Below, in pieces: positions 1 to 64,000 of a stretch of DNA of 64,000 bases. This DNA comes from Paraspadella gotoi (lineage: Eukaryota > Animalia > Chaetognatha). The notes below the pieces were generated by a model. That model saw nothing but the letters and a program-made list of their open reading frames with translations, was not told the origin of the DNA and ran no database searches. Position 1 is the stretch's first letter. Each line of letters opens with the position of its first letter. The position numbers were made by a program, and so were the translations under genes. Location: contig CM119267.1 of NCBI GenBank assembly GCA_051294375.1, forward strand, positions 14,253,694 to 14,317,693, read 5' to 3'.

Positions 1-2594
1 CCAAGGGAAAACTACTGCGGTCGGAAATCAAAGAATTGCAGGAAAAATACGATGAGTTGGTCAAAGCTAAGGAAGAGGTGGACGCGCTTAAGACCTCGTT
101 GGAACAAGAGAGAGATGCGATTAAACGACAATCCTTTGCTCTTCGCACGTTGCCTGAAGATTACGACTATCTACAACAAGAAGTGCAAAAATTGTCCGAT
201 GGTAAGATTTTCATTCTCTTTAGAATATGTTCTATATCTGTCATGTATTTGTCAAAAAACAAAGTATTTCGAGTTGTTAGGTTTTTAGATATAGGGTGTA
301 CTAATCTACCAATGCTTATTATTTATTATTCAGAAAAAACGTTTCTTGGCGAGGAGCTCAAGCGCATCCAAAGCGAGGCTGCCAATGCCAAGGGCGAGCA
401 TCATTCTCTGCAGATAGAGTATACGAAGCTTCAGGGGGAGTACCAAAACTACAAAAACATCTACGACGAAATGGATATTCAGTTGCACAAAATTGCAAGC
501 AAGTGTGAAACTCTAGAAACGGCAAACGATCGTTTGGAAGACGACAATCGCAACCTGATGATTCAGCTTCAAACGATGATCACACAAAACGCGGAACTGT
601 TACAAACGACTCTTTCCAACAAAGATGTTTATCACGAAGAGGAGCGTCAAATGATAGAGCGTCTCAACGCCCTACAGCGGCAAAAGGAAAAGTTAGAGGA
701 GAAGATAATGGCGCAATATCGAGAAAAGACGCCGAAAAAGTCCAAGGGAATCGGAGCGACTTTGGTACGAAAGGCACGTCAAGTAATTAGTCGCAAGCCT
801 CGCAGTCGAAGCAAGGATGGTGTCAAGTACAAGGATAGTGAAGGTAGCGGCGCCGAGAGTGACGCAAAGAGCAAGCGCCCCGAATCCTTGGCGTCCTCGC
901 CTTGGTCCATGCGTGTCCGTACCCCGTCGGTTGAATCCCCGTCCCCGAGAAACTCTTCCGGTCTCGGTTTCCACCAGCGGAAATTGGCGTCGTCTACTAA
1001 CGCACTTAACGTAATGAGCGTCGGAAAAGCCTATCATCAATCGATACCCAGGTCGAACGAGTCGCGAATGTATAGATCCTCCGAAAACGTTCTTGACTCT
1101 TCTCTCTACGACAATTCTCCGCGCGATGATTACGACCTCAACAACCATCACTACGACGTGATAGAAAGCGTTCATCCGGCGAACCTAAATACGGAGATTC
1201 GGCCGCCGGATACGTCTTCCTACGCGTCGGGTGACGCTGGGAGCGGGGACGGGTGCCAGGAATTTCCCGTTCCTAAAGAGGCGCCCATTAGCCGTCCCAA
1301 TTCATCGCGGGCGTCCTCTCACGGCAGCTCCAGCATCTCGGAAGAGACAGCGGGCACCGGAGCTTCGGAGGAAAAACGTGCGTCTCGAATTCCCTTCTCG
1401 ACTCCGGAGCACGCCGCCGCTGCCTCACCCTCGTCATCCCAAGCCAGCTTCCCGACGCAAAATTCGTCGCCGTCGTCCCAGGCCGACTCTCGTGCCCGCA
1501 AACCAAGTTCTCCGGGCAAGGAGTTGCTCAGCCTGCAGCAATTCCTGGCCGAGTCGGAAAAGACTCCTCGTACGAACAAAACGAGAAACTTTGTGTTCTG
1601 CGAGGAAAGCCCTGTCGACGTTGGCCAATCTGCGCCCGACGTGAGGCGAAGGAACGGGCTTCCGCCGCAGAACAGTTTGGATTCCAAATTTGCCTCCTCG
1701 GACGGTCCCGAAGTCAAGGGTCTTAATTACTACAGTTCTACCCTTTCCCGGAGGACGGAGCAGTCGATGAGCCATCCCCGTCCCAAGTCTACCTTTGAAT
1801 TAACCTCCCCAAAGTCTTTGTCCATGGACGCGGACAACCTCAACGGAAACCAGGCTTCCTCTCATGAGCGCCATCGTAACGGCGTTGATTTGAACGATTC
1901 CTCGCCTTCCAATACGTCTTACGCGGAATCTAAATTTTCCACGCTCGACAATCGTAAGAAAGGCACTGGCCCGCCGTCGGTGGCCTTGCGCCATGGCCCT
2001 TCCCGGCCTGTCTCCACTCCAGCACGTCGGTTCTCGCACGGCGGTATTTTAAACTCGGCTTCTTCACCACAAAGCTCGGCCGATCGACTGGACTGGCTGA
2101 TCGGCAACAGTCCAATCCGATCTAGCGAACATCATCTATTTCCAAATGATGGCTCTCCGGTATTGACTTCTGTTCCAGAAGTTGGCAATCGTAACGGAAG
2201 CGCAAGCACAACATCCTCTCGTCAATCTGCTGCCTCGTCGACACCGGTGCGACCTATCCCAACTCGACCCTCGCAGTCTTCCACCGGATCCCCTTTTGCG
2301 CCCTCTTCGACCCCTCGCGCCAATAGGTCATCCACGCAGTCGGCACCGGCCAAAGATATTCATGCTCACCCACCGCCATATGTTAGTCCTTCTGCCAGAA
2401 CGATAACTAATAAAAAACCCACCTCAGAGCAGACTGTCGACTCTTTTGGCTCGTCTGTGAGGGGGCAAGTGAAGCCAAAACTTTTGACGACATCTCCCTC
2501 AGACGGGGAAAGTGGGGAAAGGACCAAACCCTCGGATGGTCAACCAGACCCTGTGGAGAAAAACTCCATCTGGTACGAATATGGATGTGTTTAA
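1..2594 (+). CDS. CCDC88C: Girdin/Daple (CCDC88 family) protein, 5'-partial; intron 202-333
   Basis: Coiled coil LQRQKEKLEEKIMAQYR. The motif SPGKELLSLQQFLAESEK resembles the GIV GBA motif (SPGSEVVTLQQFLEESNK). C-terminal WYEYGCV is the Daple-type PDZ-binding motif. GT-AG intron 202-333 is read through by the ORF track. Confidence 0.88.
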   Translation, partial: KGKLLRSEIKELQEKYDELVKAKEEVDALKTSLEQERDAIKRQSFALRTLPEDYDYLQQEVQKLSDGKIFILFRICSISVMYLSKNKVFRVVRFLDIGCTNLPMLIIYYSEKTFLGEELKRIQSEAANAKGEHHSLQIEYTKLQGEYQNYKNIYDEMDIQLHKIASKCETLETANDRLEDDNRNLMIQLQTMITQNAELLQTTLSNKDVYHEEERQMIERLNALQRQKEKLEEKIMAQYREKTPKKSKGIGATLVRKARQVISRKPRSRSKDGVKYKDSEGSGAESDAKSKRPESLASSPWSMRVRTPSVESPSPRNSSGLGFHQRKLASSTNALNVMSVGKAYHQSIPRSNESRMYRSSENVLDSSLYDNSPRDDYDLNNHHYDVIESVHPANLNTEIRPPDTSSYASGDAGSGDGCQEFPVPKEAPISRPNSSRASSHGSSSISEETAGTGASEEKRASRIPFSTPEHAAAASPSSSQASFPTQNSSPSSQADSRARKPSSPGKELLSLQQFLAESEKTPRTNKTRNFVFCEESPVDVGQSAPDVRRRNGLPPQNSLDSKFASSDGPEVKGLNYYSSTLSRRTEQSMSHPRPKSTFELTSPKSLSMDADNLNGNQASSHERHRNGVDLNDSSPSNTSYAESKFSTLDNRKKGTGPPSVALRHGPSRPVSTPARRFSHGGILNSASSPQSSADRLDWLIGNSPIRSSEHHLFPNDGSPVLTSVPEVGNRNGSASTTSSRQSAASSTPVRPIPTRPSQSSTGSPFAPSSTPRANRSSTQSAPAKDIHAHPPPYVSPSARTITNKKPTSEQTVDSFGSSVRGQVKPKLLTTSPSDGESGERTKPSDGQPDPVEKNSIWYEYGCV

Positions 2595-3717
2595 ATTCTA
2601 TGAATCGAAACCAATTTACGTAGAACTCATAGAAATAATTTAACCGCTTTGAAGTGCATTTTCTTTTTTAGGAGTAGCATATGTTCGTATGTTTCTGGGA
2701 TATGTATTCTAACAAACGCAATTTTTTTTTTATTACCCAGATGTCATGAACTGTTGTTTTTTTTATACTTTTGTGGGCAAATTTGTTTATGCGTTTAACA
2801 GCAATTAGAAAGGCCTTTTGTCGACTTTTATACACAAATCAATATAAATATATTTTAAGTTTTTTATGCATTCTTTGTTTATTGTTAATCAATGCAATGC
2901 AAATAGCGCCTTAAGCTCCTTTGATTATATTTTAACTACCACGAAGTGCACATGAATTTTTCTTAAATCTTAAAGTGTGATATAAATTTTAGAATCTTTT
3001 AGGAACCGATATAACCAATTAAGCTACAAGAGTAATCTGTTAAGAATCGAAAGTGAGTCGGCGCATCTAATGTGGTGGAATCAAGTGGTAGAATTAACGT
3101 CGTGACACATTGTTACCGAATCTGATTCACTCGCACTAAAATTTTCATAATTACTATGTTGTCAAATATTGAGGAAAAAAAGATTGACGATTCGATTGAC
3201 AATTCACTAAGGTCACGATGATGACAAAGTTCTTGATTAAAGAAAAGAAAAGTCGATAAACAAATGCAGTGGCATTATTAACTTATTAAGAAATTCAGCT
3301 ATTTATTTACTTTGGATATTAGTCAAGAAAAGTTCGTGTGAACTGATTAGTGGTTAAAATGACATGATATGAAGGAGCGAGTTGAAACACATCTTGGCAA
3401 ATTTTTATGATAATCATGATACGCACTTAGATTGATTTTTCACTCATTGAATAACCGGCTTTTTTTATCGACGCACCTGAAATGCTTACTTGAGATTGCA
3501 CGTGTTCTTTAACGATAGTTCCCATACCTATGTCACTGCTATTGATATTTTGTGTAACACTCGTTTTATGGCAGTTTTCGAGTTTTGATTTTTCACAATT
3601 CTTTTTACACGATATCATATATCATTTTACAAGAACCCAAAAAGCCAAATCTTTTACCGCAATTGTTCTCATACATTTATTTCAATCTTTAGCCCGAGGT
3701 AACATTAAGTTTTAAAG

Positions 3718-5194
3718 ATGAAGCTTCAAGAGGTGAACGAGCTGTTGGAGGAGGAAAGCCGTAAACTCGATGAGATTCTCAAACCCTTTGTCCTCTCTGA
3801 GGCGAATATCGTCAAATTCGTTCAACTTTTCTCAGAGGATCTCGACAAGGGCCTCGATGCCAAGGCCAACGCCGAAGCGGACATGAAGTGCTTTCCTACT
3901 TATGTTTCTCGCCTGCCGACAGGCAAAGAGCGCGGCCGTTACCTGGCCCTTGATTTGGGTGGAACCCATTTTCGCGTGCTCCTTGTTAACCTTGGGGACT
4001 CCGCGTCGCCGGAGGGGGACATGAAATTCAAGACTTTTGACGTTCCCGACGACCTCATGGTCGGATCGGTCTACCCACTGTTTGACCACGTCGCCGCCTG
4101 CATCGCTAAATTCGTCGAAGAAGAAGGACTCAAGGACGAACCGCTGCCGCTTGGATTCACTTTCTCCTTTCTTTGTCGCCAGATCACGTTGAACAACGCC
4201 GTTCTCGAGAGCTGGTCAAAGGGGTTCAGCTGCGACGACGCTCTGGGGCAAAATGTGTCGCAATTGTTGAGCGACGCGCTGGCTAAGCGCGGAGATACTC
4301 GGGTGTACTGCGTCGCCGTCATTAACGACACGACTGGTACGCTCATGGCTTGCGCCTACAAAGAACCGTTAACCTCCGTGGGCCTGATTCTCGGCACCGG
4401 GACCAACGCCTGTTACATTGAAGATTTGAAGAAAGCTAAATTGTGGAACCGCAACGAAATTCCTTCAGATCGCACTCATGGGATCATCAACACGGAGTGG
4501 GGAGCCTTTGCCAATGGTGGCTGCCTCGACCGAGAAGGGATTCGAACAGACATTGACGCCGCGCTCGACGCCAAGACCAACAACGTCGGTGGACATATTT
4601 TTGAGAAAATGCTGTCTGGAAAATACCTCGGCGAAATAGTCAGATTGATCCTTTGCCGTGTTTACAAGGCGGGATTATTATTTCAACGCGAGGATACTTA
4701 TGCGTTCGACGAAGACAAAGGAAGAAATTTATTTTTGACTAAGTAAGGTTATCAACTTTTTTTTGATTCACTAATTGAAGTTGCCGATTTAATATTTTTT
4801 TTATTTTTTTAAAAGATTTATGTCCGAAATCGAATCTGAATCCAATCCTGATTTCTCTCTGACTCGACGCGTTCTGGACGAGCTCGGAATTCGCGTGGCT
4901 TCTTCCCGTGACTGTCAAATTGTACGGCGCGTGTGCCAAACTGTCTCGGTACGTTCGGCGCGATTAGCCGGAGCCGGGATTGCGTCTTTGCTTAATCGTA
5001 TGGGCCGCGATAATGGAACGGTCGCCGTTGATGGGAGTCTTTTCCGGTTCCATCCTACATTTCGCGAGAACATGGCGGAGACGATTGACAACTTGCTCGA
5101 AGATGGTCGGAAGTTCAAGATTGTTTTGTCAACGGACGGAAGTGGGAGAGGAGCTGCTTTGGTAGCAGCTGCCGCTGTGGGCCGTGTCAGTTGA
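3718..5194 (+). CDS. HK: Hexokinase; exons 3718-4742, 4816-5194
   Basis: Motifs YLALDLGGTHFRV, LPLGFTFSF, INDTTGTL, GTGTNACY, NTEWGAF, VAVDGS, DGSGRGAAL. A 73-nt GT-AG intron joins ...FLTK/FMSEIES. Confidence 0.96.
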
Positions 5195-5414
5195 ATGAAA
5201 CTTTATACTGGGAGCCGATTAGGCTCAGCCGAACCTTTGCTACAAAAAAAACATTAAATTACGTGACTTGGTGTTTATTGAAATAGACCTTACTAGTCAA
5301 TTTTTTTTGCCATTTTTATCATGCGTGAGTTTTGGTTTGTTTTTGTTTAATTTTTTGATGGTTGAGCATTTTTAAAAAAATTATGTTTATTGAGCCTAGT
5401 CAAATTGCATTTTT

Positions 5415-5982
5415 ATTTATTGTAACGCTTTTGCGCATAAGTGGCGTCGTCGTCGTTGTTGTGGTCGGCGTTCCAAATTATAGATCGCTTTTTTATGATT
5501 AAATTTGAATGTATGAAGCTGAAAATTTATATACAGCTTCTCATCATCGATGTGCTTAAAATTGAGTCTGGACAGTTATTAAATATGTTTTTTTTTTTTT
5601 TTCTTCCTTTTTGTTTCCTTTTTTTTTTCCTTTTTTTTTCTCTCTCTCACTCTTTTGCCCAGAGCTGATTCATCGGGAAAATATAAACGAATCTTCAGCT
5701 GGCTCTGCAGGGGCTCTTTCTTTTTCTCTTTTTTCCTGCTGCTTCTGCTGCTGCCTTCTGAGTCTGCAGCTGGCTCTGCAGGGGCTCTCTCTTTTTCTCT
5801 CTTTTCTCCTGCTGCTTCTGCTGCTGATTTTTGATTTCTCGCAAAATCGCAAAATATAATTTTTATTTCTGTTTATAAATTAATTTTCTTTTTTCAAATT
5901 TTCTTTTATTTAGTATCAAAATTTGTCGTCAATCCAGATTTTTCTTATGCGATTTCGACGATCCTTATGCTTTTAAGATTTT
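5415..5982 (+). mobile_element. Family B HINE-like repeat between HK and tubulin
   Basis: Shares CATAAGTGGCGTCGTCG...TTCCAAATTATAGATCGC, CTGCAG/CTGCTG blocks and the 3' end GACGATCCTTATGCTTTTAAGATTTT with the copies at 29.7 kb and 38.9-40.2 kb. Confidence 0.7.
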
Positions 5983-6141
5983 ATTATCGGTTTTGTTGTG
6001 ATTATTTCTAGATCGAAAAACTTGCAGAAAAATTGAACTTTTTCGTCACCTCCATCACGTAAAAGTATATTTCACAATTCAAGAGAGAATATTTATCACA
6101 ACATATCCTGATATTTAAAGTCATTGAAAATCTGTTTTAAA

Positions 6142-8718
<2,577 letters not shown>

Positions 8719-9300
8719 GTTCGTCGATTCGTAAATGTCGGAACTTTTTCTGATCCGCTTTCAGTTGTCAAAGGCTACTATCGTAGTTCCTTTTTGCACC
8801 AATTTTTTCGGTGAATTTTACAATCTAATTACTCTAGTCATATTATTGTTTTTTTTTTCTTTTGCTTATTTAATGCATTGCAAATGGTTTTTTATATTCG
8901 TTTTTAAATTCGTACATTCGGTGCATTTGTCTGATAAATTCGGTGGTGAATGATGGACTACTTTTAAAAATTTTTACAAAGGTCCGCTTCACTCAATACT
9001 AAAAAATGCTTTCTCGTTAGTTGCCATCTCGCTGTAACAGAGGTTTTTATAGTTTTTCTCTTGTAGCTTTTGTTGGAATTGGGAAGTTACTTTACCTGTA
9101 CCTTTCTCTATTTATGAAATTTACTAATACTCTTGCATATTATATTGGTGATTAGAGTTTTTTTTTATCTAATCCCGTTGCCATTTTTTATCGTTTTGAG
9201 AATTTTGTTATTTTTGATTGTTTACATCTTTTTGACTATTTAATATAAGCGGGGAAAAAGTTGTATAATTTTATGAAATGGTTTTTTGACAACTATTTAG

Positions 9301-12300
9301 ATGTCGACCACTATCGAAATTCCCCTTCGAGACACTGACGAAGTAATTGAGTTAGATCTGGACCAGCTGCCTGAAGGTGAAGAAGTCTTGGGAATTTTGC
9401 AACAGGAGAAGGCTCCTTATAACATTTGGGTGACGCTGGCTTTGGAATACTACAAAAATGGAAACATTGAAGATTTCGTTCGTTTGCTGGAAGCATCTCG
9501 CACCGATGCCGGTATCGACTACAAGGATTTTGAGCGCGACCAGATGCGGGCGCTCGATACCCTTGCCGCACACTACGTACAACTTGCGCACAAAGAAAAG
9601 AACAAAGACAAAAAGCGAGAATTGTTTACTCAAGCGACGCTTCTCTACACTACTGCCGACAAAATAATCATGTACGATCAAAATCACTTACTCGGTCGTG
9701 CGTATTTCTGTTTACTCGAAGGTGACAAGATGGATCAGGCCGACGCTCAGTTCAACTTTGTGCTCAACCAAGCTCCCAACAGCATCCCTTCGCTCTTAGG
9801 CAAAGCTTGCATAGCTTTCAACAAAAAAGATTTCAGAGGAGCATTGGCCTTCTACAAAAAAGCTTTGCGGGCTAATCCTAGCTGCCCCGCTGACGTTCGA
9901 CTTGGCATGGGCCACTGCTTCGTCAAGTTGAATAAAATGGAAAAGGCTAAAATGGCGTTTGAACGCGCCTTGGAGTTGGACAAGAAATGCGTCGGTGCCC
10001 TGGTCGGTCTCGCTATTCTGCAAATGAATCTCAAAACCCCCGATGCCATCCGAAGCGCCGTTCAAAAACTGTCACTCGCCTACCAAATTGATTCCTCAAA
10101 CCCTATGGTGCTCAATCATTTGGCCAACCACTTTTTCTTTAAGAAGGACTACCAGAAAGTACAGCACCTGGCGTTGCATGCCTTTCACGGCACCGAGAAC
10201 GAACATATGCGCGCCGAAAGCTGTTATCAGTTGGCGAGGGCATTTCACGTTCAGAACGATTACGATCAGGCTTTTCAGTACTATTATCAAGCAACCCAAT
10301 TTGCTTCCTCTTCTTTCATCTTACCACAGTTTGGTCTCGGCCAAATGTACATATACCGCGGGGACACTGAAAACGCGGCTCAGTGCTTTGAGAAGGTGCT
10401 GAAAGTTCAGCCGGGTAATTATGAGACGATGAAGATACTTGGTTCTCTTTATGCAAATTCTATGTCAGCGACGAAGCGAGATACGGCTCGTGCGCATCTC
10501 AAAAAAGTTACGGAGCAATTTCCCGACGACGTTGAGGCGTGGATCGAGTTGGCGCAAATTTTGGAGCAGAACGACATCCAGGGCGCACTTTCCGCGTACG
10601 GGACGGCGACGAAAATTCTAAAGGAAAAAGTACAAGTTGAATTGCCCCCAGAGATTTTGAACAACGTTGCTGCCCTTCACTTTCGTCTTGGGAATATGGA
10701 CGAAGCCAAAAAATATTATACTGCTTCTGTAGAGAGAGCTGAGAATGAATCTGAACACGATGAACATTATTACAAGTCGATCCAAGTTACCACCAAATAC
10801 AATTTAGCCAGACTTCATGAAGCATTTTCGGAATTTGATAAAGCCGAAAATTTGTACAAGGACATCCTGAGAAAGCATCCCAATTACATTGATTGCTATT
10901 TGCGTCTTGGTTGCATGGCTCGCGACAGAGGTCAAATTTACGAAGCATCTGATTGGTACAAGGAGGCGCTGCAGATTGACCAGGACAATCCCGACGCATG
11001 GTCTCTGATCGGAAATCTTCATTTAACGAAACAAGAATGGGGTCCGGGACAAAAAAAGTTTGAAAGAATCCTCAAACACCCTTCGACGCAAAAAGACACT
11101 TATTCACTTATAGCCTTAGGAAATGTTTGGCTTCAAACGCTACATCAACCGACGAAAGATAAAGAAAAAGAAAAACGCCACCAAGATCGCGCTTTAGACA
11201 CTTACAAACAAGTGTTGAAGTTTGATCCCCGAAATATTTGGGCGGCTAACGGGATTGGAGCCGTCTTGGCCCAAAAGGGTTACGTGTCTGAGGCTCGAGA
11301 CATTTTCGCTCAAGTAAGGGAGGCCACAGCGGAATTTTGCGACGTATGGCTCAATATCGCGCACATATACGTGGAGCAAAAGCAAATGGTGGCCGCGATT
11401 CAAATGTACGAAAACTGCCTAAAAAAATTTTTTAAGTATCCTAACGTAGAGGTGTTGCAATATCTTGCAAGAGCCTATTTTCGGGCCGGCAAATTATCAG
11501 ACGCCAAAGCGACATTAATCCGGATTCGTCATGTGGCGCCCAACGATACGGTGCAACTTTATAACTTGGCACTCGTACAGCAAAAACTCGCTACGTTCAC
11601 TCTGAAAGACGAAAAGTCCAATCTAAAAACCGTAATGATTGCTGTCAAGGATTTGGAATTGGCGCAAAAGTATTTCGAGTACCTGAGTCATCACCGATCT
11701 GCCGAAGATCGCCTTAAGTACGACGCCAACCAGGCCGCAACCGAAGCTAGGCAATGCGGGGACCTGTTGTCCCAAGCTCAGTACCACGTCCAGAGGGCGC
11801 GCAAACTCGACGAAGAAGAGAGAGAGATGAAAATCAGACAGGAGGAAGAAAAAGCGAGGATCAAGGCGACGCTCGAGGCCGCGCAACGCGAGAAGGAAAG
11901 AAAGAAAAACGAACAGGAAATGGCTCTGCAGGACAAGAGGAAGCAATATTTGGAAAAAACGGAAAAGATTAGAAAATTGGAAGAAATATTGGAGGAGATA
12001 AAGGCTCCGAAGGGATCAAAGGGCGCCAAGCAGAAGGGAGGCGATATTTCGGATTCTCCCGCGACGGACGACGAAGGCGAAGATGGCGGCGAGAAGGGAG
12101 AGAAGACGACAAAGGAGAAAAAGGCGAAAAAAAAGAAAGAGAAAGGGGAAAAGCGCAAAAAGGAAAAAGAAGAAAGAGGACGAAAGCGGAAGCGAGGAAA
12201 AAAAGGCGGCAGTGGAGACGCCTCCGAGGACGAACGGCCGAAAGGAAAGCAGAGCGCTAAGATTAAATCTCGCGCCTTCGTCGCTTCAGATTCAGAAAGT

Positions 12301-13017
12301 GGTTCCGACGGCGAAAATAAGAGAAGTCGTAGCGCGAGTGGAGGGAGCGACGATGAAAGACCCGCAAAGAAGAAGATCAAGTCGGGCCGAATCAAAAAGG
12401 TTGACAGCGACAGCGAAAATGAAGAAAAATCCCGGTCGGCGAGCCCGCCGAGTCGGCGGGCGTCCGGCAGCCGATCAGGATCGGGAAGTCGTTCCAGAAG
12501 TCGAAGTGCTTCCGGTTCTCGACGTTCAGGCTCTGGAAGCCGATCAAGGTCTCCTAGTGGATCGAGAAGCGGTTCGGGAAGTCGATCAAGATCACGTTCT
12601 GGCAGCCGTTCAGCATCTGGCAGTCGTTCTGGTTCGGGTAGTCGTTCGGGATCCGGGAGCCGTCGGTCTGGATCGAGATCAAGATCAGGCAGTAGATCAG
12701 GATCAGGTTCCAGGTCGCGATCTAGATCAAAGTCTGGGTCACGAGCAGGATCTCCAGCTTCAAAAGCATCGGGTTCTCCGCCGAATTCTCCTAAGTCTAG
12801 GAGCGGCGCGGGGTCACCCTCGGGATCCCCCGGATATCCTGGATCCCCGGGAAGTCAAAACAGATCCAACCCTGGTTCTCCTGGAAGCGAAAAAGGGTCA
12901 AAGCCTGGCTCTCCGGGCAGCGTTTCAAATCCCGGTTCTCCGACTGGCAGCGGACAAGGCTCCGAAAAAGACTCTCTACCCGGAAGCCCCATGGAAACGT
13001 CAGATAAAGAAGATTAA
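9301..13017 (+). CDS. CTR9: PAF1 complex subunit CTR9, single exon
   Basis: N-terminus [29 protein letters not shown], many TPR repeats, Lys/Glu-rich then Ser/Arg/Gly-rich tail. Confidence 0.97.
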
Positions 13018-13169
13018 TGACAATTTTAAGACATTTGTATTTTGAAACTAAATAGTTAATGTAAATTTTTTTGGCGTTCTATGCCTGCGAGTTTTTCGTA
13101 ATTTCTTCTGTCGTTTTTTATCTTTTGTTCCTAATTTTGATTTGACTTCCAAATCCTATAGTTTTCACA

Positions 13170-14840
13170 ATGCAAATCGTTTGCCGCGTTTGCCAGATAG
13201 AATTTGAAAGTCCGACTTACCGACCATATTGCAAGGAACATGCGAAAGCTTTCGAAAATTTTAAAAAATTAAGAAATCAGTCGAAAAATGATGAAAAGTC
13301 TGGAGTGGTCTTGTGTTCCGAAGTTACCTCCACAAAGATTCAACAAAATTCTCAGCAGTCGCCTCTTGATCGTGGACTGGACCAACACGACGGCGAGAAT
13401 GACAAAATTGAAAAAGCCGTTACCCCCTCAGAGAATTTTACACCCGAAATTACTCCCAATTGCAATATCTTGCCAAACGACAATGACAAAGGATTGGGAC
13501 AGAAAATTGAGGGGTTTCAAAATACTTCTGAAGCTAATGCCTCCGTGAAGACTTTCGTCCTTCCGAATGAAGTAAAAGATTTGTCATTAAACCTTGTTGC
13601 CAACCCTCAGGCTCAACCTCACGAAAAGATTATACAGAGAATCCTTCCTAAACCTCTTCTTTCCGGGAATTTTCGCCTTATGCCGGTGACCTCAACCCCG
13701 TCTCTTATCTCTCAAGGAAACGTTTCTCGGGCCAAAGCAGACTCTCAACCTGTTTCGGAAAGACCATTCTCTGACGAAAACGAGACGGTTTCGGCAGCGT
13801 CGAAATGGATCCGTCATACTACGGTCGATGATCGACAGACGACCACGACCTTGAGTTCGCTGGTCGGGGCGAGCGGTAAGATGGAACCCTACTGCTTCAA
13901 CTACTTTTATGGAAACGACGTAGACGAAGACCCCGAAGAGTATTTGGCCCAATTTGGCATCAAAGCCATAGAGTGGGAGGACAAAGAGGACACTGACGCC
14001 GGAGAACATTCCTACTCGATGGCGCGAGATTTTACTCGATCCAGTATATCAAAACGTCGAGCAATAGACGACGATACCAGCTCTACATTCATGGAGGAGG
14101 AGGAGGAGCGCGTCGACCTCAGCCAGTTGACTTTGGCCAATGTCCTGAAACGAACAACACTCTATCCTTTCACGGAAGAGATCGAGGCAGACCACCTGGA
14201 GAGCTACATTGGACTGCAGCAATTACAATCAGGCTTTGCGCGAAATCTGGATGAAGTGAACATTGCTGAGGAAAAAGAGCAATCTCCCGTCATGGCCGCA
14301 GAGGCCGTCAAAAAAACTTTCAGCAGAAAACGTACTAGATCTGTAACTCCAGGTGAATCTTCGGCGACCAAGCTGGCAAAAGTCAAACGACCTACTTTGG
14401 GACGAACTAGGAAGAATCTCGACGAAGATGAGGACTACGTTCCACAAGAGACCAATGATAAAGGTCAAAGCGCCCGAAGAACTCGCGGTAAGGTCATCGA
14501 CTTTTACGCCATGAGCGAGGGACCAAATGTTAGGGACGTCGGCAATGAGATCATCTCCAACTGGACAAATTCCAAGACCGACAGGGCGGCGCCGAGAGAT
14601 GGGTCCAGGGGAAAAAGATCGATTAAGCCTAAGAATATAGCTTTGGCGGGGTTTGCGACTCTCGATCAGTCCTCCTGTTCGGTTGCAGAAGCGAACAATA
14701 AGAACAAGGGAAATTGCAAAGTTTGCGCGGTGGAATGCGTATTCGAAAATAGGATGCCTTATTGCGGAATTCACGCGTCTATGTTCGCCGCGTTCAAACG
14801 GAAGCAATTGGCCCAGCTACAAAAAGGAAGTGTAGAATGA
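13170..14840 (+). CDS. Uncharacterised 556-aa protein with CxxC...PYCxxH motifs at both termini
   Basis: Long single ORF with coding-like composition between AT-rich flanks. No family recognised. Confidence 0.75.
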   Translation: MQIVCRVCQIEFESPTYRPYCKEHAKAFENFKKLRNQSKNDEKSGVVLCSEVTSTKIQQNSQQSPLDRGLDQHDGENDKIEKAVTPSENFTPEITPNCNILPNDNDKGLGQKIEGFQNTSEANASVKTFVLPNEVKDLSLNLVANPQAQPHEKIIQRILPKPLLSGNFRLMPVTSTPSLISQGNVSRAKADSQPVSERPFSDENETVSAASKWIRHTTVDDRQTTTTLSSLVGASGKMEPYCFNYFYGNDVDEDPEEYLAQFGIKAIEWEDKEDTDAGEHSYSMARDFTRSSISKRRAIDDDTSSTFMEEEEERVDLSQLTLANVLKRTTLYPFTEEIEADHLESYIGLQQLQSGFARNLDEVNIAEEKEQSPVMAAEAVKKTFSRKRTRSVTPGESSATKLAKVKRPTLGRTRKNLDEDEDYVPQETNDKGQSARRTRGKVIDFYAMSEGPNVRDVGNEIISNWTNSKTDRAAPRDGSRGKRSIKPKNIALAGFATLDQSSCSVAEANNKNKGNCKVCAVECVFENRMPYCGIHASMFAAFKRKQLAQLQKGSVE

Positions 14841-15005
14841 CTAGCTATTTTTTTTTGCAATTGGTTTTCGTTTTCTTTTATTGCTCTTTGTAAATATATA
14901 GTAATGTGTAAGTTATGGGAATTTAAAATGTTTCTAATACTTTAAAACCGCTAAAAAGAATATTACTATGAATTGATGTTAAATGATCATATTGATGGCT
15001 CTGTG

Positions 15006-16976
15006 ATGTTGAAATTCTTGTTTTTATTTATATTGTTTTTTGCAGGGGACGATTCTACAGTCTTTGAATTTGAGATTGTTTTTCATTCAATATTTCATCT
15101 GATCGTAGTTGATTCGTTTACAAATTGTCATCTCAGAAAAATATAGGGAAAAATGGATTCTGCAAGGCTAAGCGTTTTCGTCAGATTAAAAACATTACAG
15201 GTACGTATAATTTTCTTGATCCTTGAATTTTATTTCTGTGCTTTCTAATTTCTACAACTAAGCGTTTCTAATTTTTTTCAGCCTTTCATTCTTCATCCGA
15301 ATTTATCGCTCTGGGTTCATGATCAACAATGCATCGACTGCCTTCCTCAATTTTTCGCTTCCCTGGAAAATGACAGGAACAACACGAAAGTTCCCGCGAT
15401 AACAACAAACTTTCCCCAACAAATTTTTGTAAAGGACAGTGATCAAACTCTCTGCAACTTGACGAAAAAATTTAATGAGCACGGTATATACTGGGTTTCG
15501 GTTGAAGGCGAGGCCGGCACCGGACTTGCGGACTGCTGCTGCTACGCCACGGACGAGGGCCGCCATCCTGCTCTCTTTATTCTCTACGCGTTTATTGTTT
15601 TTCTCGGCCTTTTCGCTATCTTTTTCGTTATCAAAAGCCCAAAAGTTCGCGCGGCATGGAATACCTTCGTCTCGACTGCTCGCAGCTACGTGCAAAGAGG
15701 CACGATAAACAGCGACTTGGGAGTCAACAATCCCAGCGCCGGTCTTTTGGCCGGAAGCGCGAGACCGACGAATTCCTCTCAAGCCGTATCGCCGTCTATC
15801 AGTAAAAAACGCTTGCGATCACTCGATGCGTTTCGCGGACTCAGCATTGTCATCATGATTTTCGTTAATTACGAAGGCGGAGGATATTGGTACTTCAAGC
15901 ATTCGGCGTGGAACGGATTGACTGTTGCCGATCTTGTATTTCCATGGTTCATGTTTATCATGGGCGTGTCGATGGCCATTTCTATGAAGTCAATGGTTAG
16001 ACGGGCAACGCCTTGGTGGCAGTTATTGTTTCGAGTCGTGAAGAGGAGCGTTTTGTTGTTTTTATTGGGTCTAATGCTTAATTCAGGCAAGACCAATGAT
16101 TTAACGAAGCTCCGAATACCGGGGGTTTTACAGAGGTTTTCCGTAACTTATCTTTTCTTGTCGGTTTTGGAGATAGTATTTTTTCGCGATTCGGACGTAA
16201 TTCCCCAAACTTGGTGGGCTCCATATAGAGATTTGGTCGAATCATGGCCCCAGTGGATGATCATGACCGCCGTCGTAGCTTTGCACACAGCCTTTACTTT
16301 TGGCCTCGAGGTTCCCGGTTGTCCCAAGGGATACCTGGGCCCTGGTGGACTTCACAAGGAAGGGCGATTTAACAATTGCACCGGTGGTGCGGCTGGATAT
16401 ATAGATCGTTATGTATTCGGAAACGGTCACATTTATTCCCATCCTACATGCATGAAAGTGTATATGACTAACGTTCCCTACGATCCTGAGGGTCTACTTG
16501 GCTGCCTAACAGCAGCGTTGATGGTTTTCTTGGGGCTGACGGCCGGAAAAATAATTGGGACATATGGACACTCTTTGCAGAGAATTAAGCGGTTTGCTAT
16601 TTGGGGAGTTTTCTGCGGAGTCGTCTCCTTAGTACTAACCAGAGGAAAACTAGACGAAGGGTGGATTCCGATCAATAAAAATCTTTGGTCTTTGTCTTTC
16701 GTAATGGCAATGGCATCGATGTCGTTTTTCTTGCTAATTTTTATGTTTTATGTAATTGATGTTAAGGCATGGTGGTCTGGATGTCCTCTTGTCTACCCGG
16801 GTATGAACGCCATTGTGCTTTTCATGGGGCATGAAATTTTAGAAAATTACTTTCCATTTCGATGGAAAACTCAACATAATCACGAAATGATCCTATTTTT
16901 TTCTTGTTGGGGCGCGACTATTTGGACATTTTTTGCCTATTTAATGTACAAAAGAAAAATTTTCATAAGCTTATGA
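15006..16976 (+). CDS. HGSNAT: Heparan-alpha-glucosaminide N-acetyltransferase; intron 15201-15281; start uncertain (15006 signal-peptide-like exon, or ATG 15153)
   Basis: RLRSLDAFRGLSIVIMIFVNYEGG, WNGLTVADLVFPWF, RIPGVLQRF, CPKGYLGPGG, NCTGGAAGYID, YDPEGLLG, PINKNLWS. The upstream exon gives MDSA...NLSLW...CIDC, resembling the HGSNAT luminal N-domain. Confidence 0.93.
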
Positions 16977-17111
16977 ATTTGTTTTCGATAAAGAAGTTTG
17001 TGATTTAAATTATATTTATTTTAATGATAATGTGTTATGATTAAGAAATTAAATTTTATTTCACAACGTTTCCATCATTTTTAGGTATAATTTTGAAAAT
17101 CTTTTTCAGAA

Positions 17112-19109
17112 ATGGCTTCCAAAGCACCCCGATCAGATATTCCAGGCATTCCTGATTTCGAAATTGTTCAACTTACGAAATTAAGGCCGAAAGAAAAGGG
17201 TTCGCTGCTCCGTCGTAAGTTTCAGGTACTGGGCGTCCATTTGGAATGTCAAGACAACGGCAAGGGTCGACTCCGTCCGGCTCATGAATTTGAGATTCTA
17301 TTTTCGGGCGACCCTCAGCTTTCCATGGCCTGGCATTACTGCATCCTGTCACTGTTACCTAAGGAGGAGGTCGAACAGATCCGAGCCGTTCTAAAAGCCG
17401 CGAACATTGTTAGGCTAAAACGAGAAAAAGAAACTGAGACAAACGATAAAAAGGCGCTCCTGGCGAGAAGACGAAAACTTCTCAGAACCGTGCGTGAGGC
17501 AAACGCAAAAAAGCACGAGGAAATCACTTTTACTCAGAAGGTTGTCCAAAGTTCGTCGGCGCAAAAGTTCGAGGATTGTTCAGTCTATAAAGGTCAACAG
17601 GATAGAAGAAGCGTTGAACGCATAAAGAAGTTATTGATAAATAGGTATGATCGTTTAAATGACGATGTTGCAAATGAAAGGCTCCACCTTCCGATCTCGA
17701 GAGTGAAGAACTACGTTGAAGCATATTCAAAAATCGTGGCCTCTAAAGATACAGAAGAAAGGCTATTTGAAGAATTGGTTTCTCTCTCAGCAAACAACGA
17801 GACCTGGATCCAGAAACGTCCCGTCGACAATGAGGTATCTGCGTATTGGAAGTCACTGAAAAGATTAATGCATGGCAATCATCCAACTTCAATTCTTGAT
17901 GTGCTTATTCGTCAAGGCATGAACGACATTTCACTCATTCAAGAGAAGTTGGAGGGAGAGAATTGGGAGAAGCAGGCGATAGAAATGAACTTCTCCATCG
18001 ACGACAGCGGCTTTATAAAGGACGAGAGCGAGGATGCCAATCTGGACAAGCAGAAAAAGCGACAGAGGCGAGTCAGGGAAGAGTTGCAAATGATGATAAT
18101 TAGGCAAGAAATACTGAAATCTGATTTTGAAAAGAAAACTATTAGGGCAGCCGACGAGTATACCAGCGCGAAAGAGGCGCTCAAAGAAGAGCTCTTCCAG
18201 AAAGGTGTCGACGCAGAGTCACTCATGAGCGATCTCGAACGACAATGCCGGAAGGCGTCTTTACAGGCCTCGGTGGCCATTTTAAAAGCCGAGAAAATTA
18301 AGATTCTTGCCTTCTCGGATGATATGAAAACACAAGAGATAGAACTGAAGAAAAAGCTACACGACGATTGCGAAAAAGAGAAAATTTTGCAGCAGAATGA
18401 GAACGTCATAGAAGCTCTGAGTATGGGATGGACGGAAGCGAAAAAAACTTTAAGCGAAAAGTTGAAGAGCTGCAGGGACTCTTTCGAGGTTGAGCCTTTT
18501 AGGACGAAAATTCGAGCCACAGTCGGCGCGAACGTAGAAATCACCGACTTTGTCAAAACCGAAACGGATAAACTGAAGCAAATTGACGTGGACCGTCTTC
18601 CTTTCTATTTCGTCAATGGCAGGTGCGCCAAGATCGCCGATTCCCCTGTTGAATCCGATTCGTTCGATTTGCGATATAGTTCGATCGACACTGATGTGGC
18701 TCGTAATTTATGCGCGATCATCAACCTCCCACGTTCACAATTGACTTGGCCCAGCGTTGCGCGAGCGTTGGCTCAGAGAACTAAGGTTTTCCTTTATGCT
18801 GATCGCGTTGTCGGGGAACGACCCACGGTCAAAAATCCCGATATGGCCGCTGATGCCGAACAGGCCTACGCCGCCGAGATGGCCAAAAACGCTAAGGAGA
18901 CCGAGACGGCGCTCGCCGCCTGCGGGCTAGAAGTCAACCAACTGATGGGAAAAGCCGTCGCTCTCAACGAATTGGAACGGGTTCATCGCGAACAACCGGG
19001 CTTCTACGTCATCCGCGACGTCAAGGTTGACGGCAAAAGTTTATACCAATGGAAAGAAATTGTCAGAGCCAAGATTGTTGAAGCTTTATATCATTCAATC
19101 AAATTGTAA
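17112..19109 (+). CDS. HAUS5: HAUS augmin-like complex subunit 5-like, single exon
   Basis: 665-aa coiled-coil protein. N-terminal AWHYCILSLLPKEEVEQIRAVL and C-terminal EQPG...DGKSLYQW resemble remembered HAUS5 end motifs. Confidence 0.65.
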   Translation: MASKAPRSDIPGIPDFEIVQLTKLRPKEKGSLLRRKFQVLGVHLECQDNGKGRLRPAHEFEILFSGDPQLSMAWHYCILSLLPKEEVEQIRAVLKAANIVRLKREKETETNDKKALLARRRKLLRTVREANAKKHEEITFTQKVVQSSSAQKFEDCSVYKGQQDRRSVERIKKLLINRYDRLNDDVANERLHLPISRVKNYVEAYSKIVASKDTEERLFEELVSLSANNETWIQKRPVDNEVSAYWKSLKRLMHGNHPTSILDVLIRQGMNDISLIQEKLEGENWEKQAIEMNFSIDDSGFIKDESEDANLDKQKKRQRRVREELQMMIIRQEILKSDFEKKTIRAADEYTSAKEALKEELFQKGVDAESLMSDLERQCRKASLQASVAILKAEKIKILAFSDDMKTQEIELKKKLHDDCEKEKILQQNENVIEALSMGWTEAKKTLSEKLKSCRDSFEVEPFRTKIRATVGANVEITDFVKTETDKLKQIDVDRLPFYFVNGRCAKIADSPVESDSFDLRYSSIDTDVARNLCAIINLPRSQLTWPSVARALAQRTKVFLYADRVVGERPTVKNPDMAADAEQAYAAEMAKNAKETETALAACGLEVNQLMGKAVALNELERVHREQPGFYVIRDVKVDGKSLYQWKEIVRAKIVEALYHSIKL

Positions 19110-19275
19110 CGAAAGTAATTTTAATAACTTTTTTCCTTTTTTTGATTTATCGTTTTTATTTTTGATTCTGTTGACTAAATCGACTAAATCTTTTACTAAA
19201 TTTTTTAAGGCACAGTTTTTGATTTATACATCATTGATACTTTGTTAACTATAATAAAATCTGAAGAGCAGAGCC

Positions 19276-19826
19276 ATGTCTACTGGTCCACAAGATGAGA
19301 AAAAAGAGAGCGCTCTAAAAGATCCGTCAAGTACCGAAACTAGATCATTGGGTGAACCTTCTCAGGCCAGCGGAAGCAAACCGTTAAAAGGTGAGCAATT
19401 ATTTTACATAAATACAGTAGCCGTTAATACTATTAGTAGAACAAAAGTTAATTGCATTAACGTTTAAGAAGTATTTGGAATTTGTCGTACTGCGATTGTC
19501 ACAGCTTTCTTGGTTTTTCAGCTTGGTTACTTGATTACTACATTTTTTTTTAAATTGCACCTCATATGACAGATTTCGATTTTTTTTTCAACAGTGGGAA
19601 AAAAGCGCCGTCGCCGAGGGCAGGGATGGACTCATAAGAAAAAATCCAAATCCGGTAATTTTGGTGTAATACGTAAGAATAAGTCTTGAGACAATTTTAC
19701 GCAGTTTTTTACCTTGAGGGCAAATTTTAGAGAGTTGTTTATTTAGGACTCGTGAGTGGCGCTACCAAGGGGGTTGATTCGAAAGTTGCGCCCAAAAGAA
19801 AAGGAGCACCGCCGAAAAATCCATGA
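19276..19826 (+). CDS. Small basic orphan protein, 84 aa; exons 19276-19390, 19595-19654, 19747-19826
   Basis: Good splice sites (AAAG|gtgagc, caacag|, G|gtaatt, atttag|) give a continuous frame containing VGKKRRRRGQGWTHKKKSKSG...KRKGAPPKNP*. Confidence 0.65.
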
Positions 19827-20055
19827 AACGGCTTTCTCCCGTCAACATGAAAGTTAATGGTTTTGATTAATGGAATTTTGCCAGTCTTGTCTCCCTGACT
19901 TTACATACATAAATTATATTTTGCGAAACTTGGAATGTTGTATACAATTTATAGATCTCATACTAATTATACTCAGTGCTTGTGATGACGTTTAAAGAAA
20001 GAATGTTATACATACGGTTTTTTTTGTTAGTTCTCTGTGACAGTGATTTATCACA

Positions 20056-20877
20056 ATGGTGGAGATGGATAAACTTGAAGAACTTTTGACTCAGTTTCCC
20101 AGTTTGAAAAGAACGAGTCAAGATTGCCGAGAAAAAATAAAATGCTCCTTCACTGGCCACGAGATGCCCGTCGACTTCAAGGCTGTTCGCCAGTATATCG
20201 ACGGCAGAAAGTACAAAAACTATCTGGCCAATCCCACCTTCGACTATGCCAAGTACGAGCCCCACCTCCAGCCCGTGGTTACGCCACACAGCAAGGGAAA
20301 GAAGCAGCTATTCTGTCAACTGACGCGGAGGCTCATCAACCGTGACCCCGTGAACGTGCTGCAACACGTCGATGGGCATCGTTACCAGCGAGAAAAGCGT
20401 CGTTTCGACGAATGCGCCGCCGCTGGTGTTCCTTTCGTGCCGCTGGCGACCTCGAAACAAAAGAACGTCGTTCGTGGCGACGATGATGAAGAGGAACACG
20501 ACGAGATCGAGGATAAAAAGTTCTCCTCGAACCCCGACGCGTCCGACTCGGAGGAAGAGGAGGAGGAGAAGCGAGTCGAAGACGACCTGTCTGATTTGTA
20601 TCCCCCAGAGGATTTCATAATGGAGACAAGCGAAGAAGGTGAAAACCAGGAAGATCTGTCGTCAGATGAGGGTAACACACCAACAGGAGCGTCTTGTGAT
20701 ACTTCACAAAAGAAATTCAGAGGTAAGACCAAATTTCTTCCGAACAAAAAAAAATATTAAAACGCGTTATAATGATATTTTTCAAATAACTTTACAGGAA
20801 TTCCGTTCAAAATGGTTTCTCCGGTGAAAAGGAAGAAAAAATCGCAGCAACAGAGAGTGAAAAGACAAAAAAAATAA
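20056..20877 (+). CDS. SURF2: Surfeit locus protein 2; intron 20723-20797
   Basis: KIKCSFTGHEMP, FDYAKYEPHL, QLFCQLTRRLINRDPVNVLQHVDGHRYQR, DDLSDLYPPEDF. Confidence 0.9.
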
Positions 20878-20995
20878 TACCACTCATCACAATTACCACT
20901 TGTGATCTATATCATTGAAAACGTGTCTAGCTATTGTGCCTAATTCTCTCTCATCGCAGCATATAACTCTTGCGCATCGTGTTTATAAAAAAAAA

Positions 20996-23900
20996 ATGCG
21001 CAGGAGTCGCGCGCCGAGCCAAATAACGAGGGAGATTGACTCCGAGACCGTTTCGCCGCAAACGTCGACTCCCAGCCGAAAAAGAAAGAGACGGTTCGAA
21101 GATGACGACGACGACTTTCCTCAATCCCCCGGTGTTCGTTTCCCGCTCGTCGGTCTTTCTCTCAACTCATCCTCGTGTTCGAGTCCGAACTCCGGCGAAT
21201 ACGAAAGACTCATACAAGTTATCCTCTCTCGTCCGTTTAAGATTCCCATCAAGAACTATCAGGGTCCCGTGGGAACGAGGTCGTTGGGATATCGAAAGAA
21301 CGGCTCAAGGCGTCCTCTCCACGATCCTGACGAGGAAGGGGCGCTCGTTCTCTGGTCGCCCCCAGAAATCTCAGTGACGGAGGCTTTAACGGTGAATCAG
21401 GATAAGGTTCAGGTGAGAAATCTCAATGGTTTGAGTTATACCCCGTGTCCGTTCGCGAGTGACACCAAAAAATCTTTACTATACTTTAAATATTTATTAA
21501 ACATAATTCATAAGTATATCATTAGTTGCAGAACTACTTGACGTTTTTAGTCAGATCTGCTTTTAGCAGATCCCGACTCTATAATTCACTTTGTCGGTCC
21601 GCCCCCTCAATCTTGTCGGGCATTCATTTATATTCAGTCAGAACATTGAATTATTAATAATTATGCAAAAAAAAAACGATGTCTGTCCGTCTGTCCCACC
21701 GTCTGTCTGTCCCACCATCCGTCTGTCCTACCATCCTTCCGTCCCACCGTCCGTTCATCCCACCGTCCGTCCGTCCGTCCACCAATTACTCGTGATTGGA
21801 TGGATGGATTGGAATGAAATTTTGTGTGTGGGTAGGGAAGTGTGTGATTGAGCTGGATATGAAGTTTCGATGGAATCGTCCGAGTGGAAATGAGTTTAAA
21901 TGGAAAAAACAAAAAAAATATATTTTGCTATTTGGACACCAATTGCTCACGAGTGGATGGGGCGATTGTCTTGAAATTTTGTATTTGGGTAGAAAAGTGT
22001 GTGATTAAACTGGAAATCAAGTTTCGATGGAATCGTTTGAGTGGAAATGAGTTTAAATAAAAAAAACAAAGAACCTGTTTCACTAATCGATTATGCTTTT
22101 TTTCTTTTTTATTTTAAATGTAAATGCAAGATGTAATAATTAATCAGTTAATTAATCAATTAGTGAATTAATTAATCAATAGTTAATCAGTCAATTATTC
22201 AATCAAAACAAACATTTCGGATCAAATTAAATAATTGCCTAATTAATTAAATAATTAACTTGAATAAATTAATTAAATAATTAACTTGAATAAATTAATT
22301 ATTAATTAAATAATTAATTAACTTAAATTAATTATTAATTAATTAATAATTTATTAATTAATTACCGATAATGATCGTGGGCAGATCCGACATTGTTAGC
22401 TCAAACTTGTTTATGTATAAGTTTCATTTCGTGTTTAATTCATTTACTATTCTTTGTTTAATTTTTTATCTAAAACAGTAAAATTGGCATAAAAAGACCA
22501 TTTTAGGCGTGTTCTTGATTGAATTTTTTAAAAAAAATATATCATAAGAAATCCCTATTAATGGTCTAATCAATGGCGTATCTGAATTATCGTAATGTTG
22601 AGTAATTTTTGAGTAATGATTTTTTTATTTATTTTTTTATTATAAATCTTAAGTTTTCTTTATATAATTCGTCCAATTAGAAAAAAATGCTATCCTGAGC
22701 ATGTTTTGAATAATTATTTTATATTGTAAGGATTCCCAGATAATTCTTAATTTAATGGTATAAATGATAGTAATTATTTTATAATGATTTTCTTTTATTA
22801 AAAGATTCAGTTTTTTACTGAAGATGAAATTGGATGACCATTAAAGAAAAGTTGTTTTACATAAGTAAAAATCAAATTAATCTTATGAAATTAAAATATA
22901 ATAAACGTCAAGAATGAGGAAAAAAAATTTTAAAAATATTTATACAATGAGAAATGGTACGCCTTTTTTTGGTGTCACTCGCGAACGGACACGTGATATA
23001 TATACCTATATATACCTATATTGTATATTTTTCTTTTTCTCCTTTTCCTTTATCTCTTCTCACTTTTTAGTTGCGCCGCGAGTAATCGCGAAGCAAATCT
23101 ATAAGTCACTTTTCGGTCGGTCGGTATGTCTGTCCGTCGGTCTGTCCCACTTAAGTTGAAAATGCTCAGAGATTAGATTAGATTTTTTTCATAAGACGGA
23201 CCCAAAAGCCATGGGTTGCAGTTACAAAATTTTAACTTTACAACATTTAAGGGCATACAATAAAACAAAATTCGAGATCAGTTATATAGGTTAAGACAGG
23301 AAAAAACCTCAATTCTTAGGAACTGTTAGCGCCGCCTTCAGGAAATAAAAGACACAGGCAAAGAAAGTTATGTCACGTCTTCATGTCATGTCACAAGAAG
23401 CACACGTGATAAGGCAGTCCCTACGTCGCAACACGTTTGAATTACTCTTCTCGTTTCACATTCTACCCATCAAGGTACATGTCGTCGTCGACCCACTTCT
23501 TTCCAAAATCCTCAGACCCCATCAGCGTGAGGGGGTCAAGTTTATGTACGATTGCGTGACAGGAAGCCAAATCGCCGATCAGCACGGTTGCATAATGGCC
23601 GACGAGATGGGCTTGGGAAAGACCTTGCAGTGCATAACTCTTTTGTGGACACTTCTCCGGCAGAGTCCCGACTGTCGACCGACCATCGAGAAGGCCGTGG
23701 TCGTCGCTCCCTCCTCCCTCGTTAAAAACTGGTACAATGAGTTCAACAAGTGGCTCGGGCCTCGTATCTCTCCTCTGGCCATCGACGGAGGAAGTAAAGA
23801 AGAAATCGACAAAAAACTCCGCGGCTTTCTCGACCACGGCCTTCGCGTCGTAAATCCAGTCCTAATCATTTCCTACGAAACGTTTCGACTTCACGCCTAC

Positions 23901-25346
23901 GAACTTCATCGAGGCTCCGTCGGCTTGATTCTCTGCGACGAAGGCCATCGGCTCAAGAACAGCGACAACCAGACTTACGCCGCCCTCAACGCCATGGACG
24001 CCAAGAGGCGGGTCTTGCTTTCCGGCACCCCCATTCAAAATGATCTGCTAGAGTACTTTTCGTTGGTGCAATTTATCAATCCAGGCCTTCTCGGAACAGC
24101 AGCCGACTTCAAACGTCAGTTCGAAAATCCCATCCTCCGCGGTCGAGACGCTGATGGAACGGACGAGGAGCACCGCGTTGGAAAGCAGAAATTGCAGGAA
24201 CTGGCCGCTTTGGTGAACCGTTGCATCATTCGCCGGACTCAGGCGCTGCTAACTCTGTACCTCCCTATTAAAACTGAATACGTCATTACTTGTTCTCTGA
24301 CCCCCTTGCAAAAACAACTGTACAAATCCTTTACCGAGTCTAAAGCGTTGAAACTTAAACTTTTGGAGGAAGAAAAGGGAAAGGCTGTTAAGGGAACTAA
24401 ATCGGGAAAGAAGGGAGGTCAGGGAGGAACGCTTTCTTCTTTGTCCGCCATTACTTCATTAAAAAAGCTTTGCAATCATCCGGATTTGATTTACGAGAAA
24501 TGCGTGGCGAGGGAGGAAGGATTCGAGGAATTAAAAAATATGTACCCTTTAGGACATTTGCCGTCCAAAGAAGTAAAACCGATGTTATCCGGGAAGCTTC
24601 AGGTCTTGGATTTTATGTTGGCCAATATAAAGGCCAATACCGACGGCGACAAAATTGTTTTAGTTTCTAATTACACCCAAACTCTCGACCTTTGTCAACT
24701 GTTGTGCAAACAAAGACGTTATCTTTATGTCCGCTTGGACGGATCAATGAGCATAAAAGCTCGCGGAAAAATTGTGGAGAAATTTAATGATCCCAACAGT
24801 CCCGAGTTCATCTTTATGCTCAGCAGCAAAGCGGGCGGCTGCGGCCTCAACCTGATCGGTGCCAACAGACTCGTGATGTTCGATCCGGATTGGAATCCTG
24901 CAAACGACGAGCAGGCCATGGCCCGCGTCTGGCGTGACGGTCAAAAAAAGTCGTGTTTTATTTACCGCCTGCTAGCCACCGGTACGATAGAAGAAAAGAT
25001 ATTCCAGCGTCAAACGCACAAAAAGGCGCTCAGCAGCTGCGTCGTAGACAACGAGGAAGACGTGAAGCGTCACTTTTCCCTCAACGACCTCCGAGAACTT
25101 TTTTCTCTCAATGAATCTACGAAGAGCGACACGCACGACAAGTTTAAATGCTCGCGGTGCTTCATGGACGTGCAACAAAAACCCCCGCCGCCTGAGTCTA
25201 ACTGTAACAGCGACTTATCCCTTTGGCATCACACGGCCTCTTCTAAGCACATAGAGGATGGCGTTTTGAGAAGCTGCTGGCAGACTAATTGTATATCTTT
25301 TTGCTTTCATCACAAGTCCCACGAAAAAATGATTAAAACAGTCTAA
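20996..25346 (+). CDS. RAD54L: RAD54 SNF2 translocase; exons 20996-21412, 23475-25346
   Basis: MRRSRAPSQ start, [66 protein letters not shown]. Confidence 0.96.
21439..22998. mobile_element. Non-autonomous TIR DNA transposon (Tc1/mariner-like) in RAD54L intron
   Basis: Inverted repeat CGTGTCCGTTCGCGAGTGACACCAAAAAA (21444-21472) pairs with TTTTTTGGTGTCACTCGCGAACGGACACG (22965-22993). TA flanks. No transposase ORF. Confidence 0.75.
21544..22412 (+). mobile_element. DINE-1/HINE-like element, family A
   Basis: T-rich start, subterminal IR GTC(A/G)GATCTGC...GCAGATCCGAC, 5' hairpin, (GTCC/GTCT)n microsatellite. Shared with the copies at 29275, 38107 and 53698. Confidence 0.7.
23064..23450 (+). 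mobile_element. DINE-1/HINE-like element, separate family
   Basis: TTTTTAGTTGCG start, CGGT/CTGT microsatellite, CGTCGCAAC near the 3' end. Confidence 0.45.
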
Positions 25347-25451
25347 TTTAATTTAAGCGATTAAAAAATTTACCGCCTTAATTTACAATTTTATACTTGT
25401 TGAAAAACGTGAACTTAAATTTTTGTTTTTTTTTACAACATAGGATTCAAA

Positions 25452-26093
25452 ATGAAATTAAAGGAATTAGAATGGCTCCTGCAAACTATTCAAGGGTTTG
25501 AAAATCCCAAAGTTCATTTAGAACAATATGTGACTCCGCCGCACATCGCCGCATGTATGTTGCATACGATCGACTCCCAGTTCGGCGACATAGCTGACAA
25601 ACTAGTTCTGGACCTTGGTTGCGGTTCCGGCATGTTGACTCTCGGTTGTGCGGCTTTGGGTGCGGGTTTCGTTCTCGGCGTCGATGTAGACGCGGATGCA
25701 TTGAGTGTTTGTCGTCGCAACATGGAAGACACGGAAACGTCCGGCGTGGATTTAGTAAACATTGATATCGATGCGATTGAATCTGGAGATGCTCGGTTTA
25801 TCAAACACTTCGATACAGTCATTATGAATCCTCCTTTTGGGACAAAGCAAAATAAAGGACTTGACATTAAATTTTTGCGTCGCGGACTGGATTTAACCCG
25901 TGGCGCAGTCTATTCCCTGCACAAAACAGCAACGAGGGAGCACGTGGCCAAAAAATGTAACGAGTGGAACGTCAACATGCAAGTCGTGGCCAAGTTGAGA
26001 TACGATTTGCCTCAAACATATAAGTTTCATAAAAAACGATCGGTTGATATTGAGGTGGATTTTATTCGGTTTACTTTTCGTAATTGTTCTTAA
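25452..26093 (+). CDS. METTL5: rRNA N6-adenosine methyltransferase METTL5
   Basis: PKVHLEQYVTPPHIAA, DLGCGSG SAM-binding motif, NPPFGTK, VYSLHKT, YKFHKKRSVDIEVD. Confidence 0.95.
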   Translation: MKLKELEWLLQTIQGFENPKVHLEQYVTPPHIAACMLHTIDSQFGDIADKLVLDLGCGSGMLTLGCAALGAGFVLGVDVDADALSVCRRNMEDTETSGVDLVNIDIDAIESGDARFIKHFDTVIMNPPFGTKQNKGLDIKFLRRGLDLTRGAVYSLHKTATREHVAKKCNEWNVNMQVVAKLRYDLPQTYKFHKKRSVDIEVDFIRFTFRNCS

Positions 26094-26135
26094 TCCTCCT
26101 TCTAGGTTTATTTAGTACTTTGTTTTAGTATCAAA

Positions 26136-27359
26136 ATGAAATATGAAGTATATAGAGACGTTGTTCGCATTGTTCAAGATCAAAATCGTCCGGGGGATCG
26201 TATCGTCTGTATGAACAGACTGCGCGAGTTGCATCCTGCCTTGGATGTTCAGACACTTGGAAGCATTTACAGTCAGGAAGTTTTAAAAAAAGTAAAGAAA
26301 TCCTACTACAAACACGTCAACAAAGCGGAGACTTACTACCAAAGATTTTTAGATCTCAGTGAAGATCCCAATGTTGGCAAAGGCGAAGTTATATTGTTCA
26401 ACATTGCTCGAGAAGTGGATTTTCCGCCCTCGATGCTCTCCCGAATGGTGGTTGAACATCATCTACTGTCCATTAAGGCAAGTCATAATTTGGTTTTCTC
26501 TATCCTCCTTAAAAGTCCTTATAGTATTTAAAAAAAGGCATTAGTTATTCCTATCTTTAAAGTTTGTAATGGGATCGAATAATTTTATTTATGTTTTTAG
26601 AAAAAAGAGGTGGAAAACGAAAAAGGGAAATATGAGGCGGAGAAGTCGCGAGATCAAGCAGATCAAGCTGAACTCGACAACTCGTACAATATCACAGTCT
26701 CCAAGCAAGAACTGAATAAAGCGTTGCGCAATCCTGACGTCCTTAACAATCAAAGACTCTCATCTGAAGTTGAACTTTGCAATGTCCTTGACGACGACTA
26801 CGGTCCGCTTTCTGGTAAAAATATTTTATTTATATTTTGTGTTTTTATTAATTTTTTATTTAAAAATTAAATTATCATGTCTTACTTTTTCAGATGTCAT
26901 CAAACAGTCAATCGGTCACGAGAAAGAAGTGTTTTTGAAACGCAAGGCCAAGCAATTGAATCTAGTTTTCAAGGATGAAGACCAAATGAGGGCAGAGGGT
27001 AATAAAAAAATCATTATCCGACCATTTTTTTTTTTTTTGCAATAATAGGCATGGTGGTAAAACATTTTCACGTTTTTTCAGGTTTCGACAAGACTCCGGA
27101 CATTCGACTCGAAATTCCTGTTGCCATTGACGGCGTCGTGATTCACTGGATCGAAAGCAAAGCTTCTTTTGGTGACGAAGGGACTCATAATGTTTACCTG
27201 AAAGATCAATTCTGGTCTTATCAAAACCGATTCGGGCCCGGTATTGTCATTTACTGGTTCGGTTTCATCGAAGAGCTCGACGTAAACAGAAGCAAAGGAA
27301 TTTTGCTTTACGACCATCTTCCAGAAAACTTGATCACTTTTGATCCGAACAAGATGTAA
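26136..27359 (+). CDS. CDIN1: CDAN1-interacting nuclease 1 (C15orf41); exons 26136-26477, 26601-26814, 26894-26998, 27082-27359
   Basis: [68 protein letters not shown] (PD-(D/E)XK-like). The first intron appears to be GC-AG. Confidence 0.92.
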
Positions 27360-28255
27360 CTTTTGGTAGATTCGTCTTCAGAAATACGAGTTACAGGGAC
27401 TTCAATTCTTTTACTGTATATTATTTTTATAACATTTATTAGTTAGAAAAAGTTTCTATTGACCTAAAAAATATTCATATTTCTTTATAGTATAATCACA
27501 GTAGCACGGAGTCACTTTTCTTCATTTTTTTCGTCCAAGTTTTAATTGCTTTTAATAAGTATTAACGCTGATTGTGAAGTTATCTGACATAAAAATAAAA
27601 ATTGTGGGTGATAAAAAGTTAGTTTGGTGATTTTTTATTATAAAAAAATTATCATGTAAAACCTAATTTATTTACTATGGTAACTATTATTTATCAACAA
27701 AGTCGTCTTTCGTAATTTTTTTCCTCCAAGCTGAAATTTTAATTTTTTATAGATTTTAAAGGGAAAACGTGAATATTATCAAGTATTATTCAATATTCAT
27801 ATTATAAAAAAAATAATCTGGTTCGTGATACATTTATTACAGTATCTTATTAATCATAAAAATGAAGCATGAAAACAAATTCAATTGTTTTAATGGGAAC
27901 TTAAGGATTGATAATAAGATCTACTTTCAAAGTAACAAAATTTCAAAGGAAAAAATGCTTCTTCAGAAATTTACCCTCTGTAGAAAATGTTTATAACATA
28001 GAAACTATCCAAGCTAGAATGTTCCAAATTGGTAGAAAAAGTCAAATATTTTTTTATTAGTACGAAAAAATTTTATATCCCGAATGCTCTTCATTTTGAT
28101 TATATTACAAGTTTTTTCGTATCAGTCCAGATTGAAGTCCCTGTAGTATAATACTTGCAGATTACGACGTTAATTTAAATTTAGTTAAGTGACCTTTCAT
28201 TTCATTATTATGATTGTTATTTAAGTATTTGGTCCTTTATATTCCATTTCTAAGA

Positions 28256-29257
28256 ATGGGATCTCGTGTCGCCGCTTGTTGCCTTCTGAACATTTCCGAG
28301 GCTCGGAACACCGCCGTTGTGGAAAAAATTACACTCGCAGCGATCAAAAAGAACCCGCCACTTGCGATCGAAACGAGCGTTTTAAACGTCTTTAGAGACG
28401 AAGAATACAACCGGTCTGTCTTAACCCTCGCGTCTCAGTCGACGGTCGCTCTTTTAACCGCCATAGGAGCCGCCTGTGAGGAAGCTTTCGCCTCCATCGA
28501 CCTCAGCTTCCACTTCGGTGGTCATCCTCGTCTCGGCGCTGTGGATTTGGCGGCGATTCACCCGATCGATGATGAAGTTACCATGAGCGAATGTGGTCGC
28601 GTCGCGAAGGAGGCCGCTCGGACCCTGTCGGAACGTGTTGAAGGCACCTCTTTTTTCCTATTCGGTCACGGGGAGGACGGCGGATTGTTAAAACCGTTGG
28701 TGGAACGTCGTCGGGAGGTAGGATGGTTTCGCGGTCTTTATTCGCCGCCGAAATTCCCGGCCGATTTCAAACCTGATTATGGGAGGTTTCCCGGGGTGAG
28801 GTCTGGATTGACGGGCATCGGCGCTATTCCCTACATGATGAACGTTAACAATACAATTTCGACGAGAGATTTGAAGGTGGGAAAAGTCGTTGCCGACTCC
28901 ATACGAGAAGCTACCGGTGGGCTTCCTGGGGTGAGGGCAATGGCTTTTGCACACGGGGATAACGTGGAGATCGCCTGCAATGTGGAGGCCGTCCCAGAGA
29001 TTGTTGCCCAATCGGGGTATGTTCGCTCTAGTCCACGATGCTCATTATACCATGCTTCGCCGGAATTGATTCGAAAGCGCATCGGGGATGCGTTGGGGAC
29101 AATTAACAATAAAACGAACGCCAATATTAGTTTTATTGACGAGAGCACAATCGTAGGATATACCCCGGGTGAAATACACAATTTGGGTCTGGCGGCTTTC
29201 ACGAGAAACGATCCTTTGTTTTACCGAACTCGGAAAAATATTTATATTGTTATGTAG
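28256..29257 (+). CDS. FTCDNL1: Formiminotransferase N-terminal subdomain-containing protein
   Basis: VAACCLLNISEAR, VLNVFRDEEYNRSVLTLA, GGHPRLGAVDL, GGLPGVRAMAFAH, VEIACNV. Confidence 0.88.
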   Translation: MGSRVAACCLLNISEARNTAVVEKITLAAIKKNPPLAIETSVLNVFRDEEYNRSVLTLASQSTVALLTAIGAACEEAFASIDLSFHFGGHPRLGAVDLAAIHPIDDEVTMSECGRVAKEAARTLSERVEGTSFFLFGHGEDGGLLKPLVERRREVGWFRGLYSPPKFPADFKPDYGRFPGVRSGLTGIGAIPYMMNVNNTISTRDLKVGKVVADSIREATGGLPGVRAMAFAHGDNVEIACNVEAVPEIVAQSGYVRSSPRCSLYHASPELIRKRIGDALGTINNKTNANISFIDESTIVGYTPGEIHNLGLAAFTRNDPLFYRTRKNIYIVM

Positions 29258-29274
29258 CATTTTGACGGGCGAGG

Positions 29275-31621
29275 TTTTTAGTCGGATCTGCTCATCTAAA
29301 ATCCACTTTGTCGGTCCGCCCCCTCAATCTTGTCGGGCATTCACTTATATCATGTCAGAAAAATTATGTCCGTCCGTCTCTGTCTGTCCGTCCGTCCACC
29401 TTAGCAAAAAACACCAATTACTCGTGATTAGATGGATAGATTGAAATGAAATTTTGTATGTGGTTAGGGGAAGTGTGTGATTGAGCTGGATAGGAAGTTT
29501 CGATGGAATCGTCTGAGTGGAAATGAGTTAAAATGGGGAAAAAAATCTATTTCACTATTTGAACACCACATACTCATGAGTAGAGGGAGCATTGACTTGA
29601 AATTTTGTATGTGGGCAGGAAAGTGTGTGATGAAGCTGGAATTCAAGTTTTGATGGAATCGACTAAAAGGAAATAAGTTTAAATGAAAAAAACAAAAAAA
29701 CCTGTTTCACTAATTATGCGTTTTTATCGTCGCAATCGCTTTGCTGTGGTTTTGCACACAAGTGGCGTCGTCGTCGTTGTTGTCGTCGGCGTTCCAAATT
29801 ATAGATCGCCTTTTTATCGTCGCAATCGCTTATAATTTGGAATGACGACGACGACACCACTTATGGGCAAAAGCGATACAATATTGTCGCAATCGCTTAG
29901 TTTGCGACGATATTGTATCACTTTTGCCCATAAGTGGTGTCGTCGTTGTCGTCGGCATTCCAAATTATAGATCGCCTTTTTTATGATTAAATTTGGGTGT
30001 ATGAAGCTGAAAATTAATATACAGCTTTTCATCGTCGATGTGCTTAAAATTGAGTCTGACAGTTATTAAATGTTTTGGTTACGTTTTATCAAACAAACAA
30101 AATTTATTTTTATATTTCTTTCTCTCTCTCTTTTCTCTTTTAATTACATGTCTCTCTCCCTCTCTCTTTTCCCTAGTCACTGATTCATAGGGGAAAAAAA
30201 CGAGTCTGCAGCTGCTCTGCAGGGGCTTATTCTTTTTCTCTCTTTTCTCCTGCTGCTTCTGCTGCTGCCTTTTGATTTCTTTCTTTTTTTCTGGGTGCCT
30301 CTGCTGCTGCCGCTGCTGATCGTCCGAAAACGATTTGGCTCTTCTCTCTCTCTCTCTCTGCGTTTTTATTAAAAAAAAAAATAGGATTGAACTCGTAAAA
30401 TTAGGCTTCGCATTTGTGCATGTTATCTTTTGCTATCGCAACATCGGGTTTTTATTTCGTTCTTTCTTCTCGTCATTCTCTTTCTTCTTTTATTTTTTTT
30501 TCTATTTTTTTCTTTCTTTCTTTCCTTTCTATTCTTTCTTTCTTTCTCTTTCTATTCTTTCTTTCCTTTCTATTCTTTCTTTCTTTCTTCTTCTTTTTCT
30601 ATTCTTTCTTTCTTTTTCTATTTTTCTTTTCTTTCTTTCTTCTTTCTATTCTTTCTTTCCTTTCTATTCTTTCTTTCCTTTCTATTTCTTTCTTTCTTTC
30701 TTTTTCTATTCTTTCTTTCTTTCTTTCTTTCTATTTCTTTCTTTCCTTTCTACTTTCTTTCTATTCTTTCTTTCTTTCTATTCTTTCTTTCTTTCTATTC
30801 TTTCTTTCCTTTCTATTCTTTCTTTCCTTTCTATTCTTTCTCTCCTTTTTATTCTTTCTTTCCTTCCTATTTTTTCTTTCCTTCCTATTTTTTCTTTCCT
30901 TTCTATTTTTTCTTTCCTTTCTATTTTTTCTTTCCTTTTTATTTTTTCTTTCCTTTCTATTTTTTCTTTTCTTTCTATTCTTTCTTTCCTTTCTATTTTT
31001 TCTTTCCTTTCTCTTCTTTCTCTCTTTTTTTTTTCCTTTCTTTTCTTTCTCTTCTTTCTTTCCTTTTTTTTCTTTCTTTCCTTTCTTTTCTTTCTTTCCT
31101 TTTTTTTCTTTTTTTCCTTTCTATTCTTTCTTTATATTTATTCTTTTCTTCTTTTTCTTTGTTTATAAATTAATTTTCTTTTCTCAAATTAGATTTTTTT
31201 TTACATTGTGATTAAACTTTGTTTCGTTGTGTTTTGAGGTATTTGAAATTAAAGACAGTCTTGATACATTTTTACAACGATTTTATTTTTATTGTTCAGA
31301 CAAGTTTCGGCTTTCATTCAAGCCTTCATCAGTGCTTTCCTTTCCATAGTATAAAAATTTGTCGTCAATCCAAATTTTTCTTATGCGATATCGACGATCC
31401 TTATGCTTTTAAGATTTTTTATGATTAAATTTCGGTGTATGAAGTTGAAAAGACCTAAAAACAAACATTTCGGATCAAATATATTAATTTATTAATTGCC
31501 TAATTAATTAATTGACTTTAATTAATTAATTAATAACCGCTTTGATAGGGGGCAAACCTTGCGGATCCCCTTACAGCTTATGATCGTGGGCAGACCCGAC
31601 ATTGTTTGTTCAAACTAGTTT
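29275..31621 (+). mobile_element. Family A HINE-like element with family B nested inside (approx. 29721-31420)
   Basis: Family A ends (TTTTTAGTCGGATCTGC ... GGGCAGACCCGACATTGTTTG) enclose family B (ATCGTCGCAATCGC ... GCGATATCGACGATCCTTATGCTTTTAAGATTTT). Confidence 0.7.
30460..31160. repeat. Polypyrimidine tandem repeat (TTTC-based, units like TTCTATTCTTTCTTTCCT)
   Basis: About 700 nt almost entirely T/C with scattered A. Confidence 0.95.
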
Positions 31622-31826
31622 TTAATTGTCGTAATTAGACAGGAGTGCTGTTGTTACATCCCTATAAATTATTACATAGTCTTTATACACTAGCTGTCTT
31701 ATTTTGTTAATTATTGCAGATTTTTCAGATTTCAACGCATGCTGCCTAATGTTAACTCATTTTAAACCGCATCAAACGCCTTGTTTACACAATGATTGTT
31801 AGCTCTCCACTAAAAATTTAAAAACA

Positions 31827-34800
31827 ATGGATGAAAAATCCGCAACCTATCCCGTCCTTGACTCGGAAAAATGTCCCAACTCATCATTCGACGAAGCGCA
31901 CCCCCAAAACGCCGTTAGGAAGAATCTTTCGGCACCTTGCGCTTGTCGGAAAAACCAGCGTCCGCTCCCGAACCCCATTCCATACACGCACATGGGACAC
32001 GCCTCCTCCGTGAACTCGCTTAAGGAGTCACTGAGTCTTCTTACGGATATCCCATTGGCAGAGATAAAAATCGTCGAGGTTCGAAAAGTCGTCGAACGTA
32101 TAACGGAAAACGTCGATTGCCCGCTCCCTCCGGACGAGGACAATGTCATTCGGCGAGGCGATGAAAGGATGCTAGTTTTAGCTGAAAGCCATTTGGGCCA
32201 TACATGCCAGTATGCTGTCACGGTCGTCTCCCTCATCGTTTGGAATGGAGTTGATTCCGATCTCGCCAACCAAGCCTACCACGTTGCCAAAGAAAGGCTC
32301 GCTCCGAGCCAAAGGTTTCTGGACCGAGGATGCGCGCGAAACGCGGAAAAAAGCTGCTTCTGCCAAGGACAGGGAGAAAACATGGGGGTGTCTTTTTCTT
32401 TGGGCTGTTCTTGGAACACTTATACTAAAGGGTGCAAGTTCAAGAGAAGCAAAAAGCCAAACAAGTTCCACCTTGGTCATAATAGCAACGATGAGGACGT
32501 GGAGGCCGTCAGCGACATCATACACCAGATGGCTGATGCCTTTTCGCCGAAACTAAAGCGATTTGCTCCTGGCGCCTTTGAAAATCAAATAGAGATTGAA
32601 CAACGGGCCCCAGATTGTTGCCTCGGTCGAGGCCCGTTCTTTCGGCCCTTTTCTTCCGTGACTGTTTGCCTGGATTTTAGCGCTCATCGCCACAAGGATT
32701 TGAACAACATGATAGGCGGCTGCACAGTTGTTGCCACGTTTTTAAAAAATTCCTCTGATATGCCAGATGATCCTGCATTTCCTTCTAATGAGCAACTACA
32801 TATCCTACCTCAGTATTTTTTAGCTGATTCCCAACTGCCTGATTATCCATCAAAAAGTTTTCGGGGCGTTGGCCTGGCTTTAACCCACGGTTCTCTTTTA
32901 TTTGAGTACGCCCGTGGAGAATGGCACGCCACTTCTCCCGTGATTCATCCAAATCGTTATAATCCAACCCGGGTCAGCTTTGTCTTCTATCAGCACCAAG
33001 GACTGATGGCTCCGGGTCATGGATATAGGCCTAATTGGAAAGACAGTCGGATTCACTCAATATTGACGAAGATGAAAAGCGACGATAAAAAGCCGGTCTT
33101 CAAAACCAAATCTCCCCGACACCCGGAAAGCCACCCGTTATTGACTTACGTCTCGCCTCATCGCGCCCTGTATGCGACGCATGTGCCCGACTCGGAGGTG
33201 CCTTTATTGTCGCTCGCGGACGACCGATGGATGATGTCAAAAAGAGACACCTTTGAGGAGATGGAAGGGCAAGAAATGGACTATATTATGCATCTGCTGG
33301 ATAATGAGGATGCGCTGGAATCTGCGCTTGGAGAAGCGGCGGAGCCGGACACTTCAGGTGATACGGAGAAAAGCTCAAATTCTTCGACGGTTGTGAAAAT
33401 GGTGCCTCAGGATGATTCTGAATTAAAGACTATCATGCTTGATGGTGAGCTTGTCGCGACGAGAACTCCTATTGTTTCGGATCCTCCTGTTAATTTGAGT
33501 CACTTGCCTCAAACGGTCAACGCGGCTAAAGTTCCACCGATCATAGTCGCTAAGTCTTCGCCTATCGTACCTGCCAGTAACAATGTTCAACCAATCGTTG
33601 CTGGCGCAAACAATGTACCAGCGATCGTCGCCTCAACTATGAACTTTCCAGCAATCGTCCCAAAAATCGCTCCAAAGATGGTACCGGCGATAGTCTCAAC
33701 GATTAACGAACCCTCGGCTGCTCTGGAAAGTCGCTCGAATGTTCCTGAAAACTCATTGACCGGATTGGCGGTGGGATCCATGATCAGAATGAATTCTACA
33801 GTTGGGTCGACGCTCAATGACGCTCCCGCTATCCCTACAGTCACGTCAGTCTCCTACCAATCCTTTCCATCTTCTCCAGCAACAATAAACTCTCCCCCGA
33901 CCTCTGGAATCGTTCCGAACGCGTCTCAAAACCCGCCTTCACGTCAGTCCCTCGATTATTCCAGAACAGGTTTAATTTCTTCGGCTCCATATTCTCCTCC
34001 ATCCGTAAATTATCAATCGCCCAATCCAAAACTTACATCTCCAAAGAAGCAGGGCAGCGAACTCACGCCCATCAAGTTAGAGGATAAAAGATGCCAGTGT
34101 CCCGTCTGTTTCAAAACATTTAGCACTTCGGGCAACGCCAATCGCCACATTAAAGCAACCCATGTTGGAAAGGACAACCTTGTCAAGCGGAAGAACTACT
34201 CGAGCGAGTCCACCGAGGCAAAAAGGTCCAAGTTGGCCTCTAGCCCAGACAATTCTCCGGCATACTCGCCGAATTCGCCGTCTTCTCATTACACGCCGAA
34301 TTTTGGTTCTCAGATGGTAGCTGATCGATTCGTTACATTTCAGGAGCAACAGAACAGTTACGAACAGGATGTCACTTTTAACGGTCAGGGTTTGTCAAAT
34401 TCGGCTCATTATCAGTACGACAGGGATAACTCCGTCCAGGATCCCTTTTCCGAGCTTCCTCCAAACTTGCACCTTTCTCATCAATTGGACCCGATAGCGC
34501 CAGACAACTTTTCATCATCTCCACAAACAGTCTACTTGACTCAGGGAGCGACTCGCGTCGCCGTCGCCGACGAGTACAAGCCCAGCGGCGGGGTCGGGGC
34601 TTTTGACGAGGCGGCTTCACAGCCTCAGCTGCAGCAGTACGTCAATCCGAACGAAAGTTACGGGCGAGACCCGCAGTACGACTGCAACAATGGGACCAAC
34701 CATTCCTCATACTATGCAAATTACCCAGTGTATACCAACGACGAGCTCAAGACGACCGAATACGCACCGTCGAACGGATATACGAAAATAGTTCCTGTCG

Positions 34801-34847
34801 AAAATAACGGCGTCTATCACAACTTTCCTAATTACTTAAGCCTTTAA
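31827..34847 (+). CDS. TET: TET-family 2OG/Fe(II) dioxygenase with C-terminal C2H2 zinc finger, single exon
   Basis: Cys-rich domain (YTHMG, GHTC, CARN..SCFCQG, SFSLGCSW..GCKF). DSBH fold with RPFSSVTVCLDFSAHRHKD (HxD), EQLHILP, LTHGSLLFE..EWHAT, PTRVSFVFYQH. Confidence 0.93.
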   Translation: MDEKSATYPVLDSEKCPNSSFDEAHPQNAVRKNLSAPCACRKNQRPLPNPIPYTHMGHASSVNSLKESLSLLTDIPLAEIKIVEVRKVVERITENVDCPLPPDEDNVIRRGDERMLVLAESHLGHTCQYAVTVVSLIVWNGVDSDLANQAYHVAKERLAPSQRFLDRGCARNAEKSCFCQGQGENMGVSFSLGCSWNTYTKGCKFKRSKKPNKFHLGHNSNDEDVEAVSDIIHQMADAFSPKLKRFAPGAFENQIEIEQRAPDCCLGRGPFFRPFSSVTVCLDFSAHRHKDLNNMIGGCTVVATFLKNSSDMPDDPAFPSNEQLHILPQYFLADSQLPDYPSKSFRGVGLALTHGSLLFEYARGEWHATSPVIHPNRYNPTRVSFVFYQHQGLMAPGHGYRPNWKDSRIHSILTKMKSDDKKPVFKTKSPRHPESHPLLTYVSPHRALYATHVPDSEVPLLSLADDRWMMSKRDTFEEMEGQEMDYIMHLLDNEDALESALGEAAEPDTSGDTEKSSNSSTVVKMVPQDDSELKTIMLDGELVATRTPIVSDPPVNLSHLPQTVNAAKVPPIIVAKSSPIVPASNNVQPIVAGANNVPAIVASTMNFPAIVPKIAPKMVPAIVSTINEPSAALESRSNVPENSLTGLAVGSMIRMNSTVGSTLNDAPAIPTVTSVSYQSFPSSPATINSPPTSGIVPNASQNPPSRQSLDYSRTGLISSAPYSPPSVNYQSPNPKLTSPKKQGSELTPIKLEDKRCQCPVCFKTFSTSGNANRHIKATHVGKDNLVKRKNYSSESTEAKRSKLASSPDNSPAYSPNSPSSHYTPNFGSQMVADRFVTFQEQQNSYEQDVTFNGQGLSNSAHYQYDRDNSVQDPFSELPPNLHLSHQLDPIAPDNFSSSPQTVYLTQGATRVAVADEYKPSGGVGAFDEAASQPQLQQYVNPNESYGRDPQYDCNNGTNHSSYYANYPVYTNDELKTTEYAPSNGYTKIVPVENNGVYHNFPNYLSL

Positions 34848-35368
34848 AAGTCTCCCAACCCCGATTCATATTTTTCTTCGGTTGGATTTTTTTGAAGTGT
34901 TATCGAAACATTAAAAGTGCAAAAAGACTGAACTGACTTTTTAATACCCCTTTCACATTATTTTCCCCCAGTCGAACGAGCGGCGTTTATCTTTTTTTTT
35001 TAAATCGCTTTTTACATCATTAGGCCTTCGACTAAACATTTCACCCAAGTGGGTTTTTTATTTTTAGTTACTTTGATTGCTGTTGCAAAGTGCCTTTGTT
35101 TGCCGTTTTTATTAGGCGTAATAGGAGAAACTATTATTATTCTTAGCTTGATACATATTGTTACTAATATGATATTTGGAAAAAATTTTCTTTATATGAG
35201 ACTTAGATCTCATGTTTGCATTTTACTTCGTCGTATGCATAAAACATTTTTAATCCCATTACACAGGATTTTTTTTTTGAAATATACGCATGTCAGTCTT
35301 CCTTTAGCTTTTTTTTATATTAGATTATTGTGAACTAACCGAAAAAAAGCCCAAATGACTGGGCAGAA

Positions 35369-38300
35369 ATGACCGCGAATGTTAACGATTGTTTAAATTA
35401 CTTACCGTCTAAACTTTGTGACTCGTTGTTGCCCTTTCAAAAAGATGGTGTCAAGTACGGAATCGAGAAAAATGGATGCCTGCTCATCGCCGATGAGATG
35501 GGTCTCGGGAAAACCCTCCAGGCTCTCTGCGTCGCATATCGGTACAGAGAAGATTGGCCCATGCTCGTGGTCGCTCCGGCCTCCATGAGGTTAACCCTTG
35601 TTTATGAGATGTGGAGGGGGAGGTCGGAAAACTAATTTGTCGATATCCAAGGTATCCCTGGGTTGAAGAGATCGAAAAATGGCTGCCTGATATTGACCCT
35701 CGTCGCATTCGCCTTATTCAAAGTCAAGTCGACATCAACGAAATTAATGCGGAAAAGGTCGACATTGTCGTGATGAGCTACGGGATTTTCAGGTATAAAT
35801 CTAACAAAGTCGCAATTCTTGCAAAAAATTTTAACAAAGATCGTAACACGGACAAATAAATTTTATATGTTACGATTATGTTGATTTGTCGAATTGGCTT
35901 TATTTATATATATTGTGGTGGTATATTCACACCGCCTCACGTCCACCATCCTTCAGCCCAATCCATTGGCTCAGTGGGGGAACACACCATCCCAGGCGTA
36001 GTGTTCCATCTAGATTCTACAGTCCTAACGACTTCCCTCTGCGTTGGCAAAGCGAGACCGTCCTATGGTAACCGCGCCAGTGACTGGAGGCGTCACTGAG
36101 GGTCGGAAGCCCCCAAAGCCAACAGTGAGATGCCCCATCCCAATGGGCATCACAGGCAACCCGGCTGTTGCCATAATATATTATATATATATTTATTTAT
36201 GTATATATAATTTTTTTATGTATCATATTTGGCCTTCCTTTCTTTACAATCTTCAGCAACGCCAAGCGCAGCAAAGATCGTCAAAACTTTTACCGATCTC
36301 CTATCGTAGAGGCGATGTTTCGCGCTTCTTTTCAAGTAGTTATCCTTGACGAGAGTCACTACGTGAAAAACCCCAAGGCTAGGCGGACCGAAAACCTCAT
36401 CGATATCGTCAAGCGAGCCAAGAGGCGGATACTTTTAACGGGTACACCGGCTTTGGCTCGGCCCGAGGAGCTTTTCTCCCAAGTGGACGCCATCTTGCCA
36501 GGTATAACGAGAATGGCGGTATTTATAATGACTTCTGGTGAACCTTGAACAATGAACACAGTTTTCACGCCAATCATATTTAGGAAGTTTCGGCACTTGG
36601 CCGTGGTACTCGAAACAATATTGTAACGCGCACATGCGGTTTTTTGGAAAACGTAGGCAGTGGGATACATCAGGCGCTTCTAACTTGGAAGAGCTTCAAG
36701 CCAAGTTAACTTCTCGGTTGATGATTAGAAGGCTGAAGGCCGAGGTAGTAGTTTTTTTACAGCGACCATTTTGTTCTTGGAATAAGTTGTGATAAAGCAA
36801 TGATGGTTGCAAGGTTTTGACGCAACTTCCTCCGAAGACCCGCCAACGGATTCCGTTCGATGTTTCCCAATCTAAATTTAAACGGGATATCGAATCTACG
36901 TGGAAAGAGTTGGGCGCGTTTCTTAACAAGAACAACATCAACGTCTCTAAAGCCATGAGAATGGTTCAAGTCAGGACAGATGAGGATAAGGATGAAGGTC
37001 CAGTCGAAGGTCAAAAAACTATAAGGAAGGTAAGAAGAATCACAGAAATATTTTGTGATCGATTTTTAAGTGTTTTTTTAAAAAAATATTACTTTCAGAG
37101 CTGTTCCGAAAAACATTTCATTCGTCAATGCATTATAGACTTGGCTCGTTCCAGTGGCATGGCAAAAGTTGGTGCTGTTGTTGAGTATCTGCGCCTCCTT
37201 CTGCAAAATCCCCAAGAAAAATTCCTCGTATTTGCTCATCACAAGTGCGTCGTCGAAGGTTTAGCTATCGAATTAACCAAGATGGCCGCCGAGTTTGGTG
37301 GCTTCAAAATAATTCGAATTGACGGTGGAGTTCCTGTGGAACTCCGCGCTCAACTGGTTCAGAACTTCCAGTCGGACCCCAATGTTCGCGTGGCGCTGCT
37401 CTCTATTATGGCGGCTGGAACGGGCCTGACTTTCACGGCTGGATCCCACGTTGTCTTCGCTGAATTGCACTGGACGCCAGGCGTGCTTCAGGTTGTTTAA
37501 ACGCCCAAGTCTTGTAACGCTCGTTTCCATCTCTTACGATAATTAAAATTAGGTTGTTGTAACACCTTTAACAAATAAAATTTAATATATATTTTTTTTT
37601 TCAATGGGGTGAGTAAAAAAATTAGTATTTGTAATTTTGTACATGCTCAAACGAAAATTTATACACTTTTAAGTATATATATGGTTATTTAGTATATACC
37701 CTAGTAATTATTTTTATCTCGCGAATGCCCGACTTGGGCGAGATGTTAATTCGTTTCTGCTTCTTTTGACCGTAGTCGTCGTCGTCGTCATGCTGTTTTA
37801 ACATTGAAAATAGCTCAAGTGTGTAACCATATGAAGCTGAAAATTTACATATGGCTTCTCATCATTGAGAATTAAAAAATTGTTATGTTTCATATTCTTA
37901 CACTCGTTCACTCATTTGTTTGTTTTATTTACAAAACAATTTTTATATATATAGACGAGTTCAGTTCTGCAGCGGCTGTCCAGTGGCTGTCCAGTTTCTC
38001 TCTCTCTCTCTTTTAATTATATGTCGCTCTTTTTTTCCGTCGCAGCTTTTTCTGATTCGTTTAAAAACGAGTTCGCTCTGCAGCGGCTGTCCAGCTTCTC
38101 TCTATCTTTTTAGCCGGCTCTATAATTCATTTTGTCGGTCCGCCCCGCAATCTTGTCGGGCATTCACTTATATCATGTCAGAACGAATTATTATAAATTA
38201 TGCAAAAAAATGATGTCCGTCCGTCTCACCCTAGCAAAAAACACCAATTACTCTTGATTTTCAGCTCAATGACACACAAAATTTCATTCCAATCCATCCA

Positions 38301-41300
38301 TCAAATCACGTTTCGATGGAATCGTCCGAATGGAAATGAGTTAAAATGAAAAAAATTTTTTCACTATTTGAACATAAATTACTCATGAGTGAATCGGGCG
38401 ATTGACTTCAAATTTTGTATGTGGGTAGGAAAGTGTGTGATTGAGCAGGGAATAAAGTTTCGATAGAATCAACCAAATGGAAATGAGTTAAAATAAAAAA
38501 AATAAACTATTTATTTCACTATTTGATTATACTTTCTTTATTTTTATATTAAATGTAAATTCAAGCTGCATTAATTAATTATTAATAAATAAGTAATTAT
38601 TAATTATTTGTAATTAATTAATTTTGTGATCGAGATTGTTGTTTTGTGATAGGCGAGACAAAATGGAAAATGATTTTAACACGAATAACAAAAATTAATA
38701 TTAATTACTAAATTAAATAATTATCGTGGGCAGATCCGGCATTGTTTGACTATCATCGCATCAATGAATGACTATCATCGCATCAATGAATGACTATCAT
38801 CGCATCAATGAATGACTATCATCGCATCAATGAATGACTATCATCGCATCAATGAATGACTATCATTGCATCAATATTTGGTTTTAATCGCATCAGTCAA
38901 TTACTATTATTATCGTTGCAATCGCTTTGCGTTTGCGACGATTTTACTGTGGTTTTGCACATAAGTGGCGTCGTCGTTGTCGTCGGCATTCCAAATTATA
39001 GATCGCCTTTTTTATGATTAAATTTGGGTGTATGAAGCTGAAAATTTATATACAGCTTCTCATCATCCATGTTCTTAAAATTGGGTCAGGACAGTTAATA
39101 AATAAGTTTTGTTTACGTTTTATCAAAACAAATAAATATTCTCTAGTTTATTTTTATGTCTCTTTCTCTCTCTCTTTTCTCCTTTAATTATATGTAGCTC
39201 TCTTTCTCTCTTTTCCCCAGTGCTTATTCATCGGGAAAAAACGAGTCTGCAGCTGGTTCTGCAGGGGCTTTTTCTTTTTCTCACCTGCTGCTTCTGCTGC
39301 TGCCTTTTGATTTGTTTCTCTCTGCGTTTTTATTTAAAAAAAAAATTGAATTAGGATTGAACTCGTAAAATTAGGCATCGCATTCGTGCATGTTATCATT
39401 TTGCTATCGCAACATCGAGTTTTTATTTCGTTTTTTTTTTATTCTCAGGGGCTGCGTCTACTGATCAGTTTATTTTTTGACAATGAAAAAGTGTTTTTTT
39501 TTGTTTTTGTTTTTTCAGAAACTGTAACTTTAATTTTCCTCGGTACTTTATTATTTTTTTTAATTGACAATCGCAAAATAGAATTTTTCTTCTGTTTATA
39601 AATTCATTTTCTTTTCTCAAATTTTTTTTCTCAGGGGCTGCGTCTGCTGATCAGTTTATTTGACAATGACAATTGATAATGACAACAAAATTTTTTTTTT
39701 TTTTTTTTTATCGTTGCAATCGCTTTGCGTTTGCGACGATATTGCTGTGGTTTTGCACATAAGTGGCGTCGTCGTTGTCGTTGGCCTTTCAAATTATAGA
39801 TCGCCCTTTTATGTTTCCTTCTCTCTCTCTTTTCTCTTTTAAATATATGTAGCTCTCTCTCTCTCTTTTCCCCAGTGCTGATTCATCGGGAAAAAACGAA
39901 TCTGCAGCTGGCTCTGCAGGGGATCTCTCTTTTTCTCTCTTTTCTCCTGCTGCTTCTGCTGTTGCCTTTTGATTTCTTTCTTTTTATTTCTCTCTCTCTC
40001 TCTCTCGGTTGAATTAAGATTGAACTCGTAAAATTAGGCATCGCATTCGTTCATGTTATCATTTTGCTATCGCAACATCGGGTTTTTTTATTTTTATTTT
40101 TTTCTCATGATCAGTTTATTTTTTTTCTTTTTCAGAAACTATAACTTTAATTATCCTCGGTACTTTATTATTTTTGTTTTGTTTTGTTATCAATCCAGAT
40201 TTTTCTTATGCGATTGCGACGATCCTTATGCTTTTAAGATTTTGTAAATCAATCAATTACTATTACATCAGTCAATCAATTACTATTAAATCAATCAATC
40301 AATTACTATTACATCAATAAATTACTATTATATCAATAATTCGTTATCACATCAATCATTGTTTTTTTTTATTAATTTTCTTTGGTAGTAACGTCTGGCG
40401 AGATCACTATACTTTAAGATTTTTTTAATATTTATTTATAAACAGGGCTAAAAATTATTTTGAGAAATTTTTAATTTTAAGTTTAGAAAAAGTTGTTTCC
40501 ACTAAGATTAATTCTTTATTAAGAAAAACCGTAAAAAATTATCATCATCTTTCGATAATTTTATAAGTTTTTTTGTTTTTATTAAGAAAACATAATTTTT
40601 AAAAGCCGAATAGAAAGTTTCATATTAGAAAATGCTCTCTCGGTGAAAATTTACATGAATTAATTTTAGGGCAATAGAGAGGGATTTTTGAAATTTGACT
40701 CTTGACCCGATATATGGGGCCCTAAGGGGTCAGACTAGGCGGGCAAAACATTTTATTTTTTTTATCCCGAACAGTTGCAGAAAAGTACATTTATTATGAC
40801 AAAAACCATTTTGCTCTATTTCCAGTATTATAAACGAGTTGATGTCAGCTTTTGATTGTAGAGCAAAAATTAGATCTAAAATGATGGACTAAGCAAGTTT
40901 AAAGGTAGAAAAATCAATTTAAATTTATGAAAATTAATTATAAAAGGTTTCTTGTACAAAATTAATACATAAATTCAATTGATCAAACAAGCAATTTATC
41001 TTTAAAGAAAAAAAAATGTTGTCATTTTTTGTCCCCCTGGGGTGACCCCCAAGGACCGTGTATCTTAGCTCAGGGGTAAAACATTGAAAATCGCCTCGAT
41101 AGTCCCATTAGTAGGGCTTTTCGGATACTGCATGCAAAATCACAGAGAATTTGGTTCAGTGACTTGGTCAGAACCGATTCTCGGTCAGAAAAACGGGGAG
41201 AGCATTTTCTAATATGAGGGCTTCTGACAGAAGTTCTGTAATTATATTTTTTGAAAAAAAAATTTGCTGTATATTATACATTAGCATTTAAATTAGATCA

Positions 41301-44300
41301 GCTATGGCTATTATAAGTAGTTATTAAAATTAAGTTATTATTTCCGACAGAGCAGACAAGTTTTTCTAATTACGATTGAAAAGGAATTATGTAGTCCACT
41401 AGTCGGTTTTTGCTTAAATTTTGTTCTATAGAAGTAAACGTACTACGGTATATTATTTAAATTTTCAGCAATGTGAAGATCGTGTGCACAGAATCGGACA
41501 GCGCCGTGTTGTCCATATTCACTATCTGGTCGCTCGCGACTCCATCGATGATTGGTTTTGGTCGGCCCTGACGAGAAAGACCCAAGTCGTCAGTCTTGCG
41601 TTAAACGGTACGATTGTTTTGATTGCAACTTGAGAGGGGGAAAAGCTACCTTGAAATCTGAACTATTTATCACATTATCGTTTTCAGGCGAAACCCAGAC
41701 GCTGAATCCCAACTTAGAATCCAACGTCCACAAATTGAATAGATTAACGAATGCTGCCACTTGGATTCCACCGGAAGAACCAGAATTCAATTCTTCTTCG
41801 GAGTTTTTTGAAAAAACTCAGGTTAATCGGTTTATTTCTTTCTGTTAGTTAAGGCTTGTGCGACCAAATCAGCGATCATGGTTTAAGGTCCTGATAATTA
41901 ATGAATGTACCAATTTCACTTTCTCAACAATTGAGAATAGTGCATCGTGGACTTGATTCGTACAAAGTTAACCATTGTGACTCTATTTGCGAGCATTGGC
42001 AGTCATTATACGAATAATTGAATATTTAAATTGTTTTCTCCTCAGATGCCCGAAGATCAAAGCTTTATCACCGACTTCTTCCACGCCAAGCCCAAAGAAA
42101 ATCCGAAGCGGGACAAGTTCTGGAAAACTGGCCAATTACGCGAGAAACTTCAAGACTCCGATATCGACCAAATCTCTCCGACGAAGAAAAGAAAAAGAAG
42201 CAGGGTGGCCCTTATTGATGTACCTTCCGATGAAGAGACAGACTTTCTATCGCAGTCGCGGGAGGACAAACGAAGAAGAATTTTGAAAAACAGGAATCGA
42301 AAAAGAGTGAGAGGAAGCGAGATTCACACTGCGGTCAAATTGGCTACAGAAGACGCTCTAAAAACCTCGGGAAAAGGCGCCGAGGTGACGAATCGATGGG
42401 CCTGCGAACAATGTACTTTTCTCAATCGCCCCATTAATAAAACGTGTGAAATCTGTGGCGGTCCCCAAGATGGATCGCAGGTCAGCAAATACTTCGCCAA
42501 AACATCGCCGGTTCAACCTCAACCAAACTATTGCGTTTCTAACGATGCAGCATCGTCTTCTCCGTCGCCCAAAAACGAGGATGTTACCGTAGAACTTTTA
42601 AAATCGTACCCCGTTCCGAACGAGAAGAACAAGTGTTTTTCCCAAATCCTCATGACCTCAACTCCTGCTCGTCGAAATGAGAAACAGGAGGATTTCGATA
42701 AATCTTTTGGGCGAAAAGAAGCGTCTTACATCGAAATTGAAGACTCGAAAGAGCAAAGTCTTATCTCAGCGCCTTCCTGTTCCGCGAAAGTTTGCGAGAA
42801 CGGCTTAAAGTTTTTCTCATTACAAGAAACAGAATCGATTGCCGTTAAAAACCCCGAAATTCCCGTCGAAATGCTGGATTCTTGGGACGAATCAACGGAG
42901 GCTCTTTCGACATCCCAAAAAGAGTTATCTATACCGACGGATGCGACGTTATCGGAGACGGGATTAACGACTCACGATGCCGACCGTCGCGTCGATCTTG
43001 ACCAGGTTGTCGTCATCGCCCGTCTTCTTTTCTTCGCTTCTCGCAATACTGACCGTGTTTACGTCTATGATTCCGACGCTAATTCTCTTCATATCAACTT
43101 TTTGCCGCTCGACGTGGAAACCGAAAATTGGAGCGAGATTCCCGACTCACTGCTGCATCCGACGCATCTGCGACAGCTGCGTGTCTTTGTCCGCGAGTGG
43201 CACCAACTTACCGAAACCAAGCGGAGAATGATCCGGAAGTCGGGGGAAATTTTTCGATCTCCAAAGGCGCTTTACGACGATGTAGCGGCCAAACGAGAGC
43301 ACTGCGTCGTGAGGAAGATGGACGTCGCCGATCTAGCCCGGGCGGCATCGAGCAAGGCCGCCGAAATCGGCGGTTCGACGCGGACTTTGCTACCCAAGAA
43401 TCGTCCGCGGACGGATACAAATTGCGAAACCGTCGATAATAACAGAAACTGCGCTCGAGACGGATCTGGTGGAGGAGCGGAGGTTTCGAAGGAATCGAAT
43501 TCTCTCGTTCAAGCGGTGGACGCTGATGGCGCGCCCCTCTGCCTTCTTTGCCATTCCGCTATTCAAAACGCTTTGCCCGCTTCGATGGAATCTCGAGAAG
43601 ATGTGGCTTGGGACACTCGATTTTGTCGTCGAGAGTGTAGGGAGGAATTTTTGCTCAAAAGGGCACAATCCACGTATATCAGAAAGGAGCTACTTTTGGT
43701 TGAAAAGGGAATATGTCAGTTGTGCGGGGTGAACGCTCACGAACTCTACGCCAAAGTGAAGGAGGAGAAAGATCCACTTCAGAGAATGAATCTCATCAAA
43801 AATTCCATATTTAATGGGTTAAGGTGGGTAACACTAATCTTATATACAGTACCGGAAACCTAGAATGTCGTAAGTCTGTATATGGAATAACTTTTCCATT
43901 TATAAGATAAATGGCTTTAGGATTTTATAGGAAGTTGTCTGGATGTCTGGCTATTGCCCATTGAAGAAATTTTTCAAATAAATAATCCTAAACCACTTAA
44001 AAATTGGTTTCAAAAAAAATTTTAAAAACTTGCACAGCTCTGATATATTTTGAAATTTTTTCTTAAAATTTTGCTAACTTGTACTCGAGAGGGTCAGTTT
44101 TTGAAATTATTTTTTTTTTAGGTCCGTAATTAAGAATCGAATGGTGACGAAGCCTACGGCTGGGGATTTTTGGCAGGCAGATCATCACTTGGCCGTTGTC
44201 GAGGGAGGCGGACAATGTGACATCGGCAATTTCCGTACTTTGTGTACTGTCTGTCACGCAGTCGAGACCAAGAAGCTCATGGAGCGTGTTAGAAAGAGAA

Positions 44301-44362
44301 AGAAGTTGCAGAAGGCAGCTTTGTCGTGCGGTGATCTCAAAGACTTTTACAAGCCGATTTGA
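35369..44362 (+). CDS. ZRANB3: ZRANB3 annealing helicase/endonuclease, about 10 exons (large intron 37492-41468)
   Basis: SNF2 motifs ([45 protein letters not shown]), PIP box QSFITDFF, RanBP2-type finger WACEQCTFLN..CEIC, HNH domain WQADH..GGGQC..RTLCTVCH. Confidence 0.94.
35914..36175 (+). mobile_element. Solo LTR of the same family in ZRANB3 intron 2
   Basis: Near-identical to 7481-7734, flanked by 4-bp ATAT duplication. Confidence 0.85.
37711..40412 (+). mobile_element. Nest of HINE-like elements in ZRANB3 intron (family A fragment approx. 38107-38746; family B copies approx. 38910-40243)
   Basis: The same diagnostic segments as the other family A and B copies. The outer boundaries are tentative. 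Confidence 0.6.
38747..38875. repeat. 22-bp minisatellite TGACTATCATCGCATCAATGAA, about 6 copies
   Basis: Directly visible tandem copies with no spacers. Confidence 0.95.
40620..41217. mobile_element. MITE-like element with 20-bp terminal inverted repeats
   Basis: TCATATTAGAAAATGCTCTC at 40620 and its reverse complement GAGAGCATTTTCTAATATGA ending at 41217. Confidence 0.65.
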
Positions 44363-44521
44363 CTATTTTTCCGTTGCGAAATCTATTCGAATGTCAAAAA
44401 ATATTGTTAATTTTTGTTTTAATAAGTGTTGTTGATTTTTTTTAAATCAAAAAAAAAATTTTAGGGTTACAAGAACTTCTGGTGCGCTATTCTCAACATT
44501 TTTGCAAGGCAGAAGATAAGA

Positions 44522-44794
44522 ATGGCAACTCCTTTGGCTGATCCTAATCAGTTGTTACCTCTTGAACTGGTGGACAAATGCATTGGGTCTAGAATCTGGA
44601 TAATCATGAAAAACGACAAAGAGATCGTGGGGACTTTGCTCGGATTTGATGATTTCGTAAACATGGTCCTCGAAGACGTCATCGAGTACGAAAACACGCC
44701 CGAGGGGCGACGAATCACGAAACTGGACCAAATCCTACTCAATGGAAACAATATCACAATGTTGGTGCCGGGGGGAGAAGGACCGGAAGTTTAG
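44522..44794 (+). CDS. LSM5: U6 snRNA-associated Sm-like protein LSm5
   Basis: [43 protein letters not shown]...[19 protein letters not shown]. Confidence 0.98.
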
Positions 44795-44971
44795 CCACCA
44801 TATCGGAACTGCTTTTCATCCTTCATCAGACAGTGCCATGGAATTCTTTTCATTATCTCGCAAGTCTTTGGCTTTTTCTTGGTCGTTTGTTTACGTTTTT
44901 TATGTTGCTTAGGATGGTATGAAAGAGAGGGTGTGGTAGGCTCGTTTCCGACTGAAAACTGATCGGTGAAG

Positions 44972-47900
44972 ATGGCGACCTCCGGAAAATCTACCAAAGT
45001 AACCGGGCACAGCAAATCCCTCGAGCAGTTGGCAACCAGTTTGTGGGACTTTCTTCTTGCTTGCGAGCCTCATATCAGGTTTTTAAAATTGTAGATTTAT
45101 TCTTTTTTTTTTTCATTGTACTTATTCTTTAAAATCTTACATCTAATGTACTACATCCGTTCTAAGGACAGGGTTGGACATAAACTTTTGCAGAGTTATC
45201 AAAGTTTTTTATACGTATGACCAATCTGCTTATCTTGGCAATTCTAATGTTAGGGAAGCGGAAACTATGGACGAAGTTCAAGATATGATCTTGCGCCTAG
45301 AAGAACGAGACGACTCCTTTCACAAGTACGATTTGGTGCGATACATCCGTCACGGTCTTCAAGACTCCATCGGCGCCTTCATCGAAGAGAGAATCGATCA
45401 GCGTTGGCACGCTTCGTCTGGCCTGCAGAGGCGGGACGTTACCATCGATTCCGTCGTGGACGAAATCGTCAACGAAGTCGTCCGATCTAATCAATTCGTC
45501 GGCATGCAGAAGCTTTTTCGCCACGAAATATCTTCCGCGGTAAATTTGAATTAATTTTTGGGTTTTTTTTCTTTTTTCTTTTCGTGGGGAATGACGATTT
45601 TTGAGTTTCGTAGGTGGATCGACTTTCGGCCGATTTTGACGAATTGTTTATTCACCGTCACGAAGAAAAAGACAGACGTAGTGGACAGCACCGATCTCAT
45701 CAACGTCACAACTCCAAAAGATTTTCCCATGGTAAAATAAGTATAAAATAGCGAGAATATTTTTTCGTTTACTAATTGTCATGTGGCTAGTCCCTGGTGT
45801 CTCATCTTATAAAATATTTTTCTTGTAGACTCTTTGGAAACTCACAAGGGATCGTTGGTCTACAGCGAAGCGGAGGAATTTTCTGTCACAGGCAGTGGGT
45901 CTTTGACCCAGAGTGGCGTGGGATTCCTATTTCTCACTCCAGACCGACTTTCCCATTTGGCGGAGAATTTGCGAGAAGGAAACGCCTACGAGTTGCGCCA
46001 CGAAACCATGACTCAACTTTCTCAACTTCCTCCCGGGGATCTGCTCGGACACGAATCGTGGCCACAACTCAAACCCGTTCTCGAGGCCGTTCTCCACGGC
46101 GGAATTCGAACCGAAGAGTCCTACTACGCGGAAGCCGCGGAGCTTTCCGAGCGAGCCGTCAAACTTTACGCCAAAATGCTCCAACTGCTCAATACGAACT
46201 GCAAAGAAGTTTTCCTGTCTTTCTCTAAGCACCTCAAATCTTTGTTTTCCTCTTCGTCCTCTATGATTGTTATCCCGACTCTCGAAGAGGGCCTGGATAT
46301 GCAGAAGACCAATAATCACCATCTAATGCAGCGCTTCAGCGTCATCTGTTCCTTCGTTTGCGAAATCCCCTCATTCTGGACTCGATACGCGACAAAGTTC
46401 GCCGACGACGTCATCGCCGCCTTTCTCGACTTGTTGGCAGTGGAAGCCAATAGGGACGACGGATCGACTTTGAAAAGGATAACTCCGCTCCACTTCATGG
46501 CTTTGGTCGATCCCAAAGCGGTTTGGTTCGTCAGATGGACGCATGGTCATTATTCCAGGTATACTGTTATTCAAGTTAAATTAACATATATCTTATCCTG
46601 AAGTACAATGACTCATTACGTATGTACAGAACGCGGCTTCTAAAATTACTGGGCGAACCCCCGTTCAAGCAAATTGTCACGGAGTATGCGTTGGCTATTC
46701 TCGACTATGGGCGCCACCTGCGCGCCGTTCGCGAGGAACTCGGCTCCAATGCCACTAATCATCCAATTTTTGACGCCGAGGACGAACCTCGCTACTACAG
46801 TCGTGAGGACCTCGAGTTTCTCTATTTTGTTCACTGCTTCTACGTCATCACTCGTATCTTAAACTTTGTTGATGGTCGCCGCTTTTTCCCGATCGACGTC
46901 AACGGCGTCTCTCTCACACCGGGGGGCGTTGTCGTCGCCATATTGAAACTGTTAAATCCGACAATTTGCCATCACGGTCCTGCGTCCATTTCTTTTAGGT
47001 ATGTAATAACGTAGATACAGGGACACTTTTTTTCAACCAATCTTCTGAATTCTTTTTTGAACAATTTTTTTTCGTTATTCTTTTCATTCAGAAATGACTT
47101 TTATCATCCGCCTTCCGACTCTCGGGCCACGGAGCCCGCATCGGTTCCGCTTCAACGTCTGTCCACAACCACCTTCTGCCCCCGCATAATGGCCGCTGAC
47201 GCTATTCATGCTCTTTGCGTTCGCTGCGATGAAGTTTTCATTCTCACCGTCTGTCAAGACAAAGTGATTTCTTTGCTTTTGGCTCCATTAAAGTCTCTAC
47301 TTGACGAGACGGCGACCGGAAAAAAGGTTTCGGCCAGCTTGGGCACCGACGAAAACACTTTGCTCTTCGTAGCAGATATTTTGGCGCAGATGGCTTCTTC
47401 TGGCGCCGGCTTTGTGAGGATCTTGTACGGGTCGCCGGAAGATCGTTTTCCAGTTGCCGTTTCCCAATCTGAATCTTTGTCCCCTGCGCACGTCATCGCC
47501 TCTTTCACTAAACGGGCATTAAAAGAGGGCGTCAATTTTCAAGGCATTAACCAACTCGTCACCGCTGCCTTTCTCTATGTTTGCCGTCAAATCTACAAAA
47601 CATGCGAAGGTCTTTTGCTATTGCGATCCTTTCAACTCCATTCTCTTGTGGCGACTGCGTGGCGCCACGCATCTCGACAAGTGGCCGAAGCATCAACACC
47701 CACGCCAGAGGACAGAAACCGGACGTCGTCTACAATTTCGGCCGCTTCCGACGTTTCGGTTTGGGAGCGTAATTTAATGGACAATCTTTTAAACTTTTCA
47801 GCGACGCCCAAGGGAGTATTTCTGCTGCAACTTACGGGCGCCATGTCGGACTGCGTGATGTACATGTATTCTCGTTACGATCGCAAACAGCAAGTGAGTC

Positions 47901-49881
47901 GTTTCGAAAAATTCGGCTACGGCACCATGGTCTCACAGCTGGCAACCACGGCTGCAGGAATTAACGCCCTTATGTCGACGGATTTTGTTAAATCACTTGT
48001 CATGCAAATCTGGGAATGCCTTGAGTGTGATTTGGACGACGATGCAAGCGCCTCCAGGGGTCCACCGCAAGCGTACCCGCTCACGAGTATCGATGAGTCG
48101 CTCGTGAAACCCTTTCGTGTCCTTGTCAACGTAACCTCCTCTTTTCCCGCTCTTTACGAACTTCTCCACGATTGCCAATTACCCGTCGGCAAGACTTACG
48201 GATTTCGCGAGGCTCCGACCACTTTTCTCGACTTAATCGATCGCCTCGTCCTGGTCGATACGCCCAACAAGATTCATTCCCTCTTCAACTATGAACAGTC
48301 GCACGTTTTTGGGCTGAAACTCCTCAGTGCTCTGATTTCCTCTTTGGATTGTCTTCTGTTAATGCAAACGCGGTTTCACTTTCAAGAAGCCTTATTAACG
48401 GCGCAGAGAGAGAACGTCTCCGAAGAAGGAGCGGAAGATGGCATCATAATAGATATGTTATCGATAGAGCGAAACTACATCCTGGTGAGGTCGTACGTGG
48501 TTGGTGGACCTAATGAACGATTATTGCCTCCCCGGGATATTCAGACCCAATCTGACAGCGCCAGCTATACCGAGACGACTGCCGGCGCATCTTTGTCTCG
48601 GTCATTCCCCTTTCCGCTCTTTATCACTTTCCCGGCGCCGCGCGACTACACCGCTCCCCATTTGAGAGGAGCCACAACCTCGTCCTCTAGCGCCCTACCA
48701 CCTCAGGACGACATCTTGCGCCATCTGGAAGACTTTCGCGTAACGATGATTGGTGGAGGTAACCACGGCATCTATGAGGACTTTTCTCAAGCTTTCAAAA
48801 CTATTTTGTCAACCAAAGGCCACGAACTTGTAAAGAGTAACGTTATCTTCGAGTTTTTGGAACTAGCTGTCACTTACAAAGCAAAGCAAAAGAGCTTTGC
48901 GATATTTCCACTTCCTGAAACTGTTGTTAATGCTAAGACACCGCCAAAGAATAAAGACCTTCCTTCTCTTTCTGCTATTCAATTAGCCGGCATTAGAATG
49001 GCCGTGAGATATGGAACGACGCTTAAGATTTTCCCCGTTGGGTCGGACAGCAGTGCGAACCAGGGGATGGGTGTTGTCGAAAGTGCGCATGCAACACTGT
49101 TGCAGGTTTGTGACGTTAAAAAAAGTTCAATACTAAGAGATGTTTTACTTTTATATATCCTGTATATATGTATATTCTTGACTTTTTCTTTCACTTACAG
49201 CAATGCAAATGGCTTCTTCGTCACCACAGACAAGAACTCCGCTCGAATTCCACTGACAAGTCTTTAGATGGCGACGCTTATCCGGGCCATGACTGGTTGG
49301 CATCCACTATCTTTCTACTCACCAACGGCCACGTCGATCGAGCGTGGAAATTCCTGCTGTCTCTGGCACCGTTGATAGAAGGCGCATACCTCTGGCTTCC
49401 CTACCTTTCTCATGGGCCCGCATTCCCGCTGGGTGTGGATGCCTCCCCCGTTTCCTTCAATCAGGAATCTGGTTTGCACCCTATTTTTTTCAACACCTGC
49501 CACCTTGTCGAGATGATAGTTCACATCGAGATGCCCCTCGTCGCTAACGCCGTGAAGATGTCCGGCTGTACCCTTGCCTCGACGGCTTACCGTTGGCTCT
49601 CTCAAGTTTTTTGGAATTTCCTAAATTGGGAAGACGTGTGTCATTACTTAGCACTCAGCTTGGTCTTAGGTGTCGATTACCAAGTCTACGTTTGTGTAGC
49701 AATTATCCGTCACTTAGAACAAAAGATTCTTATTCACTTTCAAGATCAGGATCTGGTCGTTTTCCTTTGTGAAGAATCGTTGCATGGATTCTGTCTCGTA
49801 GACATTTTGCCTTATTTGTTCGAACTAGAAAAACGCTACAGAAATTCCGTCCTTGCCTTTCTCTCCAATTTTAACGATTAA
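44972..49881 (+). CDS. TBC1D32: Broad-minded / TBC1D32, about 7 exons
   Basis: ILRLEERDDSFHKYDLVRYIR, LLNFSATPKG, QVSRFEKFGYG, ERNYILVRSYVVGGPNERLLP, YPGHDWLASTIFL, QVFWNFLNW. First exon 44972-45078 is spliced to 45254. Confidence 0.88.
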
Positions 49882-50957
49882 GGAATTGAAAAAAAATTCC
49901 AGAATTGATATATTGTGGATACAATATAATGAAATATGTAAGACACGATGAAAGTTAGCTTGGCGTAGTGTATGCACTATGCAGCCATAAATGGATCTCT
50001 GAATAGGTTATATGAAACATCATGTTTTTTTCATATATATCAAAAAAATCAATGCAAAATAATATTTGGTAGTTAGGATATGACTAAATATAGGATAATT
50101 TAAAAAAAATATATAATTTTTTTTTATAATAGTCCAATTCTATAAACCATTTTATCCATTTTTGTCCACCCCTCATATCTTGTTGATAAATTACTTGGTT
50201 CATCTTAGAATACTGAATTATAAAAAATTATCCGAAAAAATTGAATCCTTCCTTCAATACATTTATTTATCTATTTATCTGTAACTTTAACCTGTCATTA
50301 CACTTGAGTGAATTGATGGATTGGTCTGAAATTTTGTGTGTGGCCAGAAAAGGGGTTTGGACAAAATTATTCTGGTAAAAATCGATTTAAATAAAAAAAA
50401 AAAATTGATTTAAAACTTAGTTTTTAAATTCAAAATTATGAAATAAATGATCAGAGAGTAAGATCTCTGTCTCAGCTATCATTTGGTGTATAATTATAAT
50501 ATTTTTTAATATTATATGGTTTAATCAACAAATCAAGGAGTACAAACTTTTGTCAGATTTCCGCTTCCACGAGTCTGCTTCTTATTATTTTTTTTACTAA
50601 TTTTCCTTTTTTGTAGATAAGCGAGTGTAAAAAAGAAGTCTGGTATAACTGCAAGTATTATTAATGTAAAACTTCAAGTTTGGCTCACAGATTAAGAAAT
50701 ATGATAAAAATTTGCATGGGTAAGCTTCGCCACGTTAACTTGCATCATGTCGTAAATACATATATTGTAAAACAAATGCCCGAAAACACTGCACATTCCA
50801 AAGAATTAGTGAAACCTAGACATACATTTAGTCGTATTTTTTTATATTTATTTTCAACATTCCCCGTTTATTTACTAGCTGCTTTTGCTTTTTATTGAAT
50901 TGTTACTTTCACAAGTGCCTTCTTTTAACAGGCTTCTTTTCCGTAACACCAGCAGCC

Positions 50958-52630
50958 ATGGACATAGAGAAGGTGGCAAACAATTTTAAGGTTTTAGATA
51001 TCGATTCTGACGGGACGCCTAAATTTACCCTCCATCAATTTTCTCAAACGTTGGCGTACATATTAATGGTCGATGACCCGGCCCCCCTCGCCAAAATTCA
51101 TGTGTTATTATCTAACGCGCCGATCAAGTGGCTTTTTCCCAATAACGATAGCTCGGCTTTTGTGGAGGTGGTGAGACGGCTCTCTCTTCGCTCCACGGAT
51201 CCGGCTTTCGTCCTCAAAGGGAAAGGACGGCCGGCGGATGGATCGACTGTCAAATTCGTCGCTCCAGCGCTATGTCGTGAAATACTTGCCCTCCTCGTCT
51301 CGCTTTTCTCCCGTATTCACCTAGACATAAAGAATCTGAGCGAAACTCCGCAAAAGAGCGTCGTTCGCTGTACGGCCGTCGAAGTTCTATCATGCGTCGC
51401 ACTTTATGTGAGCGGGGAGATTTTCAACGACGACGAGCTCGTCGCATCGGCGAAGGAGTTGGAGGAGGTTTTTGTTGGTCTCAATCGAAACTGTAGCGTC
51501 ACCGAAATGCTCGTCGGATGGCGTGTGGAAGGAGTCTGCGTGACTGATAAGAATATTCCCTCCTCCACTCCGTTGGTTGGAAACGGTTTTATGAAAAAAA
51601 TGTGTCGTCATTTAACGCAACCCTACTTGACAAAGGAACATTTCTCAAAGCATCTCGTCCAACAAGTGAGCTTTGTGTGGCTGCTGGAGAGTGTCGAGTC
51701 GCCGAGCCTCGATGGTTTTTTAGATTATGTCTTCCCACCGACTCTCTGCTTCTTGGACAGCTACGATAATCGCTGCAAAATACTCGGCATTCGTTGTTTA
51801 TCTGAGATTTTGCAAAAAATCAAAGCTACCTCAATATTACGCCAGAACAGACATCTCGTTGTCGCCAAGACCTTGCTCCATCAGTTAAACTTTCATGACT
51901 TGCCGTTGATGCGCGTTCTTCACCCTTGTATTTTGATCTTCGTCGAGCGCCATCACCTGGCGATGAAGAAAGGACTCCTTTCATGCAATGTTTCTTTGTC
52001 ACCACTAATTGGTGTCGGACCGTCGCTTTACGACCTAAAAGATCCGACCACTCCGAAAAACCAGTTTTTTGACAAGATGATTAGTCTTATCGAATTGGAA
52101 TCGGACAAGAACGTGAAGAGAGAGCTGATTCGGCACATCGGCGCTCACATACGCGGCATGGGGATCGTTTTATGTAGATACCTAAAGAGGACCATTAATA
52201 TGCTGACTGATGTCCTTGCTTCTCGGGTGAGTGAGACTTACTTATTTGTTTTTAAAATCCGACTGTGTAACTTAAATCAACGCAGGACGACAAGAACGAA
52301 ACTGCCCGACTTTTGGTCCTCGACGCTATCTGCGACGTCATACGCGTCGTGCCACAACGCCTTACTAAACACGTGGTGCGGCTCGGCAATCCGCTCGTTC
52401 ATATTATGGTCGAAGTCTACGAGCCCATTTACACTTATTCCGAGTTCACGCGCGACAACGTGGTTGAGAAGGCGCGGGTTACGCTCTCGCTTCTCGCTGT
52501 ATCCGCGCCAGAAGATATGCGCAAATTTTTCACTATGTTGCCCATCGCTTTCTTCGACGCGCGGGTGCGAAAAATCCTTAATGATATCGAAAAGATTTTG
52601 AAGAAAGTCGAAGAGAGAAGGGATTGTTAA
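50958..52630 (+). CDS. TTI2: TELO2-interacting protein 2; intron 52227-52285
   Basis: YVFPPTLCFLDSYDNRCKILGIRCLSEIL...LRQNRHLVVAKTL and MGIVLCRYLKR resemble TTI2. Confidence 0.75.
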
Positions 52631-52896
52631 TTTTCTGTTTTGGAGATAGCGACGCAAAATTCTGTGATAATTATTTTGGGAAGACATGCGCATAGTTTTA
52701 TCCATCAACCTTAATTTGCTAATTTGAATGAAATATTTTAATTACGTTCATTATCTCCTTACGTACTCTAAATAAGACATAATTTTTTTTATTCGGTTCC
52801 CTACGTATTTAGGAGTATTTCTTTTTTAATAATGAATTTTTTATGCACATGTTTTTAGTAATTTTCTCTTCCCACGAATTTTTTCTCCAAGGAACA

Positions 52897-55800
52897 ATGG
52901 AAGAGGACGGAGAAGTTTTTGAAATAACCGATTTTACTACAGCATCCGACTGGGAACGCTTCGTTTCAAAATTGGAAGAAGTTCTTCACGAGTGGAATCT
53001 TATCCATGCTCCATCGTTCTATCCTCCGCTCACTAAGGACATCCTCGCAAAAGGGTCATGGCGGGAATCCATACAGAGCATTCAGTTCGCTGATTTTCAC
53101 TTTTTCGTGAAGCATCATGAGCTACTCTTTGATTCGCCGGAACAAGATGACAACGCTTCCCTAAAGTCACTCGCCCGAAAAATCGAGGGGAAAAAAAGGC
53201 AGTCGTCTCCTACTCCATCCAGCGGTGAAGACGATTGCGATCACGATGGGAGTTGTCACTTTCCTGTAGCGCTCGAGGACATGATGGTTATGGAGAGCGA
53301 CTTTCCGGCGCGATGCCACTGTTTGGCAAGGTGGCACGGTCTTCGCGAATTCGTCGTCATCCAGCCAGCTTCAGCTAGCGATGCCATTCTGCAAGACTCA
53401 AAGGCTAACGTGCTCTTGTCTAGCGTTTCCATGGCGGTCAATAACGCTAACTGTCGAATACCAGTGTTTGTTCAGACCCAAGAGTGGCGAAAAAAATTTT
53501 ATGTGGGATGGTGCGAGGGTCCAGGTGCAAGAGTGAATTTTGAAATGGTTCATTTGCAAAAAGCTCCTTATCAATACTCCCACTTGTCAGGTAATTTTTT
53601 GAGCTGCAATAAACGTTTTAATCCTTTTAGTTTTTTTTTTTTTTTTTACCGGATTTTATATAATAATTTTAGTATTACAAATTAGCTGCCAATTAGGTTT
53701 TTTTTAGTCGGATCTGCTTTCAGCAGATCCCGACTCTATAATTCACTTTGTCGGTCCGTCGGTCCGCCCCCTCAATATTGTCGGGCACTCACTTATATCA
53801 TGTCAGAACATCGAATTATGATAAATTATGCAAAAAAAACGATGTCCGTCCGTCCGTCCATCTGTCTGTCTGTGTCTGTCTGTCTGTCCGTCCGTCCATC
53901 CCACCTTAGCAAAAAACACCAATTACTCGTGATTGGATGGATTGATGGATTGGAATGAAATTTTGTGTATGGGTAGGGAAGTGTGTGATTGAGCTGTATA
54001 TGAAGTTTCGATGGAATTATGAGTAATTGGTGTTCAAATAGTGAAATTTATTTTTAAATTTTTTCCATTTAAACTCATTTCCACGAGTGGATGGGGCGAT
54101 TGACTAGAAAGTTTGTATTTGGGTAGAAAAGTGTGTGATTAAACTGGAAATCAAGTTTCGATGGAATCGTTTGAGTGGAAATGAGTTTAAATGGAAAAAA
54201 CAAAGAACCCATTTCACTAATTGATTATGCTTTTTTTTCCTTTTTATTTTAAATGTAAATGCAAGATGTATTAATTAATCAAATAATTAATCAGTTAATT
54301 AATCAATTAGTCAATTAATTAATCACTAATTAATTAATCAGTCAATTGATTTAATTAATTGCCTAATTAATTAAATAACTTGAATAAATTATTATTAATT
54401 AATTATTAATTATTTAATTACCGATAATGATCGTGGGCAGATCCGACATTGTTTGCTCAAACTTGTTTAAATAATATTTCATTTCATTATCAAGGATTGT
54501 TGGAGGTTTTTAAAGAAAAAATTACGCAACATAGCTGCGAGATAACGGTACCGCCGGTAACAATATCAGTGCGCATGACTTATTCCTTGGATCTGGAATC
54601 TTTTTGTGCGCAAGGATTTTGGCCGCAGGCAATGCCTGACGTTTCCTTGGGTAGGAAAATCGTATGTTCTTTTCAAAAATATTAAAGAATATCTTCTATT
54701 CAAATATTTATCCAACTATTCGCTGAGCAGGGTGCATATATTTTATCGTTTACATATATATATCTTAACCTATATTTAACTTTTATATTTAACCCCTGCT
54801 TTTTGATGACGAAGGCGGTGAGGATTCAGTCGGAATCCAAGATTTCAGCGTTTTGCCCTTCGGTCCGATCGAGGATCCAGTTCGAAATATGATCATCGCT
54901 ACAACATGGCCTTGTCTCTCAGAACATCTCGTCACCGAGACGGATTCTTACTCGGATTTAAATCCTTTACAAGTCAGAAAAATGGAGTTAATCTAATTAT
55001 CAAGTAATGCTGTCAGATTTAAAACTAATTTAGTTTGACTTTTCAGGCTCCTATTTGGACGGCTCGGGCTGTAATGGCTGAAAATGTCTCTGGTTTGCTT
55101 GGAGAATGTTTAAAACTTTTCATAGACGCCTGCTGTAATTTGGCATCGACGGAACATTTGTTGTCCCCCAAGATAGTTTCCTCGCCCAGCAGCGAAGGAA
55201 ATAAGGAAAGTTGCACGTTAAGGGTATTTGCGTTTTTTATGAATCAAATATTTATATGATTATTCTAAAACACAGGACATCGCCGAGGCGTTGCAGCGCG
55301 TAACTCCCGGCTCACCGATAGAAGCCGCAATGTCCCGCGTCTCCCGTGCTGTCACTGATCAAGCATCACGTCTCGCCGCACGTGACTTCGATAACGCCCC
55401 TCTCTCAGAAAATTTGCTTAATCGGGTGCTGTGGTATATTTTTCCAGACGCAAGGCCTGACGATTACCGTCCAAACCGAGGTGAAGAAGCTCCCGATTCA
55501 TACCGTTGGTCCAAGGTCAAGGAATTCGAGTCTTTGGTCAAAGCGTCCCCGCCGTTTTCTTCGTTGTCGCACCGACTTTCCCTTGCTTTTGCCGCCGTCA
55601 ACTATGGCTTCAAGGGCGGCCTGCCTGGGATCGCCTTTTTATGGCAAGAATTTGTTATGGAGCTTCGCTTTCGCTGGGAGAATTCCGTGCTTATTCCTTT
55701 ACTTCAGCGGGGAATTCCCGACACAGCGACCTGTTTGCTCCATCAAAAGTTGCAGCTGCTCAATTGCTGCATCGAGAGAAAACGGGCGAGAGAGCGTATG

Positions 55801-57111
55801 CAGAATCCTTTAACCGCTCTGACTCCGGCGACTGGAACCGTGAAAGTCACCGAAAGAGAGAAAAGCGGGGAAAGTGATTCTGATGACGATTTTTATGAAT
55901 GTTCCGAAAGTCTCGACGATTATTCTTTTATTTCTCGGACTCCTTCATTAAATCCTATCGAAAATCTTCCGGAAGAAGAGGGCGAAGGTCGGCTGCGCCT
56001 TTGCGGCGTCTTAAAGCTTTTAGAAAGACCCGAAAAAAGTATTTACGTACCCATCACTCAAGATCCTTCCCCAATGACTGAGGACATGTTGCACGAGCAC
56101 GCCGAAGTCTTAACACGATTAGGATCGGGCCCAGAGGGTGCTCATCTTCGAGCCCAAATGCAAAGCGCATCCCTATTATCAGATATGGAAGCTTTTAAAG
56201 CTGCGAACCCAGGCTGTATTTTAGCGGATTTCGTGCGTTGGTATTCGCCGCGAGATTTCATCGAAGACGACCGACAACCCGCGGAGGAGACAATTCCCCC
56301 CGCGTCTGGTCATCTATCATCTCGCATGTCGATCGAAGGCAACATCTGGCTAGAGACTTGGGCTCAGGCCAGGCCCTGCCCTGCCAAACGTCAACGCCGC
56401 CTATTCGACGACACGCGTGAAGCCGAAAAGGTTCTTCATTTCCTGGCTAACCTAAAGCCCGGCGAGGCTTGCCGCATGATGCTGCCATGTCTTCTTCAAG
56501 CAGCCGTCATCGACGTTCACGAGCTTGCCGCCAACGTAAAGGGCGACGTTCCCACCCTCGACACTTTGTTGGACTCTATATATTCACGCGCCGTTAGAGC
56601 TACCCGAGGCTCGTCCGACATCGGGGGCGGCTCTAGCAAAGAGGATGACTTGGCGTTGGCGGAGGAGGTGGTGGCACTAATCGCGAGGGCGGAAAGTACG
56701 ATCGCCCGGGCTCAAAGTTTGCAGTTCAAATTGGATACTTACGGTGGCGATCCCGAGTGCAAAAAGGAGGTCGATCGATTCGTTTTTCAGCTGCTTGAAA
56801 ACACAGAAGTTAACGTTTTCGGCGCCGGACGCGGACACGTGGGATCATCGTTGCAACGACTGCTTGAAAACCAAATGGAGGCGCGACAAGAATCAGATGT
56901 CGTATCGGAGGTGAACCCCACGACAAAGCGGGACGCAAAGATTCGCCCTTCGCTTTTTCCAACGGCTTCGGCCAAAGAGTATATTTTTAGAGTCAAGGTG
57001 CCGCGACCAGCTCTTTTTTCGAAGCAATTACCGCAACGAATGTTTGCCGTAGTTGCCACAAACGAGTTTAGGATAGCGGGAGCTTTTACCGAGGATACCG
57101 TGTTTTTTTAA
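52897..57111 (+). CDS. RAB3GAP1: Rab3 GTPase-activating protein catalytic subunit; introns 53591-54494, 54651-54814, 54973-55046, 55224-55275
   Basis: EVFEITDFTTASDWERFVSKLEEVL, LPFGPIEDP, LLHQKLQLLNCCIE, LLSDMEAFKAANPG, DFVRWYSPRD, EFRIAGAFTEDT. Confidence 0.95.
53698..54467 (+). mobile_element. Family A HINE-like element in RAB3GAP1 intron 1
   Basis: TTTTTAGTCGGATCTGCTTTCAGCAGATCCCGAC start, GTCC/GTCT microsatellite, GGGCAGATCCGACATTGTTTGCTCAAACTTGTT end. Closely similar to 21544-22412. Confidence 0.75.
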
Positions 57112-57248
57112 TGCAATTTTTTTCCTATTTACTTTTTTTTTCTCGATGCTAGTCTTATTTTTGTTTCATTTTTGATATCTATATAGAACAAAGTTATATT
57201 CTTAGTATATTTACTTTTTTATCTATTTTTAAAGTTTAATGGAAAGAA

Positions 57249-60200
57249 ATGGAAGGGTCCGATTTAACCGTTGTCAGCTCTTTAACGGAAGATGAAAATG
57301 ATGAGACGATCACAGTGAGCCTCGAAGATGTCGTTGTAGCCCAAAGTCCCGAGCTCCGCGGCAGCAAATTTCAAGTCGTTTCTCAAGAGATCCAAGATTG
57401 CAAACCACTTAAGAGGAAACTGTCCCATGATGAAGTCGAGGACTCCATATCCTCGACTTCTTTCTCCAAAAGAATTAAAGTAGTCGCCAACGCTAACGTT
57501 CTCCGGCGGACCGAGTCTCATCCTCGTTCTGCTTTCGCTGTTTCCGATCAAAGTGGAGTTTTTCTTCGGTCAAACTTACCTTCACCCAGCGAAAGGATCA
57601 TTGGTGGTGACGAATTGGCACAGGTATTGAAACAAGAAAATATACTTTTTTATTTTTCCAGCCTTTGCCTTTTTTACGAAGTACGTATTTTTAGGGTGAA
57701 TTTGTGGCTCAGAATCTGCTAGTAAATGCTCCAAACGTTTACCCAATTTGTGAAAGAATTGAGCCTTCGTATAAATGTTCAAAATGTGATGTCGTTTCTA
57801 CGTCATTCGAAGTTTTCCAACACCATTTACAGGTATATATTGAATTATTTTGCCATAGCTTCTCTTTGCAAGATCGTAATTCGCCTCTCCTTTTCCAGAG
57901 CCACCAAAAGTCAACCAGCTATAACAAAAAAAGCAACGGTAACGTTGCCGTTCCATGTGATTTTTGTCCATCAATTTTTACTAGCGCCGAAGAATTTGCT
58001 CTTCACATAAAATCAGTTCATTTATCTGGGGCATCGAGTGATTCTCATTTCGAAGAGCCTTCGCAGCCTTTGGCAGAGACCGTGTCTTTTTCGGTAAATA
58101 ACGATGTACATACTGAACCTGTTGAGTCTTCTTTATCTGCTGATTTTATGACCGTTGCTCAGGACGAGCTTGGCAATTTGCTTCTTGTGGCAGAAAGTAA
58201 CATTGCTGTCGCTCAGAATAGGGAAGTAAATTCCATTTTTCCAGAAAATGTCGACTTTTTTCAAGATGCGGAAACTGGCTTGTTATATTCCATAAGTTCA
58301 GAATCTAACCTTCAAAATTCTACACTTATAACTCCCCACACAGCAGTCAATAATGCTGCCTTTGATACTCAGACGTTGACCAATTCCAACAATGCATGCT
58401 CAATATCTTTTATGGATGGTCCTTTGACAGTTGTTGATAGTGAAAACAATCTTTTTCGCAATCAAGCGGCGACTACTGTAGTCGATACGCTGTCAAACTT
58501 AACAAAATCAGTGGCAAAAGAAACCGGGCTCCATAATGCAGCAAGGTTTGAAGATGGAAGAGGCGACTCTTCTCTAAGGATTGATGATTCGGAGCTACAA
58601 AATCTCTTTCCTGTTAAAGATCGCCAAGAAATTCCAGAACCTACTGTCGTCGAAAATATCGGTTGCGGAGTCAATTATGTACATCCTATTTACTTTTGCG
58701 GAACTTGTCAATTTAACACCGACTCTATAGTTAAAATTAGCCAGCATATTGTTGCCACTCATCCTTTAAGTGCAAATCCGCCGATTAAACCAAATTCAAT
58801 AAAATCGGGGCTGAAACGATGTGCGTTTTGTTCTTTTACTTATAAAGTCATTCATCGCTTGACCGTTCACTTAATGCGAAGACACAAACCTACGACATCA
58901 AAGACAAACCAGTCCGAAAGCGCCTCCCTAAATAAAATTGTCTCTGATCCAAGAAGTTGTACGCTCTGCGGTTTCTTCGCCCAGAAAAGCAGTGCAATGT
59001 TTCGCCATTTATTGCAAGTAAGATTAGTTAAGTCAACTTGAAATGTAGAAGTCATGGTTACTAATAAAAACGTTTGTTTTAGGCTCACAAATTGGTCGTC
59101 TTTACAAATGAGTTTGGTAAAGAATATGTTGTAGATGCCGCCAGATGGTGGAGTTTACAGGAACAATATCAGAACGCGCAAAGGCCTGCGTTGCAAGGTA
59201 TAATTAATACATGTTACAATGAATTAGCTGATAATGATTAAGATATATATTATACAATTATACATAATTTTAAATAAAGCCTTGTTTCATTTTTATTTTG
59301 TCGCATGAAAAAATATGGCTTCGAATTATATATTTTTATAAATTGTTGAGATTCAAATAAATTGGGCATAATATTAAAAACAGAAGGTAGCTGAAATTAA
59401 GTAATTAAGTAGCATAATGGAAAATACAATTGTCGCGGTTACTTTCCAGCTATTTTTCGGCATTTTAATATAAGAATCGAAAAATAAAATTTAGATTTTG
59501 AGAAACTTTGGCCTCTTGTAATTTATTTATTTTTTTTTCTTTTATACTAATTTCCTGTTCTTTTTTATTTATTTTTAAGTTAAACTGTTACTATTAAAAA
59601 TCTCTGCCTTTTCTCAGTCTCATGGTTATTGCATCATCTCCATTAGGATATATTCATGGATGAATCTTAATTCATATGTCTAAAAAAAGAGCAGAATTAA
59701 AAATAAATTGATGCTGTAGATGCTCCAGAATATTCTTTATATATTGTAAAGTATCAATAAAAGTTATATGTCTCCAGGTAACCTTTCTGTAAGTAAAGTT
59801 ATCATTTATATTTATATCTGGATGTATTATCAGAATCAAATATCAAACGAGTACAAAAAAAGAAAAATTAAAGATTTTAGACCTTGCCAGAAAATTAAAA
59901 GTTTTTGATCTCGCTTAGTAGTAGGGTAGAAAATGCTCCTCACCCATGACCATATTTTTTACAATAATCCTCATTATAATAAAATTACAGGAAATGCTGC
60001 CAACTTTTAAAAAAATGCTGCAAAACTGAAAAATTAAGGTATTTCATTCATATCTTGAATGGAATTAATGATACGCGGAGAAAACCCGTTTTAATCTTTA
60101 GAGCGTTAAAAACTGTACATGTTAGACATCTTACTTGATGAAATAAGCAAATTTTTTGTGATAAGATACTTTTTAAAAATGGATGTCTTGCATTTTACAA

Positions 60201-62956
60201 AAGGGTATTTTAGACTATTTTTTAAAAAGCTATGTTTGTTATTTTAGATCATTCAATATAAACAGCTAATTGACTTTCTATTGATGGAAGTAATTTTTTT
60301 ATTCTAATTAGTTTATGATTTATTAATTTTTTTATTATTTCCACTAAAATCTTGTAACTTATAGAAGCATTAGCTTCAATTTCTGTACTGAAAGAAGCAT
60401 GTCAGTTCCTAACCTAAAGAATTAAGGTTTGCCGCTGGCTAATTCATTTAAAAAGCGGGACTGATAGTTCAAAATATTGGGTCCAATACCTTTTTTGGAA
60501 ATAACTTTGGGTCCTTTTTGAAAACAGATGATCCTAAATTAAAACTGACCGATAAAACTAGGAGGGGTTACCGAAGGACCAACAAATAAAATTATAAAGG
60601 TAGAATTTGCCTTAAGCTTAAGTTAAGCAAATCCAGCTAAAAAGTATGCTATATCAATTTTTAACTTTCTATGTATCGTCTGAAAGCTGAAATCAAAATG
60701 ATTTTAAAAATATAATTAGTTATATACTTAGTAAAACCGGACATCCTCTTTTGGAAGTATTTGTATTCTTTTTATAATTAATAATTTTATGCTGTTGAGA
60801 AAGAATCTTTTTATTCAGTCTTAGGGAGGTTAGAATATATATAAAATCTATTTATGGGCCAAAAAATATATTTAACAATGAAATTAACCGACATTTCCAA
60901 ACCGCGATAATTTTTTTTCCATCTTGGTAAGAATACAACTTTTTCAAAAATTATCATTAACCCTCACATCCCTTAACACCACCCTGGAAACTAATTTTAG
61001 TTTTGGTAACTTTTGTAGTTTTAATTTAAAGATTAAAAAAAAAATGTATGTGTATAAAAAATACGCTTTTTCTAATATTAATATGCTTATTTTGAGTGTA
61101 ATATGATAAAAAATACTAGTGAGTTATAAAAAAAAGTGGTATATGAAAATATTTAATTTTTTTAAGGTTAAAATAATTTTTTTTAATATAAATTAATGTT
61201 AAATAATATAATATATTTTAATTCTAAAATCAAATGATATATATATCAAAATCCCCAGAGGGTAAATTAAGTATAGGTTTGATAATAAATAAAAAACATT
61301 ATTGTAATGTGATAAATGATTGTTTTTATAAAATTGTTATAAAAATTGAGATGGCCAAATTTTTCTTTTCATCCATCTTTGAACCTCACACCTGTGTTTT
61401 TAATTGCATTTTACCAAACATTAGCTCAGTCGAATCGAAAAAAGCTAATTTTTTTAGATATATCATTTTCTCTCTGAGATTTTGATATTAAATGGGTAAA
61501 AGGTTTTGGCGACTTATTCATTTTCCAAGATGGTACTCTTCACCTTCACCACCCCAAACCTTAACCAGTCTTAACCTTAACTACCCTTAACCTTAACTAC
61601 CCTTAACCACCTATAACCTCAACTACCCTTAACCACCTATAACCTCAACTACCCCTCACCTCAACTACCCCTTACCACCCATAAACCCAAACCTAAAAAA
61701 ATATTTATATATGCGAGTAGTAAAATAACCGACTGGGTAGGTTCCAGTCGGCTTAAGTAAATATAGTGCTTTTATCCCACCTGATTCAAGAAAAATGCGT
61801 ACGACTTATTAAAAATATTTTACACGCGTCAAACTGTCTCTTGCGCGTTAGGAAAAATGGTACTGAATTTTAAATTGTCCCGAAATTCTTTCAACCCAAG
61901 CTTTTTGTTTTCAAAGTGGAACTGAAGAGCGTGATGACGAAGGTCCTCGAATCACTGCCGGCGACATCGGTGATGCGTCGACATTCCGTTTCCGATCAAC
62001 AGATTTCTACGTCAGACGACGATGTTATGATTCTCAACGTGAACCTCGAAGAAGCAAAACCCTCGTCGACACCGAATTCGATAATGGAACCGAATTTTTC
62101 GAATGAACCGATTACCAATGGGTCCGCTCCTAAAGTTTTAAGCCGCGCTTCGGGCTCTCGCAGTCGCCCTCCATCCCAATCACTTTCGCCCGTCGCTATT
62201 AGCGCTCAAGCCCGCGTCACCGTTTCCGAAAAATCGGGCTCAAAAAAAGCAACGGCGGCCAAAGGTTCCTTCTCCCCAGTTACCATCATTCCAGCCTCTT
62301 CCGGGTCCAAATCGAAAAAAGGTGCAGTGGTGAATCGCGACGTGGGGAAACCCTCCGTTCTTTCACGAATGGCACCTCGATCCATAACTATATTGGAGGA
62401 TTCGTCATCGAATGCTAAGAGCGTTGGAGGAGCTGGCCAGACAAATGCTCAAGTTGCCTCATCCACTCCGAACATCCAACGACAGGCTGCGACAACCGGG
62501 TCGCTTGTTTACCATTCCGTTTCTACTGAATCGGCCGAGCCGGAACCGTGGCTCGATGCATCTCGCGCTCTTGAAGCCAATCTCGAATTGCCATCAAACC
62601 TGCCCGTTGCAAATGACCAATTTGTCTACCTTCAACTGTCCAATGGAGATATCGGAAAAATTTCCACTGCGGACTTTTTACAGTTGCAGCAACAAGCATC
62701 ATGTCCGGAAAGAACCAGCGTTGGATCAATTCGACTAAACCAGAATCAGAATGACGACGTCAATTATAAAGTATTCGAAGAATTTTATCAAACCGATTCA
62801 TCTTCTTCCTCTTCGTTAATTGTTCAAGGCGTTGACGGAATCGTAGGGGTCGACGAACGAGTAACTTTTAATGAACCACTTGGCGCCCCGGATGCATCCA
62901 TAGGGGCTCAACTGGTTGATATCGATGGACAACTTTTTCAAATACAAGTACCGTGA
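57249..62956 (+). CDS. Multi-C2H2 zinc-finger protein; introns approx. 57624-57695, 57833-57898, 59017-59082, 59198-61916
   Basis: Five dispersed C2H2-like fingers (e.g. CDFCPSIFTSAEEFALHIKSVH, CGTCQFNTDSIVKISQHIVATH). The phase-1 donor at 59198 matches the acceptor at 61916, joining the 61916-62956 ORF as the last exon. Confidence 0.75.
61545..61755. repeat. CCTTAACC/CCTCAACTACC tandem repeats followed by a hairpin
   Basis: C-rich degenerate repeats at 61545-61695, then stem CCGACTGG-GTAGGTT-CCAGTCGG at approx. 61729-61751. Confidence 0.7.
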
Positions 62957-63103
62957 TCTTGCCGTTTCTTAGCCATTAACTACATATTTCCTCTTTTAAG
63001 TTGATTTGAATAAAACGATTATTTTTATTTTTAGCTCCTGCTGATTTGATTAGACTTTTGTTATAGTTTACGTTATTGTTATATTTTTCCAGAGAAAAAA
63101 ATC

Positions 63104-63376
63104 ATGGAAAAAACCATGGCTAAGCACTTGGAGGACGCTCTTGACCAACCGGGTGTCATTGGAGCGCTGACTACCGATCAGGGCGGCCTCCCACTATGCG
63201 TAAAAGGAGCAATCAATGCCTCCAACGCGGGATGCATTGCGGCGGCGGCGGAGAAAGCTTCCATGTTACATCCTGAGAAAAGAAATCCTGTGATAATCAT
63301 TGACATTTGTGACGGGAATTCGCTTATGGTCAAGCAGGATGAGTTGAGCACCACTATCGTCCACAAAAAAAATTAA
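63104..63376 (+). CDS. LAMTOR5: Ragulator subunit LAMTOR5 (HBXIP)
   Basis: 90 aa; HLEDALDQPGVIGALTTDQGGLPLCVKG...NPVIII...IVHK, a roadblock-type LAMTOR5 pattern. Confidence 0.88.
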   Translation: MEKTMAKHLEDALDQPGVIGALTTDQGGLPLCVKGAINASNAGCIAAAAEKASMLHPEKRNPVIIIDICDGNSLMVKQDELSTTIVHKKN

Positions 63377-63394
63377 AAAAAGACAAAAGACAAT

Positions 63395-64000
63395 ATGAAT
63401 CAAACAATTCCGACGCCCTTCTGTCCCCCACTTTTACATCCTCCTCCTCCTCCCGTACCACCTCCTCCTTCTGAACCTCCTCCTACTCCTAACCACCTTC
63501 AACCTTCCTGCACTAATGAACAATTAAATAAATATAGTGACCAAAACTATTACCCATTGTCCTCCATTGAAAAAGAACTGGTGTTGGCTTTGTCTCGCTC
63601 CGGTTTCGAACGCCAAACTTTCGAACTTATCATTCCGTCGCACATTCCCGAGATTAAGCTGCAGCGTGGTCCAACCTGCGGAATTACTGCGCTTCGAATG
63701 GCCTTGGACCTGGCAAGGGAGAACAACGCTAAAATACCTTTCCTATCCGACGAGGATATTATAACTATAGCTAAACAACGGGGATTTACAACTTATGGAG
63801 AAATTTTTTCTTGTTCGAATTTGCTCGACTTGGCCAAGACGCTTTTTGTCGAAGCGGCCTCACTTGAGATGGAGTTCCCTTCGACGGACTTTCCAACGAT
63901 CAAGCACAAGGTTGTGGAACATTTGAAGTCCCGAGGAACGATTCTCGTTCCTTACGACAAGGACCGGGACTTCACCCCTTGTTCACGTGGGGGATCTAAG
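63395..64000 (+). CDS. ACTMAP: Actin maturation protease (C19orf54), 3'-partial; absent from the ORF track
   Basis: Open frame from ATG 63395 to the window end: Pro-rich N-terminus, LQRGPTCGITALRMA (catalytic Cys region), GFTTYGEIFS, ILVPYDKDRDFTPC. Confidence 0.85.
   Translation, partial: MNQTIPTPFCPPLLHPPPPPVPPPPSEPPPTPNHLQPSCTNEQLNKYSDQNYYPLSSIEKELVLALSRSGFERQTFELIIPSHIPEIKLQRGPTCGITALRMALDLARENNAKIPFLSDEDIITIAKQRGFTTYGEIFSCSNLLDLAKTLFVEAASLEMEFPSTDFPTIKHKVVEHLKSRGTILVPYDKDRDFTPCSRGGSK

Follow-up and report, generated by a model that had tools for sequence, protein, structure and literature searches.

The 64,000-nucleotide stretch of DNA analysed here (the window) carries a long run of genes that all read in one direction, which raises the question of whether they are expressed from one very long transcription unit, from a chain of shorter operons resolved by a spliced leader, or gene by gene from individual promoters.

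A one-way array of 22 genes

Twenty-two gene models were obtained in the 64-kb window, all on the + strand and all without internal stops on translation; the first and last are incomplete, each running past a window end. An earlier note on this DNA had described 22 genes on the + strand with no credible minus-strand gene, and this is borne out: none of the 120 minus-strand stop-to-stop ORFs of at least 70 aa in the whole window matches Pfam at E<=0.001, and none of the RNA-supported joints in the contigs aligned to the window can be read as a minus-strand intron. The genes, with two candidate processing regions, are as follows.

3..2594, +, gene 1: 3' part of a coiled-coil protein, presumably Girdin/Daple (CCDC88)-like, judging by a C-terminal motif; gene model, no Pfam match; contig piece 2000-3576
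3577..3692, +, candidate intercistronic region of 116 nt, from the Girdin contig end to the hexokinase acceptor AG (3691-92)
3718..5194, +, gene 2: hexokinase; Pfam; contig begins at 3693, precisely at the best-scoring acceptor
6142..8718, +, gene 3: alpha-tubulin; Pfam; three introns, all spliced in contigs
9301..13017, +, gene 4: CTR9, 1238 aa, intronless; Pfam
13170..14840, +, gene 5: orphan 556-aa ORF with no usable Pfam or Atlas match; within the 11,315-nt contig
15153..16976, +, gene 6: HGSNAT; Pfam; one intron, spliced in contig
17112..19109, +, gene 7: HAUS5-like augmin subunit (weak assignment), intronless; no Pfam match; Atlas score 0.94 with low recognition; three relatives
19276..19826, +, gene 8: 84-aa basic protein; two introns spliced in contig; contig end about 19963
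20056..20877, +, gene 9: SURF2; Pfam
20996..25346, +, gene 10: RAD54L; Pfam
25452..26093, +, gene 11: methyltransferase, which we take to be METTL5; Pfam
26136..27359, +, gene 12: TPD-motif protein, presumably CDIN1, 42 nt past gene 11; Pfam
28256..29257, +, gene 13: FTCD N-terminal-domain protein; Pfam
31827..34847, +, gene 14: TET dioxygenase, intronless; Pfam finds Tet_JBP and a weak C2H2 finger only, and no CXXC domain
35369..44362, +, gene 15: protein with SNF2, RanBP finger and HNH, assumed to be ZRANB3; nine introns; Pfam
44522..44794, +, gene 16: LSM5; Pfam; contig start 44517, not at an acceptor
44972..49881, +, gene 17: BROMI/TBC1D32; Pfam; shares a contig with LSM5
50930..50957, +, TTI2 acceptor AG (50930-31), top-scoring; contig aligned from 50932
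50958..52630, +, gene 18: TTI2; Pfam; shares a contig with gene 19
52897..57111, +, gene 19: RAB3GAP1; Pfam; shares a contig with gene 20
57249..62956, +, gene 20: C2H2 zinc-finger (ZnF) protein; Pfam; contig ends at 63038, 24 nt past AATAAA (63009-14)
63104..63376, +, gene 21: LAMTOR5; Pfam; depth per bin puts a probable RNA start near 63090-93, where acceptor AG 63091-92 lies
63395..64000, +, gene 22: 5' part of ACTMAP, 18 nt past gene 21; Pfam

Pfam supports 18 of these models, and the four that lack such support (the Girdin/Daple-like gene, the 556-aa orphan, the HAUS5-like gene and the 84-aa basic protein) are all covered by RNA contigs. The genes serve core cellular functions and are separated by T-rich spacers. 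As the earlier note states, they are not tandem paralogues; RAD54L and ZRANB3 share the SNF2 family but are not tandem copies. Thirty-seven cis introns are present, or 0.93 per kb of coding sequence, and nine of the 22 models are intronless. Rfam, tRNA and leader-gene pattern searches within the window found nothing, including no SL RNA gene.

All 13 short gaps in the earlier note (18-266 nt) were reproduced exactly from the gene models. The eight of 21 that it left out measure 312, 521, 582, 896, 947, 1076, 1123 and 2569 nt, so that 13 of 21 gaps are at or below 266 nt and the median of all 21 is 177 nt. The chance of 2^-21 that had been attached to the shared orientation is arithmetically right (4.8e-7), but it assumes that orientations are independent and ignores the many windows scanned.

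RNA contigs and splice acceptors at the spacers

The RNA evidence consists of assembled contigs from one run (X1) of one study, its RNA nature being taken from its spliced contigs; runs X2 and X3 gave short tubulin and repeat matches only. Sixteen of the 21 junctions were examined in this way, the stretch 21991-44009, with the 896- and 2569-nt gaps, lying outside. Eight of the 16 spacers are bridged by a listed contig and two more by depth arithmetic, while the remaining six are without bridging among the contigs listed. A single 11,315-nt contig runs with no mismatches through tubulin, CTR9, the orphan, HGSNAT, the HAUS5-like gene and the small gene, with the cis introns removed, and one contig each bridges LSM5-BROMI, TTI2-RAB3GAP1 and RAB3GAP1-ZnF. 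For SURF2-RAD54L, bridged by bin arithmetic, the predicted and observed values are both 156.2. In the two aligned stretches, cis joints were found for 8 of 8 and 14 of 15 modelled internal introns; in the bridged spacers, the contigs contain none.

Contig mean depth varies along the block from 69 to 221, which is not a measure of expression, and intron background depth is 0.8-2.4, as seen in two inner bins of the 2.7-kb ZnF intron; low DNA or nascent background could therefore stitch short gaps. A contig spanning two genes does not by itself prove a single transcript. The 1123-nt gap between Girdin and hexokinase reduces to 116 nt once the RNA contigs are aligned, and an extended 3' UTR or filling by mobile elements can thus account for long gaps. 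Contig-free holes occur at 3577-3692, from 19964 and from 63039, none of which was counted as proof; the distances from contig end to acceptor are 116, 67-80 and 54 nt.

Four contigs start within spacers, and two of these (3693, hexokinase; 50932, TTI2) do so exactly at the top-scoring acceptor of a 130-nt window, for which the chance is 0.008 if any AG is allowed and 0.0004 for the best site. The other two starts, at LSM5 (44517) and tubulin (5953), lie off acceptors. Unpaired 3' splice acceptors at the 5' ends of downstream genes are thus found, as judged from the starts at 3693 and 50932 and from the bridged spacers without a cis joint. In front of ATGs, acceptors are modestly enriched (p=0.026 relative to 110 non-coding windows); when each site is compared with shuffles of its own sequence, p<=0.05 is reached at 2 of 21 only. 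Further acceptors are predicted at 15046, 17085, 44913 and 52892.

The TTI2 contig is aligned over record positions 2244-3537 of 3542, leaving five unplaced 5' letters. The alignment halts before a genomic G, though at another place (8274) the aligner carries on across single matching letters, and the last of the five letters, next to the exon, is not G. These letters are compatible with a spliced leader. Donor-like sites are present upstream of TTI2, so that a cis 5' exon is possible there, and no leader sequence is visible in the loose-end rows listed, which number 14 out of 289 and 6 out of 26. A reading of the five letters as the merge point of leader forms was set aside as weak, as only the rare form 1 diverges at 5 nt, the two abundant forms sharing 13 (PMC2481426, Table 3).

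Scale of the transcription units

Operon-like co-transcription cut by leader splicing is supported in this array. The best explanation is that the 22 genes make up a few successive polycistronic units resolved by a leader, with a core unit likely of six to ten genes (tubulin to CDIN1), and on balance we consider this probable. Single messages would arise from such units by 3'-end processing and spliced-leader trans-splicing; the bridging contigs would be precursor RNA, and the unplaced 5' letters may be leader. For each upstream gene, cleavage and polyadenylation would take place some 50-120 nt ahead of the acceptor that follows, and some of the 0.9-2.6-kb spacers may contain promoters. LAMTOR5-ACTMAP, with an 18-nt gap that holds no good acceptor, may remain dicistronic or share a processing site. 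Of the giant-operon reading in the earlier note, co-transcription with leader splicing therefore stands, on the bridged spacers, the starts at unpaired acceptors and the unplaced 5' letters; its trypanosome scale goes beyond this evidence, given the six unbridged junctions among the contigs listed and the longest spacers (0.9-2.6 kb), which could hold promoters.

That the array is instead one promoter-poor unit of more than 64 kb, a directional cluster in the trypanosome style of a kind that makes up the housekeeping part of the genome, is possible but unlikely. It would fit the zero strand switches in 22 genes, the long gaps that could be 3' UTR or mobile-element filling, and the one-way block over about 120 kb in a Spadella BAC; in a simple chain model, the operon fraction published for chaetognaths would yield just 0.03-0.06 runs of this kind in a genome. 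The unbridged junctions and the differing contig depths argue against it, as does the chaetognath genome paper, where roughly half of the genes lack trans-splicing and no operon exceeds nine genes (PMC12460157).

It is distinctly unlikely that each or most of the genes have their own promoter, in the upstream gene or the spacer, with a leader possibly added via short outrons and the contigs merged by overlap, read-through or DNA background. Many trans-spliced chaetognath genes do lie outside operons (PMC12460157), the acceptor statistics are weak and the intron background depth is about 1-2. However, gaps of 18, 42, 105 and 118 nt leave little room, the absence of any opposite-strand gene is left unexplained, and the contig holes and ends just 5' of acceptors are operon-like.

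Stable polycistronic mRNAs without a leader are reported for green algae. A similar fate for co-transcribed genes here would account for the fully spliced multi-gene contigs, which show no branch at internal acceptors, and for LAMTOR5-ACTMAP, which is without an acceptor, yet it is very improbable in view of the contigs that begin exactly at acceptors, one with foreign letters, and of the contig end linked to AATAAA at 63038; the cleaning step of assembly would probably strip short leader branches. An assembly artefact or chance extreme, for which the many windows scanned can be cited, is scarcely credible, as the independent RNA assembly repeats the gene adjacency across eight spacers with 0-1 mismatches per piece and the introns and target-site-duplicated elements in the window look native.

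Comparison with known operon systems

In a two-gene quick tree that sampled no gnathiferan and no non-arthropod ecdysozoan, the animal is sister to arthropods (SH-aLRT 98) on a long branch, and the AU test gives p=0.048 against a grouping with 11 spiralians. It is placed there in other trees as well, and a mollusc-like affinity suggested by best matches was dropped given these trees. That the animal is an arrow worm is judged somewhat more likely than not. The closest protein relatives in three protein searches are P0121 (84%) and P0241 (58-63%), and a metagenome scan gave one distant locus only, L001 at 30%. By title and abstract, and with most subscription papers outside the search, no published description was found of extended one-way gene runs, whether from arrow worms or from animals at large, and none that reports leader splicing from scalidophorans, velvet worms or tardigrades.

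The array resembles chaetognath operons in its head-to-tail unrelated housekeeping genes, its very short gaps and its TET without CXXC, a trait stated in the Paraspadella gotoi genome paper (PMC12460157) and not unique to the phylum. The published maximum there is nine genes under a <250-bp rule, unlike the 22-gene one-way array, and the word 'strand' is absent from the main text of that paper (PMC12460157). Chaetognath leaders are about 35 nt, and 26 of 26 in Table 3 of the Spadella study end in A (PMC2481426). In Spadella cephaloptera BAC 35A21, each of the 14 named cellular genes for which an orientation is given lies on +, the four minus rows being transposon entries (PMC2481426), and the one-way layout of cellular genes is shared with our window; that paper claims one two-gene operon only (PMC2481426).

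The block and this unremarked BAC table suggest that the core genes of an animal may be organised far nearer the trypanosome plan than assumed. A wider claim, that in this animal housekeeping genes have come to lie in one-way blocks on the trypanosome pattern, each with more than 20 genes and spanning more than 60-120 kb, with very few promoters and resolved by a leader, is tentative and rather doubtful. Such blocks would have escaped notice in arrow worms through the 250-bp limit used to define operons; were the animal instead a moulting animal other than an arthropod, leader splicing and operons would also be new to its phylum. How far an animal can dispense with a promoter for every gene, and whether the growth of operons gives rise to chromosome domains biased to one strand, can be tested with data of existing kinds. 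Units of this sort would be undercounted where gene models are fused or distance cut-offs are fixed.

Operons in C. elegans contain two to eight genes and use a dedicated SL2 leader, a 3' end and the acceptor after it lying about 100 bp apart (PMC1657053). The array is similar to SL2 operons in this spacing, in its T-rich spacers and in its core cellular genes, whereas TET, BROMI and ZRANB3 are kept in this animal, unlike C. elegans, and no nematode is among the best matches. In tunicates (Ciona, Oikopleura), where one leader resolves the operons, up to six or seven genes are joined in Ciona and near-zero spacing is possible (PMC7986045, PMC11067885). Their head-to-tail unrelated genes are matched here, as is their near-zero spacing by LAMTOR5-ACTMAP, but the animal falls outside the sampled deuterostomes in trees.

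The long run of unrelated, intron-poor genes in one direction is also reminiscent of trypanosomatid directional clusters. From one strand switch to the next, those clusters hold tens to hundreds of genes with a common direction; transcription starts at the cluster ends only, each mRNA receives a leader by trans-splicing and cis introns are nearly absent, in contrast to the 37 cis introns and the 22 genes that this window covers. Animal operons in the literature end at six to nine genes, with published maxima of eight to nine, and the one-way block of at least 22 genes is larger than the published animal operons found.

Gene content and orientation of the block

Exon models for the 22 genes were built by hand from the full window sequence, with several boundaries revised to RNA joints, and all 22 translate without internal stops. 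Pfam supports 18 of them, and the four Pfam-negative genes (the Girdin/Daple-like gene, a 556-aa orphan, a HAUS5-like gene and an 84-aa protein) are all covered by RNA contigs. We take the first to be Girdin/Daple-like from a C-terminal motif, and METTL5, CDIN1 and ZRANB3 are likewise presumptive names, based on domain content; Atlas gives weak support for the HAUS5-like assignment. None of the 120 minus-strand ORFs of at least 70 aa in the window has a Pfam match, nor does any of ten extra plus-strand ORFs tested among 25 outside the models. The earlier claim that every gene lies on the plus strand is borne out by these intact models and minus-strand results, and the one-way gene block is real.

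The 13 gap lengths given in the earlier note were reproduced exactly, and the other eight of the 21 gaps are 312-2569 nt long. The longest run with gaps of at most 600 nt contains ten genes, from tubulin to CDIN1. Introns are strikingly scarce across the window (37, with a median of 92 nt, or 0.93 per kb of coding sequence), and CTR9 (1238 aa) has none. Individual features are as follows.

13170-14840, plus strand: 556-aa orphan protein, transcribed and family-less, with short cysteine-rich ends
19276-19826, plus strand: 84-aa basic protein (the small gene), transcribed, of no known family
31827-34847, plus strand: intronless TET gene; a single 197-aa segment of the catalytic domain matches the Pfam profile over its full length, without a long insert; CXXC is absent and the C-terminal C2H2 finger is weak
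55206-55275, plus strand: non-canonical GA..AG intron of RAB3GAP1 (RNA joint 55203 to 55274; this reading was a choice)
26478-26600, plus strand: non-canonical GC..AG intron of CDIN1, from the model only
7481-8224, tubulin intron 3: TRIM-like miniature LTR element with two near-identical repeats of ~255 nt, a 4-nt target duplication and a start resembling a primer site
35914-36170, ZRANB3 intron: solo repeat
21544-22430, 29295-31621, 38114-40340 and 53701-54485: short dispersed repeats of several families, occupying long introns and long spacers

RNA across the spacers

The RNA comparison used the assembled contigs of one run, X1, two further listed runs being from other organisms, and covered 16 of the 21 junctions. 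X1 represents spliced RNA, since GT..AG joints were found at all eight modelled introns within 2000-21990 and, among the rows listed, at 14 of 15 within 44010-64000, the fifteenth being deduced from bin depth. The match to the window is near-perfect: the 11.3-kb contig shows no difference from it, and the high-depth contigs of 44010-64000 show 3.

Listed contigs bridge eight of the 16 compared junctions. A single 11,315-nt contig, which begins in the final exon of tubulin and reaches the small gene, bridges five, and the LSM5-BROMI (TBC1D32), TTI2-RAB3GAP1 and RAB3GAP1-ZnF (C2H2 zinc-finger) junctions are each bridged as well. SURF2-RAD54L is bridged according to depth arithmetic, and LAMTOR5-ACTMAP probably is; the spacer of the latter (63377-63394) is 18 nt long, A-rich and without a good acceptor, and the pair is a candidate stable dicistronic message. 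No listed contig bridges Girdin-hexokinase, hexokinase-tubulin (where there are repeats), small gene-SURF2, ZRANB3-LSM5, BROMI-TTI2 or ZnF-LAMTOR5. The polycistronic transcription proposed earlier may account for the bridged junctions. The six of 16 left unbridged count against a single unit, and one giant transcription unit is a possible but less likely reading. No cis joints were seen in the bridged spacers in X1 contigs.

A bridging contig is no proof that the genes shared a single molecule. In the 2.7-kb ZnF intron, which serves as the silent control, depth is 18 in the first bin and falls to 0.8 and 2.4 in the two inner ones, compared with 118-221 on exons, so that background is low but could stitch short gaps. 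Independent promoters are a less likely reading still.

Contig ends and splice acceptors

Four contigs start inside spacers. For hexokinase (3693) and TTI2 (50932) the start is exactly the top-scoring acceptor, the LSM5 start (44517) is one base off an AG, and the tubulin start (5953), in a repeat, lies away from an acceptor; the chance of two of four starts at an acceptor is 0.008 for any AG and 0.0004 for the best site. These ends are more telling than the statistics of the acceptor matrix, which was made from the 37 cis introns only, after the contig ends were known: enrichment upstream of start codons is modest (p=0.026 when compared with 110 non-coding windows, p=0.004 when compared with the reverse strand). 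Tested against their own shuffles, 2 of the 21 sites reach p<=0.05. Distances from the upstream contig end to the next acceptor are 116, 67-80 and 54 nt; an AATAAA lies 24 nt before the end of the ZnF contig. The acceptor-matched starts, the spacers free of cis joints, the short end-to-acceptor distances and the AATAAA-linked end make up the anatomy expected where an operon is resolved by cleavage at 3' ends together with leader splicing. The best reading, held with slightly more confidence than doubt, is a chain of a few leader-resolved operons.

The TTI2 contig carries five additional letters that mismatch the genome, known by count rather than by sequence. Its alignment stops before the acceptor's G, although the same tool extended over one matching letter at 8274, so the adjoining contig letter is not G. 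The letters could possibly belong to a cis 5' exon whose last base is A, for which donor-like sites exist at 50458 and 50655, but the fit of such an exon would be expected to run beyond five letters. Most animal leaders end in G. In chaetognaths, A is the last base in 26 of 26 leaders in Table 3 of PMC2481426.

Placement and comparison with known operons

The best named protein matches (CTR9 74-78%, RAD54L 70%, RAB3GAP1 38-43%) are scattered across phyla, and only P0121 and P0241, two relatives from the homologue searches, are closer. In protein trees (43/120 and 35/120 matches used), sampled without gnathiferans and non-arthropod ecdysozoans, the window falls outside each of the groups included, namely arthropods, spiralians and deuterostomes. 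A quick tree built from two genes and 25 rows recovers it as the sister of arthropods (SH-aLRT 98), and the AU test gives a borderline result against a group with spiralians (p=0.048). PMC2566580 discusses the long-branch problems that chaetognaths pose. The window's TET resembles the chaetognath TETs described in PMC12460157 in lacking CXXC.

Table S5 of PMC2481426 gives orientation for 23 rows of a 158-kb BAC, in which all 14 named cellular genes are plus and the four minus rows are transposon entries, on our interpretation of shared table cells. This layout, the chaetognath leaders ending in A and the shared TET trait point towards an arrow worm as the source of the window, which we hold to be somewhat more likely than not. 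The corresponding account claims one two-gene operon and remarks on the common orientation of the other BAC genes. PMC12460157, whose main text lacks the word 'strand', reports that almost half of the genes receive leaders and that, with operons defined by a 250-bp rule, 18% of genes belong to one and the longest has nine genes. Under a simple chain model with the published operon fractions, a genome should hold 0.03-0.06 runs as long as 22 genes, so the orientation of the block is more uniform than would follow from the published picture.

Elsewhere, operons are described for Oikopleura (PMC11067885), and those of Ciona hold up to six or seven genes according to PMC7986045. For C. elegans, PMC1657053 gives two to eight genes and ~100 bp, with which the three end-to-acceptor distances here may be compared. 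The block is not classed with trypanosomatid-type clusters, because cis introns are common in it and promoter absence is putative; it works like a set of operons resolved by a spliced leader, and is a candidate member of that class.
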